Numbered from the stretch's first letter, positions 1 to 64,000 are shown. The stretch: DNA of 64,000 nucleotides from Lysobacterales bacterium (GCA_022844165.1 JALHMH010000002.1:96001-160000), one strand, 5' to 3'. A program made the numbers and translations. Notes: generated by a model not told the origin, from the sequence alone.

Positions 1-2251
1 GCGCGTTGTAGGCGAAGGCGAAGATCAGGTTTTGCTTCATGTTCGCCACCGTCGCTTGCGAAATCTGCCGCGCGCGCAGGATGCCGCGCAGATCGCCTTT
101 CACCAGCGTGACCTGCGCGCTCGACATGGCGACATCGGTGCCGGTGCCCATCGCGATGCCGACATCCGCGGCAGCCAGTGCCGGTGCGTCGTTGATACCG
201 TCGCCGGCCATCGCCACGCGGCGGCCCTCGGCCTTGAGTCGCGCCACCAGCTCGGACTTGTCCTTTGGGCGGACCTCGCCGTACACCTCATCGATTCCCA
301 GCACCTTCGCCACGGCTTCCGCGGTGGTCTTGCCGTCGCCAGTCGCCATCACGATTCGCAACCCTGCCGCCCGCAATGCGGCAATCGCCTCCGGCGTGCT
401 GACCTTGATCGGATCGGCCACCGCAACAAGTCCCGCAGCGCGGCCATTGACTGCGAGGAACATAGCGCTGGCGCCTTCGCGGCGCAGGCGTTCGGCGTCT
501 TCGCGCAAGCGACTGACATCGACGCCGATCTCCTCCATCAACGCGGTGTTGCCCAGCGCCAGGCGCGCCGCGCCGACGAGCCCGCGCACGCCGATGCCGG
601 TCGCCGACTCGAACTCGGCGGCGGTCTCCAGTGCCAAGCCGCGCCGACGCGCTTCGGCCACGATCGCTTCCGCCAACGGATGCTCGCTGCCCTGATCGAG
701 GCTCGCCGCGAGGCGCAGCGCTTCATCAGCGTCGAAGCCGTCGGCCGCAACGACCTCGCGAAACGCAGGTTTGCCCTGAGTCAAGGTACCGGTCTTGTCG
801 ACAATCAGGGTGTCGATGGTGCGCAGTCGTTCGATGGCCTCGGCATCGCGAAACAACACGCCCGCCTGCGCCGCACGCCCGGTCGCGACCATGATCGACA
901 TCGGCGTGGCCAGCCCCAGGGCACACGGGCACGCGATGATCAGCACGGCCACCGCGTTGACGAAGGCATAGGTCCATGCCGGCTCCGGGCCGAACACGCC
1001 CCAGACGAAGAAGGTTCCGAGCGCGATGCCGAGCACCGCGAGCACAAACCAGAAGCTGACCTTGTCTGCCATCCGTTGCATGGGGGCTCGCGAACGCTGC
1101 GCCTGGGCGACCAGTTGCACGATCTGCGCGAGCACGCTGTCAGAGCCGATCTTGTCGGCGCGGATCACCAGGCTGCCAGTGGCGTTGATGGTGGCGCCGA
1201 TGACCTTGCTGCCCGGAGATTTTTCCACCGGCATCGGTTCGCCCGTCAGCATGGACTCGTCAATGTTCGAGCGGCCCTCAAGGACTTCGCCATCCACCGG
1301 CACCTTCTCGCCGGGGCGCACGCGCAAGCGATCGCCCAGATGCACATGGGTCAGTTCAACTTCTTCTTCGCTGCCGTCCTCGCGCAGCCTGCGCGCGGTC
1401 TTCGGCGCCAGTCCGAGCAGCGCCTTGATCGCCGCCGACGTGGAGGATCGCGCCTTCAGCTCCAACACCTGGCCGAGCAGCGTCAGTGACACGATGATTG
1501 CTGCGGCCTCGAAGTAGACGCCGACCCGGCCGTGCTCGCGGAAGGCCTCCGGGAACATGCCCGGCGCCAGCGTTGCGACCAGGCTGTAGCCGAAGGCCGC
1601 GCCGACGCCGGTGCCGATCAGCGTCCACATGTTCGGGCTGCGGTTGGCGAGCGAGGCGGCCCAACGCACGAAGAAGGGCCAGCCGGCCCACAGTACGACC
1701 GGCGCCGACAACACCAGTTCCAGCCAGGTGCGCGTGTCGGCCGCGAGACCAGGCAGTCGATGCCCGGCCATCGCGAGAAGTAGTGCCAATACCGAGAACG
1801 GCAAGGTCCACCAGAATCGCCGCCGGAAGTCCGCCAGTTCGGGGTTCTCGTCGTCGTCCAGGCTGGGCAGAAGGGGCTCCAGCGCCATGCCGCAGATTGG
1901 GCAGCTGCCCGGCTCGTCGCGCACGATCTGCGGGTGCATCGGGCAGGTATAGCGAGCGCCCGGCTGCGCCGGGACGGCCGCGGGCTGGGCGACGGGACTC
2001 AAATAGCGTGTCGGATCGGCAAGGAACTTGCCCCGGCACTTTTCGGAGCAGAACCGGTACAGGTTTCCGGCGTGCTCGAGTTGGTGAGGGGAGTCGATCG
2101 CCACCGACATCCCGCATACCGGGTCGACATGTGCGTCGGAGTCGTGTGCATCGGCGGCATGATCGTGAACACCTTTGGTGGGGCCATCGTGTGCGTGACC
2201 ATGCGCTGCTTTCGGCGGCGTGTTGCCATGTGAATGGTGATCGTGGTTCAT
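1..2251 (-). CDS. copA: Heavy-metal (Cu+/Ag+) translocating P1B-type ATPase, 3' end outside window
   Basis: Not in the ORF track (no stop in window); translated by hand. His-rich N-terminus [12 protein letters not shown] domain (DPVCGM...YRFCSEKC), CPMHP...[45 protein letters not shown] overlaps the MerR stop (ATGA). Confidence 0.95.
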
Positions 2252-2649
2252 GCGTCTTGCTCCTGGGACAGCGCATTGAGAATCGGGCAGGCCTCGCTGC
2301 GCCCGTGCCCGGGGCAAGCGTCGATCAGCGTCCGCAGGCCACTGCGGATCCGTTCGAGTTCAGTGATGCGCAGCTCGATGTTTCCGAGTTTGCGCTGCGC
2401 CGCAGCGCGCACGCGGGCCACGTCGCGCTCGGCACTGAGCGCCAGCAGCGAACGGATGTCATCGAGCGAGAATCCCAGTACCTTCGCGCGGCGAATGAAG
2501 CGCAGGCGCTTGAGTTCCTCGGCGCCATAGCGGCGATAGCCCGATGCGAGTCGGCCCGCCGGTGCCAGCAGGCCATTGCGCTCGTAGAAGCGCACCGTGT
2601 CGATGGCAACTCCCGCCTGCTTGGCCAACTCGCCGATGCTCAGTGACAT
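2248..2649 (-). CDS. MerR-family heavy-metal-responsive regulator (CueR-like)
   Basis: MerR HTH ([24 protein letters not shown]; GFSLDDI) and C-terminal metal loop [13 protein letters not shown]. Confidence 0.93.
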
Positions 2650-2672
2650 GTTCGTTCTCCTTGCGGGGTGTG

Positions 2673-2704
2673 AGCTTGCACCCTGGACCTGGGTCCAGAG
2701 TCAA
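2673..2704 (-). promoter_or_regulatory. MerR-type promoter/operator: -35 TTGACT, 20-bp spacer containing the dyad CTGGACC-CA-GGTCCAG, -10 CAAGCT
   Basis: Minus strand reads TTGACTCTGGACCCAGGTCCAGGGTGCAAGCT directly upstream of merR-copA. An elongated spacer with a dyad is the MerR promoter signature. Confidence 0.85.
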
Positions 2705-2749
2705 GCCCCAATCGCGACGGTATTCACCGTCGCGACCGGTTCGCGTCAG

Positions 2750-3289
2750 TCAGCGATCGCCTTCGACACGGCGAAACATCGAGGTGCTGCCGTCCTCCTC
2801 CACCAGCTCGACCGTGTAGGACTGCACGCGGCCGTTCGGCGTCTCCATGCCGGGCGAGCCGAGCGGCATGCCGGGCAGGACCAGGCCGCGCGCCTTGGGC
2901 CGTTCAGTCAACAAGCGACGAACGTCCTCGGCGGGAACGTGACCCTCGATCACATAGCTGTCGATCTCTGCCGTGTGACACGAGCCTTTGCCGTAGGGGA
3001 CGCCAAGTCCTGCCTTGATCGGCGCGAGGTCGTCGGTGTCGCGCACCTCAACGGTAAAACCGGCTTTTCGCATGTGTTCGACCCACAAGCCGCAGCAACC
3101 ACAGCTGGGAGTCTTGTGCACGACCATTGCCGGTGTCGTGTCCGCCATGGCGGTGGGTGTCGCAACCTGCTGCGCGCTTGCGGTCGTGCTCGTGGCGTCC
3201 GGGTCGCGTGCGCAAGCGGCCGACATCATCAGCGCTGCGAGGCTCGCGAGGCCCCACGCGGCGCTTCTTCTACCTGCGCGGCGGCTCAT
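2750..3289 (-). CDS. DUF411 / CopG-like periplasmic metal-binding protein
   Basis: HKTPSCGCC..WVEHM, GSCHTA, EGHVP and PGMPLGSPGME motifs; signal or lipoprotein-like N-terminus. Confidence 0.9.
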   Translation of the reverse strand: MSRRAGRRSAAWGLASLAALMMSAACARDPDATSTTASAQQVATPTAMADTTPAMVVHKTPSCGCCGLWVEHMRKAGFTVEVRDTDDLAPIKAGLGVPYGKGSCHTAEIDSYVIEGHVPAEDVRRLLTERPKARGLVLPGMPLGSPGMETPNGRVQSYTVELVEEDGSTSMFRRVEGDR

Positions 3290-3804
3290 CGCTGTGCCCT
3301 CGACGACCAGTGCAGATGGACGATCTTCCAGCCTGCTCCGGTCTTGCGCAGGATCGCGGTCTCGGTGGACGAGATCATCAGCATCTTGGCGTCCTTGCTC
3401 GCGTGAATCTCGCTCTCGCTGCCGACCCAGACGAGGTCGCCGGATGCCTGAGCCGTCCTGCGCTTCAGCGTGATGTGGGCGGTCTTGAGGAACTCGGCGT
3501 CGTGTTTGGCGTGTCCGCCGAGGTACTCATCACGGGTACGCTCGGCGCCGCCGCTTTCAAGGATCAGCACGGCCGGATCGAGATCCGCGGCAACGCCGTC
3601 GAGATCGCCTGCGCTCAAGGCGGCCGAGAAGCGTTCCAGCACCGCAACGGCGTCGGCGGCTTCGGGCGAAATGCTGAGAGTGGCGCCCGCCGTTTCGCGA
3701 CCGGCGGCTACTTGCGTTGAGCCGTGCTTTTCATTGCCGTGGGCCCAGCCGATCGGCGCGGCAAGCGCGAGTGCCAAGGCGAGGGAAGTCATTCGGATGA
3801 TCAT
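3286..3804 (-). CDS. Exported NTF2/SnoaL-like (DUF4440-type) protein of copper clusters
   Basis: Signal peptide ending AHG, then ILESGG and WKIVHLHWSS; stop overlaps the next start. Confidence 0.8.
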   Translation of the reverse strand: MIIRMTSLALALALAAPIGWAHGNEKHGSTQVAAGRETAGATLSISPEAADAVAVLERFSAALSAGDLDGVAADLDPAVLILESGGAERTRDEYLGGHAKHDAEFLKTAHITLKRRTAQASGDLVWVGSESEIHASKDAKMLMISSTETAILRKTGAGWKIVHLHWSSRAQR

Positions 3805-3852
3805 CGGTTTCTCCAGTTCGAAATGAGGCGCGGGGCCTCGTGGGTGGCTGAT

Positions 3853-4512
3853 TCAGTGTTGATGGTCGTTGTCGGTGTGGTCGTCGCCCTCGGGCGCTGC
3901 CATCGGATCTTCGACGGGCTCAAAGGACGAACGCTCCGGGTTCGCGTCTTCGTGTGCAGCATGCGGATCGCCACCGCCGACATCGGTTTCGCCGCCGCCG
4001 TGGCTGTGGCCATCGCTGGCCGCAACTCGTTCCTGGTACTGCGCGGCGGTCATGCCCGGAAACTGCTGCATGAAGGCGACCATGCCCCACAGGTAGCGAT
4101 CGTCCATGCTCTTGCCCCAGGCCGGCATGCCCGACGCCTTGATGCCGTGCTTGAGCACCCAGAAGGCCTCGCGGGGATCGGTCTGGCCGAGGGCATCCCA
4201 GCGCGGCGGACGCGGGTACAGGCCAACGCTCAGTTCGGTTTCCTGCGCGTCGGGGCTGAGATGGCAGGTCACGCACATGGCGTTGTAGTTACCTGCCCCG
4301 TTGCGGATCAGTTCGGCGTCGGACAGGTCGGGCACGTGAATGTCCGCCGCCCGGACTGCGATCGAGCGCTTGCGCGCCACCTCGAGCGCGCGATGGGTCG
4401 CAGACCAGTGCGGGTCGTCGGCACCGACGTTGTAGATGCCGCTCCAGATGACGGCGGCGGCGATCGCCATGCCGACCAGTACTAAAACAACGAGGGTCTT
4501 GAACAGTTTCAT
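3853..4512 (-). CDS. c-type cytochrome with His/acidic tail
   Basis: N-terminal TM segment, YNVGADDPH, CVTCH heme motif, HGIKASGMPAW. Confidence 0.88.
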   Translation of the reverse strand: MKLFKTLVVLVLVGMAIAAAVIWSGIYNVGADDPHWSATHRALEVARKRSIAVRAADIHVPDLSDAELIRNGAGNYNAMCVTCHLSPDAQETELSVGLYPRPPRWDALGQTDPREAFWVLKHGIKASGMPAWGKSMDDRYLWGMVAFMQQFPGMTAAQYQERVAASDGHSHGGGETDVGGGDPHAAHEDANPERSSFEPVEDPMAAPEGDDHTDNDHQH

Positions 4513-4522
4513 AAGGTGCTCT

Positions 4523-5920
4523 CTATCCCATCTTCATTTTGGAGTGATCGACTGGCTTGGCTTCGAGCGTGGGCGACGGGCCAGGCGGCGGGCCGCGTCT
4601 CGCGGGCTTTCCGAAATCGGGATCGGCGCTGATGCGATGCGCGACCGTGCCCTTGGGGTTGGGGTACCAGCCCGGATCGCGGAAGTCGCCGGCGGCGAGG
4701 TCATCGCGCACCTTGACCACGGTGAACATCCCGCCCATTTCGAGATTTCCGAACGGGCCCTTGCCCATCATCATCGGCAGGGTGTTCTCGGGGCCGGTCA
4801 TGTGGCCGGAGTCGGTGTGCTCCTGGTGCTCGGCCATGCCGCCTTGCCCCATCGCCATGTAGCCCGGCAGCAGTTTGCGGATCTCCGCCTCCACGCCAGA
4901 TTGATCGACGCCGAGCGTGTTCGGAATCTCGTGGCCCATGGCGTTCATCGTGTGGTGCGACATGTGGCAGTGGAAGGCCCAGTCGCCGGGCACCGCGACG
5001 AACTCCAGATCGCGCGTCTGGCCGACGCCGACGATCTCGGTCGTCTCCGGTCGCCACAGGCCTTTGGGCCAGCGGCCGCCGTCCGATCCGGTGACGTGGA
5101 ATTGCACACCATGCATGTGAATGGGATGGTTCCACATCGACAGATTGCCGATGCGCACGCGCACGCGTTCGCCGGTCCGCGCGACCAAGGGCTCGATCGC
5201 GGGGAAGACCTTGCTGTTCATCGTCCACAGATCGAAGTCCTGCATCACCGACGGATCGGGTCGATAAGTGCCGGGATGCAGCGCCCAGTTATGCAGCAAG
5301 ATCACGTAGTCGCGAGCGATGGGCTCAGGCTCGCCGTCCCTGGGGTGGATGATGAACATGCCCATCATGCCGACCGCCATCTGCACCATCTCGTCGGCAT
5401 GCGGGTGGTACATGTGGGTGCCGTGCTGGCGCAACGTGAACTCGTAGACGTAGGTCTCGCCGGGCTGGATCTGCGGCTGGCTCAGCCCGCCGACGCCGTC
5501 CATGCCCGACGGTAGCAGCAGGCCATGCCAATGCACGCTGGTGTGCTCGGGCAGGCGGTTGGTCACATAGATGCGCACCCGGTCGCCCTCGACCGCCTCG
5601 ATGGTCGGGCCCGGCGTGGTGCCGTTGTAACCCCAGCACTTGGCGCGGCAACCGGGCGCGAACTCGTGCTCGATCTCTTCGGCCACGAGGTGGAACTCCT
5701 TGACTCCATCGACGATGCGGTGCGGCAGAGTCCAGCCATTCAAGGTGCGTACCGGGCGATAGCCGTCGGCGGCGGGAGCAGGCAAAGGTGCAGGCGCGGC
5801 GGCTGCGGCGACGGAGTGGCCCTGGTGGTCCTGCGCGGCGGCGCGCTGCGCCCACAGCCCGAATGGGGCCAGCGCTCCCAGTCCCGCGAGGCGAAACCAT
5901 TGGCGGCGAAAAGGGTTCAT
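4523..5920 (-). CDS. Tat-exported multicopper oxidase
   Basis: RR signal (FRRQWF); copper motifs HWHG, MYHPH, HPIHMHG, HCHMSHH; Met-rich C-terminus. Confidence 0.93.
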   Translation of the reverse strand: MNPFRRQWFRLAGLGALAPFGLWAQRAAAQDHQGHSVAAAAAPAPLPAPAADGYRPVRTLNGWTLPHRIVDGVKEFHLVAEEIEHEFAPGCRAKCWGYNGTTPGPTIEAVEGDRVRIYVTNRLPEHTSVHWHGLLLPSGMDGVGGLSQPQIQPGETYVYEFTLRQHGTHMYHPHADEMVQMAVGMMGMFIIHPRDGEPEPIARDYVILLHNWALHPGTYRPDPSVMQDFDLWTMNSKVFPAIEPLVARTGERVRVRIGNLSMWNHPIHMHGVQFHVTGSDGGRWPKGLWRPETTEIVGVGQTRDLEFVAVPGDWAFHCHMSHHTMNAMGHEIPNTLGVDQSGVEAEIRKLLPGYMAMGQGGMAEHQEHTDSGHMTGPENTLPMMMGKGPFGNLEMGGMFTVVKVRDDLAAGDFRDPGWYPNPKGTVAHRISADPDFGKPARRGPPPGPSPTLEAKPVDHSKMKMG

Positions 5921-7542
5921 GGCGTGTCTCCGTGGTCGTGCTGAGGCTCGGCTTCGTCATCTGCGGGTACGACCGGCTTGGGCGTGGCTGACTTGCGGTG
6001 CTCGCGGTGCGGATCCACTGGCTGCGTCGGCACGGACATGTCATGGCCGGCGTGCGGATCGGGTGGGGAAGCGGGTTCCGGCATGCGATGACCCGCGTGC
6101 GGATCGCGCTCCCGGCCGCTGTGCATGCTGTGATCCATTGCCGCCGGAACACCGGCGGCCGGGAGGATGGCTTCCACGCCGATGGCAGGCTCTATCGGTG
6201 AATCGTCGTCGGGCAAGCGGCCGCCAATTGCGCCCCGCAGTTCGGCGCGGGCGACCCAGTAGTCGCGTACCCCTTCGAGGTAGGCTTGGTAGGCGTCGTA
6301 CTCCTGCTGTTTCGCCAGCAGCAGCTCGAACACACCCACCAACATGAAGTTCACCTGTTCCTGCGTGCGCGCGACAATGGCCTCGCGGCGCGGGACCAAT
6401 TCGACGCGATGGCGTTCTGCGATGGTGTGCGCCACCGCGACTGCGTCCAGGCCCAGCCGCGCATCGTTCTGCACCGACAGCAATTTGGCATCGAGTTCGG
6501 CGCGCGCCTGTTGCAACTCCGCCTCGGCGCGCGCAACGCCGCCCTGTCCCTGGTTGAAGATCGGAAGTGCCAGTGAGGCGAAAGGACCGGTTGCTTGGGC
6601 GCCGTCGAACTCGCTTTCATGCTCGTAGCCGACCTCGATGCCGCCCAGCCAACGCCATCGCCGGGTTACGCCAAGGGCGTCTTCGCGCAGTGCGACCGTG
6701 CGGCGCACGGCGGCCAGGTCGAGACGCGTTTCGAGCGCGGATGCGACCAGTGCGTCGGCGTCGTAGCCGATCGCGCGCGGGGCGGGCAACTGCGCCTGCG
6801 TGGTCCATTCTCCGACGGTCGACAGACCGATCAGCGCTGCCAGTCGGTGCCGCGCACGCAAGGCGTTCGATCCGGCCGCCAGTGCTTCGATGCGGGCTTG
6901 CGTGGCCGCTGCACGTTCCTGTTCGAGCTGCAGGCGGTTGATATTCCCGGCATCGAAAAAGCGTTGTGCCAGTTCGGCCGACTGCTCGGCGGCGCGCGCC
7001 ACCAGATCACGCATCGCGGCGATCTGCTGGGCGCCGACCGCCTCGTACCACGCCACTTCCACTTCAGTCGCGATCTCGAGCACCGCGCCCGACACCGCCA
7101 GTTGCAGCCGCTCCAGCTCACCCTCTGCGAGACGCTTGCGTAATGGAAGGAGGAGTAGATCGGTCAAGCCGAGCGACAGGCTGCGCGTGATCTGCGTACC
7201 CTCGCCGCCGTCCGGCGAGAGTCGAAGAAAGCCAAAACTCGGGTTCGACAGGCGACGCGCATCCTCCAGATCTGCGCGACCGAGGCCGAGTCGCACGTAC
7301 TCCTCGCGCAGCCGTGGATTGTTGAAGAACGCAAGCCGGACGGCGTCCTCGACGCCGATCGGCGCGGTCGGAACCTGCGGAGCGGGATCGGCGCCGAGCG
7401 GCGACCAATCGGGGGGCACCGAGCGCCGATCCGCGATCAGGTCGCGGGATTCGGAATAGCCGCGCTCGCGCGGCAGACTGGCGCAGCCAACCAACGCCAG
7501 CGCCGCCGCGACGCTCGCGGCGGAACGAAAAAACAAAGCCAT
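5917..7542 (-). CDS. TolC-family outer-membrane lipoprotein (copper tolerance)
   Basis: Start reassigned to MALFFRS (GAGG upstream). Lipobox LVGC, LPIFNQGQG motif, His/Met-rich tail with DPHAGH repeats. Confidence 0.88.
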   Translation of the reverse strand: MALFFRSAASVAAALALVGCASLPRERGYSESRDLIADRRSVPPDWSPLGADPAPQVPTAPIGVEDAVRLAFFNNPRLREEYVRLGLGRADLEDARRLSNPSFGFLRLSPDGGEGTQITRSLSLGLTDLLLLPLRKRLAEGELERLQLAVSGAVLEIATEVEVAWYEAVGAQQIAAMRDLVARAAEQSAELAQRFFDAGNINRLQLEQERAAATQARIEALAAGSNALRARHRLAALIGLSTVGEWTTQAQLPAPRAIGYDADALVASALETRLDLAAVRRTVALREDALGVTRRWRWLGGIEVGYEHESEFDGAQATGPFASLALPIFNQGQGGVARAEAELQQARAELDAKLLSVQNDARLGLDAVAVAHTIAERHRVELVPRREAIVARTQEQVNFMLVGVFELLLAKQQEYDAYQAYLEGVRDYWVARAELRGAIGGRLPDDDSPIEPAIGVEAILPAAGVPAAMDHSMHSGRERDPHAGHRMPEPASPPDPHAGHDMSVPTQPVDPHREHRKSATPKPVVPADDEAEPQHDHGDTP

Positions 7543-7646
7543 AGACTCAACCTCACAGGCGACAGGCGCTGTCCTGAACGGACGCGCAGACGCGGCAACG
7601 GGCGTGCGAGCGCCGGATGGCGCCCACACGGACAGTCGTTACGCGT

Positions 7647-7994
7647 TCAGGCCGCGGGTGGGCGTAGCGGAGGAGAGTCGCGATGCAAAACGATGTGCGC
7701 AATCAACCGCGAATGCGCGGTGCGGATCGGCTCAACTACCGACATGCAAGTTGCCTGCAAAGACAACGCTGGAGGAAGTACACAGCCACATTGGCAGGAT
7801 GCGCCATCGCAGCAGCTTCCATCGTCTGGCGAAGCAGGCTCCGACGGAGCGTCGCTTCCGTCGGGGTGATGATGGTCGCCCATCGAATGAGTTCCATGCT
7901 CGCCGTGCGCCATCCCAGCCATCGCCCACGGCGCCCAAACGCTGTTCACGATGAGCGTTAGCGAGAGCAGAAGCTGGAGTAGGGTCCGGCGCAT
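7647..7994 (-). CDS. copL: CopL-family Cys/His-rich metal-binding protein
   Basis: Hydrophobic N-terminus, His-rich segment, CCDGASCQCGC and C-terminal PPLRPP; first gene of the copper operon, as in Xanthomonas copL. Confidence 0.78.
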   Translation of the reverse strand: MRRTLLQLLLSLTLIVNSVWAPWAMAGMAHGEHGTHSMGDHHHPDGSDAPSEPASPDDGSCCDGASCQCGCVLPPALSLQATCMSVVEPIRTAHSRLIAHIVLHRDSPPLRPPAA

Positions 7995-8269
7995 TGGGCA
8001 GTAGAATGCAACTGAACATGGAAAGTTTCAACTGATTACGCGTGCCGGTAGCAGTGTCAGTTCTCGCCGTGGGCTTGGCGAACCTGACGAAATCATCGAT
8101 ACGGGGCGCGGCGGATCACCTCGACCGACGGGGCGATGATCACGGGGAACTGCGGAATCCGCACCGACCCGCATCTGTTATCACGGGCCTAAACTGTGAG
8201 GTTTGCTGCGAGGAACGGTTGCACCACCAATTCGCCTTCACCTCCAGGTTGATGCGGCAACTGACGAAC

Positions 8270-8929
8270 TCAGCCCGAGCGTGCCGCCAATCGATCGAAC
8301 CACGCGCACAACGGATCCTCTGCTTGCAGCAAGTTGTAGTCCGACGCGAGCCGCGCCCATTGCAGCGCGCCGAACAGCACGTAGTCGACAAAAGCTGGTG
8401 TGTCACCGGCCAGATACGGCGCACGTTTAAGGGCTGAACGCGCCGGTTCCAGACTGGCGCGAAAAGGCGTCAGCCGAGTGTCGCGCGTGGCATGCACATC
8501 TTCGAGGCTGGAGCCCAGGCGTTGTTCCCGGCTGGCGCGGAAATAGGCCTGATCGCCGACGCGCAGACCCTGCCACACGTCCCGCACGATCATCCGGAAA
8601 ATCTGTGCTTGAACGGACGTCGTTACCCAATCGTCGATGAAGCGCGCGTAGCGGCGCTCGGGATCGGCGGGAAACAGGGTCGGTGCTCCGGGCACCTGCT
8701 GCTCCAGAAACGCCGCGATCTCCGCGCTTCCCGAGAGCCAGTGCCCATCGTAGTCGAGCACTGGCACAGTCTTGAACTGGCCGTTGCCGATTCCGGCAAT
8801 CTCAGTGAATCCAACCGCACGTGTCGCAAAGGTCAATCTCTTGTGCGCCAGCGCCAAGCGTACCCGCCAGCAATAGGGACTCAGTCGCTCATCTCCGGCG
8901 TTCGCAAGTTCATACAGAGTGATGGCCAT
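8270..8929 (-). CDS. Glutathione S-transferase, beta-etherase (LigE)-like subgroup
   Basis: Start at MAITLYEL; SPYCWRVRLALAHK, TVPVL and YLAGDTPAFVDY motifs. Confidence 0.85.
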   Translation of the reverse strand: MAITLYELANAGDERLSPYCWRVRLALAHKRLTFATRAVGFTEIAGIGNGQFKTVPVLDYDGHWLSGSAEIAAFLEQQVPGAPTLFPADPERRYARFIDDWVTTSVQAQIFRMIVRDVWQGLRVGDQAYFRASREQRLGSSLEDVHATRDTRLTPFRASLEPARSALKRAPYLAGDTPAFVDYVLFGALQWARLASDYNLLQAEDPLCAWFDRLAARSG

Positions 8930-9077
8930 CTTCGCGTCCGGTCGAATGACTGTGGCGCAATGGTAGCGCGCGTCACGCGTCCTTGAATGCCAACAGGATG
9001 ACTGTTCGCACCCCAAACGCGATCCGAACGCGCCGGCCGTACGCGTATGTGGTTGTCACGCAACCGGTCGTCCTGAA

Positions 9078-11498
9078 CTACAGGCTCAGCATCCGATCGC
9101 CGCGATCGAACGCCGATTCGAATACACCGATGCCCGGAACGTGCAGCGCCACGATGCCGAGCGATGCCGGTTCGCCACTGGCGTAACCCTCAGGCGTGTT
9201 GTCCTCAAACACGGATTCGTTGCCGTTGTTTATCAGTAGCCGGGTGCCACTACCCAAAGTACCGAGCAACAAATCGACATCGCCATCGCCGTCGAGGTCG
9301 ACGAATTGCGCATCGAGTACCGATCCGGCGTGCGACTTGGTAAGCCACTTCGATCCATCGACAAAACGGCCGCTGCCATCGTTCAACAGCAGCCGCGGCT
9401 GCGCGGCTGCCGGGTCGGCAAAGTTGACATTCGCAAAGTACAGATCGAGGTCCTTGTCGCCGTCGATGTCACCCACCGCAATTTTGCGGGTTTCCTCAGG
9501 ATTTTCTGGCGCCGGCAAAGACGTCTCTGTGACATCGACGAAACGCTCGCCCTCGTTGCGATAAAGACGATTGCGACCGCCGCCACCAGGCTCGTTTCCG
9601 GCGACCAGATCGAGATCGCCATCGCCGTCGAGATCGGCGAGTTTCAAGTCCTGCGTGATGTCGACAACATCCGGCATCCATACTTTGGATACATTGCTAA
9701 AGCGCCCTGAGCCGTCGTTGAGAAGCACCAGTTCCCGCTCGGTGTTGCGCGACAGCACCAGATCGAGATCGCCATCGCCGTCGAGGTCGCCTGCGACGCC
9801 GGCATTAGAGGTGGTTTCGCTCGGCAGCGGATGTGGCGCGGTCGAAAAGCGACCGCTGCCATCATTGACCAGGTACTCGTTGATGGTCGTATCTTCGCTG
9901 GGAAAGACGACGTCCAGATCGCCATCGCCATCGAAGTCGCCAAGCACAGCGTCCTCCGAGTCCTGATCGCTGGCGGGCAAAGCGTCCTCTGCGGGCACGA
10001 AACGCTCGCCTTCGCGAAGCAGCAGTACATTCCGGGCGAACTCTTTGGCCAGCAGCAAATCGTCGTCGCCATCGCCATCGACGTCGCCGAGACTGGCGTC
10101 CATCGTGCGCCCCGCGCCAGTGCCGGCAGGCAATCGATCCAGTGTGAGGTCGCGCGCATCGAAAGCGCGTAACCCAGTCTTGGGTTGCAACCAGCGGTCG
10201 ATATGCCGCGCAGCGGTTCCCGAATAAATGCCGGGTTTACCGAGCGCCGCGAAGGCGGCGGGTTCGCTGAGCGCTGCGCCAAAGCCGTGGTCGCTGCCCT
10301 CCACCAGAACGAACTGGCCATCGACCTCATTGGCGCGAACGGCCTCCGCCAGGAGCTCGTGATCGCGTTGCGCCGCGACGAAGTCGGCGGCGCCATGCAG
10401 CGCCAGCACCGGCGTTTTCGCGGTTGCCCAGGCGTCGGCGACATTCACTTTCGCCAGTTGCTGCCAGAATGTCACCGAGCGCCCGTTCCACAGTCCATCG
10501 GCAATGTTCTCGGCCAGCATCGGAGCCAACGACGGACGTTGCTCTTCGATCTCGGCGGGAGACAATCCCTCGATCAGCAGGGCGCTATTCAAAGCTGCAC
10601 GCCCCGTGAGCGCCGCGTGTATGGTGCTGGCCGATTCGCCACCAAGCCGAAACTGACGTCGCGCGTTTTCCAGGTCGTATTCGTTCCAGGTGCGAAACAC
10701 CGTACCGTAGACCACGATTCCGGCAACATCGTTGTCCTTTGCAAGCAGCGGCGCCCATATGCCGCCCATACTGTGACCGATCAGGTAAATGCGCTTCGGA
10801 TCGACATCCGCTCGGGCGCGCAGCGCCATCAATGCGGCGCGATAACCGGCGAGCTCCGTCTCAAAATCCAGCGCCGCACCAGGACCGCCTTCGCTATCGC
10901 CACTGCCTGGTTTGTCGACGCGCATCGTCACGTAACCGGCGCGGGCGAAGGGCCCGAGCAGTCGTGCATACGGGTTGCCATCGGTCAGCGGCGTATCGAT
11001 GCTGGACAGGGTGACGCCCTGAATCAGCATCAGAGCAGGATGCGTCTTTTGCTTCGAGTCGGGGACCGACACCAACGTGCGCAGCCGCGCGTTATCGACG
11101 CTGCGGACCGAACCATATTCAACCCGATAGCCAGGCCCTTCGGTCTCCATCGCCCGCGGGCGCGTTTCGCCTGTCTTGACGAGACGCTGACCTTCGCGAT
11201 CGACCGCGATCGACACGGGCACGCCGCTGCGGCTGGTGGCGACCCATGCGAAGACATCGTCCAGTGCGCGGATCGGTCGGCCGTCGATTTCCCGAAGCAC
11301 GTCATTGGATGCCAATTCCAGCGCTTGCGCAGTTGTGCCGGGCAACACCGTCATGATGCGAACCCCGCCCGGCTCATTCGCCAATTGCGCGCCAAGCGCA
11401 CCCCTGCGTGGCAGATCGTCTGCCGCATGCGACCCCAACGCGATGCCCGATAACAGACTGGCAGCGAACAATTGAAAGAAGAGCAGCTTCGAGCGCAT
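9078..11498 (-). CDS. Secreted PDZ + alpha/beta hydrolase + FG-GAP/VCBS repeat fusion protein
   Basis: Signal peptide; PDZ (RRGALGAQL..NDVLREIDG); hydrolase (DKPGSGDSEG, GHSMGG, HGAAD, DHG); six GD(V/L/F/I)DGDGDxDL-type repeats. Confidence 0.85.
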   Translation of the reverse strand: MRSKLLFFQLFAASLLSGIALGSHAADDLPRRGALGAQLANEPGGVRIMTVLPGTTAQALELASNDVLREIDGRPIRALDDVFAWVATSRSGVPVSIAVDREGQRLVKTGETRPRAMETEGPGYRVEYGSVRSVDNARLRTLVSVPDSKQKTHPALMLIQGVTLSSIDTPLTDGNPYARLLGPFARAGYVTMRVDKPGSGDSEGGPGAALDFETELAGYRAALMALRARADVDPKRIYLIGHSMGGIWAPLLAKDNDVAGIVVYGTVFRTWNEYDLENARRQFRLGGESASTIHAALTGRAALNSALLIEGLSPAEIEEQRPSLAPMLAENIADGLWNGRSVTFWQQLAKVNVADAWATAKTPVLALHGAADFVAAQRDHELLAEAVRANEVDGQFVLVEGSDHGFGAALSEPAAFAALGKPGIYSGTAARHIDRWLQPKTGLRAFDARDLTLDRLPAGTGAGRTMDASLGDVDGDGDDDLLLAKEFARNVLLLREGERFVPAEDALPASDQDSEDAVLGDFDGDGDLDVVFPSEDTTINEYLVNDGSGRFSTAPHPLPSETTSNAGVAGDLDGDGDLDLVLSRNTERELVLLNDGSGRFSNVSKVWMPDVVDITQDLKLADLDGDGDLDLVAGNEPGGGGRNRLYRNEGERFVDVTETSLPAPENPEETRKIAVGDIDGDKDLDLYFANVNFADPAAAQPRLLLNDGSGRFVDGSKWLTKSHAGSVLDAQFVDLDGDGDVDLLLGTLGSGTRLLINNGNESVFEDNTPEGYASGEPASLGIVALHVPGIGVFESAFDRGDRMLSL

Positions 11499-11724
11499 CG
11501 TCGATGGCCTTGGGTCGAGAACGAACTGGCTAACATGCGCTTGCAAGCGAAAGCTAAGTCTTGCGTGCTAGCGCTCTGCAGAAAGCCCGCGATGCAACTG
11601 GCATAGCGCGGTTTCGTCGCCACAGCATGTCCGTTCGCGTTTGCGAAAGGTAATGTCGGAAGTCAGGGGGAAGCTCGCCGAGATTTCGCGAGTGGCGCTG
11701 CGGGTGCAGCAAAGCGATTCAGGA

Positions 11725-11990
11725 ACCGGGTGCGCTGGATACCCTCCACCGCAATCTCGAGCGCGTTCATCGATCGAATCGGTCAGACGCTGCCTGCCCG
11801 CTTACAGCATGGGCAGCAAAAGGTCAGACAGCGTCTGGCCAATTGGGCGCGTTCCGCCTGAGCTGGTCGCGCTGTGTGTTTCTGATGGGCATCAAGAACG
11901 CCGACGAACGCAGCTTCTACGAGATCGAAGCGGCAGATCAAGGCTGTGGAAACGGCGAGCAAATTGTCAACGGAAATAGCGGCAGCGTGC
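11725..11990 (+). pseudogene. Remnant of a DUF1016/YhcG (PDDEXK nuclease) N-terminal domain
   Basis: Fragments RIGQTLPAR and KGQTASGQL, then FRLSWSRCVFLMGIKNADERSFYEIEAADQG, which matches the YhcG LSWSHY...ERxFYEIEA motif. No intact ORF; boundaries approximate. Confidence 0.65.
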
Positions 11991-12175
11991 TGATTGCACT
12001 TGACGATGGCGCAAAGCGCATGGCGCCGTTCAAACGTTGACGAAACGCGCCGGGTACACACCACGGCAGCATCGGAGCTGGCGTTTGGGATGCAGCGGAT
12101 TCGGATGGCGCCAAGGGACGTAGTCGATTCTCGGCGAAGATCGCGGAAATGCGTTACGGACTCTTCTGAGGCATA

Positions 12176-14230
12176 GTGCAGGTTGCCATCGGAAGAACAA
12201 TCGTGACCGAACGGAGCTCCGGCGTAGCTGACAACCCTGGCCGCTACCGCCGCCAGCGCAGTCTTTATGCCGAGGACATTGCGGGCTTTTTGTCTCGCAG
12301 TCATGAATCCGTCCTGGGGGTACTCGTGGGCGCCACGGGCTTTCCGGTCACGCTCGAACAGCGCCGAGCGTGGTCCGAGCAAGTTGAAATCCTTCGGGGC
12401 TCGCTGGCCGGATTGGAAGGGCGCGGGCGGCTCTACTTCGAGTACGCGATACCGCGACTGGGTAAATGGATCGATGTGCTGCTGGTGCTCGATCACGTTC
12501 TCTTTGTGATCGAATTCAAAGTCGGCCAAGCGGCCTTTAATCGCGCTGCAATTGATCAGGTCTGGGACTACGCGCTCGACCTTCGCAACTTCCACGAAAC
12601 CAGCCACAATATTCCGATTGCACCAGTCCTAGTCGCAACCAAGGCGAAACCCCTGATTATTGGCGTCGTGCAACGCGCCAACGATCCGCTGATGCCGGAG
12701 CCCGTATGTGTCGGCGCCCCACAGATGCGAGTCGCCATTTGAGCAAGTACTGGACCTCCTCACCGGCCCGAGTATCGTACCCGACGCTTGGGAGCGTGGG
12801 CGGTACCAGCCCACGCCGACGATCATCGAAGCCGCTCGTGCGCTCTATGCCGGACATTCGGTGGAGGACATCTCACGGAGCGACGCGGGTGCGGTCAACC
12901 TGACGCGCACCTCAGCGGTGATCGATCGCATCATCCGCGACGCGCGCGTCGAAGGGCGCAAGGCAATTTGCTTCGTTACTGGCGTACCGGGCGCCGGCAA
13001 AACGTTGGTCGGCCTGGACGTAGCCACCAAACACCGCGACAAGAATGCGCTGCACTGCGTGTTCTTGTCTGGCAACGGTCCGCTCGTTGCCGTGCTTCGC
13101 GAAGCGCTAGCGCGCGATCACGTGCAGCGCGAACTCGCCGCAGCCGCAAGGTCACCAAGGGCGAAGCGCGCCGATTGGTCAGCGCCTTCATTCAGAACGT
13201 GCACCACTTTCGCGACGAGTGCCTAGTCGACCCGAGCCAGCCGCCGGTCGATCACGTGGCGTTGTTCGACGAAGCGCAGCGTGCGTGGGATCGAACGCAA
13301 ACCAGCTTTTTCATGCGCCGCAAGAAGAACCAGCCGGATTTCGATCAGTCCGAACCCGAATTCCTGATCTCCTGCCTCGACCGCCATACTGATTGGGCGG
13401 TGGTCGTTTGCCTCATCGGTGGTGGACAGGAAATCAACACCGGCGAGGCTGGCGTGAGCGAGTGGTTCGATGCGCTGCTGAGCCGTTTCCCCAATTGGGA
13501 AGTGCACCTGTCAACCAAGCTGCACGGCAGCGAGTACCGGGCGGAAGAAGGCATCGCCCAGCTACGCGCCAGCCACACCGTCATCGATCACGAAGCGCTG
13601 CATCTCGCCACCTCCATGCGCTCGTTCCGCGCTGAGCGCCTCAGCGAGTTTGTGAGATTGGTGCTGGAGCGCGAAGTGATCGCCGCACGGGAAGTGCACC
13701 GCGAATTTGCAGACTGTTATCCCATCGTTCTAACGCGCAGCTTGGCGCGAGCCAAGGAATGGCTTCGCGATCACGCTCGCGGACAGGAGCGCTACGGAAT
13801 TGTCGTTTCCTCGCAAGCGCAGCGCCTAAAGCCCCACGCCATCGATGTCCGCCCCAAAGTTGATCCAGTGCATTGGTTCTTGCACGATAAAGACGACGTA
13901 CGCTCGTCCTATCACCTTGAAGACGTTGGCACCGAGTTTCTGGTTCAGGGCCTCGAACTAGATTGGGCTTGCGTGGTTTGGGACGCCGACCTACGTCATG
14001 GCAAAGGCGGTTGGCAACACAACGAATTCGTCGGAGCCCGCTGGAACCGAATTCGCAAAGCGCCGCGCCAGCGCTACCTCGAAAACGCCTACCGCGTGCT
14101 GCTGACCCGAGCGCGCCAAGGCATGATCATTGTGGTGCCCGAGGGCGACGATGGCGACCCTACCCGGCGGCCGGAGCTGTATGACGCGACATATGAGTTT
14201 CTTGGCGGGACGGGGATGGCAGTGCTCTAG
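12176..14230 (+). pseudogene. DUF2075 (Schlafen group 3-like) nuclease-helicase split by two frameshifts
   Basis: Segment 1: FEYAIPRLGKWIDVLL..VIEFK (PD-(D/E)xK-like). Segment 2: Walker A GVPGAGKT and LSGNGPL. Segment 3: [31 protein letters not shown]. Indels near 12740 and 13143. Confidence 0.85.
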
Positions 14231-14748
14231 GAAACACATCGTTGAGAAAAGCTAGTTTCAATCCGAATTTTCCCTCGCCTGCGTCACGGCCTGAAGCAGC
14301 CTGTTGATCTCGGCCCCTTCGCATTCGCGACACGCAGCACGCCCTCGCTGTCGATTGTCCAGTCAGCGGCGCGGGCTTCGATTGACGTGATTGCCGGGCG
14401 GATTGCGGCATATGACGCGAGTACGGCGCCAGTGGCTCAAGGACATCTGCTTCGAAAGGAGCCTAGTGACCCGGTGAGGTGCCACACATGGGATTCTTCG
14501 TGCCGCTGGCGCCTGGGCGCGTTGGCTTCACGCTGAGATCCAGACTCCACGAACGACCGCCTCGCCCAAAATCCAAGGTCCGCGACGATCCCGCGCTTCG
14601 CCGATGGATATCGTGGTTTTTCGTTTGCGGCTCGCCGATAAGGCCATATACGCCTGCACGTCGGAGGCGATCGCTGGACCGGCTGCCGCGACACCTCGCC
14701 GCCCGCTGCGATTCCGATCGATGCACAACCCGACGATCTGCTGCGCGC

Positions 14749-14843
14749 CGGCCACGTAGAGCGCCTGTCGATGCCGGGCCGGGAGACGCAGTCGGCCGGG
14801 GGTTTGGCGTAAGAGCAGGGCGATTGCTAATCCCAAGAGACCA
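14749..14843. repeat. ~95-bp direct repeat, copy 1
   Basis: cggccacgtagagcgcctgtcgatgccggg...gcgattgctaatcccaagagacca; about 6 differences from copy 2. Confidence 0.9.
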
Positions 14844-14890
14844 GCCTGAGGGACAAGGAGATCAACCACCACCCAGGCAGCACAATCCGC

Positions 14891-15289
14891 TTACGGCACA
14901 ATCACGGTCGGTTCCAAGCCGAGCTTTCTTGCTTTGCGGGCGAATCCCTTGTCGTCGAATGTCGCCAGCCCCTCGCAATTGCCGCTCAGGGCCCAATGCA
15001 GGGCATCGGGGAATTGGATGCGTTGGCGCGCGGCTTGGATCGCTCGCGCCACGGCCGAGGACGATTCAACCTTGAACGCAGGGCTGCGACATAGGTGCTC
15101 CAGCACGTCAAGTACCTTTGCCGGAGAGATTCCGTAGCTGTTTTCCAAAACCCAGTAAAGTTCTTGGACGACGCTGACGGCCACAAAGCAAGGCGCGTGG
15201 TCTTCGAGCCACTTCAAGGCGCGCTTTGCCTGCGCTTTGTCATCCTGCGTGTAGTACCGCACCAGCAGATTGGTGTCCGTTGCCCACAT
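14891..15289 (-). CDS. vapC: VapC/PIN-domain toxin
   Basis: Start MWATDTNLLVRY; VVQELYWVL, FPDAL and LATFDD acidic PIN residues; TGATG overlap with the antitoxin. Confidence 0.88.
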   Translation of the reverse strand: MWATDTNLLVRYYTQDDKAQAKRALKWLEDHAPCFVAVSVVQELYWVLENSYGISPAKVLDVLEHLCRSPAFKVESSSAVARAIQAARQRIQFPDALHWALSGNCEGLATFDDKGFARKARKLGLEPTVIVP

Positions 15290-15555
15290 CAGGGCGTCTT
15301 CTTTCGAAACGCCGATCGGACGGCATCGCGCATCTCTGTCGGCGTGCGCGCCGGACCTTGGTAAGCAGCGATTTCCGCCCCGGCTCTGAGCGAGCGCAGA
15401 ATGTCTTCGCGCGTAGTCTCTTGCTGGACGGTCAGATGCAGGCCCTGCGCGTCTTCGGTAAACGCAATCGTCGAGCCTTCGCCAATGCCCCAACGCTCCC
15501 GGAGGGGCTTGGGTATGACCACCTGACCTTTGCTGGAAACTTGTGCCTGATACAC
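15289..15555 (-). CDS. AbrB/MazE/SpoVT-family antitoxin
   Basis: AQVSSKGQVVIPKPLRERWGIGEG motif; GTG start; tandem GTAAGAA repeats upstream (15571-15589) are a possible autorepression site. Confidence 0.88.
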   Translation of the reverse strand: MYQAQVSSKGQVVIPKPLRERWGIGEGSTIAFTEDAQGLHLTVQQETTREDILRSLRAGAEIAAYQGPARTPTEMRDAVRSAFRKKTP

Positions 15556-15660
15556 GGCAATTGTCCGCAAGTAAGAACGTTGGTAAGAATACCTTCTCGC
15601 CGTGCGCCAGGCAAAATCATCGTGAACAAGCCGCTGGGTTTCTTCGAGGCGATCACGCCT

Positions 15661-15754
15661 CGGCCACGTAGTGCGCCTGTCGATGCCGGGCCGGGAAACG
15701 CAGTCGGCCGGGGGTTGGCGTCAGAGCTGGGCGATTGCTAATCCCAAAAGACCA
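15661..15754. repeat. ~95-bp direct repeat, copy 2
   Basis: cggccacgtagtgcgcctgtcgatgccggg...gcgattgctaatcccaaaagacca. Confidence 0.9.
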
Positions 15755-16004
15755 ATCGCTCCCTGACTTTCCATCGGATGTCGTCGGCGTCCGTCGGCTT
15801 CCGAGCTACTTACCTGTAGCTGCTAGTGCAATTGACCAGAGCCCCCGACGCCTTATGGCTAGCGCAACTCGGCGAGGTTGTGCAACGTCGATCCGGAAAC
15901 GAAGCACGAGCACCGCAAAGCGAAGCCGAGGCGCCTGCGGTCGTAATGCAGACTTCCACGCGCACGCCTACGCTGGTCGGCGTCACCTTTCGGTTGCCAC
16001 CCTC

Positions 16005-16457
16005 ATGCCGATTCGCTCGCTACTGATGTTCGCGGTGCTCACACTCTCATACCCGGCGGCGGCTGCATTCGCCTCGGCGTCGACGGACTGCACGTCGCTC
16101 GACGATTGCATTGACCGCATTGCAGAACTCGGACGAGCGACTGATGCGAAGCGCCAACTGTCGCCACAACATCGGGCGTCGATCGACGCGGTACTGAGCT
16201 TCGGGGAGGCCGCAGTTTCGCCTCTGGTGGCGCTGCTGTCGGACCCGAATGAAGGCGTTGCCAATCTGGCGGCGGCCGCCTTGCGTGATGCGCCACGGAT
16301 CGATCCCTCACATCTGCCGGCAGTTCGCGCCGGACTCGATCGAAAGCTTGGTTGGCTGGCGCCAGCGTTGGGCCGGCATCGGGGTGAGCTGTCCAACCGG
16401 GCGTTGCAGTCGGGCGGACGCGTCGGTCGCTTCGCTCCCTCTCGCGTCCGCCGCTGA
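16005..16457 (+). pseudogene. Truncated exported HEAT-repeat protein
   Basis: Signal peptide MPIRSLL..AFA and HEAT-like AVSPLVALLSDPNEGVANLAAAAL. The ORF then reads through an attC-like hairpin, implying loss of the 3' end. Confidence 0.55.
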
Positions 16458-16475
16458 ACGCCAGTATCGTCAGGC
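16391..16475 (+). mobile_element. Integron attC-like recombination site
   Basis: R'' GTCCAAC, 5-nt spacer, L'' GTT(G)CAGT with an extrahelical G pairing L' GCTGAAC, perfect 10-bp stem GGCGGACGCG/CGCGTCCGCC, R' GTCAGGC (GTT changed to GTC). Confidence 0.75.
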
Positions 16476-16506
16476 CGCTCAGAAACGACCAGAGTTGCCA
16501 GTCGCT

Positions 16507-16905
16507 ATGCTGTTCTTCTTCCCGACCCAGACTGTCGCAGTGGTAAGCGCGCCATACGAGCGCCCCTATGCAGATCCAATCTCGCTCAAGGCCGGCGACC
16601 GCGTGCAGATTGACGCCGAGAAAACGAAGGAGACAGACATACTCGGCTGGTCGTGGTGCACGGGACCTGACCGTCGACAAGGTTGGGTACCAAACGGCTG
16701 GATCACGCATCAGTCCGGCACTGCACAGATCGTGCGCGACTTCAACGCGCTTGAGCTCACCATCAAGGTAGGAGATCGCGTTACCCTACACCACAGCGAG
16801 AGTGGATTCGTTTTCGTCACTCACGAAGACGGAGCTGCTGGCTGGGTTCCGGATGCTTGTCTGCAGCTGCTTCAAGATTGGGAGAGTAACTATCCTGCCG
16901 CGTAG
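16507..16905 (+). CDS. Tandem SH3-domain protein (cassette-like ORF)
   Basis: Two SH3-like units (ISLKAGDRV..WSWC..GWVP and LTIKVGDRV..GWVP); starts about 30 bp after the attC. Confidence 0.75.
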   Translation: MLFFFPTQTVAVVSAPYERPYADPISLKAGDRVQIDAEKTKETDILGWSWCTGPDRRQGWVPNGWITHQSGTAQIVRDFNALELTIKVGDRVTLHHSESGFVFVTHEDGAAGWVPDACLQLLQDWESNYPAA

Positions 16906-16909
16906 CGGA

Positions 16910-16955
16910 CCTGACCCGGTCCTTGACCCGTCGCTCTTGACCCGTCCTTGACCCC
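16910..16955. repeat. Short imperfect tandem repeat (C)CTTGACCCGT x4
   Basis: cctgacccggt ccttgacccgt cgctcttgacccgt ccttgacccc, directly after the SH3 stop codon. Confidence 0.75.
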
Positions 16956-17112
16956 GCCCATGGCCGAACCGCGAGACGACCACGTCGTGCGGCGGCCGCC
17001 ACAACGATCTGCGCTGCTGGCTTCCTGAGCTGAGACGCTTGGAGCGATCGTGAGCCGTTTTTTGCTCGCAGTCCGCGTTTCTAGATGTACGTTCAACAAC
17101 GGGAGTTCTGCC

Positions 17113-17934
17113 GTGCGCTACTCGCTTTCTGTTCCCTGTGCCCTGTTTCTGATCTCGGTCGTCACCGCCGACGTTGCTGCCGCAAGCTCGAGTCCGGAGC
17201 CAGGCAACGACTATCGCTGCATGATCGAGCTCGATTCCGCGCGCCAACCGCAAGCACGGCTTCGCTGCGAGCACGGCGTCGACGAATCGGAAATCGAGGG
17301 CTCGGCTGAACATCCGCAAGCGACGCGAAACGCCGAACCGATTCCGGTCCCGTGGGATTCGCCCCGGACTTGAGGCCGCTTGAAGCACAGTCCGCATTTC
17401 GGGCTTTTCGATGACGGCGCGTAAGCGATCGACTGCACCCAGGGATACATCGCAGATTTCCCGGTGGGCGAATTGCGGATTTTTCCGGGGTACCTGCATC
17501 TGAGCTTCCATGGCAAAGCCGATGGCCTGGATCGATTGCGAGCGGTCGCCGATGGACTTTCCGACGACGGTTGGCTTGTGTGGACCCGAAGGACGCGGGC
17601 TTTGCCACCGGCTCGCCAACGCGCATGCAGTCGTTCGACGAATTGCTCGGCAGCTAGTCTGCTGCGAGAATGGGTTTGAGGCATCGCACTCGACTTAAGC
17701 TGGGACGACGGGGACGGCCGCACCGCTCGCATCGAGTTTGTGCGCGCGAGCGGTTGCTCGTTACCGGATCCGATGACGCTGCTGAAAGCCCGCGTGATCA
17801 AAGTGGACTACGGTGAAGGTGCGACCGAATTCGAAGACCTGCAGCTGGCGTTCGACACCGGCGCGGTGTTACAGATACACGGCTGCTTATTCAACAAGGG
17901 AATCGTCTCGCCGCCACGCCGGCGTGCGCGCTGA
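17113..17934 (+). pseudogene. Degraded exported hypothetical protein
   Basis: GGGAG RBS, GTG start and signal peptide. ORFs 17050, 17464 and 17740 share one frame, interrupted by in-frame stops at 17371, 17422 and 17677. Confidence 0.5.
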
Positions 17935-18064
17935 TTCGGGAAGAGCGGATCGGGCGACAGAAGATCGACAAGTAGGCACACTTGCTAGCGCCGACCACGA
18001 TCGGCGCCTTCGTCATTCCGACCTGTCGAAGCTCAACGTCCACCTTCACTCGGGTTTGCAGTTT

Positions 18065-18667
18065 ATGTCCTGGACATCTTCGCTATTTGCTTGCCTCGTC
18101 CCGCTCGCATCGGCAACCGATGGTCGTAACGCTCGTCAGCTCATTGCCGATACGACCGACATCGCTGAGCACGTCTTCGCGTCGTCGCGAAACGGCGCGC
18201 TGCCTGCGAATCTGAAGCTGGTCTGCGCGGGCTCGACGCACGGACAGCGCTTGTACTTGCTTGGCGATGAAGCAGTTCTCTTCGGCGCATCGCTTCGCGA
18301 GCAGTACGATCTGCTGGGTCGATTGCTCGCAGAGATCGAGCGCTCACCGTCCTTGGTGGTTGAAGCCATGAAGGAGCCATTTGAACCCTCGGGCGTACTG
18401 CTCTCGGAAGGATTCCACCCCGTTCCATTCGAACGGGTGTACCCGACGAATGCGGTGGTAAAGCATGGATGGATCTATGCGTACAACGAGGCGCAAATCC
18501 TGGCGTTACTGGCCTCAGCGCCGTGCCGCCCGCAGCCCTGCCCTGACGGCGACGACGATGGCGAGAGCCTCGAGTTTGTGTTTGCGCTGTTGAAGTCCCA
18601 TCGCGCCCTGTTAGCTCTGGCTATGGAACGCGATGCCGCGATCGCGTTTGCAGAAATGAGCGACTGA
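18065..18667 (+). CDS. Hypothetical protein (~200 aa)
   Basis: Protein-like composition from MSWTSSLF; no recognisable motif. Confidence 0.5.
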   Translation: MSWTSSLFACLVPLASATDGRNARQLIADTTDIAEHVFASSRNGALPANLKLVCAGSTHGQRLYLLGDEAVLFGASLREQYDLLGRLLAEIERSPSLVVEAMKEPFEPSGVLLSEGFHPVPFERVYPTNAVVKHGWIYAYNEAQILALLASAPCRPQPCPDGDDDGESLEFVFALLKSHRALLALAMERDAAIAFAEMSD

Positions 18668-18871
18668 ACAGGGGCCCGGCTTTCACTTTGCGGCGGCCCG
18701 ACTTCGAATGGCACGCTCAGGCGGGACTCGCCGAGCGTCCGCAGTTTGTATTCGAATAGCAGCGATGCATGCCGACGCCGACGCGTCGACTTCTCGGCTC
18801 GTGCGAATGTCGCCAGTTCTGCGTTTTTTGTTCGAGCAATGACAAACGAAGCTGTGGCTTTACATTTACGG

Positions 18872-18904
18872 CTACATCTGTAGTCTTTATGCCTACACAC
18901 GTAG
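18872..18904. promoter_or_regulatory. Two BlaI/MecI/CopY operator boxes (TACA-NN-TGTA)
   Basis: CTACATCTGTAG (18872-18883) and CTACACACGTAG (18893-18904) in an AT-rich patch just upstream of the BlaI-like gene. Confidence 0.82.
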
Positions 18905-18917
18905 TCTAAAGAGCGAT

Positions 18918-19283
18918 ATGGAACTCCCTGATGCTGAACTTGCCGTGCTGGAGGCGCTGTGGCGGGATGCGCCTCAATCGGCCGAGCAGCTCACCATGGC
19001 ACTGGCTGCCACGCGCGCCTGGAAACTGAACACGGTGAAAACACTACTGGCACGGATGCTGGCGCGCGGCGCCGTACGGCACGAGAAGGACGGTCGACGC
19101 TTTCTTTACTGGCCGGTGTGGGAGCGCAGAACCTTTCTCACCCAGGCCACGCGCCAGCTGCTCGACAGCTTCTTCGGCGGCAAGGTCACGCCTTTGGTCG
19201 CGCACTTGTCCAGCCAGCGCAAGCTGAGCGCGGCGGATCGACGCGCGTTGCGCGAGTTGCTCGACAGCTGGGAACAGCGCTGA
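18918..19283 (+). CDS. BlaI/MecI/CopY-family repressor
   Basis: LPDAELAVLEALW, WKLNTVKTLLARM, GRRFLYWP, SFFGGKVTPLVAHL. Confidence 0.93.
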   Translation: MELPDAELAVLEALWRDAPQSAEQLTMALAATRAWKLNTVKTLLARMLARGAVRHEKDGRRFLYWPVWERRTFLTQATRQLLDSFFGGKVTPLVAHLSSQRKLSAADRRALRELLDSWEQR

Positions 19284-19790
19284 TGGCCGTCTTGATCGAG
19301 GCCGTGTTGCTGTTCAACCTGGGGCTGATCGCGGTCCTGGTGTTGCGCCGGCCCAGCCAGCATCTCTTTGGCGCCCATGCCAGTTACGGGTGGTGGGCCT
19401 TGCCCTGGCTGTTGGCCGGCAGTTCGCTGGCACCGACGCCGCTCGCGCCGGTATTGCAAGTTGGCAATGTTGCCGCACCACCGCTGGCGCAGGCGGTGGC
19501 CACGGCCGCCGGCATTCCCTGGTTGCTGCCGCTGTGGGGCGCCGGTCTGGCGTGCTGTCTTCTGCTTGCCTTGCGTTCCATTCTGCGGTTGCGCGCCCAG
19601 CTCAGGCCCACGACGCAGACCATCGAACTGGCCGGGCGGCGGCTGCGCGTCGCACATGCGGATTTCGGTCCGGCCGTGTTCGGCCTCTGGCGACCCTGGC
19701 TGGTCCTCCCGGAAGCCGCTGCCGCAACACTGAGCGAACACGATCAGCGTCTCGCCCTGGCGCACGAGGGCGCACACCTCAAACTATCGT
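19283..19790 (+). pseudogene. Truncated BlaR1/M56-family metallopeptidase
   Basis: TGATG-coupled to blaI. TM segments, GPAVFGLWRPWLVLP and LAHEGAHLK (HExxH); family similarity stops immediately after the motif. Confidence 0.8.
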
Positions 19791-20101
19791 CGTTTCGCCC
19801 TGGGCCGAGGCACCGCTCGCGGCGCGCGGGCAATGGACGGCCCAGGACTGAGCACGCCGCAGCCTGGGATACACACTGTCCGCCAAGAGCAAATACCGAG
19901 CATCCGGGCAGCGACGCCGAGCAGCGCAGAGAGCCTCGCGGCGCGCTGAAGCCGACGCGCGACCAGGCCAACCATCCCGAGCCGACAACCGCCGTAGCTC
20001 CGCATCCGTGCCGCGGTATGCTCGCACAACCCAGGCGTCGCTCTTCGATCTGACGCCTGCATTTGGCGACCGGACGCCGACATTCTGTTCGTGGCCGTTC
20101 G

Positions 20102-22819
20102 TCACTGCGGTGCGGCGTCGTCTGCAGCTGCAGCGCAGCGATCGGCTCGGCCAAGTTGGCAGCTCAGCGCGCGAAGCGCCGCAATGCGACCGAGGCTGGC
20201 CTGGTCTGCGGCATGCTTGGGCCAGCTTGCTAACAGCGACTCGGACAATGTAAGAGCCTCGGCGCGGCTGCGAGGGTTTTTGGCCAGCGCAGCTGCCAAC
20301 CGCGAGCTCATATCCAAATAGCCAAAGTGCTCCGACCCATAGGTCTTTTCGATGAGGCGCGCGGCTTCTCGCCATTGCGCAGCGGCGCCGACGAAATCCC
20401 GACGCGCTTCATGGGTTTTTGCCCAACGCTGCGCGATCAGCGCGTTCTGATAGGCATCAGGTCCAAGCAATTTTCGTAATTGGATTGCGGCCTCAGCTTG
20501 CAGAGCATGCGCTTCCTCAAGACGGCCGCGCAGCATCAACGCCTCGCCCAGTTGCGCCTGGCTGAACCACGCAAGCCCGGTCTTCAGGCCACCAGTTTCG
20601 CGCCGTAACCGCAGAGCTTCGCGCAGATCGACTTCCGCACGCGCGCCGTCGCCAAGCTCCAGATAGGTGCCGCCGCGGGTCGCGAGCAGTTGTGCGCGTA
20701 GATTCGCATCTCCTGCGGGCAATGCGGCTTCAGCCTCGACAAGTGCCGCAATCGCTTTTTTGTTGTCGCCAGCATCGCGCTCGACGCTCGCCAATCGCAC
20801 CAGCGCTTCCACCACCATCCCATGTGGTTCACCGAAGCGTTCGCGCGCCACGCGAACCGAACGCGCCAACAGCAGCCGCGCTTCGTCGAAGTTCTGCGCG
20901 CGGCGCAGAATTTCGCCCCGGGTCAACAGCGGCCGCGCAAGACGACCATCGCGGTCGCCGAAGGCTTGCTCGATCGCCTCAATCGCGCTGCGCGCTGCGA
21001 CCTCGGCCCCGGCGTCTTCGCGCAATTGTTCAAGGACAATCGCGAGCACCGTGCGCGCTTGAATGCGTTCCGGATCGGTTGCTGGCAATCCTGCGGCGAG
21101 CAATTCATCCGCTCGTTCGGCGGCCGCACGGGCGTCCGCGAAACGCGCCAGAATGACCAGGCTGAGAGCACGCTTGGAGTCGATCCGGGCGGCCTCGACG
21201 CTTTGCGGTCCATGCACCTGCTCCGCAGCAGACAGCGCTTGCGCGAACAAACGATCCGCATCGTCATGGCGAAGCTCGCGCATCGCCCACTGCGCCAATA
21301 GGGCGTCGATTTCCGCTCCCAGAGCGAGATCGTTGACACCCTCGCTGAGCGCGCGAGCACGCAACAGCGTCGCTTCTGCGGCCTTGCCATCGCCGAGATT
21401 CAGTTGCGACTCGCCGAGTACGCGCAACAGCTGTGCGGCGACTTGCGGTTCGCTGGCCAGTTCCGGCTCGACCCGTGCGGCAGCCTGCGCCAGCAGTTGT
21501 TTTGGCGTTCGATTTTCGCTGATATTGCGGGCCAGCGGATCTTGTTCGCGAAACAGCGATGCCAAGAAGCTGGTGATGCGCTCGGCTCGGGTGAGCTCGC
21601 GTGCAGCGCGATCGGCTTCGGCGCGCGCGTCGGCCGCAGCTGCCTGGGCGCGTTGCGCCTGCCATAGCGCCACGCCGGAACCGACGAGCAACGCAACCAG
21701 AGCGCTGGTACCCAAGGCCAGCCCCAGTCGATTGCGTTGCGCCCACTTGGACCAGCGGTAGCGTCGCGTTGGCGCGCGTGCATGCACAGGTTGCTGGGCA
21801 AGAAAGCGACGCAGGTCCTCAGCCATAGCGTCCGCACTGGCGTAACGTAATGCAGGCTCAAGACGCATCGCTTTGAATACGATCGCATCCAGGTCCCCGC
21901 GCAGGCGCTGCCGAAGATATGGCAGCGCAACCGTCTGCGGTCCCGCCGACAGTGTGCTGGTCTCTTCAGCATCGAGCGCCGCCAGAATCTGGCTCAAATT
22001 GCGTTCTTCGCGGCTCGGCGGCAGCACACCGGCCAACAACCGAAACATCAACAGCCCGAGCGCATAGATGTCGGTCGCTGTGGAGATTTCCCCGCTCAGC
22101 AACTGCTCAGGCGCGGCATAGCTCGGGGTCAAAGCGTTCGCCGTACTGTTGTTGTCGGAGCACTCATCGAGCAATTTCGAGATGCCGAAATCCAGCAACT
22201 TTACCGTGCCCGTGTGCTCGACGAACAGGTTGTTCGGTTTCAAATCGCGATGCACGATCAGGTGCTGGTGCGCATGCGAAACGGCGTCGCATACATCGAT
22301 CAGCAGCCGTACGCGTGCCTCGAGTGCCAGCGCGTGCTGTTCGCACCATTCGGTGATCGGCACGCCCTCCACATAGTCCAGCGCCATCCACGGGAAACCC
22401 GCGTCGTCGAGACCAGCATCAATGAAGCGCGCGACGTTCGGGTGATTCAGTTTGGCGAGGATTCGACGTTCTTGATGCAATCGCTGGCTCAACCGCAGTG
22501 ATGCGCTGCGTACGCTCTTCACGGCGACTTTCTGCTCTGCTGCGGCATCGCTGCGCTCGCACAACCAGACATCGCCCATACCGCCGCTGCCCAATCTTCT
22601 CAGCACTCGCCAAGGGCCAATCTGGCGCGGCGCGGCTTCATCCGGCACTGGCTGGCGGTTGCTCGACAAGTTCTGGCTGATGCGAGCGAGCTTCAACACG
22701 CGCGCAACTGCATCTTCGTCGCGCCACTGGCTGGGTATATCCTCAAGAACGATGGCCTCGTTGGCAACGATACGCGCGCTGAGATCCTCGACTAGCTGTT
22801 CTAACGACGCGTATGCCAT
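20102..22819 (-). CDS. Membrane Ser/Thr protein kinase with periplasmic TPR repeats
   Basis: LGSGGMGDV, VAVK, HRDLKPNN, DFGISK, YAAPEQ, DIYALG; TM segment followed by a TPR array. Confidence 0.95.
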   Translation of the reverse strand: MAYASLEQLVEDLSARIVANEAIVLEDIPSQWRDEDAVARVLKLARISQNLSSNRQPVPDEAAPRQIGPWRVLRRLGSGGMGDVWLCERSDAAAEQKVAVKSVRSASLRLSQRLHQERRILAKLNHPNVARFIDAGLDDAGFPWMALDYVEGVPITEWCEQHALALEARVRLLIDVCDAVSHAHQHLIVHRDLKPNNLFVEHTGTVKLLDFGISKLLDECSDNNSTANALTPSYAAPEQLLSGEISTATDIYALGLLMFRLLAGVLPPSREERNLSQILAALDAEETSTLSAGPQTVALPYLRQRLRGDLDAIVFKAMRLEPALRYASADAMAEDLRRFLAQQPVHARAPTRRYRWSKWAQRNRLGLALGTSALVALLVGSGVALWQAQRAQAAAADARAEADRAARELTRAERITSFLASLFREQDPLARNISENRTPKQLLAQAAARVEPELASEPQVAAQLLRVLGESQLNLGDGKAAEATLLRARALSEGVNDLALGAEIDALLAQWAMRELRHDDADRLFAQALSAAEQVHGPQSVEAARIDSKRALSLVILARFADARAAAERADELLAAGLPATDPERIQARTVLAIVLEQLREDAGAEVAARSAIEAIEQAFGDRDGRLARPLLTRGEILRRAQNFDEARLLLARSVRVARERFGEPHGMVVEALVRLASVERDAGDNKKAIAALVEAEAALPAGDANLRAQLLATRGGTYLELGDGARAEVDLREALRLRRETGGLKTGLAWFSQAQLGEALMLRGRLEEAHALQAEAAIQLRKLLGPDAYQNALIAQRWAKTHEARRDFVGAAAQWREAARLIEKTYGSEHFGYLDMSSRLAAALAKNPRSRAEALTLSESLLASWPKHAADQASLGRIAALRALSCQLGRADRCAAAADDAAPQ

Positions 22820-22985
22820 GGTCTCGGGCCCTGCCAAAGTGCGTCCCTATTGGGATTGTCCACGCGCCGTCTTTACCGACGGCGTTGACGCCTGCGCTAC
22901 ACTGAGTCCGACGGTGCGAAACAAGCGCGGCTCTTGCCGTTTTCCTTCACCGTCAACGCTAAGCCAACATCGACGATGAATACAA

Positions 22986-23546
22986 TTGACTGAATCCGTC
23001 CATACCACGTCGCTGCTCCTAAAACGCATGCGGGAGGGCGATAGCGCCGCACGCACTGCGCTTATCGCCCGCATCCAGCCGCTGCTCATGCGCTTTGCCC
23101 ATGGTCGATTACCTGGCCTGTTGCGCAGCAGCCAGGACACCGCCGATTTGTTGCAGATGACCTGGATCAAGGCTCTCGATCGCATCGAGGATATCGAGTG
23201 CAAGAAAGCCGGAGCGTTGTTCGCGTATTTGCGCACCGTGTTGGTCAACACCCTGCGCGAGGAACTGCGTCGGCACAACGGCGACCCGCAGCGCGAAGAC
23301 GAATCCGCGCTCCAGTCGCTGCCGGCCGCTGGCGGCGCCCCAGACGATTGGATCGCATACGAGCAGATGCTTGGTAGTCTGGACGAATCGCATCGCACGC
23401 TGATGGTGATGCGATTCGAATTCGGCATGAGTTTTGCGGAAATTGGCGATGAGCTTGAGCTGAGCGCCGACGCCGTCCGCATGCAGCTCAATCGCGCGGT
23501 GCAAAGACTCGCAAGAATGGAATCGGAACAGCGTTCGCCGTCCTGA
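22986..23546 (+). CDS. ECF sigma-70 factor (STPK-associated type)
   Basis: Region 2 (DTADLLQ..ALFAYLRTVLVN) and region 4 (GMSFAEIGDELELSADAVRMQLNRA). Confidence 0.9.
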   Translation: MTESVHTTSLLLKRMREGDSAARTALIARIQPLLMRFAHGRLPGLLRSSQDTADLLQMTWIKALDRIEDIECKKAGALFAYLRTVLVNTLREELRRHNGDPQREDESALQSLPAAGGAPDDWIAYEQMLGSLDESHRTLMVMRFEFGMSFAEIGDELELSADAVRMQLNRAVQRLARMESEQRSPS

Positions 23547-23575
23547 CGCCCATTGCACGCCACCGAATGCATCGA

Positions 23576-25996
23576 TCAACCCTCAAAGCCGTCGGCGAAC
23601 AGCCGCGAGTCGTAAGCGACGCAGCTGCTCACTTCAGAGGTGCTACGCGGCACGACGAAGACGCCGGTTGATAGCTTGGTGGCGGTCGCAACGATGCGTC
23701 GTGGTGTAGCAAAGAAGTTCGTATCGCCCGGCACGATGATCGGCAAGTCGAAATCCATCGTACCGTTGGTGGTCGCCGTACCGTTGCTGATCGTAATCGT
23801 CGAGCTTCCCAACCATGTCACGGGTTGGCCACCGGGTATCGGCGGAATCGGCAGCACGGCACAGTTGATTGCATCGTAAAAGTCGATGCGATAACTGCCA
23901 TTGGCGGAAGCCAACGAACCCTGCGCGCGCCCCTGCGCCGAATTGCCCGCGGCCGCAGTGAGCCCAGGCCGGTTCTGGCCGAAGTTCGCGGCACCCGCTG
24001 GCGGCAAGGCATTGTTGCCATCGGCGCTGGTGCCATCGTCGCCCAGATCGATGGGCTGCTGGCCATTGTCGATGATGACGTTACGCAAGATGGCGTTCTC
24101 GACGCCGCCTGCCAGCACCACGCCGTCGTCGCCGTTGTACTGGATGCTGTTGCGCTCAACACGGTTGTTGCTCGCTTGATCGTCGAAGCGTACGCCATCT
24201 TCGTCGTTCCCCAGCGTGACGTCGCAGAGAATCACACACAGCGCCGGCAAGCCGATTCGGTTTTCGCGGATCTGGTTGGAGCGCGCATTCGCGCCAAGCA
24301 GCAGCACGCCGTGTCGGGTGTTGTTGCTGATGACGTTGGCGCGCACTTCGTTGTTGCGCCCACTGATCGCAACGCCATCGCGGTTACCGTCGGTCGCTAA
24401 GGAACCACTGGGTCCGACACCGATGTAGTTATTCACTACGCGCGTCGCCTCCCCACTGGCCGCGATGGTCACGCCGGTGCTTGTTGTGTCGGAAAAGACA
24501 TTGCGCTCTTGCGGCGTTTCATCGCCGATTTGAACGCCACTGGTGATTGGGCCGCTGGGCGAACCGACCAAAACGCCGATACTGCTGGGTGCCAACGTCA
24601 GCAGGGACGCGGCGGGCCCCATTTGTCCGCCGACTTGGGAGCCGATCAGACGGTGACCGTTGCCGCCCTCGAAGTACACGGCAGTAAAGCCAAAGCCGCC
24701 AAAGCCGATGCCATCGATGGTGACCGACGCATCCGGGTTGTTGGACGTCCGGATGCCGCTCGACACGACGCCGCCGTCGGTGATCGCAATGCATCGCACC
24801 GCGTTGCTGCCATTGGCGAGCGTGTTGCGCGAAGCGCCAGGTTGGGTATAGCCATCGATGACCACCGAGTTGCTGATCGCCGGCAGCGAAGTAATCAAGA
24901 CGATATTGCGGGGTCCGCACGTGCTGCCGATGTCGAACTCGATGCGATTGACGTTGGGCTGCGCGTTGGCGTCGATGATCGCCTGGCGCAACGAGCCTAT
25001 GCCGCTGTCGTTGGTGTTTTGCACCACAATCGTGGTGGCCGTCGTGCCGACGGCCGACTCGAACGCCCCGCGATCCGGCGCATCGCCAAACCAGCGGAGA
25101 TTTCCTGGGAAGTCGAGCTGGGTCAGCAGGAACGAACTGGGGAAGCCACTATTGATCGCCGGAGAGACGCCTTGCAGGCGAAAATCCAGTAATGCGGCGT
25201 TGACGAACAGCGGGTCGCTGGTGATTGTGTTCGTCGGCGCTGAAGCGAGATTTGCTAAACCGGTTGCGCTTCCGTAGAGGTTGTTGCGAACGCTGATTTC
25301 CAACGGATCGTCCCCGGCCACGAATCGCAGGTCTACGCCGCCATTGTCCCAAAAGACATTGTTGCGAAGCACGCCGCTGCCGGGAAAAATGGCAACGGGC
25401 TTGAAATTGCGCGCGAAGGTATTGCCCTCGATCAAATAACTCCCAGATTCGGAACTGAGATCAAGCCCTTGCGGGAACCCGGAGCCGATTCGCGTGAACA
25501 GAGAATTGCGCAGCGTGATGCTATCGGCCAGAAAGCTCACGGTGCCGATGTCGTCGAAGAACGCGCGATCGACACTGAGCGATTCGTCTGGCCAAAGCCT
25601 GGCTGAGGTGGCGGATCGAAGGCGCAGGCGATCCAAGCTCAGGGCCGGCGTAAAGAAAGCCAGCTCCGATCCCGTCGCCAGCAATTGCGTTGCGCCAGGA
25701 TCGGCGATGCGCGAGGCGCAGCCTGCGTTGTAACCGCCGCGAATGCGCACCGCATGATCGCTGACACGACAGCTCGTATTGGCGAGATCGAAACAACTTC
25801 CTGTGAGAGTGTAGGCGCCGGTCACTAGTCGAATCTCGACATCGTCGTTTGCGCTGGCCAGGTAGGCGGTGTCGAGCTGGCTCACCGAGTTGACACAGAA
25901 GGTCTCCAGCGCTTGGGCTCGCGCACTAAAAAGACCCGAAAACAACGCAACGAAGGCGGCAGTCTTGCTACCGTAAAGAAAAGCGAAGTTCCGCAT
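23576..25996 (-). CDS. Secreted parallel beta-helix / choice-of-anchor Q-like protein, C-terminus LFADGFEG
   Basis: Signal peptide; DFRLQGVSPAINSG..PDRGAFE; VQNTNDSGIGSLRQAI; NNYIG/NVISNN beta-helix repeats; TSEVS. Confidence 0.85.
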   Translation of the reverse strand: MRNFAFLYGSKTAAFVALFSGLFSARAQALETFCVNSVSQLDTAYLASANDDVEIRLVTGAYTLTGSCFDLANTSCRVSDHAVRIRGGYNAGCASRIADPGATQLLATGSELAFFTPALSLDRLRLRSATSARLWPDESLSVDRAFFDDIGTVSFLADSITLRNSLFTRIGSGFPQGLDLSSESGSYLIEGNTFARNFKPVAIFPGSGVLRNNVFWDNGGVDLRFVAGDDPLEISVRNNLYGSATGLANLASAPTNTITSDPLFVNAALLDFRLQGVSPAINSGFPSSFLLTQLDFPGNLRWFGDAPDRGAFESAVGTTATTIVVQNTNDSGIGSLRQAIIDANAQPNVNRIEFDIGSTCGPRNIVLITSLPAISNSVVIDGYTQPGASRNTLANGSNAVRCIAITDGGVVSSGIRTSNNPDASVTIDGIGFGGFGFTAVYFEGGNGHRLIGSQVGGQMGPAASLLTLAPSSIGVLVGSPSGPITSGVQIGDETPQERNVFSDTTSTGVTIAASGEATRVVNNYIGVGPSGSLATDGNRDGVAISGRNNEVRANVISNNTRHGVLLLGANARSNQIRENRIGLPALCVILCDVTLGNDEDGVRFDDQASNNRVERNSIQYNGDDGVVLAGGVENAILRNVIIDNGQQPIDLGDDGTSADGNNALPPAGAANFGQNRPGLTAAAGNSAQGRAQGSLASANGSYRIDFYDAINCAVLPIPPIPGGQPVTWLGSSTITISNGTATTNGTMDFDLPIIVPGDTNFFATPRRIVATATKLSTGVFVVPRSTSEVSSCVAYDSRLFADGFEG

Positions 25997-26184
25997 CGTG
26001 GGAGGTCCCTGGGCTTGGTCACCAGCAGAAATGCAATTTCCTGGCGAAAGCGAACGGGTCGATGTTCTCGCAACGATACGAGGATGAAGCAGTTTGCATC
26101 GACGGCTTCGGGCCGAACGCGTGGATCGGCGGGGGCGTCAAGCCATCACTGGGCAAAACCACCAAGCGCACCGACTGCTGCCAG

Positions 26185-26343
26185 TCACTTCTTGCGCGCA
26201 CCATAAGCCAGCGCGGCGAGGCCGGCGACGCCGACCAGAGGCGTTAGCCCACGGCCCAGTTGCGGGTGGCTGGCCCAGTACTGGGCGCCAGCGATCACGG
26301 CGAGGATGGCGACGGCGCTGATAACGATAACCTTGACGCTCAT
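26185..26343 (-). CDS. Small (52 aa) two-helix membrane protein coupled to deaD
   Basis: Translated by hand: MSVKVIVISAVAILAVIAGAQYWASHPQLGRGLTPLVGVAGLAALAYGARKK. ATG overlaps the deaD stop (ATGA); GC-rich third positions. Confidence 0.6.
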   Translation of the reverse strand: MSVKVIVISAVAILAVIAGAQYWASHPQLGRGLTPLVGVAGLAALAYGARKK

Positions 26344-28367
26344 GGACGTGGTCCCTTGCCTTTGCCGCGGTTGTGCTCGGTGCTGCCGCCTGTGGAGTCG
26401 GGTTTCATTTTCAGCGGCCGACCAGCGACCCAGGTCTTCTTCAGATGCTGAAGAATTTCCTTGGGCATACCTTCGGGTAGTTCGATGGTGCTGGTCTCCT
26501 CGCCGATTTCGATGCGCCCGATAAACTTGGAATCGAGGCCAGCTTCATTAGCAACAGCGCCGACCAAATTGCCAGGTTTCATGCCATGGCGATGACCCAC
26601 ATCGACGATGTAGCGCTCGAATACAACGTCCGCCGGCGGGGCTTTGTCGCGCGGCGCACGCGTTTTTGCCGGCGGCGCATCGCCGCGAAGGCGATCGCTG
26701 ATTGGGCGCTCCGCGCGAGGCTCACGCTCGTGGCGGCGCGTCGTTTCGCGCGGCGGCGTCGACACTGTATCAGCTTTGCGTTCGCCGCCTTCGGGTCTGG
26801 CGGCAGATCGCTCGAATGGACTGGATGCCGGCCGTTCGCTGCGCTCGCGCGTTCGTTCGGTCTTGCGTTCGGCGCTTTCGGGCCTTGCGGCAGATCGCTC
26901 AAAAGAACTGGATGTCGGCCGCTCGCTGCGCTCGCGCGTTGGCCGCGCTCGCTCGCCGGAGTCGGCGCGAGGGCCGCGTGTGCGCTCGGCGTCTTCGGAT
27001 CGCGCGCGCGGCGCTCTCTCTCGCGATTCCGACGACGGCGCCGGCGTGTCCTGACCCGATAACAGCAGCGGTTTTTCGCCCTGCAGCATGCGCGCAATCG
27101 CTGCGGCGACATCCAGTTCGGGCACTTCGCGCTGATGCGAAAAGTCGCTGATCAGTTGTCGGTAGAGATCGAGATCGCCGGCTTGCAGCCCCTTTTCGAT
27201 ACGCTCATAGAACTTGGCGACACGGCGATTGTTGACCGCCTGCACCGTCGGTACCAACATCGGTTCGATCGGTTGCCGGGTGGCGCGTTCGATGGTGCGC
27301 AGCAGATGCCGCTCGCGCGGCGTGACGAACAGGATCGCCTCACCACTGCGCCCGGCACGGCCGGTGCGCCCGATGCGGTGAATGTAGGCTTCGCTGTCGT
27401 ACGGGATGTCGTAATTGATCACGTGCGTGATGCGTTCGACATCGAGGCCGCGCGCGGCGACATCGGTGGCGACAAGAATATCCAGTTGTCCATCGCGCAG
27501 GCGCTGGATGGTCTTTTCGCGCTGCACCTGCTGCAGATCGCCGTTGATGGCCGCGGCGGCAAAACCGCGTGCATTCAGACGTTCGGACAACTCTTCGGTG
27601 CCGATTTTGGTGCGCGCAAAAATGATCATCGCCTCGAAAGCCTCGCCTTCGAGGATGCGCGTCAGCGCGTCGAGTTTGTTCAGCCCACTGACTTGCCAAT
27701 AGCGCTGGCGTATCTGGCTCGCGGTGGTGGTGGCCGAGCGAATCGTCACCTCCACCGGATCCTTCAGATGGTTCTGCGCGATGCGTTTGATCGGCGGCGG
27801 CATGGTTGCCGAAAACAGCGCCACCTGTCGTCCCGCGGGCGTGGCACCGAGAATCGTCTCGACATCGTCGATAAAACCCATGCGCAGCATTTCGTCCGCT
27901 TCGTCGAGCACCGCAACCTTGAGTTGCGAGAGATCCAGTGTTCCGCGGCTCAAATGGTCCTTGATTCGACCCGGCGTACCGACGACCACATGCGCGCCGC
28001 GGCGCAGGCCGTGCAACTGGCCGCCATACGCTTGCCCGCCATAAATCGGCAGGACGTGAAAATCGGGCAGATGTTGCGCGTAACGCTGAAACGCCTCCGC
28101 CACCTGGATCGCCAGCTCGCGCGTCGGCGCGAGCACCAGCGCCTGCGTCACGGCGCGCGACAGGTCGATCCGCGCCAGAATCGGCAGCGCAAAAGCGGCG
28201 GTCTTGCCGGTGCCGGTCTGCGCCTGTCCCAGCAGGTCCTTGCCAGCCAACAGCGGCGGAATTGTCTCCGCTTGAATCGGCGAGGGTGATTCGTAACCGA
28301 CGCTGGCGATCGCCGCCATCAGCCGCTCGGGCAAACCCAGGTCGGAGAATTGGATCGAGCTGCTCAT
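26340..28367 (-). CDS. deaD: DEAD-box RNA helicase DeaD/CsdA
   Basis: Q motif, AQTGTGKT, PTRELA, DEAD, SAT, ARGLD, HRIGRTGRAG; C-terminal DbpA RNA-binding domain (GNLVGAVANE). Confidence 0.96.
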   Translation of the reverse strand: MSSSIQFSDLGLPERLMAAIASVGYESPSPIQAETIPPLLAGKDLLGQAQTGTGKTAAFALPILARIDLSRAVTQALVLAPTRELAIQVAEAFQRYAQHLPDFHVLPIYGGQAYGGQLHGLRRGAHVVVGTPGRIKDHLSRGTLDLSQLKVAVLDEADEMLRMGFIDDVETILGATPAGRQVALFSATMPPPIKRIAQNHLKDPVEVTIRSATTTASQIRQRYWQVSGLNKLDALTRILEGEAFEAMIIFARTKIGTEELSERLNARGFAAAAINGDLQQVQREKTIQRLRDGQLDILVATDVAARGLDVERITHVINYDIPYDSEAYIHRIGRTGRAGRSGEAILFVTPRERHLLRTIERATRQPIEPMLVPTVQAVNNRRVAKFYERIEKGLQAGDLDLYRQLISDFSHQREVPELDVAAAIARMLQGEKPLLLSGQDTPAPSSESRERAPRARSEDAERTRGPRADSGERARPTRERSERPTSSSFERSAARPESAERKTERTRERSERPASSPFERSAARPEGGERKADTVSTPPRETTRRHEREPRAERPISDRLRGDAPPAKTRAPRDKAPPADVVFERYIVDVGHRHGMKPGNLVGAVANEAGLDSKFIGRIEIGEETSTIELPEGMPKEILQHLKKTWVAGRPLKMKPDSTGGSTEHNRGKGKGPRP
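26776..26940. repeat. 87-bp (29-aa) tandem duplication in the DeaD linker
   Basis: TRERSERPTSSSFERSAARPESAERK / TRERSERPASSPFERSAARPEGGERK. Confidence 0.85.
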
Positions 28368-28497
28368 GGTGCTGCCTGGGTTTTGAACGGGCGCGGATTC
28401 TACGCCTCAACGGATGAACCGGTGGCGTGACCAGTGGCCCACGCAATCGGAGTGGGCAAACGCCTATCGTGCGGCCACCGCGAACCGGAGTCGTCTC

Positions 28498-29613
28498 ATG
28501 CACACCACCCGCCGCAACCTCCTCAAACTGAGTGCTCTCGGCGCTGCGGCGACGGCCGCCCCGTCGCTATTGTATGCGTCCGTCGCGCGCGCGGAGAAGC
28601 CGCTCAATATCCTGATTCTCGGCGGCACCGGATTTACCGGTCCCCATCAGGTTCGATACGCGTTAGCGCGCGGGCACAAGCTGACGCTGTTCAACCGTGG
28701 GCGAAAAGAGGTCGAATGGCCGGGCGAGGTTGAGGAACTGACCGGCGATCGCAATACCGGTGCGCTGGATGCGCTGAAAGATCGTCAGTGGGACGTGTGC
28801 ATCGACAATCCGACCAGCGTGCCGTTCTGGGTCCGTGATGTCGGCCAGATCCTGGCCGGCAACGTCGATCAATACGTCTTTATCTCCACGATTTCGGTGT
28901 TTAGCGATAACGCGACGCCAAACATGGCCGAAGATGGCCCTCTGGCCGTATACGAAGGCAAGGACGCGCTCAAGGAAACGCGCGATTCGTTGATGGCGAA
29001 CATGGCACTGTACGGGCCGCTGAAGGCCGCCTGCGAGGCGGAAGCGGCGAAACAATTTGGCGACAAGACGACGATCATCCGCCCCGGTTTGATCGTGGGT
29101 CCGGGCGACGAGACCGACCGCTTCAGCTACTGGCCGGTACGTATTGCGCAGGGCGGCGATGTGTTGGCGCCACCGGGCGACGACCCCATGCAGTTCATCG
29201 ACGCGCGCGATCTGGCCGAATGGACGATCCGGATGGTCGAGGCGAGGGCCTACGGCGTCTACAACGCCACCGGCCCGGATTTCGAGATGTCGACGGCCGC
29301 AATGCTCTACGGTTGTCGCGCAGTCACGACCAGCGGCGCACGCCTGCGTTTTGCCAGCGCGGAGTTCCTGGCAGAAAACAACGTGGCGCCTTGGGCGGAG
29401 ATGCCGGTGTGGGTGCCGGGTAGCGGCGAAACGGCAGGTTTCGCGCGCGTCAATTGCCAAAAAGCGATCAAGGCCGGCCTGACGTTCCGTTCGCTGGCGA
29501 CCACCGCTGGCGATACCCTGGCCTGGTGGAACAGCCAGCCGGCGGAACGTCGCGTGCTGCGCGCTGGGTTAAAACCAGATCGCGAGCAGGCTCTGTTGAA
29601 GTTGCTGAAGTAG
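28498..29613 (+). CDS. Tat-signal NAD-dependent epimerase/dehydratase (extended SDR)
   Basis: MHTTRRNLLK twin-arginine signal; GGTGFTG; YGPLK; RPGLIVGP. Confidence 0.88.
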   Translation: MHTTRRNLLKLSALGAAATAAPSLLYASVARAEKPLNILILGGTGFTGPHQVRYALARGHKLTLFNRGRKEVEWPGEVEELTGDRNTGALDALKDRQWDVCIDNPTSVPFWVRDVGQILAGNVDQYVFISTISVFSDNATPNMAEDGPLAVYEGKDALKETRDSLMANMALYGPLKAACEAEAAKQFGDKTTIIRPGLIVGPGDETDRFSYWPVRIAQGGDVLAPPGDDPMQFIDARDLAEWTIRMVEARAYGVYNATGPDFEMSTAAMLYGCRAVTTSGARLRFASAEFLAENNVAPWAEMPVWVPGSGETAGFARVNCQKAIKAGLTFRSLATTAGDTLAWWNSQPAERRVLRAGLKPDREQALLKLLK

Positions 29614-29654
29614 GACGGTTGTCGCGAGTTACACATTTCGCACATCAGGTCGCA

Positions 29655-29686
29655 CAGCCTGGAATCGAGCACCGATTCCGAGGCTG
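29655..29686. terminator. Hairpin between convergent genes
   Basis: CAGCCTGGAATCG-AGCAC-CGATTCC(G)AGGCTG inverted repeat; no strong U-tract. Confidence 0.45.
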
Positions 29687-29720
29687 GCGACGCGCTCCTG
29701 TCTGATCGTTTGGCGCTCGA

Positions 29721-30893
29721 TCAAGGCCGATAGTCGAGCGCCAACCAGAATTTGTCGACATCCGTGGCAAAGCGATCGGCGCGATATTGCGCCAGCTTTC
29801 CTGTCAGCGTCCATTGCGTGCCGATCGGGCGCACGTACTGGATGCCGAGTTCATCGCCGTAATCGATGTCGCCGCGATCGGAACGGAATTCGTGCCACCG
29901 TGCGCTAAGCGTGCCGCCGCCGACTTTCCCGGAGACTTCGATCATGGTGTCGCGCAGCCCGTCGCGGGGCGTCGTCAGGAATCGGTCGGCCCAACCGTTG
30001 AAGGCATGCAAAGTCGCCAGCGGCGTCTGAAAGCCATAGCGCCCATCGCCGCCGAGGCGCTCGAAGAGCACACGCACGGCAACCGCGCCCTCGTTGAAGT
30101 TGAGCGTGTTGTCGATCGCGAAGTAACCCGCGTCGATGTCGGTGCTGCCGCCCTGGTAGTCCGTTTGTTGCGCGCCTTCGACGACGTACAGCCAGCGCCA
30201 CTTGTCGTGGCTCAGCGCCGTTCCGCTCAGGCGCAAACCCAGGTTCCGATGACTGCTGAGCGGCACGTCTTCATTTTCGATCGCATAAAGGTACGCGACC
30301 GCCTGATGCCCGCCATAAACATAGGCGAGGTTCAGCAGATACGTATCCAGTGCCTGCTGCCGCAATAGCGGGTTGGGATTGTAGTTGCCGAAAAAGCGAT
30401 GCACTTCGTCCAGGTAAGCGGCACGTAACGTCAGCGCGCCAAAACTGTGCTGCACCGTGAGCGCGTCGTAGGTCTGTTCGTTCTGGCGGAACGCAACGCT
30501 GCCGATGAAGCGCTGGTTGTCGTAATTCAGGCGCTGGCGGCCGACGATCCACTGCGATGGCGTGGCGAATCCATAGGCGACATAGGCCTGATTGATTTCC
30601 TCACCTGCCGGATCGGCGATGACTGGGCGGGTCCGTTCGCTGTTGATCGTGCTGTTGTAGCTGTTTCGATCCGCCGCCGCAATCAAGTCCGCTTCGGCAA
30701 ATGCCGAGAACCCGCGCCAGGATTCGCTACGCAAGCCCAGTCTTGCGCGCAGTGTCAACGCGTCGCTATCGCGCGGAAAAGCGTCGTCCGAAACGCTCTC
30801 GAAACGCGCGCGATAGTCCTGCACGAACTGCCACGCACCAGCCTCCTGCGCGACCAGTACACAGGCCACCCCAAGTGAATAGAGATATTTCAT
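29721..30893 (-). CDS. Alginate export (AlgE-like) outer-membrane porin family protein
   Basis: Signal peptide; GRQRLNYDNQRFIGSVAFRQNEQTYD; FQTPLATLHAFNGWADRF; beta-barrel pattern. Confidence 0.85.
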   Translation of the reverse strand: MKYLYSLGVACVLVAQEAGAWQFVQDYRARFESVSDDAFPRDSDALTLRARLGLRSESWRGFSAFAEADLIAAADRNSYNSTINSERTRPVIADPAGEEINQAYVAYGFATPSQWIVGRQRLNYDNQRFIGSVAFRQNEQTYDALTVQHSFGALTLRAAYLDEVHRFFGNYNPNPLLRQQALDTYLLNLAYVYGGHQAVAYLYAIENEDVPLSSHRNLGLRLSGTALSHDKWRWLYVVEGAQQTDYQGGSTDIDAGYFAIDNTLNFNEGAVAVRVLFERLGGDGRYGFQTPLATLHAFNGWADRFLTTPRDGLRDTMIEVSGKVGGGTLSARWHEFRSDRGDIDYGDELGIQYVRPIGTQWTLTGKLAQYRADRFATDVDKFWLALDYRP

Positions 30894-30903
30894 CGCGTTT
30901 ACC

Positions 30904-31356
30904 TTAGTCGAGATTTTCGATCACTACGATGACGTTGGCACGGAAGTTCTTCCAAACCACCGGCAAGGCGTAGGACTTGATGCCCTTTGGCAAGTGCAGG
31001 GCGTCCTGGCCGTAGATCAGTGTGGGCACGGAAATCATGAAATCGTTGCCGAAGTGGTTGCGCGCATTCCCGGAAATCGTATTGGCGACATCACCCACTT
31101 GATCGAGCATGTTTTCGCGCGTCATGTTCTGCTCGCCGACCTCTTTCATCAGCAGCATCAGGAGGGCGCGATCTGCGGTGAAATACACGGTGCCGCGGTG
31201 TCGCCCCGTGATACCGATCGCACCGGTGAACTCGCCGGCCACGGAGCGCGCATCGTCGATCAGATACGGCGAACCGACTTCCGCTTTGCTGCCCGTGGTT
31301 TCGAAGAAATAGCTCGTCGCACCGTCCAAGAAAACTTTGATCTGGCTTGCGTCCAT
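30904..31356 (-). CDS. cheX: CheX-family phosphatase
   Basis: FTGAIGITG, DQVGDVANTISGNAR (ExxN-like, here DxxN), ISVP. Confidence 0.85.
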   Translation of the reverse strand: MDASQIKVFLDGATSYFFETTGSKAEVGSPYLIDDARSVAGEFTGAIGITGRHRGTVYFTADRALLMLLMKEVGEQNMTRENMLDQVGDVANTISGNARNHFGNDFMISVPTLIYGQDALHLPKGIKSYALPVVWKNFRANVIVVIENLD

Positions 31357-31365
31357 GTCGATCCT

Positions 31366-31770
31366 TTACTTCAACAACTCGGAGAGAGCGCGGTTCAACG
31401 AAGCGTCGTTGAACGGTTTGCCGAGGAAGCCGTGCGCGCCGGCGTGCAAGGCCTGCAGCACCATGCTCTGATCGTTCATGGCGCTGACCACCAGGATCAG
31501 CAGATCGGGATTGATCTTGAGGATTTGTTTTACGCACTCGATGCCGTCCATCTCTGGCATGGTGATGTCCATGGTCACGACATCGAGCTTCAGCTGACGC
31601 GCCATGGCGAGCGCCTGAACGCCGTTGGCTGCCGAGCCGACGACTTCAATCTGGGCATGGTGCTGGCCACGTTCGATGCGCCCTCGAATGATGTTGGAGT
31701 CATCGACTATCAGCATCCGATAGACTTTGGGGGCCGCGATTGGCTTACTCTCGCGTGAGAAAAAACTCAT
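31366..31770 (-). CDS. Single-domain response regulator (CheY-like)
   Basis: LIVDDS, MDITMPEMDG, VSA, KPF. Confidence 0.92.
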   Translation of the reverse strand: MSFFSRESKPIAAPKVYRMLIVDDSNIIRGRIERGQHHAQIEVVGSAANGVQALAMARQLKLDVVTMDITMPEMDGIECVKQILKINPDLLILVVSAMNDQSMVLQALHAGAHGFLGKPFNDASLNRALSELLK

Positions 31771-33839
31771 GCCGAAACGCCCGATGTCTGCGGAATGGTG
31801 AGCGTGAATCGCGATCCTTGACCGGGTTTGGAGCCAACGGCGACGCGACCGCCGACCCGAGCGATCGACTGCTCCACCACATCCAGTCCTACGCCGCGAC
31901 CGCCGTCCTCCGTCACGTCGTCTTTGGTCGAAAAGCCGGACGAGAACAGCAGTCGGACGAGATCTTTCGGCATCATCGCCTGTGCTTGTTGGCGACTCGC
32001 CAAACCCAGTGTGATCGCCTTGTCGCGCACGCGCTCCAGGTCGATTCCGCGGCCGTCGTCTTCCACCGCTATCTCGATGTTTCGATTCGTGCCCGGGCGA
32101 ACCGTCAGCACGACCCTGCCGATGGCCGGTTTGCCCTCCGCCGTGCGCACCTGGGGTGGCTCGATGCCATGCACGATGGCATTGCGGACCAGCTGTACGA
32201 GTGCGTCTGAGACTTCGTGATAGGCCGTGTCGGGAATCTCGACATCGTGGCTCGCGTTGATGCTGAACTCCACGCGTTTTTGCTCACGATCGGCGACCTT
32301 GCGCGCGATCATCTCTGCTTTATTCCACACAGGCGCGAGGCGGCGCGCCGGACGTCCGCTGTCGAGCGAACGTCGCACCTGACCCAGGCGGTCGACCATT
32401 TCACGCACGCCCTCCAACTGCTGGTACATGTCGCGCAACGAAACCGTCAGCGGCAATAAGTCGCTGCCGGCCAGGTTTTCGTGGCCACGCAGTTTCGCGA
32501 CCTGATCTTCGATTTGGTGTGCCCAGCTCTCGATCGGTTCGAAGTCGAGCGCGGCCGCGTCACCCTTGATCGTGTGCACGATCCGATAGACCTGCGCAAG
32601 CTTGCCCATCGTGCCTTGGCGCGATGTCCCAGCCGTGGCAAGAATGCCGTTCATCTCATCGAGGCCGCGGTTCATTTTATCGATGAACTCAACCAGCTCA
32701 TCGTTGCCCAGGTGCATCATCTTGGTGAGCAAAGTGATTTGTTGCTCGCCGCGGCGTTTGGCGCGATCCAGTTCCTGGCGCAACTCAACTTCCGAGGTGA
32801 CATCGGCCGTCGACACCAGCAGATGCGTCAGCTGACCGTCGGTGAGCACTCGGCGGAACTGGAAAGCGAGATAGCGTGTGGCGATGCGGCCATCCTCGGT
32901 GGGAGTCGATACTTCGACTTCTTTGAGCGGATTGACCTCGCCCATGAGCGACTCCTTGACGCGCTCGCCGAACAGCAGCTCAAGAAACGACTTTGCGGTT
33001 GCCTGGGTCTTTTCCGGCACCATGCGCGCCAAAACGTCGAGCAGGTTCCTGCCGGCGACGCTCTTGACGCCCAGAATTTGTTCCAAGGACTTCGACTGCT
33101 GCTGACCGATCGTCAATTCGCGATCTACCAGGAACAGACCATCTTTCACGGTGCTCAAGATGTTGTCCGTCTCGGCTTTTGCGGCCACCAGTTCGGTATC
33201 GGCCCGGCGCAAGTTCCGCAGCGAAAAGAACACGACGTAGGCGAACAGCGAAAGCGCAATGACGATGGCGGTCAACTGAATGACGCGGAGCGTGGCGGCG
33301 CGCTGTTGCGCCTGCCGCTCCAGCGCCGTGGTCAGATCGTTCATCAGCTGGAGAATTTTGACATTGTTGGTGCGCGCATACACACCGAGGCTGTTCAGCG
33401 CCGCATCGTTCTGCGCAGGCGCAGGCGAATCCAAAAAGTCCCCAAGCAGCTTCTGATAACCGCTCCACAGGTTCACCGCGTCCGAGATCGCATCCAATGC
33501 AACCGGCGCCTTGGCAAGAACGACGGGTTTGCCATCACCGCCCGTGACCTCGCCACCGGTGCGAAATCCCGATAAAGTTGTGTCGAATAGTTTGACGGCG
33601 CCGCGAAGTTCTTCAATCGCCGCTATACGTTCGGCCTCCTCTTTGGCCTGTTGCGCCAGGAAGATCGTCTTGGCGATACGCTGCGAGAGCATGCGCTGAC
33701 GGCCCGAGAGGTTCACGCTGACCGCGTCCTGGTCGACGCGCGTTGCGATATAGAAGTTCAAACCGGCGACCACCGCGATGACCAACAGAAACACGGTCAT
33801 CGCAACAAACAAACCTCGATACTTGGACGAACCATTCAT
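31767..33839 (-). CDS. Membrane CheA-like histidine kinase with PilJ/NarX-type periplasmic sensor
   Basis: TM-PilJ (VNLSGRQRMLSQRIAK)-TM, PAS-like segment, Hpt (VHTIKG), HATPase (LVRNAIVHGIE, DDGRG, GFST, GRGVGL); no CheW domain. Confidence 0.88.
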   Translation of the reverse strand: MNGSSKYRGLFVAMTVFLLVIAVVAGLNFYIATRVDQDAVSVNLSGRQRMLSQRIAKTIFLAQQAKEEAERIAAIEELRGAVKLFDTTLSGFRTGGEVTGGDGKPVVLAKAPVALDAISDAVNLWSGYQKLLGDFLDSPAPAQNDAALNSLGVYARTNNVKILQLMNDLTTALERQAQQRAATLRVIQLTAIVIALSLFAYVVFFSLRNLRRADTELVAAKAETDNILSTVKDGLFLVDRELTIGQQQSKSLEQILGVKSVAGRNLLDVLARMVPEKTQATAKSFLELLFGERVKESLMGEVNPLKEVEVSTPTEDGRIATRYLAFQFRRVLTDGQLTHLLVSTADVTSEVELRQELDRAKRRGEQQITLLTKMMHLGNDELVEFIDKMNRGLDEMNGILATAGTSRQGTMGKLAQVYRIVHTIKGDAAALDFEPIESWAHQIEDQVAKLRGHENLAGSDLLPLTVSLRDMYQQLEGVREMVDRLGQVRRSLDSGRPARRLAPVWNKAEMIARKVADREQKRVEFSINASHDVEIPDTAYHEVSDALVQLVRNAIVHGIEPPQVRTAEGKPAIGRVVLTVRPGTNRNIEIAVEDDGRGIDLERVRDKAITLGLASRQQAQAMMPKDLVRLLFSSGFSTKDDVTEDGGRGVGLDVVEQSIARVGGRVAVGSKPGQGSRFTLTIPQTSGVSA

Positions 33840-34231
33840 GCACATTTCCCCTGATCCACAAGCCATATTGGGCCTGACCGTGACTGCGCTGCGCCAGTAG
33901 CGGTTTGTGTTTTCTTGTGTCGAGTGTTGAAGACCTTGTGAACTCCTCCCAGGCAGCTCGATCGCTCCCTGGTTCACCCCGTCTGGTCTGAAGCGGGCCT
34001 TCGAATGTCCAGGTCGAGTCGTCGAGAATTCGACGAAGTGTTCGGGGCCCCGGTTCTGTCGGTGTCCCCAAAGTCATTGCGAAAGTCATTGGAACCGGTC
34101 CGGCGTCTCCCGCCTCGAAGCTGCGCGCTACGCCATCGCGTTGTGATGACTTCTCATCGCGCATTGCCTTGGGCCAATATCCATCGGAAGTTTCTTCCAA
34201 TGATCTTTGGGCAACCACTCCAGGAATGACC

Positions 34232-34501
34232 ATGGAACGCGATCTGGCTGCTGATGAACTCGCCAACTATGTGTGTCCACATTTGTGGCCCTGGGTCAGC
34301 GCCCTGAAAGTGGCTGGTTTCATGCCGTCGTTGGCGCGTTTCGATCTGAAGTCGCACATCCTGACTTTGGAGTATCCGCAGACCGCGAAATCCATCTGCG
34401 CATCGCTGGCCGCGTCTGCGCCCGAGTTGGGGCTGGAGGGCGATGCCAACGGCGCCGTGTGCCGTCAATGCTGGCAATCGCTGAGTGTGCTGGGGCACTA
34501 A
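34232..34501 (+). CDS. Small hypothetical protein with CxH and CxxC (possible Zn binding)
   Basis: AGGA RBS; 89 aa; VCPHL near the N-terminus and CRQC near the C-terminus. Confidence 0.5.
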   Translation: MERDLAADELANYVCPHLWPWVSALKVAGFMPSLARFDLKSHILTLEYPQTAKSICASLAASAPELGLEGDANGAVCRQCWQSLSVLGH

Positions 34502-34734
34502 GACGCATCGGGAACGCGGCACCGTGGGGTGCGATCAAAGAGCAGAGCCGGCCCGCAACGTTGCCGGCTTGCATTTCGATGCGTAGATGCCCCTTTGCAA
34601 GGGTCCAAACATCCACCTCGACGCCGCCAACGCCATCGCCGCGTCGATCTTCTCCTCACGTGAAACATCGGAACCTGTGATTTACGGTCGATTGGCACGG
34701 ATAGACTCGCCGCTCCGCCCGCGGAGAGCCACCG

Positions 34735-37551
34735 ATGCCGTATCGAGTTCGTCTAGCCATCGTACTGTTGTCGCTGGCGGGCGGCGCTGTTGCGTTGCAG
34801 CCTGAGCTGCAAACCAGCCAGTACCAGGTGCAGTGTTATGGCGTTGCCGATGGACTGCCGCAGGGTTCGGTGCAGGCGATTCTGCAATTGCCGGACGGCG
34901 CGCTCTTGCTCGGAACCAACCGTGGAGTGGTGCGCTTCGATGGCGCCAGGGCGGCACCATTGCTCATCGATGGCAGCCCGTCGCTGACCAATGTCCAGGT
35001 CCATCGGATGGGGCGCTTCGAGGACGAGGTTTGGATTGCGGCCTTCGATGGACTGTACCGATGGCGTGAGAACAGCCTGGACCACTACACGCAAAAGGAT
35101 GGTCTGCCGCAAGACCGGGTGACCGCCATTCTGCCGACATCCGACGGCGCTTACGTCGGCACCCATGGTGGCAGCGTGTTTCTTCCGCGCAAATCGGACC
35201 GATTCGGGCCGGCCCAGCCTCTGGGCGATATGCGCGCTTCGGAATTCGACTTCGATCCCGATGGCCTGTTCTGGGCGGCGGCGTTGGATGGCGTCTGGCG
35301 ACGTGGGCTCGATGGCCAATGGACGGCGCTGACCCAGATCGACAACGGCGGCATTTATTGGTCGACCTTGCGCGATGCCAGCGGCACCCGCTGGCTCGGC
35401 GCGCGAACCCGATTGGCGCAGCTCGACGGAGAAACGCTCAAAACCGTACCGGCTGAACAAGGACTGCCCGCGCAACCGGTGCGTGCCATCCTGCAAGATC
35501 GCGATCGGCAGTTGTGGTTCGCCACGGCAGGCGCCGGATTGTACCGGCGCCAGGGCGAACGCTTCGAACGCGTTCCTGGCCTGCGCTCGGACGTGGTGTT
35601 CGCGCTCCAGGAAGACAACGAAGGCAATCTGTGGGCTGGCACCAGCAGCGGTGTCTGTCGTGTCCGCGATGGCGCCATGATGAACTTCGGCCTCGCCGAA
35701 GGGATCGGCACCGATTTTGTGTTGTCGATCCACGCGGCGAGCAATGGCAGCACGTACGTCGGCAGCAACGGCCGCGGTCTTTATGCGATTACGGACGGCG
35801 CGGTGGAGGCGCTGGGCAACCCGGGCGGCGATCCCTTCGTCAACCTCATCACCGGCATCGGCGATCGCCTGCTGGTGACCAGCAATGCCGGCAGCTTCTT
35901 CTACGAAAAACCGTCGTTCACGCCAGTGCATCCGGCGCTCGGAAACCGGCAGATTGCCTGGGCTGCGTTGGACGACGACGGCGTGCTCTGGTTTCGCAGT
36001 GGCGTGAAGCCCCTGGAGCGGCTCGTTGGTGACACGCTCAGTGAACATGCGCTGGGCGACGATGGCGGCCCCTCCCGATGGGGATTTCGCGGACGCGACG
36101 GCGCCGTTTGGTTGACGACCACCAAAGCGCTGTATCGCGCTCGCGGCACGGAGGTGGCGCAGCAAATGGCGCTGCCGCCGAGTCCGGTCGCCGCCTGCCA
36201 GATCCAGGACGCGCGGGGCATCGTTTGGTGCACCAGCAGTGATGGCGTGTTACGCGTGGATCCTAAAGCGCAACGCGTGCAGGTGATTCGCGATCCTTCG
36301 ATGGGACAGTTGGCACTGCTGGCACTGCTCGAGGACGATACAGGCGGTTTGTGGATCGCCAGCACGGCGGGACTTTTTTATGCCAGTTTCAGCGATCTGG
36401 ACGCCGCAGCCAACGGCGCGCCTGCCAATTTGCGCCGCTTCGATGAACGCCACGGCATGCGCTCCAGCGAGTTTGCGCGAGCGTATGCGCCTGGGCTCGC
36501 GAGCGCCGGCGCTGACGGCCAACATTGGTGGGCCACCTTGGGCGGCGTGCTGAAGACCGATCCGCAGCAGCTGATCGAGGTCCGCACGCCACCGTCGCTG
36601 GCCATCGTGCGCCTGCGCGCCGACGGCGGCGTGGTGCCGGAACGTGCGTGGCATCAGCTGCCGCCTGACGTGGTCAATATCGACATCGATTTCAGCGCCC
36701 GCAGCCTGACCGACGCCGCGAGCCTGCAATTGCGCCATCGGCTGCTGCCGCTGTCGGAAGAATGGAGCGAGACCCAGGGCCGCCAGTTTTCGGCCTTGGG
36801 CCTGCCGAGTGGACGTTATCGTTTCGAGCTGCAGGCCACCCTGGATCGCCGCCAGTGGCAAACGGTGGCGGGCGAGTTCACCATCCAACCGCATTGGTAC
36901 CAGCGTTGGTGGGCGCGCGCCGCATTCATTGCCTTCGGCATGCTGCTGGTCATCGCCATTCCGGTGCTGCGGATCGCACATTTGCGGCGCCGAGCGGCCG
37001 AACTGAGCCACCTCGTGGAGGAGCGCACCGCGGCGCTGCATGTCGCCAATCGACGCCTCGATCAAATCGCGCGCACCGATGCGCTGACCGGCATCGCCAA
37101 TCGGCGCCGTTTCGACGAAGCGATGCTGGAGCTGTCGGAACAAGCGCCGCAGCCGGTCGCCCTGCTGCTCGCGGATGTCGATCATTTCAAGCGTTATAAC
37201 GACAGCCGCGGCCACCCCGCTGGCGACGAATGCCTGCGCCTCGTCGCCGGCGCCATGCGTTCGGTGCTGCCCCAGACCGGTGCCCTACTCGCGCGTTACG
37301 GCGGCGAAGAATTTGCGGTTCTGTTGGTGGGCGCATCGGACCCACAACAGCTCGCCGACCAACTGCGCAATGCCGTCCGCGCCCTCGCACTCCCCCACGA
37401 AGCCAACCCGCCCGATGACATCGTCACCATCAGCATTGGCCTGGCCGCCAGCAGCGGCCTCGGCGAAACCAGCGAACACCTGCTCCACCGCGCCGACCAC
37501 GCCCTCTACAGCGCCAAGAGCACCGGGCGCGATCGGGTGTGTTTGGGATAA
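34735..37551 (+). CDS. Diguanylate cyclase with periplasmic beta-propeller/Y_Y_Y sensor
   Basis: Reg_prop repeats (DGLPQGSV, EDNEGNLWAGT), LPSGRYRF, TM segment, DALTGIANRR, DVDHFKRYND, RYGGEEF. Confidence 0.93.
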   Translation: MPYRVRLAIVLLSLAGGAVALQPELQTSQYQVQCYGVADGLPQGSVQAILQLPDGALLLGTNRGVVRFDGARAAPLLIDGSPSLTNVQVHRMGRFEDEVWIAAFDGLYRWRENSLDHYTQKDGLPQDRVTAILPTSDGAYVGTHGGSVFLPRKSDRFGPAQPLGDMRASEFDFDPDGLFWAAALDGVWRRGLDGQWTALTQIDNGGIYWSTLRDASGTRWLGARTRLAQLDGETLKTVPAEQGLPAQPVRAILQDRDRQLWFATAGAGLYRRQGERFERVPGLRSDVVFALQEDNEGNLWAGTSSGVCRVRDGAMMNFGLAEGIGTDFVLSIHAASNGSTYVGSNGRGLYAITDGAVEALGNPGGDPFVNLITGIGDRLLVTSNAGSFFYEKPSFTPVHPALGNRQIAWAALDDDGVLWFRSGVKPLERLVGDTLSEHALGDDGGPSRWGFRGRDGAVWLTTTKALYRARGTEVAQQMALPPSPVAACQIQDARGIVWCTSSDGVLRVDPKAQRVQVIRDPSMGQLALLALLEDDTGGLWIASTAGLFYASFSDLDAAANGAPANLRRFDERHGMRSSEFARAYAPGLASAGADGQHWWATLGGVLKTDPQQLIEVRTPPSLAIVRLRADGGVVPERAWHQLPPDVVNIDIDFSARSLTDAASLQLRHRLLPLSEEWSETQGRQFSALGLPSGRYRFELQATLDRRQWQTVAGEFTIQPHWYQRWWARAAFIAFGMLLVIAIPVLRIAHLRRRAAELSHLVEERTAALHVANRRLDQIARTDALTGIANRRRFDEAMLELSEQAPQPVALLLADVDHFKRYNDSRGHPAGDECLRLVAGAMRSVLPQTGALLARYGGEEFAVLLVGASDPQQLADQLRNAVRALALPHEANPPDDIVTISIGLAASSGLGETSEHLLHRADHALYSAKSTGRDRVCLG

Positions 37552-37689
37552 GGTGTGGTGGATCTGGCGGTGCGCTTGGCCAGGCGCCGTCGCGCACGAC
37601 CTCTGCCAGAGCTGTCTCAAGCCCTCAACGACCTGCGCAACACGGGCAAACCGATTCTCGACCCGCCGCTGCCTTCCCGGCAGAGTGCG

Positions 37690-37936
37690 GGAACAGAGTA
37701 GCCGCGATCGGCCTGACAGCGTGGAGCGCATCAACAGCTTGCGACCGGTCGGTTCCATCCTGGGCTACTCCGGCGACACCGAGGAAGCGCCGCAGCTGCT
37801 GAAAGAGGCGCTGTGGCGGGCAACCGCGCTACGTGGGGCAAATAGCGTCGAAGCCGCGTCGGCGCATCTGGATCTGGCGCGTTATCTGGGCGGTGCCGGT
37901 GGACACGCCGAGCCCAAATGCATTGACAGTCCCTAA
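37690..37936 (+). pseudogene. Possible remnant of a TPR region (STPK-TPR type)
   Basis: LGYSGDTEEAPQLLKEALWRATALRGANSVEAASAHLDLARYL resembles kinase-TPR repeats; no start codon or intact ORF. Confidence 0.4.
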
Positions 37937-37980
37937 ATCTGTGAAATACGCTGTGAAGCAGCTCGCATTCGGATTGCACC

Positions 37981-39459
37981 ATGCACGCCCCGTACGCCGC
38001 GATATCGCTCAGCCATCTGCATGCCGGGCGCGGTCCTTGTGTGGCTGGTTCTATCCGTCTGTGGGTGGGCGCGTGGCTCGCATTGAGTCTGACCTGCGCT
38101 CCTGCGATGGCGGCGGATGTGGTGGTGGTTTCACTTGAGGACACGGGCGCCGGGACGTTGCGCAACGCCATCGCGGAGGCAGTCGCGGGCGATCGCATCG
38201 TATTCGCGCCAGGGCTCGCGGGCACGATCAGCCTGAACTCGACCCTGACCATCGGCCGCGATCTGATCATCGAGGGCAATGGCAACATCGAGCTGGACGG
38301 CAGGGACACCTCAAGGGTGATCACGATCACCGGCGGGCAGGTGGATTTGCGGCGTCTGGTGGTGCGCAACGGTTTCGCAACCGATGGTGGCGGGATTGCC
38401 AGTGCAGGCACCCTGCGGATGAACAACTGCGTGGTGCGCAACAACAACGCGAGCGCGCGCGGTGGCGGCTTGTTCATCAGTGCGGGCAGCTACAGTCTGG
38501 TCGACACCACCATTGCCGACAATTTCGCGACCAATGAAGGTGGCGGCATCGAAGACCTGGGCACTGCGCCGTCAACCATCACGCGGGGCCGCATCGTCAA
38601 CAACATCAGCTCCGGCGCAGGCGCCGGCATCCGACACGTGTCGAGCCAGGAACTCACGATCGATCACAGCACGATCTCCGGCAACACGGCAGCGACCACG
38701 AGCGTCGTCATTGGCGGCGGCATTGCCAGCCAAGGCGCGACGCTCAACATCAACTACAGCACGGTCTCCGGCAATAAATCGCATTTCGGTGGCGGCATCT
38801 ATGTGGCAAATCTTGGCGCGTCAACGAAACTCAACCTGATCGGCAGCACAATCACTGGCAACACGGCCGTATCGGATGGTGGCGGTCTGTTCGTGTTCGG
38901 TGCAGGGGCGACGCTGATCAATTCGACCATCGCCAACAACCTTGCGGGTGCCGGGACGGGCGGCGGTTTGTCAATTCAGAACTCCGGCCCGGGCACGGCA
39001 ACGGTCATCATCAACAACAATACGATTGCGTTTAATCGCTCGAACGCCAATGGTGGTGGTATCACCGCAATCTCCGGCTCGCTGAGTCTCAAGAACACGC
39101 TGATTGCCGGCAATATCAGTGGCACCAACGCAGACATCCAGGGCGCATTCGTCTCGGAGGGATTCAATCTGGTGCAGACGCGTGGCACCAGCTCGGGCTA
39201 TGTTGCGTCGGATCTGGCCAATGGCACGCTGCCGCAGCTGGCCACACTGGGATTCAACGGCGGTCCAACACTCACCGTATTGCCGAACACCGGCAGTCCG
39301 GCGATCAACGCGATACCCTCGTCCAACTGCGCGGGCATCGCGCTCGATCAGCGCGGCTACAATCGTCCTGCGAATCAATGCGACATCGGCGCGCTGGAAG
39401 TCGGCGCTGCACCACCGGCGCCGCCTGTTAACCAAGTGTTTCGCGATGGTTTCGAGTAG
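37981..39459 (+). CDS. Secreted choice-of-anchor Q / Pmp-like beta-helix protein, C-terminus VFRDGFE
   Basis: Signal peptide; DTGAGTLRNAI; GGG(I/L)..STISGN repeats; NGGPTLT..GSPAINA..DQRG..CDIGALE. Confidence 0.88.
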   Translation: MHAPYAAISLSHLHAGRGPCVAGSIRLWVGAWLALSLTCAPAMAADVVVVSLEDTGAGTLRNAIAEAVAGDRIVFAPGLAGTISLNSTLTIGRDLIIEGNGNIELDGRDTSRVITITGGQVDLRRLVVRNGFATDGGGIASAGTLRMNNCVVRNNNASARGGGLFISAGSYSLVDTTIADNFATNEGGGIEDLGTAPSTITRGRIVNNISSGAGAGIRHVSSQELTIDHSTISGNTAATTSVVIGGGIASQGATLNINYSTVSGNKSHFGGGIYVANLGASTKLNLIGSTITGNTAVSDGGGLFVFGAGATLINSTIANNLAGAGTGGGLSIQNSGPGTATVIINNNTIAFNRSNANGGGITAISGSLSLKNTLIAGNISGTNADIQGAFVSEGFNLVQTRGTSSGYVASDLANGTLPQLATLGFNGGPTLTVLPNTGSPAINAIPSSNCAGIALDQRGYNRPANQCDIGALEVGAAPPAPPVNQVFRDGFE

Positions 39460-39491
39460 GCTGCGTCGGTGAAAACCGACGAAGCGTAAAG

Positions 39492-39570
39492 ATGATTGCT
39501 GGCCATGCCCGATCACGTGGCCTGATTCTCGTGAGCAACAACCTTGCAAATTCGAACGCGTCCGGGGTCG
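39492..39570 (+). pseudogene. VapC toxin C-terminal fragment
   Basis: MIAGHARSRGLILVSNNL, then after a frameshift KFERV; matches the VapC IAGHARSRGLILVTNNxxEFERVPGL signature. Confidence 0.65.
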
Positions 39571-39698
39571 ACGCTATTGACGCCGCCTTCGCTTGTGGCG
39601 CTGTTCGTCACAAATGCGGTGCTCACGATGGTCTGGTTCGACACCGCGCCGCGCGCCAGCTGGCGAGCAGCTGGCGCAGCGCGCAAGGTCCGATGCGA

Positions 39699-41429
39699 CT
39701 ACTCGAAGCCATTGGCGAAAAGTTCGGCATTCGCTGCCGCCAACGCCCACGACAGGCCGTCGCTGGTGCGGTGTTCCCAACCCCACATCCGCCAGGGGAA
39801 TACGCGAAATGCGGCACGCCCAGACTGCGGAGACGTAGGCTCAATCCAATAATTGACGCCAAGGTCGTAGGTGCGATAGAGCGTGGCAATGGTGCTCTGC
39901 AACGCAGCATCGCGTTGTCCGAGCATGGCGCCGAAGTAATCGGCCCAGGCCAGCGCTGCAGCCACGTCGAGCGAATGTTCTTGGTCATGGATCGCCGCCG
40001 TGCCTGCAAAATCGGTTCCGTCATGTTCGATGACGTAACGCGGGGCGAGCAAATTACCACCGTAGAAACTGCTCTGCGTGCGTAGCGCGGCACTTAGGAA
40101 CGTGCCGCTGCGGCGAATCATTTGCGCCGTTGCAGTGTCCTCGGCAGTGGCATAGGCGCGGCGCAAAGCATCGGTTAGAAGCGCGGTCATCCAGGTCGAT
40201 GCGCCATACGCGGCCGGGTCCCAATCGCCGTGTTGCGCGCCAGTGTGGTACCAGCCGCCATCGATGCGCGGACTGGGGATGCCTGGCAATCCGTTCTGAT
40301 GCGCAGAAAGACTCTGGATCATGGCGTCAACGTTGCTGCGCCGCGCGACACTGCCCGTCACTTCATAGTCGATGGCATGTGCATTGAGCTTGAAGGCCAC
40401 CGCGCGCTCGGTCCAGAAACTCAAAGCTGCCGTCCATGCGTGCGCCGTGCTGTTGTGCGCGTTGGCCGTGGCAGTGATTGGCGCCAGAAAGGTGTCGTCG
40501 CCGGTGAGCCAAAACGCGTATGCCAACGATTCGTTGAACGAGTACTTGGTATCACCCGCATTGAGCGAGAACCTGCCGCTGGCGTTCAGTTCCTTGCGGT
40601 AGAAATCGGCGTGGCGCAACGCTTCGCGCAGCGGCTTGAGATGACCGCTCTTGAGGTACAACGCAAACATCGTCGCCGCACGGTCATAGAGCCAGGGTTC
40701 GAACGCAGTCTTGTATGGGCATTGATTTGCCACCGTCACATTCGGATCGTCCTCGTTGATCACGGTGTAGAAATTGTTCTTCATGGCACGCTCGGCCTCC
40801 TGCGTGCCGGGCCACGTGGCAATGTTGTCCATCGCCTGCGGATCGTCGCGTGCGGCGCCGTTGCTGGCGTCGAACGGCAAGGTTTGCGTCGTCCGCAGCA
40901 CGCCCTGCGCCAGCCACGCGGCGGGCATCGTGGCGATCACGCGCGGCTCCTGGACGCTATCAGCCGCAAGAAAGCTTCCGCTGCTCACAGCACTCCAGGT
41001 GCTCGCGCGACCGACGCGCGCCGGGCGAGTGAGCGTGCGCGCCACGCCGCCGTACTCGACAACAATGCGTTTGGCTTGATTGACATTCGCGAAGCTGACT
41101 TCGATCTGCACCAGGACGACGCGAACAGATGCGCCATCGATCGCTGCATTGTTGCGGTGACGCCACGGCGTCAGTACCGCCACATAGGCCGGAATCTCGA
41201 CGCCGCCGTCCAGCACGCGCACACTGCTTAATGCACTCGGCGCCAGTGAGCCACGCGCGAGCGGCACGCCGAAGCTGGCAACAACCGGCTGATTCGCTTG
41301 CACAGAAATCGGGTGCAGATCGACTGCGACGCTCGCCACCGGTTGCGCCGGCGCGAAGAACGGTTCGGCCGCAGAGCAGGAACTGACGCACAGCCAGAAC
41401 CACAAACACCGAAACGCGTTCATTGCCAT
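39699..41429 (-). CDS. Secreted hypothetical protein (possible carbohydrate-active alpha/alpha barrel), C-terminus LFANGFE
   Basis: Signal peptide; N-terminal VASFGVPLARG..PW..GSVR beta domain; aromatic-rich helical region (WLYDR, WTER, STWMTALL). Confidence 0.7.
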   Translation of the reverse strand: MAMNAFRCLWFWLCVSSCSAAEPFFAPAQPVASVAVDLHPISVQANQPVVASFGVPLARGSLAPSALSSVRVLDGGVEIPAYVAVLTPWRHRNNAAIDGASVRVVLVQIEVSFANVNQAKRIVVEYGGVARTLTRPARVGRASTWSAVSSGSFLAADSVQEPRVIATMPAAWLAQGVLRTTQTLPFDASNGAARDDPQAMDNIATWPGTQEAERAMKNNFYTVINEDDPNVTVANQCPYKTAFEPWLYDRAATMFALYLKSGHLKPLREALRHADFYRKELNASGRFSLNAGDTKYSFNESLAYAFWLTGDDTFLAPITATANAHNSTAHAWTAALSFWTERAVAFKLNAHAIDYEVTGSVARRSNVDAMIQSLSAHQNGLPGIPSPRIDGGWYHTGAQHGDWDPAAYGASTWMTALLTDALRRAYATAEDTATAQMIRRSGTFLSAALRTQSSFYGGNLLAPRYVIEHDGTDFAGTAAIHDQEHSLDVAAALAWADYFGAMLGQRDAALQSTIATLYRTYDLGVNYWIEPTSPQSGRAAFRVFPWRMWGWEHRTSDGLSWALAAANAELFANGFE

Positions 41430-41777
41430 TCTCCGACCCCCAATTCGCTCAGGACAATTTTGCTAGACGGATTGCCGGGCCAATGTGCGCCATCGCGCGT
41501 ATCGCACCGTTCGGGAAACGCACGGCGGGCTTCCCGTTGCATACTGCCGTCGACAGGTCGGGCATCAGTCCCAATTGGCGTAGATCGTGCGCCATCTCGT
41601 CGGTGAAGTGGCGTTCTTCGGCACGCACTGCCTGCGGCGCTCGGTGCAGACCTTTCGCGACTTCATCAACGCGCACCGTTTGCACTTCATGTTTGTAGCC
41701 GGAGAACGCAGCGGATGTCACGCGGCGGCAAGCCGGTGCGGCGGGCCTCTCGCAATAGCGGACGCACTGGATGTGCG

Positions 41778-42818
41778 TCAGGACGCCCGCGGCGGTTGAC
41801 AGCTATCGCGCACCACGAGGTTTGGTCGAATGCTGACGGGCAGGGCCGGCCGATTCTGGAATTCGGCGAGCAGCAGCTCGGCCGCCTTACGCCCGACTTC
41901 GCGAACCGGGAGGCGGACGGTGGTCAAGGCCGGCCACAACTGGGCGGCCAATGGACTGTCGTCATAGCCGATGACAGATACATCGCCGGGGACCGTCAAA
42001 CCGCGCCGCAGCGCGGCTTTGTAGATGCCCGCCGCCATTTCGTCGTTGGCGGCGAAGATCGCCGTTGGGCGCGGTATCTGCGCCAACAACGCGTCGGCGC
42101 CAGCGACGCCGGATTCGAAGGTGTAACCGCCCTCATACTCGAGGTTCGGCGCCAATTCGATGCCTCGTTCTGCAAGTCCCTGTTTGAATCCTTCGCCGCG
42201 TTCGATAGCCGATCGGTAGCGCTTGGGCCCGGTGATCAAACCGACGTGCCGATGGCCGAGCGATTGCACGTAATGCGCAGCTTCGATGCAGGCGCGCCGA
42301 TCGTGGGTGTGTAAGCGTCGCGATGGTTCGTCGAGTTCGATGGACGCAATTCGAACGTAGCGGCATTGCTCTTCGATCAGCATCTGCGACAGCGAGGCAT
42401 CTTCAGATACACGCGGCACCAGAATCACGCCATATAGTCGCTGCCGCCGGACGAACTGGCGCACACCCTCGACGTAGTCGCTGCGGCGACTATCCGAAGG
42501 GTGCACGACCAGCTCAAATCCTGTGCCGGCCAGGGCGTCCAGTACGCCATATTGCATGTTGACGATGTATTGGGCGGTTGGATTGTCGAACACCAGGCCT
42601 ATCAGGAACGAATGGCGAAACGCCAAACCGCGGGCTTGAGGATCGGGTGCGTAGTCGTGTTCGCGCATGAGCGCGAGCACTTTTTCGCGCGTGTCGTCGC
42701 GCACCAGCGGCGAATGGTTGAGTACCCGAGAGACGGTTTTTTTCGACACCCCCGCGAGACGCGCGATGGTGTTGATCGTGGCCTTTTCGGTTTTGCTGGC
42801 AGGAGGCATGCGCGCCAT
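41778..42818 (-). CDS. LacI-family transcriptional regulator
   Basis: TINTIARLAGVSKKTVSRVLN; PTAIFAANDEMA; VSVIGYDD; LTTV. Confidence 0.95.
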   Translation of the reverse strand: MARMPPASKTEKATINTIARLAGVSKKTVSRVLNHSPLVRDDTREKVLALMREHDYAPDPQARGLAFRHSFLIGLVFDNPTAQYIVNMQYGVLDALAGTGFELVVHPSDSRRSDYVEGVRQFVRRQRLYGVILVPRVSEDASLSQMLIEEQCRYVRIASIELDEPSRRLHTHDRRACIEAAHYVQSLGHRHVGLITGPKRYRSAIERGEGFKQGLAERGIELAPNLEYEGGYTFESGVAGADALLAQIPRPTAIFAANDEMAAGIYKAALRRGLTVPGDVSVIGYDDSPLAAQLWPALTTVRLPVREVGRKAAELLLAEFQNRPALPVSIRPNLVVRDSCQPPRAS

Positions 42819-42876
42819 TGTAGCGATTGCCGCGTGCCGATGCTCCCGAAGGATCGAGCCGCTGGCGCTTTGCCGC

Positions 42877-44154
42877 TTAAAGGCCCGGCAGCCACAAACT
42901 CAACGATGGCACCAGCACAACCAAGAGCAGTACCGAGAGTGCCGCCAGATAGAACGGCCAAATACTGCGTAGCGCCTGTCCGACACTGATCTGACCGATG
43001 CCGGCCCCAACAAACAACACCGAACCCACCGGCGGGGTGATCAGGCCGATGCCGGCGGTGAGAATCAACACAACGCCGAAGTGCACGGGCGAAATCCCAT
43101 AGGCCTGCGCAACCGGTAAAAAGATCGGCGTGCAAATGATGATCATGGGCGCCATATCCATGAACGTGCCGAGGATCAGTAATGCCATGACCATCAGCAA
43201 CAAGACTGCTGTCGGCGAATCGGCGACGCTCTTTAGGGCTGCGACGGTTGCCGCAGGCACTTGCAAATACGCCAGCAACCATCCGAACGCGGCGGCCGCA
43301 GCGATCACGAACAAGATCACGCCCGTTGTGCGCACCGCGCCGCTGAGCATCTGCATGAATGCGCCTGGCGACATCTGCCGATACACCAGTGTCGCGATGG
43401 CCAGTGCGTACAGCACCGCGATCGACGCGCTCTCCACGGCGGTAAAGATACCGGCGCGGATGCCGCCGAGGATGATCAAAATCAGCAGCAGGCCGGGGAG
43501 CGCCGCAATCAAACACCGAAGCACAGTGCGAGCGCCGGGAAACACTTCAGTACGGTAGCCGCGACGCCAGGCCAGTACGTAAGTGGTTGCCATCACGGCA
43601 AGGGTCAGCATGATGGCAGGCACGATGCCGGCTGCGAACAGTTTCGCGATGGACACGCCGCCGCCTGCCGCTGCCGAGTACAAGATCAAGTTGTGCGACG
43701 GCGGCACCAGGAGCGCTACTAATGCAGCCGTGATCGAAACATTCACCGCAAAGTCAGCATCGAAACCGCGCTGTTTCATTTGCGGAATCATCGTGCCACC
43801 GATTGCCGAGACATCCGCGATGGCCGATCCCGACACGCCGCCGAACAGCATCGACGCCACCACATTCACTTGCCCCAGTCCGCCACGCATGTGGCCAACC
43901 AGGCTCGTCGCCAGTGCGATGATTCGGTCCGACAATCCGCCGCGCAGCATGATCTCGCCGGTGAGAATGAACAAGGGGATCGCCAGCAGCGTGCTGGCGT
44001 TGGCACCGGCCGCCAGCTCGATGACCAGCACCAGCGGCGGCAATCCGAGATAGATGATCGTCGCGAGCGATGCGGTCGCCAGCGCAAATGCCACAGGCAC
44101 ACCCAGAGCGAGCAGAATGAAGAAGCTCAAGAACAGTAGCGCGGTGGCCGGCAT
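42877..44154 (-). CDS. dctM: TRAP transporter large permease
   Basis: LLAIPLFILTG, GGVSGSAIAD, VPPS, TPPVG; many TM segments. Confidence 0.95.
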   Translation of the reverse strand: MPATALLFLSFFILLALGVPVAFALATASLATIIYLGLPPLVLVIELAAGANASTLLAIPLFILTGEIMLRGGLSDRIIALATSLVGHMRGGLGQVNVVASMLFGGVSGSAIADVSAIGGTMIPQMKQRGFDADFAVNVSITAALVALLVPPSHNLILYSAAAGGGVSIAKLFAAGIVPAIMLTLAVMATTYVLAWRRGYRTEVFPGARTVLRCLIAALPGLLLILIILGGIRAGIFTAVESASIAVLYALAIATLVYRQMSPGAFMQMLSGAVRTTGVILFVIAAAAAFGWLLAYLQVPAATVAALKSVADSPTAVLLLMVMALLILGTFMDMAPMIIICTPIFLPVAQAYGISPVHFGVVLILTAGIGLITPPVGSVLFVGAGIGQISVGQALRSIWPFYLAALSVLLLVVLVPSLSLWLPGL

Positions 44155-44163
44155 TCGTTGCTC

Positions 44164-44616
44164 CTAAAGTCGTAACCCGCGCTCGAGCGCGAATCCAGCC
44201 ATCAACGCGCCGCCCAAAACCAGCGGCAGATAACGCGCGCCTTCGGGCAGCAGCGTGCCGGCCAACAGCACGTCCCGATCGGACCAGAACAGGATGGCGC
44301 CACCGATGGCGAGCAACAGGCCAAGCGCAACGGCGATCACCAGGGCGAGGCCATTGAGGACGCGCTGCGCCAAAGGCGATAGTCGTTCGCTCAACAGCGA
44401 AAAGCGAAAGTGAGCATGGCTGCGCACACCCAGCGCGGCAGCGCACATCATCGTCGTGTTCATCAGCAGCAGCGCCAGCGGCTCGGTCCAGCTCGGCGAG
44501 TCGTTCAGCAGGTATCGGCCGAACACTTGCCAGGACTGGACCAGTACAATGCCGAGCAGCGAGACCACGCAGAGCCACAGCGTGAGTCGCGCCACGAGGT
44601 CGCCAGCTTTGCTCAT
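44164..44616 (-). CDS. dctQ: TRAP transporter small permease
   Basis: Start MSKAGDL; QVFGRYLLNDSPSWTE; 4 TM segments. Confidence 0.9.
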   Translation of the reverse strand: MSKAGDLVARLTLWLCVVSLLGIVLVQSWQVFGRYLLNDSPSWTEPLALLLMNTTMMCAAALGVRSHAHFRFSLLSERLSPLAQRVLNGLALVIAVALGLLLAIGGAILFWSDRDVLLAGTLLPEGARYLPLVLGGALMAGFALERGLRL

Positions 44617-45590
44617 GCCAGATCCCGGATGGTCGCGTACAAGGGTGCCAGCTCGCCGCGGCCGACTTGGGCGAGCAACGGTTCCACCGCACGCGTGAAA
44701 GCTTCGCGATCGATCACCGTTTCCACCACGCCGCTGTCGAGTGCCTTTTGCCTTGCTGCCGCCAGGGCCTGATCCCATGCGGCACGCATCACGACGACCG
44801 AACGCTGCGCCAGATCGCGAATCAACTCGCGGTCGCCGGGCCTAAGTTGTGTATCGATGGTGGCCGAGAGCAGGAGGACATCCGGCACCATCGAATGTGC
44901 ACTGCTCGACCAATGATGGGCGACCTCAAACTGGCGGCTGCTGACAAAGCTCATCCAGTTGTTTTCGGCGCCATCGATGAGGCCGGTTTGCAGGGCCGAA
45001 TACACCTCGCCGAATGCCAGTGGCGTTGCGTTGACGCCAAAACTGCGCATGATCGCCAGGAACACGTCCGACGCCGGGACGCGCAGTTTCAAGCCTCTCA
45101 GATCATCGGGCGCGGCGATTGCGTGTCGCGTGTTATAGATGCCGCGGTAGCCCGCATCGTAGAAGCACAAAGCGATTTGGCCGCGGCTCGACAGGTGGGT
45201 TAAAAGTTGCCGCCCGGGCGCGCCGTCGAGGGCGCGGCGCAGGTGCGCTACATCGTCGAACACATACGGCAACGACAGTAGCGCGGTATCGGGAAACGCA
45301 TTGTTGAGCGCGGCGATGGTCACACGCGTCAGCGCCAGGGCGCCGTGCCGGACCAAGGTCAATGTGTCCGCCTCGCGTCCGAGTTGACCGGCGGGATAGT
45401 GCAAGAGGCGCAAACGACCGGCGGTGAGTCTCTCCAGCTCCGCGCCCAGCCACTGCACCGCCATGACCGTCGGATATCCGGCGATATGCACGTCGGCGCC
45501 GCGCAGAACAGTACCCGACGAGAGCCGGTCGGACATCGCGGGAAGCGCTGCCATGCCGGCCATTGTGGCGAGTGCGTTGCGGCGCTTCAT
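44613..45590 (-). CDS. dctP: TRAP substrate-binding protein
   Basis: RR signal; DLRGLKLRV; GEVYSALQTGLIDGAEN. Confidence 0.92.
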   Translation of the reverse strand: MKRRNALATMAGMAALPAMSDRLSSGTVLRGADVHIAGYPTVMAVQWLGAELERLTAGRLRLLHYPAGQLGREADTLTLVRHGALALTRVTIAALNNAFPDTALLSLPYVFDDVAHLRRALDGAPGRQLLTHLSSRGQIALCFYDAGYRGIYNTRHAIAAPDDLRGLKLRVPASDVFLAIMRSFGVNATPLAFGEVYSALQTGLIDGAENNWMSFVSSRQFEVAHHWSSSAHSMVPDVLLLSATIDTQLRPGDRELIRDLAQRSVVVMRAAWDQALAAARQKALDSGVVETVIDREAFTRAVEPLLAQVGRGELAPLYATIRDLA

Positions 45591-46399
45591 GCCGAGCGTG
45601 CCTCGCAATGCAATACGGTGCCGCCGGTAAATTCCACCCGCGCCCGCTCGCCAATCCGGATGTCGTGGATGCCGGTGCTGGCACCGGTGGACACCAGATC
45701 GCCGCGTCTGAGCGGCCTGCCGCGTCTGGCGTTGCGTTCCAGCGCGAAAATCAGCGCCGCGAGCGGACCGCCGCTGATCGATGTTGCGCCACCGCGGCCT
45801 ACACTTCGCCCTCCGATGAAGGTCTCGCAGAACAAAGATGGCCAGCTTTGCTGCCAGTCGTCGACCTTTGGGCCGACCAACAAGCCAGCGTTGTTTCCGA
45901 AGTCGGACACCACGACCGCTGGACCGAGTTCATTGATGCTCGCCAGCGGGCTGCCCGCAAATTCGATGCCCAGGCGCATACATGCGGCGAGTGTGCACGC
46001 GTCGTCCAAGGAAAAGTGCCGCTGCGCCGGATCGACATCGACGGCAATTTCGAAAATGTACTCGGCCTCGACCGCCGCAAAGCCGCCCGGAATCACGCGC
46101 AACAGGCCTCGGTCGCCAGGCGAGAGCCGTTGAACATTCTGCCGGAAGATTGGACCGACCAGCCGTTCTTCGCCGAGCCGATCGCACCATGCATCGGGGA
46201 TCTTCCCGACCTTCCAGCCCACGATGGCATCTGGCCAAAGCGCGATGGCCGCGTCTTGTCGCGCATAAGCCGCGTCAAGCGAAGCCGGCAGCGAACCTGG
46301 ATATGCCGGCAAAGCGGTCGCCGTCTGGCGCGCAGCGACAAACTGCCTGGCAACTTGCATGGCCGACTCGGCAGGGGCGGGGCTATTGTGCAGGGTCAT
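45587..46399 (-). CDS. 2-keto-4-pentenoate hydratase-like FAH-superfamily enzyme
   Basis: AYARQ, VGWKVG, EAE, GIE, SDFGNN, GDLVSTG. Confidence 0.85.
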   Translation of the reverse strand: MTLHNSPAPAESAMQVARQFVAARQTATALPAYPGSLPASLDAAYARQDAAIALWPDAIVGWKVGKIPDAWCDRLGEERLVGPIFRQNVQRLSPGDRGLLRVIPGGFAAVEAEYIFEIAVDVDPAQRHFSLDDACTLAACMRLGIEFAGSPLASINELGPAVVVSDFGNNAGLLVGPKVDDWQQSWPSLFCETFIGGRSVGRGGATSISGGPLAALIFALERNARRGRPLRRGDLVSTGASTGIHDIRIGERARVEFTGGTVLHCEARSA

Positions 46400-46434
46400 T
46401 CTCGTTCGCGTTCGAATGGAAGTAAGATATAAAG

Positions 46435-46448
46435 GAAACCGGTGTCAT
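46435..46448. promoter_or_regulatory. LacI-type operator, copy 1
   Basis: GAAACCGGTGTCAT between the divergent hydratase/TRAP and pectate lyase genes. Confidence 0.72.
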
Positions 46449-46458
46449 TTTCAACGAG

Positions 46459-47775
46459 GTGAATATGAATACGATCGCGCGCCCGTTCCGGGCAGCCATT
46501 TTGTCGCTGGTCACGCTTTGGGGCGCTCCCGCACTGATGGCGCAGCCAGATCGTCGTGTCGGCTGGGCGGATGACCGCGGTGGGCGAGGCGGCCAGATTG
46601 TGCGGGTGACAACACTTGCCGCCACTGGCCCGGGTTCGTTGCAACAGGCGATCGCTCAAAGCGGACCGCGTATCGTCGTATTCGAAGTAGGAGGCGTCAT
46701 CGATTTGGGCGCACAAGCGGTGGTCGTTGAAAAACCGTACTTGACGATAGCTGGTCAAACTGCGCCGTATCCAGGAATTACGCTGATTCGCGGGGGTATC
46801 GAAATCCGGACACATGACGTTGTCGTGCGCCACTTGCGCGTACGTCCTGGGGAGGCAGGCGCCGCCAAGGGCAGCGGCCAGGACTTCGACGCGATTTCGA
46901 CCATCGGTGCGCATGATGTTGTGATCGATCATTGTTCGCTGACCTGGGCGACGGACGAAAACCTCTCGGCCTCGGGTCCGCGATTTGTGGATGGTGGCCG
47001 CACACTGGAAGATTTCCGCGCAGCGACGTCGAGGCGGATTACCTTCAGCAACAACCTCCTGGCGGAAGGTCTGGCGTTCTCTACGCATGCCAAAGGAGAG
47101 CACAGCAAAGGCAGTTTGATTCACGACAATGTCAGGGACATTCTGATCGTAGGTAACCTATACGCGCACAATGTGGAGCGTTCGCCGTTGTTCAAGGGCG
47201 CGGTGCGTGGCGCAGTGCTCAACAACCTGATCTACGATCCCGGCACTCGTGCAGTTCACTACAATCTGATCGCTCAAGAATGGGTCGATCGCGAATACGT
47301 CATCGGCGAAATGCAGTTGCTCGGCAACGTCATGCGCGCAGGGCCATCGACCACCGCACCGATCGCCTTGTTGATGGTCGGCGGCTCCGGCGACCTTCGC
47401 TTGCACGCCAAGGACAATATCGCCGTCGACCGCATCGGTATGCCATTGCCGCAATTGGGTCGTTACACAACTGCGCCAATCAAGATCGTCGAAGAAACAT
47501 GGGAGCTGCCGCCTGGCGTCGAGCTGCTGCCGGCGACAGCGGTGCAGGACGCAGTGGTCGCCAATGCCGGTGCAAGGCCATGGGATCGGGATGATATCGA
47601 CCGCCGCATCGTCGCCAACGTGATCGAAGGCCGTGGCGCCATCATCAACAGTGAAACGCAGGTTGGCGGCTATCCGAGTTACCCGGAAACACGTGCTGCG
47701 TTTATTGAAGAAGACTGGGATCTGGCGCACATGACACCGCGCAAAGCGCTCTGGCGGCGTCCGCCGCCAAAGTAA
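46459..47775 (+). CDS. Pectate lyase (PL1-like)
   Basis: GGRGGQIVRVTTL..GPGSL, TIAGQTAP, IDHCSLTWATDENL, HNVERSP. Confidence 0.88.
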   Translation: MNMNTIARPFRAAILSLVTLWGAPALMAQPDRRVGWADDRGGRGGQIVRVTTLAATGPGSLQQAIAQSGPRIVVFEVGGVIDLGAQAVVVEKPYLTIAGQTAPYPGITLIRGGIEIRTHDVVVRHLRVRPGEAGAAKGSGQDFDAISTIGAHDVVIDHCSLTWATDENLSASGPRFVDGGRTLEDFRAATSRRITFSNNLLAEGLAFSTHAKGEHSKGSLIHDNVRDILIVGNLYAHNVERSPLFKGAVRGAVLNNLIYDPGTRAVHYNLIAQEWVDREYVIGEMQLLGNVMRAGPSTTAPIALLMVGGSGDLRLHAKDNIAVDRIGMPLPQLGRYTTAPIKIVEETWELPPGVELLPATAVQDAVVANAGARPWDRDDIDRRIVANVIEGRGAIINSETQVGGYPSYPETRAAFIEEDWDLAHMTPRKALWRRPPPK

Positions 47776-47805
47776 ACGGATGCCTGTGCGCTGGCGTCGG
47801 CGCGC

Positions 47806-47841
47806 GGCTCTCGGCGAATCGACCATCGATTGCCGAGAGCC
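47806..47841. terminator. Strong hairpin between convergent genes (bidirectional terminator-like)
   Basis: GGCTCTCGGC(G)AATCGA-CCA-TCGATTGCCGAGAGCC. Confidence 0.6.
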
Positions 47842-47850
47842 ACCGGGCGC

Positions 47851-50610
47851 TTACATTTTGTAGCGTACGCCGAACAGGTATTGGCGGCCGGTGTGGTGAT
47901 AGACCGAGACGCGATCGCCACGGGAGTCGACCCACTGATCGTTGAATTCGTCCGTCAAGTTGAGCGCTTCGAAACTGAGTTCCCACTGATCGTTGAGTTT
48001 GTAAGATGCCGATGCATCAATGTTGAGTGTCGCCTTCGTGCCTTCCACATCATTGCTGTTGCGCCCGGGCGCCGTCGTCAGGTAGTCGTCGCGGTAGGCG
48101 GCCGAAACGCGCATGCCGAAGCGTTCGGTTTCGTAGTACAGCGTTGCGTTGTAAGCGTTCTTCGAAAGCCCGGTCAGATCCGTCTGCAGAGCATTTGCGC
48201 CGGTCGATGTGACGTATTGGATTTTCGAATCTACGTAGGTGTAGTTGAAGATTGCGCCCAGATCGTTGAACGGCGCGGGCAGGAAGCTCAGAGGTTGCTG
48301 CCAACTCAATTCGAGTCCGGTCAACTCCCCGCCCGGCGTGTTCACGGGAATGTTGAACTGGAAGTCGTCGTTGACGCTGGCGCCGGTGCCGGTCAACAGA
48401 CTTTCGGGCAGACCCGATGAGCTATAGGGTCGGGTTTCGCGCGACGTCTGCACAAAAGTGTCGATATCTTTGTAGAACAGTGCCGCCGAGAGCAGGGCTT
48501 CGTCGGCGTAGTACCACTCGAGCGCCAGATCGGCCGTCGTGGCGCGGAACGGGTCGAGTAGTGGATCGCCACCTGTCACCGTGCGATTGCCGCCGCTCAC
48601 GCTCACCGTGACGCCCGGCGTCAAGTTGCCAAGGCCGGGTCGCGCCATCACCTTGGCAGCACCAAACCTCAGAAGCACGTCGGGTTTGACTTCTGCGGTC
48701 AAATTGAAGGCTGGCAGAAAGTCGTTGTAGTCGCGTTCCACGGTGATCAACACCGGGGTGTTGTTGACCACAGCGAAACCGCTGGCCGTCTGCTCGGTCC
48801 GCACGTATCGCGCGCCAATGTTGGCGCTGATGGGCACGTTGCCGACATCGGCGACAATATCGGCCTGCAACCAGGTGCCGAAGTCCTCTTCTTCCACACT
48901 GCGATTGTTGCCTCGTGCGCTGGCCACGGTTGAGGCAAGCGCAAAAATCCCGCTATTGCTGTAGATGTCGAAAAGGCGCGCGAATGCCGCCGCATCGGGC
49001 GTCACCCAGCGCACATCTGTGCCACCAGGTACGTTCAGATCAGACAGACTGAGAATGCGCGACAGGTCAGCGATGGTGGTGCCGGCAGGCAGTGCCGGCA
49101 CCACCGTTTCCGACGCACGCCGCAACTCGCTGGTGACGAAGCTGTATTCCTTCCAGAGCAGGCCGCCCTTCAACGTCACGGCGTCGTTCAGATCGAAACT
49201 GAGATTCAGTTCCGCGCTGTCGAATTCGTTGTCGGCGGTTTGTGGTCGCAGGCGGATTTCAGAAAGGCCATTGGCGAAGCTCCAGTTCGCTGGATTGCTG
49301 ACGTCGAATCCGTAACTCAACAGCGGCAGACGGTCGTTGTTGCGGTAGTCCCAAACAACACCGTTCGCATTGACACGGTCCAATGTAACGGTGGTCTGGA
49401 TCGGATTGTCGAACAGCGATTCAGCATGTCCAATGCGACCATCGATGCGCCATCGATCGTTGATCTGGTGTTCGCCACTGAGGGTGAACTGTTTGAATGT
49501 CGTCTCTAATTCGTCGTAACGTGATTCAGACCGCACGTCGACATTATCAAATACACCATAGACCAGATTGCCGCGCGAATTCACAGCGCCATCGCGAACA
49601 ATCGTCTGCGGTTTGCCCGTCCCTGTTCTTGAGAACGAGATCGACTCGAGGAAGTCCTCGCTTCGTGTTGCATCGAATCTCGCATAGAGCGCGTCCAGAG
49701 AGAACAGTGTTTCGTCGCTCGGACGGAACTGCCAGGAGCCCGTGACGCCCAGGCGCTCTTGTTGATGCTCGAGTACACCGTAACGCGGAATCCGGGGATG
49801 GAACACATCGGGCGACAACGCCGGCGTGAACGGGGAACTGGCTGCGAAGCCACCGCTTGAGTTGCCTCTGTCCCAGCGCACCGTGCTATGGCCCTCTTCG
49901 ATGAGCCGGCGATCGGTATAGGCCACCGACAGCAAGGCACCCATCGTGCCATCCGCCCAGGTGTTGCTGATCAGAGCAGCGCCACGAGGATCGGTGTTCT
50001 CAGAAAGGTCGTTGTAGCCGATCTGTGCAGACGTCGCCAAAACGAACCCGTCGTAATCGAAAGGCCGTGCGGGTTGTAGATCGACGGTTGCGCCCAGCGA
50101 GCCCTCTTCGATTTCCGCTGCAGCTGTCTTACGCACCGTGATGCTGTTGAACAGGTCCGACGCAAATACGTTGAAATCAAAGCCGCGCCCGCGGTTTGCG
50201 CCACCCGAACTGTCAGTGCCACCCGTCGTCGTCAAGGCTTCCATGCCGTTGATGCGTACGCGCGTAAACTGCGAATCGAGCCCACGCACCGAAATGTTGC
50301 GGCCTTCGCCTGCGTCACGGGTGATGCTGACGCCCGGGATTCTCTGCAAGGACTCCGCGAGGTTCAGATCCGGGAATTTGCCGATATCTTCCGCGACGAT
50401 GGCATCAACCTGGCCAACCGTGTCGCGTTTGATATCGATGGCGCGTTGCAGGCTTTGCCGGAAACCGACAACACTAACGACATCGAGCTGCCTCGCTTCG
50501 TCGTTGTCATCGGACTGCTGTGCCCGACTGTCGGGTGCGTAAAGCGCAGCCACAATCGCCGATGCCAGCACAGCTTGTTGCACAGGCCAATGGCGTGTCT
50601 TGAATGTCAT
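47851..50610 (-). CDS. TonB-dependent receptor (carbohydrate locus type)
   Basis: Start MTFKTRHW; AEDIGKFPDLNLAESLQRIPGV, EGSLGATVDL, NLTDE; C-terminal GRQYLFGVRYKM. Confidence 0.95.
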   Translation of the reverse strand: MTFKTRHWPVQQAVLASAIVAALYAPDSRAQQSDDNDEARQLDVVSVVGFRQSLQRAIDIKRDTVGQVDAIVAEDIGKFPDLNLAESLQRIPGVSITRDAGEGRNISVRGLDSQFTRVRINGMEALTTTGGTDSSGGANRGRGFDFNVFASDLFNSITVRKTAAAEIEEGSLGATVDLQPARPFDYDGFVLATSAQIGYNDLSENTDPRGAALISNTWADGTMGALLSVAYTDRRLIEEGHSTVRWDRGNSSGGFAASSPFTPALSPDVFHPRIPRYGVLEHQQERLGVTGSWQFRPSDETLFSLDALYARFDATRSEDFLESISFSRTGTGKPQTIVRDGAVNSRGNLVYGVFDNVDVRSESRYDELETTFKQFTLSGEHQINDRWRIDGRIGHAESLFDNPIQTTVTLDRVNANGVVWDYRNNDRLPLLSYGFDVSNPANWSFANGLSEIRLRPQTADNEFDSAELNLSFDLNDAVTLKGGLLWKEYSFVTSELRRASETVVPALPAGTTIADLSRILSLSDLNVPGGTDVRWVTPDAAAFARLFDIYSNSGIFALASTVASARGNNRSVEEEDFGTWLQADIVADVGNVPISANIGARYVRTEQTASGFAVVNNTPVLITVERDYNDFLPAFNLTAEVKPDVLLRFGAAKVMARPGLGNLTPGVTVSVSGGNRTVTGGDPLLDPFRATTADLALEWYYADEALLSAALFYKDIDTFVQTSRETRPYSSSGLPESLLTGTGASVNDDFQFNIPVNTPGGELTGLELSWQQPLSFLPAPFNDLGAIFNYTYVDSKIQYVTSTGANALQTDLTGLSKNAYNATLYYETERFGMRVSAAYRDDYLTTAPGRNSNDVEGTKATLNIDASASYKLNDQWELSFEALNLTDEFNDQWVDSRGDRVSVYHHTGRQYLFGVRYKM

Positions 50611-50646
50611 GGATTCCCCTCCCAAGGCGAGATGATACCGCGATAA

Positions 50647-50691
50647 ATGACACCGGTAGCAAATTTGGTTAGTGCATGACACCGGTGGTCA
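50647..50691. promoter_or_regulatory. LacI-type operators, copies 2 and 3
   Basis: ATGACACCGGTAGCA (50647-50661) and ATGACACCGGTGGTCA (50676-50691) in the TBDR/kdgK divergent promoter region. Confidence 0.75.
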
Positions 50692-50749
50692 AAATCGTAT
50701 CAGAGCATGAGATAATTGCAAGCATCGTGAAGGCTGTTTCCTGAAGGAG

Positions 50750-51760
50750 ATGTCGATGTCGGCCGTGCTTTGTTTCGGCGAAATGCTGCTGCGGCTGAAT
50801 GCGCCCGGTCGTCAGTTGTTGCTACAGACATCCCAGTTGGAGGTTTGCGTCGGCGGAGCGGAGGCGAACGTTGCTGTGGCCATGGCGCAACTCGGCCACG
50901 GCGTGCGCATGCTGACCGCGCTGCCGCACGGGCCGCTCGGAGACACCGCGCTCGGCGAGCTGCGCCGATTCGGTATCGATACACAAAGCGTTGCGCGCAG
51001 CGAGGGCCGAATGGGCTTGTACTTTTTGGTGCCAGGCGCCATGCAGCGGCCCTCGGAAGTGCTCTACGATCGCCAGCATTCGTCGTTCTCGGCGAAAGTC
51101 TGGACAACGAGCGAATTCGAACGCGCGCTGGAGGGCGTTGATTGGTTGCTGCTCTCGGGCGTGACACCGTCCCTCGGCGAAGCATCGGCGGATGCGTGCG
51201 AACGTCTGCTCTCGATCGCAGCCGAACGTGGCACGCGCATTGCGTTCGACGGCAACTTCCGCAGTAAGCTCTGGGCGCTTTGGAACGGCGAGCCACAGCG
51301 GCGTTTGCACTCGCTGATGGACAAAGCCGAGCTGCTGTTCGCCGATGAGCGCGACATGGCGGTTGTGCTCGGCGATGCGCCGGCCGACGATCGGTTTGCG
51401 CAGGCTGCAGCCCGCGCATTCGCCGCGTTTCCACGTCTGGAACGAATGGCGACGACCCTGCGCGACGAGCACAGCGTCGATCACCACACGCTGACGGCGC
51501 GAATGCTGCACAGGAGCGGCACGAGCACCAGCGCGCCGCGCTACACGCTGGCGCCGATCGTCGATCGCATCGGTACTGGCGATGCCTTTGCTGCCGGCGT
51601 GCTGCATGGCCTGATCAACGGTCTTACGGACGGCGAGTCGCTGCACTATGGTCTTGCCGGGGCGTGTTTGAAGCACTCCATTCCCGGCGATTTCAATCGT
51701 GCGTCGTTGGCCGATCTTCAGGATTTCGTCGCGGCACGAGGGTTCGGGGTCAGGCGGTAG
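50750..51760 (+). CDS. kdgK: 2-keto-3-deoxygluconate kinase (PfkB family)
   Basis: FGEMLLRL, GGAEANVA, DGNFRSKLW, DRIGTGDAF; pectin-locus context. Confidence 0.9.
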   Translation: MSMSAVLCFGEMLLRLNAPGRQLLLQTSQLEVCVGGAEANVAVAMAQLGHGVRMLTALPHGPLGDTALGELRRFGIDTQSVARSEGRMGLYFLVPGAMQRPSEVLYDRQHSSFSAKVWTTSEFERALEGVDWLLLSGVTPSLGEASADACERLLSIAAERGTRIAFDGNFRSKLWALWNGEPQRRLHSLMDKAELLFADERDMAVVLGDAPADDRFAQAAARAFAAFPRLERMATTLRDEHSVDHHTLTARMLHRSGTSTSAPRYTLAPIVDRIGTGDAFAAGVLHGLINGLTDGESLHYGLAGACLKHSIPGDFNRASLADLQDFVAARGFGVRR

Positions 51761-51762
51761 GG

Positions 51763-52515
51763 CTAGCGGGCCAGCCAACCGCCATCCACCGGCAGCACGG
51801 CGCCGTGCACATAGTCGGCGGCCGACGATGCGAGGAACACCGCTGCGCCACCGAGGTCGCTCGGCTGACCCCAGCGACCCGCTGGAATTCGCGCCAGAAT
51901 ATCGCGGCTGCGCTCGGCGTCTTCGCGCAGTGCCGTGGTGTTGTCGGTCGCAAAATAACCTGGCGCGATGGCGTTGACGTTGATACCGAACTTCGCCCAC
52001 TCATTGGCCAGCAACCGCGTAATGCCGAGCAATCCGGACTTGCTGGCGGTGTATGAGGCGACGCGAATGCCGCCTTGAAAACTGAGCATCGAAACGATGT
52101 TGATGATCTTGCCGGGCGAGTTTTGCGCGCGCCAATAGCGTGCCGCCTGCTGACTCAGGAAAAACGCGCTTTTCAGGTTCACGTCGATGACATCGTCCCA
52201 GTCGCGTTCGGAGAAATCGATGGCGTCGCACCGGCGGATCGTGCCGGCATTGTTGACCAGCACGTCCAGTCGCCCGAGCGTAGCGACGGCGCGTTGGACA
52301 AACTCTGCCGGCATGCCGGCGCCGAGTTCGCCCTCGATCCAAATTGCGCGACAACCAAGCTCGTCAACGGCGGCCACAGTCTCGGCAGGCTCGCGCCGAG
52401 ACAAAATCGCGATGTCCGAGCCGCTTTGCGCCAGCGCGATGGCGATGGCCTGGCCAATGCCTGTGTTCGCGCCGGTGACCAGCGCGACCTTTCCCCTGAG
52501 GTCGAACACGTTCAT
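51763..52515 (-). CDS. kduD: 2-dehydro-3-deoxy-D-gluconate 5-dehydrogenase
   Basis: [39 protein letters not shown]. Confidence 0.95.
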
Positions 52516-53357
52516 CGCAGTTGGCAGATATCGATCTGCCGCAAGTCGGTGTAGTCGAGATTTTCGCCACCCATGGCCCAGATGAACCCATAGTTGCGCG
52601 TGCCTGCGCCCATATGGATCGACCAGGGTGGAGACACCACGGCCTGCTCGTTGGCGAGCGTCAAATGGCGCGTATCGTCCGGTTGTCCCATAAAGTGCAT
52701 GATGCGTTCGCTGTCATCCAGGCCAAAGTAAAAATAGACCTCCGAGCGGCGATCGTGCAGATGGGGTGGCATGGTGTTCCACACACTCCCGGGATCGAGC
52801 AACGTCATTCCCAGCAGCAGCTGGCACGAAGTGCACGTGCTCGGGACGATGTACTGATAGATCGTGCGTTGGTTGCTGCTTTCGAGGCTGCCGCGTTGCA
52901 GCGGTACAGCGGCGGCGATCGACAGGTGCCTGAGCTCGTGCCGCGCATGCGCCGGTGTCGATACCAAATAGAATTTGGCCGGGGACGCGCGATCGACACT
53001 CGAGAAACGCACGTCCTGCGATCCCATCGGAACATAAGCGCCATCGCGCGGCGCCAGTTCGAGTTCTGCACCGTCGACGCTGACGATGCCCTGACCGCCA
53101 ACATTGACGATGCCCAGTTCGCGCCGCTGCAGAAACGGCAGTCCAAGCGCAGAAGCCGGTTCTTGTTGTGTCGGCAGGACCAGCGCTGTATCGACTGGCA
53201 TCGCACCACCCACGACGATCCGCTCGTAGTGCGTGTAGTTCAAACGCACGGCATCCGGGGCAAAAATCGCCTCAATCAGGTAACGATCGCGGAGTTGCTC
53301 ATTGCTCACGCCATGCATCATGTCCGGGTGCGTTGCGTGATATGTCTTGGTGTACAT
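52512..53357 (-). CDS. kduI: 5-dehydro-4-deoxy-D-glucuronate isomerase
   Basis: [41 protein letters not shown]. Confidence 0.96.
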
Positions 53358-53398
53358 TCGTGCGGTTTCTCGAAGATGCGTTGCTCCAGGATAGCAAA

Positions 53399-53415
53399 AT
53401 GGTAACCGGTGTCAT
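53399..53415. promoter_or_regulatory. LacI-type operator, copy 4
   Basis: ATGGTAACCGGTGTCAT about 45 bp upstream of kduI. Confidence 0.75.
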
Positions 53416-53734
53416 ATCGCGATCAGCCGGTCCGAGAAGCAGACTCAGTGTAATGACCTGGCGAGGCTTCCCCTCAGACCGCCGAGCGATGTTGGCTTCG
53501 CCCGACACCGTACTTGCCACAACCCGCGCTTCGCATTTCCGGCCCGGCGGCGCAGCCGGCGGGCGTTCGACTCGGCACACGCCTGCGGCGGGTCCGCGCC
53601 GGTCTTACGCCCTAAACGTAAGGGGCTGCAACAGCCCAAGCCGCTCCGACGAACACTTGACTCAGATGACAAGATCCCGCTCAATCTAAGGACTCTGGCG
53701 ACGCGCAGCCTCGCCGGGTCTGCCAGCCTGCGTA

Positions 53735-54691
53735 TCAGCCGGCATAACCGACCAACGCCAGCGTGAGCAGTTGTTTCATCTCTTCGCGCAAGGAAACCGG
53801 CGTGATCACTTCGGCATCCGGGCCATAGCGCAACACATCCATCAGCAGTTCGCGCGCATTTCCGAAAGGCACCTGGAGTTCGAATCGGCCATCCGGCAAG
53901 AACCGCGACTTCTGTTGTGCGTGCCAGCGTTCATCGGCCACCCAACGCGCTGCGTGAGCGGAAAAGCGGATGGTTGCCCAGGCGCGGGCGGGTCCGGAAA
54001 AGATGCCGTAACTTTGCGCAAAATGCGCATCGAGTTCGGCGTCAGGCCAGTCTTCCGCAATGGGCCCTAAGTTCGGTGCAGCGATGCGATCCAGCGCAAA
54101 GCTACGCAGTTGGCGACGATCGTGATCCAGCGCGTCGAGATACCAGTTGTCGCGGTAATGCGTCAGGCGTTGCGGTGAGGTATTGCGCATACTGCCGTCG
54201 CCTGTGGAGCGGGCGCGGTATTGAAAACTCAGGCGTTTGCGTTCCAGCACGGCACCGATCACTGTGCGAAACACCGTGTTGTCGAGTTTGCGGCTGCCCT
54301 GACGCAAGACTCGAACACGCGCCAGATGGTCGACACTGGTACCGACGATCGCGCGCAGGCGCGGTCCCAGATCGCCCAATGCGTCGGCCAGCGCGCCGTC
54401 CGACTGGGTGTTAAGCGCCTGGCGTGCGACCAGTAGCGCGTACACTTCTTCGGGCGACAGCCACACGCCCGGCAGCTCGAAATCGTGCGTCGGATCGGGC
54501 ACGTATTTGAAGCGATGGGTGTCGTTGTCGCTTTCGATCGGCGCGCCGAGCGCATCGCGCAAAAACGCAATGTCGCGGTAGACCGTGGCGCGCGACGCTT
54601 CGATGTCGTCCATCAACTTGTCGACGCTGACACCGGTTCTGTTGAGTTTCAACAGCCGGTGCAGGCGAACGATTCGCTCGTAGCGGTCCAT
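53735..54691 (-). CDS. HTH-WYL-WCX transcriptional regulator
   Basis: wHTH (SRATVYRDIAFLRD), YRDNWYLDA..RSFALDRI, RWVADERWH. Confidence 0.93.
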   Translation of the reverse strand: MDRYERIVRLHRLLKLNRTGVSVDKLMDDIEASRATVYRDIAFLRDALGAPIESDNDTHRFKYVPDPTHDFELPGVWLSPEEVYALLVARQALNTQSDGALADALGDLGPRLRAIVGTSVDHLARVRVLRQGSRKLDNTVFRTVIGAVLERKRLSFQYRARSTGDGSMRNTSPQRLTHYRDNWYLDALDHDRRQLRSFALDRIAAPNLGPIAEDWPDAELDAHFAQSYGIFSGPARAWATIRFSAHAARWVADERWHAQQKSRFLPDGRFELQVPFGNARELLMDVLRYGPDAEVITPVSLREEMKQLLTLALVGYAG

Positions 54692-54777
54692 AGGTTATCC
54701 AGTGTTGTCGAAAAATGCCTGGCCGCGCCCTGTTGACACATGACTGTGCCGACCGACCCGACGATGATCTTGCGCAA

Positions 54778-56085
54778 TCATCCATCGCTGCGGACTTTGG
54801 GCCGGTCGCCTTGCTCGCCCAAAGACCGCCGCACCAGCGCTCGCGACTCGCGCTGCGCGGCGTGCGTGAGTTCACGCAAACGCTGGCAGCGCGCCATTGC
54901 TTTATCCACATCCGTACGCATGGCGACTTCCAGCGTGTCCGCCAGCATATGGATATTCGTCAGCAGTTGCGTCAAGGTCGTTTCCACATCCTTGGCGATA
55001 TCTTCGCGAACTTGCAACGTCGATCCGGACCTGGCCCTGGAGACGCGCTCAGCGGCCTCGAGTGCGAGCGCCAGCGAATGCGCAACAGCTTCGATCGTGG
55101 TGACATCGAGTGGCGAGAAACGTCGTGGTCCCTCCACGTTGATGACCGCGACCGGCATGCCGTCGACCAGCACCGGCACGGCAAGCTCCGCCTGCGGCGG
55201 ATCCACACCCGGTGGGTTAATGTAGCGCGAATCGCCAGCGACATCGTTCACGCACTGCGTGCGTCGTTCACTGGCTGCGGCCCCCATGATGCCGTGACCG
55301 ATCGGCACTTTGTCGACCTGGCGGATCAGGTGTTTGTAGTGACCGCCGCGAACCCGTATCGTCAGATGCGCCGGGTCGTCGCGATCGATCGTCGGGATGT
55401 CCACGGCCGGGTACCCGAGTAGCGTATGGATTGCATCGGCGGTGCGCTGCAGAAGCACTTGCTGATCGGCGTCGCTGCCGACGAGCTGTGCAGCTTGAGC
55501 GATCAGTTCGAACCGTGCGCTGCGATGCCGATCTCGGGCGCGGTTCTCGGCGGAATCGAGGTGTTGCCCAAGCGAGCTTGCAGCCATCCGCAACAACAGG
55601 ATTTCAGTTTCCGGAGACGTGAGCGCCGGCAGCCAGAACAGCGCAACCCCAAGTGTGCGACCATTCCACACCAACGGCAGTCCGACCGACAGTGTGTCGC
55701 GCAACGCCACAGGCGTTGTGGGATCGACCTCGACCGCGGCGCCCAAAACAAGATCGCGATCGCGAAGCGCTTGCGCAGCGATGCCCTGGTGCGGCCAAAC
55801 GGCGCCCTGTTCCGTCGCAACCGGCCCCATGAAGGCGCCTACGTGCAACTCACGAGCGCCAAGCAACACCAGCGCAGCGCGCGAACGGCTCGCCTCGGAA
55901 AGCCCATACACCCAGTGTTTGAGCTGAGCTTCGATGCCCTCTGCCGCGAACGCCGACTCCGCAAGTCGCTGCAGCCGATCGCAAAGCGCCAACTGTCGCG
56001 CCAGTCCCGAAGCCTGCAACAAGGGGTAGCCCGGGATGATCCGCGAGCGAACCTTGTTGAGCGAACGATCGGATGGCCCCGTCAT
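54778..56085 (-). CDS. Tandem GAF protein with degenerate HisKA_3-like helical C-terminus, no ATPase domain
   Basis: GAF motifs (GIMGAAASERR..NDVAGDSRY; ELAVPV..VINVE). C-terminus IAKDVETTLTQLL..RLRELTHAAQRESRALV ends without a HATPase domain. Confidence 0.75.
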   Translation of the reverse strand: MTGPSDRSLNKVRSRIIPGYPLLQASGLARQLALCDRLQRLAESAFAAEGIEAQLKHWVYGLSEASRSRAALVLLGARELHVGAFMGPVATEQGAVWPHQGIAAQALRDRDLVLGAAVEVDPTTPVALRDTLSVGLPLVWNGRTLGVALFWLPALTSPETEILLLRMAASSLGQHLDSAENRARDRHRSARFELIAQAAQLVGSDADQQVLLQRTADAIHTLLGYPAVDIPTIDRDDPAHLTIRVRGGHYKHLIRQVDKVPIGHGIMGAAASERRTQCVNDVAGDSRYINPPGVDPPQAELAVPVLVDGMPVAVINVEGPRRFSPLDVTTIEAVAHSLALALEAAERVSRARSGSTLQVREDIAKDVETTLTQLLTNIHMLADTLEVAMRTDVDKAMARCQRLRELTHAAQRESRALVRRSLGEQGDRPKVRSDG

Positions 56086-56216
56086 AGCGCACCGAATGAT
56101 GGTTTCGTGAAGACAATGATACGGCGCATGCGGGTTTGCATGCAGCCGCGCACAGATCCGAAGACGATTGGGTCTGGCGAGGCGTCGCCTCGTTGCCGTC
56201 TCGCCTTGGGCCTTCT

Positions 56217-57560
56217 TCAGAACGTCACCGAGACCTTCAAGCCACCCTGCAGACCGTTCTGCAGCACCATCTGTGCACCATGCGCATCTGCGATGCGTTT
56301 GGCGATGGATAGTCCCAAGCCTGTTCCTGGTGTTGCCTCGTTTTCGCGGTGATATCGATCCAGGACCCGGTGCAGAGCCGCACTTTCCAGGCCTGCGCCG
56401 CCGTCCAGGACCGAAAGCGTCGCAACAGGCGCAGGCACGACGTCGACGGTGACTTCACCGCCGCCGTGACGCAGCGCGTTGTCGACCAGATTGCGGATGA
56501 GCGCACCCAGAAGCACCGGATGCCCGCGGACCAGGGTTCGCTGAGCGCGCAGGGTGAATTCGCGTCCTTCACGCAGCGCTGCCGGCGCAAGTTCGGCAAT
56601 CACGTCTTGCGCAAGCTGGGCCAGATCGACAACGCTGGGTTCCTCCAGTCGCTCCATCCGGGTCAGGTCCAACAGCTGTTCGATCAATCGTTCGCATCGA
56701 TCGAAGCCCCGCAGCAAGCGCTCATAGTCGCCGAGCATGTCGGCGCCGTCGACGTACCGCTGCAGATTCTGGGCGTGGATTTTGAGTGCACTGATCGGGG
56801 TACGCAGTTCGTGAGCGGCATCGGCGGCGAAACGACGCTCGCGCTCGATCAGCGTATCGACGCGTTGCAATAGCCGGTTCATCGCCTGCACCAGGCCGAC
56901 CACCTCCTGAGGCACCTGATCGGAGGGAAACGGATCAAGCCGATCGGCGGGCCGCGTTTCGATGTTGGCCGCCAGCGTTCGCAGGCTACGCGCGCTGCGA
57001 TTGACGATCAGAACGATCAAACAGGTGAGCAAAGGCAGTGACAGCAGCAGTGGCATCAGTGCACTGGCCGCGGTTTCGGCGGCCAGCTCCCGACGAATAT
57101 CGGCGCGTTCGGCCGCGACGAAGTAACGTCCGTCTTCGATCAAAGTAAAGACACGCCAGACTTCCGTACCCACGCCGACGTCTGCGAAGCCGGCGGCCAA
57201 CGGCGCCAAAGGGTGTTCAGGCGCATTTCCCGTGCGCAGCAGCATCGTGCCATCGGCTGCGATCGCCTGGAAGGCAACTTTGCTCTCGTAAACATGACCC
57301 TGCGAGGTCGCCAGATCGGTATCGCGACCCGGCAAGTTCACCATCAGCCCGTTGACGGCAAGATTCGGCGGCACATCGCCTTCGTCGAGGTGGCTCTCGA
57401 CCAAAGCGGCAAGGATGCGGACGGACTGCGCAAGTTTGGCATCGAATAGTTCGTTGGCCTCGATCAAGCTGTTGCGATAACTCGCAAGACTGGTCGCCAA
57501 CTCGGCCGCGAAAACGGCCGGCAGCAAGCTCCACAGCAACATTTGGCGCAGCGACCTCAT
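56217..57560 (-). CDS. QseC/PmrB-like sensor histidine kinase
   Basis: ELFDAKLAQ, FAADAAHELRTP, NLVDNALRH, GTGLGLSI. Confidence 0.93.
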   Translation of the reverse strand: MRSLRQMLLWSLLPAVFAAELATSLASYRNSLIEANELFDAKLAQSVRILAALVESHLDEGDVPPNLAVNGLMVNLPGRDTDLATSQGHVYESKVAFQAIAADGTMLLRTGNAPEHPLAPLAAGFADVGVGTEVWRVFTLIEDGRYFVAAERADIRRELAAETAASALMPLLLSLPLLTCLIVLIVNRSARSLRTLAANIETRPADRLDPFPSDQVPQEVVGLVQAMNRLLQRVDTLIERERRFAADAAHELRTPISALKIHAQNLQRYVDGADMLGDYERLLRGFDRCERLIEQLLDLTRMERLEEPSVVDLAQLAQDVIAELAPAALREGREFTLRAQRTLVRGHPVLLGALIRNLVDNALRHGGGEVTVDVVPAPVATLSVLDGGAGLESAALHRVLDRYHRENEATPGTGLGLSIAKRIADAHGAQMVLQNGLQGGLKVSVTF

Positions 57561-57699
57561 GATCCGATCGGTTGTCGTGAAATTGTGTCGATTCGGATGT
57601 TGCTCGCACGCCGATGTTCGGGGCGGGTTGGGGTGTGGTCAGGAACGGGGATTTCCGCAACGATCATGGCAGCACAACTGTCATTCTTGCGGATGGTTT

Positions 57700-58368
57700 T
57701 CAGCATGATGGTTGAGCGGGCACCATGTATCCCACGCCGCGCACGGTGCGAATCAGTTCTGGCCAGAGTTTCTTGCGTAACGCATGGATGTGAACCTCGA
57801 GCACGTTGCTATCGACCTCTTCATTCCAGCCGTAGACGTGCTGAGTCGCAGCGCTGCGAGTCGCCACCCGCCCGGCTTGATCGATCAAGAACGACAACAG
57901 CGTGAATTCTCGACGCGTCAGGTCTACCGGCTGCCCACGCAGCTGCAACTCCCTTGAGGCCGGCAGCAGACGCAATTCGCCATACTCGACGACCTGCTGC
58001 ACATGGCCGCATGCGCGTCGGTGCAGCGCCCGAAGCCGCGCCAGGAGTTCTTCGCGATCGAAGGGTTTTACAAGGTAGTCGTCGGCGCCAAGGTCCAGTG
58101 CCTTGACGCGTTCTTTGGCGCCATCGCGCGCCGTCAGAATCATCACCGGTGATGCGATCCTGGCGGCACGCATCTGCGTCAGAACATCCAGGCCATCGCG
58201 CTGCGGCAAACCCAGGTCGAGTAACACGACATCGAACGCCTCGCCACGGACCGCACGCCACGCGGACTGACCGTCGCGCACCCAGTCGACAACATGGTCC
58301 GCACGCCGCAGCGCGGTGCACAGGCCCTCGCCCAGCAAGACATCATCTTCGACGACCAGAATGCGCAT
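57700..58368 (-). CDS. QseB/PmrA-like OmpR-family response regulator
   Basis: MRILVVEDD, LDLGLP, GADDYLVKPF, SNVLEVHIHALRKK, IRTVRGVGY. Confidence 0.95.
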   Translation of the reverse strand: MRILVVEDDVLLGEGLCTALRRADHVVDWVRDGQSAWRAVRGEAFDVVLLDLGLPQRDGLDVLTQMRAARIASPVMILTARDGAKERVKALDLGADDYLVKPFDREELLARLRALHRRACGHVQQVVEYGELRLLPASRELQLRGQPVDLTRREFTLLSFLIDQAGRVATRSAATQHVYGWNEEVDSNVLEVHIHALRKKLWPELIRTVRGVGYMVPAQPSC

Positions 58369-58473
58369 ATTCACGGCGACAACGGGCATTGTGTGCCCGT
58401 CTCGCTCCTGCTTTCCATGACGGTTGGTGGGTCATTCTCGCCGATCTGACGTTGCCAGGCGGCAGGAATTTTT

Positions 58474-59106
58474 TTAACTCAGTTCGGCCCGTGCGACCTC
58501 CAGTTTGGCCTGGATTTCTTTTTGTCGCCCGGCGTCGGCGGACGCTCGTTGTTCGCGCGGTTGCGCTTCTGCCGCATGCTCCAGCACTTTCACAGCCTCG
58601 CGATAGCGGCCCTGTTCGATCAGGAAGTCGCCCCAGAAGTAATTGGCGTCGATACCATCTGGCGCGATCGCGAGGCCCTTTTGTAACAGCTCGGCAGCTT
58701 TCTCGTCGTCGCCGAACCCAAGCGGCCATCCGGGGACCTGATAGTACAAGCTGCCCAGGCTGGTGTAGGCCGATCCGTCCAGAGCGCGCTCATCGATCCG
58801 CAACGCGGCTTCGAAGTCGGCTTTCGCCTTTTTGCACAAACCCAGGGCACCCAGGCCGCCTTTGGCACCCGCCCACGTCGAATAGACGATGCCCTCCCAG
58901 ATCAAAGGTTCGGCGCGATCTGGATAACGCTCGCGCAATTGTGCAGCCAGAGTTTGCAGCTTCTCGAACGCTTTTGCCCGTTGCGTGGCAGGCATCTGGT
59001 ACTGGATCGTGGCCCACTGAGATTGCACTGTGAGCAGTTCGTCGGAGAGTTCGGCGTGCGCCTGGACGGCAAAGATCAAACCAAAGGCCAGACTGAGAAT
59101 TTTCAT
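58474..59106 (-). CDS. Periplasmic TPR protein
   Basis: Signal peptide AHA; GAKGGLGAL; SLGSLYYQVPGWPLGFGD; TPR helices. Confidence 0.85.
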   Translation of the reverse strand: MKILSLAFGLIFAVQAHAELSDELLTVQSQWATIQYQMPATQRAKAFEKLQTLAAQLRERYPDRAEPLIWEGIVYSTWAGAKGGLGALGLCKKAKADFEAALRIDERALDGSAYTSLGSLYYQVPGWPLGFGDDEKAAELLQKGLAIAPDGIDANYFWGDFLIEQGRYREAVKVLEHAAEAQPREQRASADAGRQKEIQAKLEVARAELS

Positions 59107-59906
59107 GGTGCGACTCCTGAAGAAATCGTGGCGAACTTCATAATGGTTTCGTGTTTACCGGCGAGTGCCCGATCAACGATGCTCGGGAGCACCGCATTGA
59201 CGCGAACGAGAATTCTCTCGGGCAAGCCGATCTGGAGACGGCGCGCATTTCGTCTGAGCGCTTCGATGACCGCGGCCGCGACGGTTTCCGGGGCGTCCTC
59301 GGTAACCCGCAGGGCCGCGTTCATCGCACGTGCTGCACCGTTGTTCATGGATGTTCGAGTGGCTCGCGGTGCAACGTGAAGTACGCGCGGCCCATGTCGA
59401 CCGAGCTCGCGAGACAGCGCCTCTGCGAAGGCGTACAAACCGGCTTTGGTTGCGCCGTAAGCCGCAAAGCCGGGATGGCCGATACGGCCCAGGGTTGATC
59501 CGATCAGGACCAAAGCGCTGTCCGCCTGGTCTTGCAGGCCTGGCAGCAATGCGCGGGTAAGCAACACCGGCGAAAGCAGGTCCGTTGCAATAAGCCGCTC
59601 GATATCCTCCGCGCGCATATCGACGAAGCGGCCGAAGTGCCCGCTCGCCGCATTCAACACGACGGCGTTCGGTCGGTGCGTCGAGGCGAATCTTAGCAAT
59701 TCGTCGCGTCCGGCAGATGTCGCCAGATCCGCCAGAACAGCCGGCGTACCAGCGGGCAAGCGGTGCAAACTCGCTTGCAGACGCAATTCATCGCGACCAT
59801 GCACCAGTACTTTGGCCCCTGCGACAACGAAAGCCTGCGCCAAGGCGCTGCCTATGCCGCCGCTCGCGCCGGTAATCAGGATGGTTTTGTCCTTGAGATT
59901 CATCAT
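59103..59906 (-). CDS. Short-chain dehydrogenase/reductase
   Basis: TGASGGIG, YGATK, APRATRT. Confidence 0.92.
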   Translation of the reverse strand: MMNLKDKTILITGASGGIGSALAQAFVVAGAKVLVHGRDELRLQASLHRLPAGTPAVLADLATSAGRDELLRFASTHRPNAVVLNAASGHFGRFVDMRAEDIERLIATDLLSPVLLTRALLPGLQDQADSALVLIGSTLGRIGHPGFAAYGATKAGLYAFAEALSRELGRHGPRVLHVAPRATRTSMNNGAARAMNAALRVTEDAPETVAAAVIEALRRNARRLQIGLPERILVRVNAVLPSIVDRALAGKHETIMKFATISSGVAP

Positions 59907-60580
59907 GCGGCCCTGGCAAGGGACAGGGCCGTGGCCGGGCGGAGCGCGCGGAAGATCGCGGCATACAGCCGATAGAACATTCGCGCCGCGTGGATCACCG
60001 CCTGTCGATCGGCGGGATCTTCCAGGCGATCCATAAGGCCGGCGAAGAACCCCACGTGCTGTTGATCGAGTTGACCGTGCGAGCCCAGATAGCGGAAGGC
60101 GCTCTGAGGTAACCCCAGGCCACGCTGCAGGCTCTGAGCTGCCTGCGTGGCCAGAGTCACGCTGGTACCCTCGAGGACCAGCACCATGCCAAAAAAGCTC
60201 ACTGGATTGCCACGTGCGATGCCATCGTAGGCGTAGGCCACCATAAGTTCGGTTTCCGGGAGCGGCGTACCAGTGGCCACTTTGTCGGCATCGCCACCTG
60301 CGGTTCGGATATCGTCCAGGATCCAGCGTTCATGGCCCAGTTCCTCTTCGATGTACTCAGCCACTGCGTCGCGCAACCAATCCAGGCGTGGCGGCAGCCT
60401 TGCGCCGCAGGCCATCAAGAGCGGCACTGTGTGCGAGACGTGATGGTAAGCCTGGGTCAGGAAATCGCGATACTCCTCCGAAGTCACGTGGCCGACGGTG
60501 GCATCGTGCAATATCGGCAGGCTCAATAACGCGTTGCGGTCGCTGGCAGTTGCGGCCAGCAGGGTTTCGTAAAAGCTCAT
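59903..60580 (-). CDS. Heme-oxygenase-like diiron oxidase (iron-containing redox enzyme, CADD/PqqC/TenA fold)
   Basis: QAYHHV, EEELGHE, VLEGTS and SHGQLDQQH candidate metal ligands. Confidence 0.85.
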   Translation of the reverse strand: MSFYETLLAATASDRNALLSLPILHDATVGHVTSEEYRDFLTQAYHHVSHTVPLLMACGARLPPRLDWLRDAVAEYIEEELGHERWILDDIRTAGGDADKVATGTPLPETELMVAYAYDGIARGNPVSFFGMVLVLEGTSVTLATQAAQSLQRGLGLPQSAFRYLGSHGQLDQQHVGFFAGLMDRLEDPADRQAVIHAARMFYRLYAAIFRALRPATALSLARAA

Positions 60581-62034
60581 GTCGTCTCCACAGGTTGTTG
60601 TTCGGAGACCGGACCGGCGAGCGCATCAATGCGCTGCCGGTATCGGCCCAAGATCAAGCCACGGCGCAGCCGGCCATTTGCCGTCGATTCGCCATTCGCT
60701 AAACTGAAAGACTCGTCGGCCATCAACCAGAGGTGTGCGCGAGCGTAGTCCGGCAGGCCGGCATTGACGCTGGACACGGCGCGCTCGATCGCCGTCGGAC
60801 TTGCGCCTGAACGCGGCACGATGACTGCGACGTTCGCACTGCGCGCCTCGCCATCGACGAAGGCTTGCTCAATGGCTGGATGAGCCGCGAGTTCGCTTTC
60901 GATCCACTCGGGCGAAACGTTGCGCCCAAACGCTGTGATAAAGCGGTTGCCGCGGCGTCCAGTCAGATGAAGAAATCCATCCGCATCGATCCAGCCCAGA
61001 TCACCGGTGGCGTACCTTGTGCCCGGCACTGCGCTACTGCCAACGTACCCCAGGAAGTGCGGTCCGATCGCAACGATCTCGCCGTCCTCCACGTTCAACT
61101 GGATATGCTGTAACGCGCGACCGACGCTGCCTGTTCGCCTGGCTTCGGGAACGTTCAAGCTCAGGACGGATGCGCACTCGCTCAGCCCATAACCCTCGAA
61201 CAGCGGAATTCCGTGCGCCTGCGCGCGCGCCAGCAGCGGCATGCCGACCCGTGCACCGCCGATGGCACAAAAGCGCAGTGAGGACGGCAAACGCGCGCCA
61301 GCGTCGAGCGCATCGAGCCAGACTCGCAGCATCTGAGGCACCAGGATCAGACTCTCCGGGGCATGACGGTCGATGCAGTTGGCCAGCATCACGCCGTCGA
61401 TCGCAGCGCCGCCGCGCAAGCCCACTTCTTCCAGAGGCGGCAGCAGGACCTCGGCGCCCGCCATGAGTCCGGCGGCGATGCCAGCGACTGATTCCAACAA
61501 TACGCTTTGCGGCAAAAGCGCCAGATGCCGAACCGGCCGCTGTTCGCCGAGTGCAGCGATGATGCTCTGAGCCACGAGATCAAGATGGTTGCCGGATAGA
61601 CAAACGCCTTTCGGTGAGCCCGTGCTGCCCGAGGTGTAGGTGATCGCGGCCGTCGACAAAGGCAATATGCGCGGGCGATGCGCAATGCGGCGCAAACGCA
61701 ATCCAAGGCTCAGTTCAATCTCGCCTTCCAGGCCGATCAGCGCATCGATCCCAGCGTCGGCCAATGCATGTCCGCGTTGTGAAGCGCTAAAAAAGCCCGG
61801 TAATTGCAGGAAGACAACACTGGCTCGGCGACACGCAAGCTCCAACACCGTGCCGGCGACGCCGTTGTCCAGCGTTGCTGCTGCGCGGCGTACGGCGTGG
61901 CGCAAAAGGGCATCGGCCAGCGTGTCTGCCGCCGCCAGTATCTGCCCGGCGTTGAGACTGTGTGTCCCGTCGGACAACCGTGCGCGGGTCTGGTCGCTTC
62001 TGGCGTTCGCCAGGGCGTCGAGAACCAGGCTCAT
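60577..62034 (-). CDS. AMP-binding (ANL) acyl-adenylate-forming enzyme
   Basis: Start MSLVLDA; YTSGSTGSPKG, EGYGLSE, ATGDLG, GRNVSPEWIE. Confidence 0.9.
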   Translation of the reverse strand: MSLVLDALANARSDQTRARLSDGTHSLNAGQILAAADTLADALLRHAVRRAAATLDNGVAGTVLELACRRASVVFLQLPGFFSASQRGHALADAGIDALIGLEGEIELSLGLRLRRIAHRPRILPLSTAAITYTSGSTGSPKGVCLSGNHLDLVAQSIIAALGEQRPVRHLALLPQSVLLESVAGIAAGLMAGAEVLLPPLEEVGLRGGAAIDGVMLANCIDRHAPESLILVPQMLRVWLDALDAGARLPSSLRFCAIGGARVGMPLLARAQAHGIPLFEGYGLSECASVLSLNVPEARRTGSVGRALQHIQLNVEDGEIVAIGPHFLGYVGSSAVPGTRYATGDLGWIDADGFLHLTGRRGNRFITAFGRNVSPEWIESELAAHPAIEQAFVDGEARSANVAVIVPRSGASPTAIERAVSSVNAGLPDYARAHLWLMADESFSLANGESTANGRLRRGLILGRYRQRIDALAGPVSEQQPVETT

Positions 62035-62600
62035 ATCCGGGTCCCTTTCGACCACGCCAAAGGGCCACCCATCACCCAGGGATCGTCGTCGTAATAACAT
62101 CCCCAGGAACCCGGCTCGGCGATGCATTGGGCGCGCGCGACAGCGAGCGGCAATGGCTGGAGACCGAGTCGCACCAGGAGCTCTCGCAAGGACTTTGTCG
62201 CGGTGAACGCCAGCCAATCGAGATTTCGATCCGCCAGGTGCTTCAGCAATGACGGGATCAGCCGGCGGCCGCAGCCGCGGCTGATGCCGCTGAAATGACC
62301 TATTTCGACGATGTGCCGGCGTTCGACCCCTAAGCCGAAGCGACTGCTGAGCAGATCTTCGATCGGTTCGCTCAAATACTGTTCGAGAAACAACGGTGCG
62401 CTGGCCGCTTCGCGGAATCCGAGGCAGGAGACAATCGCGCCAGTGGCGCTGGTGCCGACCATCAGGTTCGGCATGAGTTCGCGAATGTCGGCAGAAAATG
62501 CGGCTGCGAAACGTTCGCGGACGAACGACTCTGCGCTGCCGCGCATCGGGTCGTTCTCACCGATCAGTCGCACTTGAGGTACTTGCAGGCTGCCGTCCAT
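62031..62600 (-). CDS. 'Thermostable hemolysin' (delta-VPH) family protein
   Basis: LFLEQYLSEPIE, IVEIGH, WLAFTAT, WGCYYDDDP motifs; first gene of the operon. Confidence 0.85.
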   Translation of the reverse strand: MDGSLQVPQVRLIGENDPMRGSAESFVRERFAAAFSADIRELMPNLMVGTSATGAIVSCLGFREAASAPLFLEQYLSEPIEDLLSSRFGLGVERRHIVEIGHFSGISRGCGRRLIPSLLKHLADRNLDWLAFTATKSLRELLVRLGLQPLPLAVARAQCIAEPGSWGCYYDDDPWVMGGPLAWSKGTRI

Positions 62601-62631
62601 CGTCCACCGTATCGTGAAAGCACGATGGAGA

Positions 62632-62663
62632 AGCTAAGCGGTATGTCTTAAGCGAGGCTTAGC
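62632..62663 (-). promoter_or_regulatory. PmrA/QseB-type direct-repeat box plus -10 element
   Basis: Minus strand reads GCTAAG-N5-CTTAAG, then 9 nt and a TAGCTT -10-like hexamer, upstream of the hemolysin-family gene. Confidence 0.6.
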
Positions 62664-62732
62664 CGGGACTTGAAAAAACGCTAAGGCCTAACGGAAATTC
62701 AAGAAAAAACTAACGAACAAGCTGGCTGCGGT

Positions 62733-64000
62733 TCAGAGCGCAACAACACGGCCGCGCGCGATGACCGCCATCACACGTTTCAGTACGGCAAGGTCCTCGA
62801 CAGGGTCACCGCTGAGCGCAACCAAATCCGCGGATTTGCCCGCCTCGATGGTACCGATCTCGTGGCTCAGTCCAAGCAAATCCGCCGCGTTAATTGTCGC
62901 CGCGATCAGTGCTTCCCTGGCGGTCATCCCATGTTTGACCATCAGTTCAAACTCATCGGCGTTGCGACCATGCAGGCTGACGCCAGCGTCTGTGCCAAAG
63001 GCGATCTTGACGCCGGCGCCGTGCGCGCGGCGTAGTGCGTTGCCGGTAATCGAAATTCGCCACTCGATCTTTTTCTTCACGGCTGGCGAGTAGGCATCGG
63101 GGTTGGCAGCCAGCCGCTCCAAATAGCCATTGATCGTCGAGAGCGTGGGAACGTAGTAAGCGCCCGACTCGCGGAAGAGCTTCAGTCCGTCATCGTTGAG
63201 CAAAGTGCCGTGTTCAATGGAATCTGCGCCGAGTTTCAGCGCCAGATTAATCCCGTCATGGCCATGCGCGTGCACCGCGACTTTTTTCTCGTAAAGATGC
63301 GCCGTTTCGATAATCGCCCGCGCTTCGTCTTCGAACATCTGTGCGCCCAGACCCAGGCCGATTCGGCTATTGACGCCGCCTGTGGTTGCAAACTTAATCA
63401 GATCGACGCCCCGAGCAACTTGTAAGCGTACCGCCTGACGGCAGGCATCTGCGCCATCGCAAAGATTGCCGTCATCGTTCAGTGCCTCCCGCAAATCGCT
63501 GCGAAATCCCAGGGCCGAATCCATATGGCCGGCGGTGGCCGAAATGGAACGGCCTGCATCGAGAATGCGTGGCCCCATCACTTTGCCAGCGGAGATTGCA
63601 TCTCGCAGGGCCAGTGTAACGCCGTCTGCGTCGCCCAGATTGCGCACGGTCGTGAAGCCGGCCCGCAGCGTCTTGTGGCCGTTCATCAGCGCGTCGAACG
63701 CCTTCGCGGGTGGACTTAGCGTGAGCTGTTCCAACTGCGCCTCGATCCCGGCGCGATCGCTGTCCAGATGTACATGGCAGTCGATCAATCCTGGCAGGAC
63801 CGTCAGCTTGGACCAGTCGACGAGAACCGAATCGTTCGCCAGGTCGGTTTCGCCCGGCGCCACGAATCCAGGCCGGACTTCGCGTACGCGCCCATCGTCG
63901 ATCAAGATCGTCACGCGTTCGGATGGCGCCTGATCCATCCGCGCATACAAACGGCCCGCGTGAACGACGGCATCTTGAGCTGCGGCGCCGGTCGCGAAAA
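62733..64000 (-). CDS. Metal-dependent amidohydrolase (Xaa-Pro dipeptidase-like), 5' end outside window
   Basis: PGLIDCHVH, AGFTTVR, IKF, HAHG, EHG, GTDAG, GKSADLV. Confidence 0.92.
   Translation of the reverse strand, partial: FATGAAAQDAVVHAGRLYARMDQAPSERVTILIDDGRVREVRPGFVAPGETDLANDSVLVDWSKLTVLPGLIDCHVHLDSDRAGIEAQLEQLTLSPPAKAFDALMNGHKTLRAGFTTVRNLGDADGVTLALRDAISAGKVMGPRILDAGRSISATAGHMDSALGFRSDLREALNDDGNLCDGADACRQAVRLQVARGVDLIKFATTGGVNSRIGLGLGAQMFEDEARAIIETAHLYEKKVAVHAHGHDGINLALKLGADSIEHGTLLNDDGLKLFRESGAYYVPTLSTINGYLERLAANPDAYSPAVKKKIEWRISITGNALRRAHGAGVKIAFGTDAGVSLHGRNADEFELMVKHGMTAREALIAATINAADLLGLSHEIGTIEAGKSADLVALSGDPVEDLAVLKRVMAVIARGRVVAL

Follow-up and report, generated by a model that had tools for sequence, protein, structure and literature searches.

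The window, a stretch of 64,000 nucleotides from a Lysobacterales bacterium (GCA_022844165.1, JALHMH010000002.1:96001-160000), contains three open reading frames, P1, P2 and P3, with the common C-terminal ending [LV]-F-x-[DN]-G-F-E (Table 1), below called the tag. Translation confirmed the positions and tails assigned to them in a first-pass annotation. The N-termini of all three look signal-peptide-like when read by eye, in agreement with that annotation; a signal-peptide heuristic called P1 and P3 and missed P2, for which the start was probably called too early. Two proteins have the expected linker before the tag, Pro/Ala in P2 (AAPPAPPVNQ) and Ala-rich in P3 (ALAAANAE); P1 has none. The genes of an ECF-type sigma factor and a Ser/Thr kinase adjoin P1. 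A terminator-like hairpin follows P2; four similar copies are present elsewhere in the genome, and three of these four sit 2-4 nt past the stop codon of a called tagged gene.

Table 1. Genes, tags and neighbouring features in the window
Feature	Coordinates	Strand	Basis
P1, 806-aa exported beta-helix protein, end ...DSRLFADGFEG	23576..25996	-	ORF translation, Pfam/NCBIfam
Tag of P1, D-S-R-L-F-A-D-G-F-E and one extra Gly	23579..23611	-	Fits genome logo
P2, 492-aa exported right-handed beta-helix, end ...VNQVFRDGFE	37981..39459	+	ORF translation, NCBIfam, AlphaFold2
Tag of P2, V-N-Q-V-F-R-D-G-F-E, up to stop	39427..39456	+	ORF translation, homologues, AlphaFold2
P3, 576-aa exported protein, end ...NAELFANGFE	39699..41429	-	ORF translation, AlphaFold2, Foldseek
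Tag of P3, N-A-E-L-F-A-N-G-F-E, up to stop	39702..39731	-	ORF translation, homologues
ECF-type sigma factor, neighbour of P1	22986..23546	+	Pfam Sigma70_ECF, r2 and r4
911-aa Ser/Thr kinase, neighbour of P1	20102..22837	-	Pkinase 77-335, TPR_12/TPR_10 563-748
GC-rich hairpin with GAAA loop, terminator-like, directly 3' of P2 stop	39460..39491	+	

P1 and P2 are of the beta-helix / choice-of-anchor Q type, whereas P3 has an unrelated fold, as had been suspected. Profile searches place P1 in the NosD/Beta_helix family, and the choice-of-anchor Q profile (NF041518, cut-off 25 bits) matches P1 with 28.3 bits at residues 269-314 and P2 with 58.3 bits at residues 418-474. P3 has no match to NF041518 and no Pfam or NCBIfam family at all. 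Its AlphaFold2 model (pLDDT 93, pTM 0.92) consists of an N-terminal beta-sandwich and an (alpha/alpha)6 barrel, and Foldseek retrieved GH9 exo-glucosaminidases, GH88 and polysaccharide lyases with E-values down to 2.5e-5; judging from the model, P3 is probably a glycan-active enzyme. In the two models made, the tail is predicted to lie outside the fold and to be unstructured on its own: residues 483-492 of P2 (overall pLDDT 89.7) are below 50, and the tail block of P3 has pLDDT 46-75 with the last residues below 50. Such low-confidence predictions speak neither for nor against the donation of a strand to a partner, and that the tail looks like the F.DDFE first strand of LamG/ConA folds is a resemblance only.

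The occurrence of the same peptide on three tails is real and far beyond chance. The pattern F.[DNS]GFE is found 74 times in 44,320 six-frame stop-to-stop segments of at least 60 aa from this genome. Fifty-seven copies lie no more than three residues from the stop, 49 of them directly before it; one lies 4-20 residues away and 16 lie farther. All three stop codons are used after the tags (TGA 28, TAG 15, TAA 14), and thus read-through is ruled out as the origin of the tails. In a crude call of 3823 genes, GFE is the most frequent C-terminal tripeptide (60 genes, followed by AAA with 21). As it occupies 372 of 1,382,830 tripeptide positions overall, about one C-terminal GFE would be expected. 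About 77 proteins of this genome, ~2% of the total, are tagged, and the logo of their tags is D-x-[LVIM]-F-[AR]-[ND]-G-F-E. The predicted association with export was observed as well: signal peptides were called in 43 of 52 genes with the strict tag and in 1462 of all 3823 genes (odds ratio 7.9, p 5.6e-11), and under a stricter heuristic the counts are 30 of 52 and 803 of 3823. We regard the tag as confined to signal-peptide proteins. The tag behaves as a modular add-on to unrelated folds, with 67 Pfam families among the 52 tagged proteins. These include proteases M12B, S8, M14 and M28, endonuclease I and an esterase, as well as BNR/sortilin, FG-GAP and cadherin-like domains.

In the P3 family the motif is present in 107 of 115 homologues with a recognisable core. 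The linker varies in length from 14 to 33 residues and has an entropy of ~3 bits per position; the values for F, G, F and E of the motif are 0.26, 0.91, 0.36 and 0.58 bits. A tag-like tail is kept in 40 of 46 close homologues of P2 with a recognisable core, and the family-level orthologue of P1 in genome G181 (842 aa, 41% identity) ends in ELFANGFEG and adjoins the kinase orthologue. Conservation of this kind in the alignments indicates that the tag is under strong selection. At the place of the tag, distant choice-of-anchor Q homologues have IPTL-like tails with a TM segment and basic residues, T9SS domains (PF18962 in two distant homologues of P2), or a stop right after the domain.

The tag is found at other positions too. 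Of the 107 tails in the P3 family, 71 end exactly at E and 36 carry 1-231 residues beyond it, in some cases 5-13 extra residues or a whole extra domain. Copies between domains sit exactly at domain ends and are followed by Pro/Thr/Gly linkers and a further domain. In a 317-aa protein of this genome and its three closest motif-bearing relatives (P0241, P0242, P0244) the tag occupies the mature N-terminus, where 116 further homologues have an unrelated linker. The N-terminal and inter-domain copies, together with the residues beyond E, argue against a reader that needs a free carboxylate, such as a canonical PDZ groove. Genus g14, which had looked tag-free, has the variant tail FxDRF[EQ] (16 copies in G080, 10 in G054, 0 in controls), and in genome G182 the final E is replaced by D (FxDGFD). 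The last residue of all tail variants is E, D or Q.

Within the order, a strict DNA pattern of the tag is present in 133 of 199 genomes; a single genome has up to 76 matches, and the reversed control gave 0-1. The same pattern gave 0-2 matches in each of 250 other genomes of the class. The tag is conserved order-wide and, among the genomes searched, restricted to one bacterial order. No description of it was found in the literature.

Phylogenetic profiling, suggested at the outset as a way to the co-distributed machinery, recovered a secretion gene and no receptor. Where PF11356 (T2SSC) is present, 112 of 133 genomes have at least two tags; where it is absent, 9 of 66 do. In family f12 at least two tags are found in exactly the seven GspC-positive genomes. 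In family f2 the sole genome with a full-length strong GspC match (G134, E 1.3e-27) has 21 tags, and two others with weak partial matches have 0. The GspC PDZ domain of genus g14 has a 5-residue deletion in 4/4 sequences, compared with 0/19 others. Tag counts track the canonical GspC-type (HR+PDZ) type II secretion gene, within families too, although related genomes share features by descent and the profile overstates their independence. GspC is not sufficient for the tag, as a control search with PF11356 found matches in E. coli and Caulobacter, whereas tags were not found outside this order in the genomes of the class searched. Nor is it strictly necessary in these data: three genomes of family f8 with 11, 6 and 4 tags (G129, G007, G081) have no PF11356 or PDZ match. 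As to a possible other type II secretion system in tag-free genomes, PF05134 matched in one of five genomes tested. No co-distributed machinery beyond the secretion gene was found in the profiling. Signal peptides, exoenzyme families and co-occurrence with GspC are indirect evidence that tagged proteins may be type II secretion substrates.

We propose, as the likeliest reading and with a probability of about one half, that the three tails belong to an order-wide terminal peptide tag that acts in post-Sec sorting or retention. A sorting role is deduced here from the position and distribution of the tag, whose consensus is D-x-[LVIM]-F-x-[DN]-G-F-E-COOH, with FxDRF[EQ] and FxDGFD as lineage variants. 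It is joined by a short variable linker to the end of enzymes and adhesins that are exported by Sec and have many unrelated folds. An envelope receptor would read the free tail once the protein has been exported by Sec and folded in the periplasm, and would either direct the cargo into type II secretion or keep it, once secreted, on the cell surface. In this role the tail would stand in for TM-containing signals (IPTL-CTERM, PEP-CTERM, GlyGly-CTERM) without a membrane anchor.

It is also conceivable, if unlikely, that no receptor is involved and the tail is a physico-chemical end-cap. An amphipathic turn (two Phe, a Leu, flanking Asp/Glu) might stick to the outer leaflet or to LPS-bound cations, or might shield the protein against tail-specific proteases. 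N-G and D-G favour tight turns, and such a role would fit the occurrence of the motif at either terminus and between domains, the tolerance of a few added residues, the acidic last residue kept across variants, and a secretion gene as the only co-distributed machinery found. However, a generic sticky or protective end would not require F, G, F and E to be nearly invariant (0.26-0.91 bits). In addition, G has become R across g14 and E has become D in G182, and such lineage-wide changes at one position resemble the co-evolution of a tag with its reader.

Tagged genes adjoin modules of ECF sigma factors and Ser/Thr kinases with TPR domains more often than expected. The genes most often found next to them encode kinase-TM-TPR proteins of one 800-990-aa family (16 members) and ECF sigma factors (7). 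The window kinase has an N-terminal kinase domain, one predicted TM segment and a long C-terminal TPR region that is periplasmic by topology. It belongs to a set of 46 paralogue hits, and for 17 of these a tagged gene lies no more than three genes away. Among 35 kinases longer than 700 aa, 11 have a tagged gene within two genes; permutation over all genes gave a mean of 2.7 and permutation over signal-peptide genes of at least 300 aa a mean of 3.4, with a maximum of 10 in 2000 permutations each. The sigma factor adjacent to P1 is a member of a family that recurs beside tagged genes and is possibly the regulator of P1; the triad of kinase, sigma factor and P1 is kept in G181. Across the order, kinase candidate counts correlate with tag counts (Spearman 0.66; 0.65-0.95 within families f1, f3, f4 and f12), but they are loose first-look figures in which genome size and descent are confounders.

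This neighbourhood would be accounted for if the tail were a signalling ligand. The many transmembrane Ser/Thr kinases associated with ECF sigma factors (PknS/EcfK-like) would recognise it through their periplasmic TPR domains, report exoprotein load or arrival and tune the exoprotein genes. Analogues are DegS, which senses the C-termini of outer-membrane proteins, and the TPR clamps (Hop/EEVD, PEX5/SKL). PknS of Xanthomonas citri is reported to require its periplasmic TPR region for signalling, and no ligand of this region is known (PMC13147305). We consider this role quite improbable. Only about 12-17 of the 77 tagged genes adjoin a kinase; the tails are nearly identical and therefore could give no kinase a specificity of its own; the sigma-kinase orthologues of family f4 adjoin an untagged 740-aa secreted protein; and family f10 has many tags and few kinase candidates, as does G129 (11 tags, 4 candidates). 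The adjacency may mean only that the modules regulate exoprotein genes. Likewise unlikely is an extension of the sorting hypothesis in which the tail is a linear, transplantable type II secretion export code and the sigma/kinase-TPR modules listen to the same code. To our knowledge, no linear type II secretion signal is known; if true, this would be the first one for a system thought to recognise folded features only.

Very unlikely is a processing site, in which GFE ends would be the already cut form and internal copies would be cut to free downstream domains: it would suit the copies at domain ends and the P3 homologues with residues or a domain past the motif, but 49 of 57 copies lie directly at the stop, where nothing is left to cut, a cleavage site at an uncuttable end would need no conservation, and the candidate sortases, C25/PorU-like peptidases, were not found in tag-rich G134, in 4/4 genomes of family f5 and in 13/24 of family f10. 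These peptidases mark the same seven f12 genomes as GspC, and are not required for the tag.

The choice of folded periplasmic proteins for exit or surface retention in Gram-negative bacteria is a long-standing open question. A tail of nine residues, marking about 2% of the proteome across an order of soil and water bacteria and changing in step with lineage, is short enough to be synthesised, deleted or grafted, and thus makes the question directly testable. Its scale is a whole order rather than the three proteins first noticed. In uncultured Xanthomonadales the tail could be used to predict which proteins form the exoproteome, and it could act as a secretion or display tag if it proves transplantable.

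The tag matches none of the known sorting signals compared here, in line with the first-pass annotation: the tails of P1-P3 have no TM helix, no basic cluster and no Pfam or NCBIfam hit. PEP-CTERM/exosortase signals (PEP motif, TM helix, basic cluster) are out, as the tails have no hydrophobic stretch and no Arg or Lys beyond the motif; a search of the genome with TIGR02595 gave no hits, but as its control gave none either, that result by itself carries no information. IPTL-CTERM (TIGR04174; IPTL-like motif, TM helix, Arg cluster) is out by the lack of NCBIfam hits on P1-P3. The three genome hits of TIGR04174 over the cut-off are other proteins ending in ...AIPVNNPLALALLALLLGGLGLTLVRRNG, none of them a GFE protein. 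GlyGly-CTERM/rhombosortase (Gly-Gly, TM helix, basic residues) is out by the tail sequences and the same lack of hits. The T9SS C-terminal domain is a folded beta-sandwich of about 80-100 aa, whereas the tag has 9 residues and is disordered in the models; P1-P3 have no Pfam or NCBIfam T9SS hit. The outer-membrane-protein beta-signal is a terminal aromatic residue, usually Phe, at the end of a beta-barrel, and is excluded by the final Glu (Asp/Gln in variants) and the soluble folds of the cargo.

In distribution the tag resembles the IPTL-, PEP- and GlyGly-CTERM signals: in each case signal-peptide proteins of many unrelated families end in a single copy, and the signals are lineage-restricted and many-to-one, and take the same position on choice-of-anchor proteins. 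PMC12369372 describes GlyGly-CTERM cargo also as type II secretion cargo kept at the surface. The tag lacks the signature-TM-basic architecture, being nine residues long, acidic and the end of the protein; no sorting enzyme is known for it, it can occur N-terminally, and true IPTL-CTERM proteins are encoded alongside it in this genome. Another comparison is with substrate selection by the PDZ domain of GspC (OutC of Dickeya, EpsC of Vibrio cholerae). According to PMC12369372, only some substrates depend on the C-terminal PDZ of this secretion 'clamp' protein, and the PDZ-dependent information of VesB resides in an Ig fold, not in the C-terminal tail. Here tags track the HR+PDZ GspC and a tag variant coincides with a PDZ variant (g14); the information in V. 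cholerae is a folded domain, whereas here it would be a linear tail, whose binding to PDZ is only a candidate interaction.

An ECF sigma factor and a kinase-TM-TPR protein of PknS architecture adjoin P1 and about a dozen other tagged genes, and are similar to the ECF43 / Hanks kinase module EcfK-PknS of X. citri. The window sigma factor, a possible ECF43 member, reads ...SQDTADLLQM... in region 2.2 and keeps both Asp at the DxxD place (D-T-A-D), whereas ECF43 proteins have an uncharged replacement with a conserved Thr and the consensus QTTA, according to PMC13147305. These modules are neighbours of the tag and not the tag itself, and this genome has about 35-46 such kinases.

Similar in form are the C-terminal codes with dedicated readers: PTS1 (SKL) with PEX5, EEVD with Hop, and YxF of outer-membrane proteins with DegS. 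Like the tag, these are very short conserved peptides at a free C-terminus, placed after a flexible linker on many unrelated proteins. They differ in sequence, compartment and organisms, and the GFE tag is found also at N-termini and between domains.

The short C-terminal peptide of exported proteins with the consensus D-x-[LVIM]-F-x-[DN]-G-F-E, here called the tag, is a real and abundant element, under selection and specific to one order. The genome holding the window (4.68 Mb, 59 contigs) was scanned for it, and for signal peptides in its carriers, as proposed in the first-pass annotation. The pattern F.[DNS]GFE occurs 74 times in six-frame stop-to-stop segments of at least 60 amino acids; 57 occurrences lie at most three residues from the stop, 49 of them directly at it. 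Genes were called crudely from the GC3-GC2 contrast, which gave 3823 that together take up 89% of the DNA. Among these GFE is the commonest C-terminal tripeptide, ending 60 genes; since it makes up 372 of 1,382,830 tripeptide positions, about one such end would be expected. AAA is second with 21. The logo of the 52 strict cases reads D(29/52)-x-[L24 V16 I7 M3]-F-[A34 R8]-[N35 D11 S6]-G-F-E, and the tagged genes number 77 when leucine for the first phenylalanine and similar changes are admitted. Signal peptides were called in 43 of the 52 strict-tag genes and 1462 of all 3823 by one heuristic, which is too loose (odds ratio 7.9), and in 30 of 52 and 803 of 3823 by another, which is too strict; the direction of enrichment is identical. 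The strict-tag genes missed by the call mostly have a wrong start or a signal peptide readable by eye. The motif is concentrated at the stops of exported proteins, as had been suggested. Read-through or recoding of the stop codon is ruled out, as all three stop codons follow the tag (TGA 28, TAG 15, TAA 14) and there is no downstream conservation.

The three tagged ORFs and their ends were seen in the window translation as first described. Both P1 and P2 belong to the beta-helix proteins and carry a choice-of-anchor Q domain. Pfam and NCBIfam searches with P3 gave no family. Its AlphaFold2 model (65 homologues, pLDDT 93, pTM 0.92) consists of a beta-sandwich at the N-terminus and an (alpha/alpha)6 barrel, with GH9 exo-glucosaminidases, GH88 hydrolases and a polysaccharide lyase as the best PDB matches. 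Thus the claim that the third fold is unrelated to the other two was correct.

Coordinates of tagged proteins and other features, in the window or on other contigs (C) of the same genome
Feature	Location	Strand	Remarks
Tagged protein P1	window 23576-25996	(-)	806 aa; end SRLFADGFEG
Tagged protein P2	window 37981-39459	(+)	492 aa; end NQVFRDGFE
Tagged protein P3	window 39699-41429	(-)	576 aa; end ELFANGFE
Sigma/kinase module next to P1	window 20102-23546
Kinase of this module	window 20102-22837	(-)
Sigma factor of this module	window 22986-23546
Further sigma/kinase module	C55:16063-19446
Further sigma/kinase module	C32:8418-11794
Further sigma/kinase module	C8:27155-30406
317-aa protein	C17:80260-81213		motif at mature N-terminus
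C25 peptidase gene	C10:108826-109872		ORF 1672 aa
C25 peptidase gene	C11:11038-12063		ORF 1351 aa
GC-rich hairpin, GAAA loop	window 39460-39491		conserved; GCGCCGG-TGAAA-CCGGCG-GAGTGCCAGG-like
Similar hairpin	C8:117325-117352
Similar hairpin	C28:53552-53579
Similar hairpin	C32:3467-3494
Similar hairpin	C53:25149-25176
SRRRI-tailed repeat protein	C16:3999-7334		1111 aa
SRRRI-tailed repeat protein	C4:192189-195089		966 aa
Exported protein, no tag	window 9078-11546	(-)	822 aa

The description of the tail as a modular add-on also held. The 52 strict-tag proteins contain 67 different Pfam families, among them reprolysin, subtilase, M14 and M28 peptidases, endonuclease I, an esterase, and domains of the BNR/sortilin, FG-GAP, cadherin-like and Ig-like kinds. 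The end of the core is recognisable in 115 of the 120 listed homologues of P3, and the motif is present in 107 of these; a few orthologues lack the tail wholly. Core and motif are separated by a linker of 14-33 residues, whose entropy is about 3 bits per position, and the motif positions F, G, F and E have 0.26, 0.91, 0.36 and 0.58 bits. Of the 107 motifs, 71 stop right at E, 27 are followed by 1-3 residues and nine by 5-231. Among the family members P0075, P0076, P0078, P0061, P0053, P0055 and P0015, some tails run 11-13 residues past GFE (e.g. ...FEDGFETRVALRQGLRPTP). Among the close homologues of P2 the core can be recognised in 46, and 40 of these keep the tail, behind a linker of 8-15 residues. 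The last residues of the P2 and P3 models have pLDDT below 50, the remainder being confident. As modelled, the tail is a tethered unstructured peptide outside the strands of its own domain, and the possibility that it forms the final strand of that domain is ruled out by both models.

Searched as DNA, F-x-[DN]-G-F-E followed by a stop (a slightly noisy pattern, as it also lets TGG through) matched 133 of the 199 genomes sampled from the order, up to 76 times per genome; the reversed control gave 0-1 matches per genome. All or nearly all genomes are positive in families f1, f3, f4, f5, f6, f9 and f10. The strict pattern is rare in f2 (one positive genome of 25), and few genomes have it in f7, f8 and f12. 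None of the 250 other genomes sampled from the class, 248 of them from other orders, has more than two matches. Part of the tag-poor groups use variants. Genus g14 of f7 has F-x-D-R-F-[EQ] at the stop (16, 10 and 3 matches in genomes G080, G054 and G096; controls 0), and all 12 genomes of this genus match a relaxed pattern, four of them 8-16 times; F-x-D-R-F-[EQ]-stop has no matches in the f2 genome G013. The f12 genome G182 has 37 matches, mostly GFD, when D or E is allowed at the end. Named homologues come from Dokdonella, Ahniella and Tahibacter, and those of P3 from Dokdonella also end in GFD. Literature searches for the motif, supplementary files lying outside their reach, returned only unrelated matches and no description of the tag.

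The best-supported reading, to which we give about even odds, is that of a putative tag for sorting or retention after Sec export, linked to the GspC-type secretion route. The single GspC gene of the genome (PF11356, E 1.8e-19; TIGR01713, 97.8 bits) encodes a C-terminal PDZ domain, and the adjoining 715-aa ORF is taken to be GspD by its position and size only. Phylogenetic profiling, proposed earlier as a way to the co-distributed machinery, covered four candidate families one by one. Of the 133 genomes of the order with PF11356 over the cut-off, 112 carry at least two strict tags, versus nine of the 66 without a match, and four of these nine are incomplete or fragmented assemblies. In f12, at least two tags are found in exactly the seven GspC-positive genomes and in none of the 17 negative ones. 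In f2, only G134 gives a strong GspC match over the full length (E 1.3e-27); it has 21 tags, and two other f2 genomes with weak partial matches have none. All 24 genomes of f7 have GspC, yet few strict tags; this apparent exception is softened because g14 carries the variant tail. The GspC PDZ domain of g14 has a five-residue deletion just ahead of the strand following the carboxylate-binding loop (four of four g14 sequences versus 0 of 19 others). Three f8 genomes, which carry 4-11 tags but lack a GspC match, are the exceptions left. A single-sequence PDZ search, superseded by the family search, had missed diverged f10 PDZ domains visible in the ORFs. PF05134 (T2SSL) matched one of five tag-free genomes and is uninformative as a marker of any type II system. 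A complex prediction that paired residues 196-305 of GspC, its PDZ region, with residues 541-574 of P3, its tail, was run without controls; it scored 0.01 and gives no verdict either way.

One rival reading would make the tail a ligand for kinase TPR sensors. Among the 383 genes at most three genes away from the 77 tagged ones, the most recurrent families are Ser/Thr kinases with a transmembrane segment and TPRs (800-990 aa, 16 genes) and ECF sigma factors (seven). A phmmer search gave 46 kinase hits in the genome, of which 35 exceed 700 aa. A tagged gene lies within three genes of 17 of the 46 and within two genes of 11 of the 35; permutations (2000 each) gave means of 2.7-3.4 and a maximum of 10. 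Kinase numbers across the order are loose first-look candidate counts, not copy numbers. The triad of kinase, sigma factor and P1 is conserved in G181, a genome of the same family, and in f4 the orthologues of the sigma factor and kinase adjoin an untagged protein. The same architecture is found in PknS/EcfK of Xanthomonas citri, where signalling needs the periplasmic TPR region of PknS, for which no ligand is known (PMC13147305). Thus the kinase TPR region is a second candidate reader of the tail, or the modules may simply regulate exoprotein genes.

Such PknS/EcfK-like modules are massively expanded, with about 35 loci besides that in the window, and many of the 46 kinase paralogues adjoin large secreted proteins or TonB-dependent receptors. 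Residues 523-700 of the window kinase give a sub-threshold match to NF040586, a TPR protein of the "FxSxx-COOH system" (E 1.1e-13, 50.7 bits, cut-off 300), which is probably generic TPR similarity.

Ten genes have the motif away from the C-terminus, either at the end of a domain followed by a Pro/Thr/Gly linker or right behind the signal peptide. Among the listed homologues of the 317-aa protein, the N-terminal motif is shared by P0241 and P0242 (found by regular expression) and P0244 (by eye) only; the other 116 come from several phyla and have at this place a low-complexity linker of unrelated sequence. These placements make the peptide a portable module that is mostly, though not always, at the C-terminus. 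A further rival reading would make the tail a receptor-free end-cap, and the remaining one a processing mark.

Several other elements were observed. Three of the four hairpin copies outside the window lie 2-4 nt 3' of the stop codon that ends a called gene with the tag, and the hairpin is probably a common terminator that spread when 3' ends were duplicated; an Rfam search of window positions 19000-43000 gave no family. Two large secreted repeat proteins share the end ...[IV]SRRRI[IV]P(PAG/GP) without a transmembrane helix, which may be another short C-terminal motif, and a sigma/kinase module adjoins one of them. The 822-aa exported protein has an unusual architecture, with a PDZ-like N-terminal stretch (weak PDZ_6 match), an alpha/beta-hydrolase region (by eye) and FG-GAP/VCBS-like DGDGD repeats.

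As for known sorting systems, the genome has two genes for C25 peptidases of the gingipain/PorU type. Such peptidases, here in a gammaproteobacterium, occur in 93 of the 199 genomes sampled from the order, frequently with more than one copy. However, the profiling did not single them out as required machinery: PF01364 was not found in the tag-rich G134 and in four of four f5, two of two f6, seven of 25 f4 and 13 of 24 f10 genomes, and a required C25 sortase is thus ruled out. None of the three proteins of the genome matching IPTL-CTERM over the cut-off is a GFE protein. Distant homologues of P2 from other phyla end directly after the choice-of-anchor Q domain, or have IPTL-like tails with a transmembrane helix and basic residues, T9SS domains or other ends.
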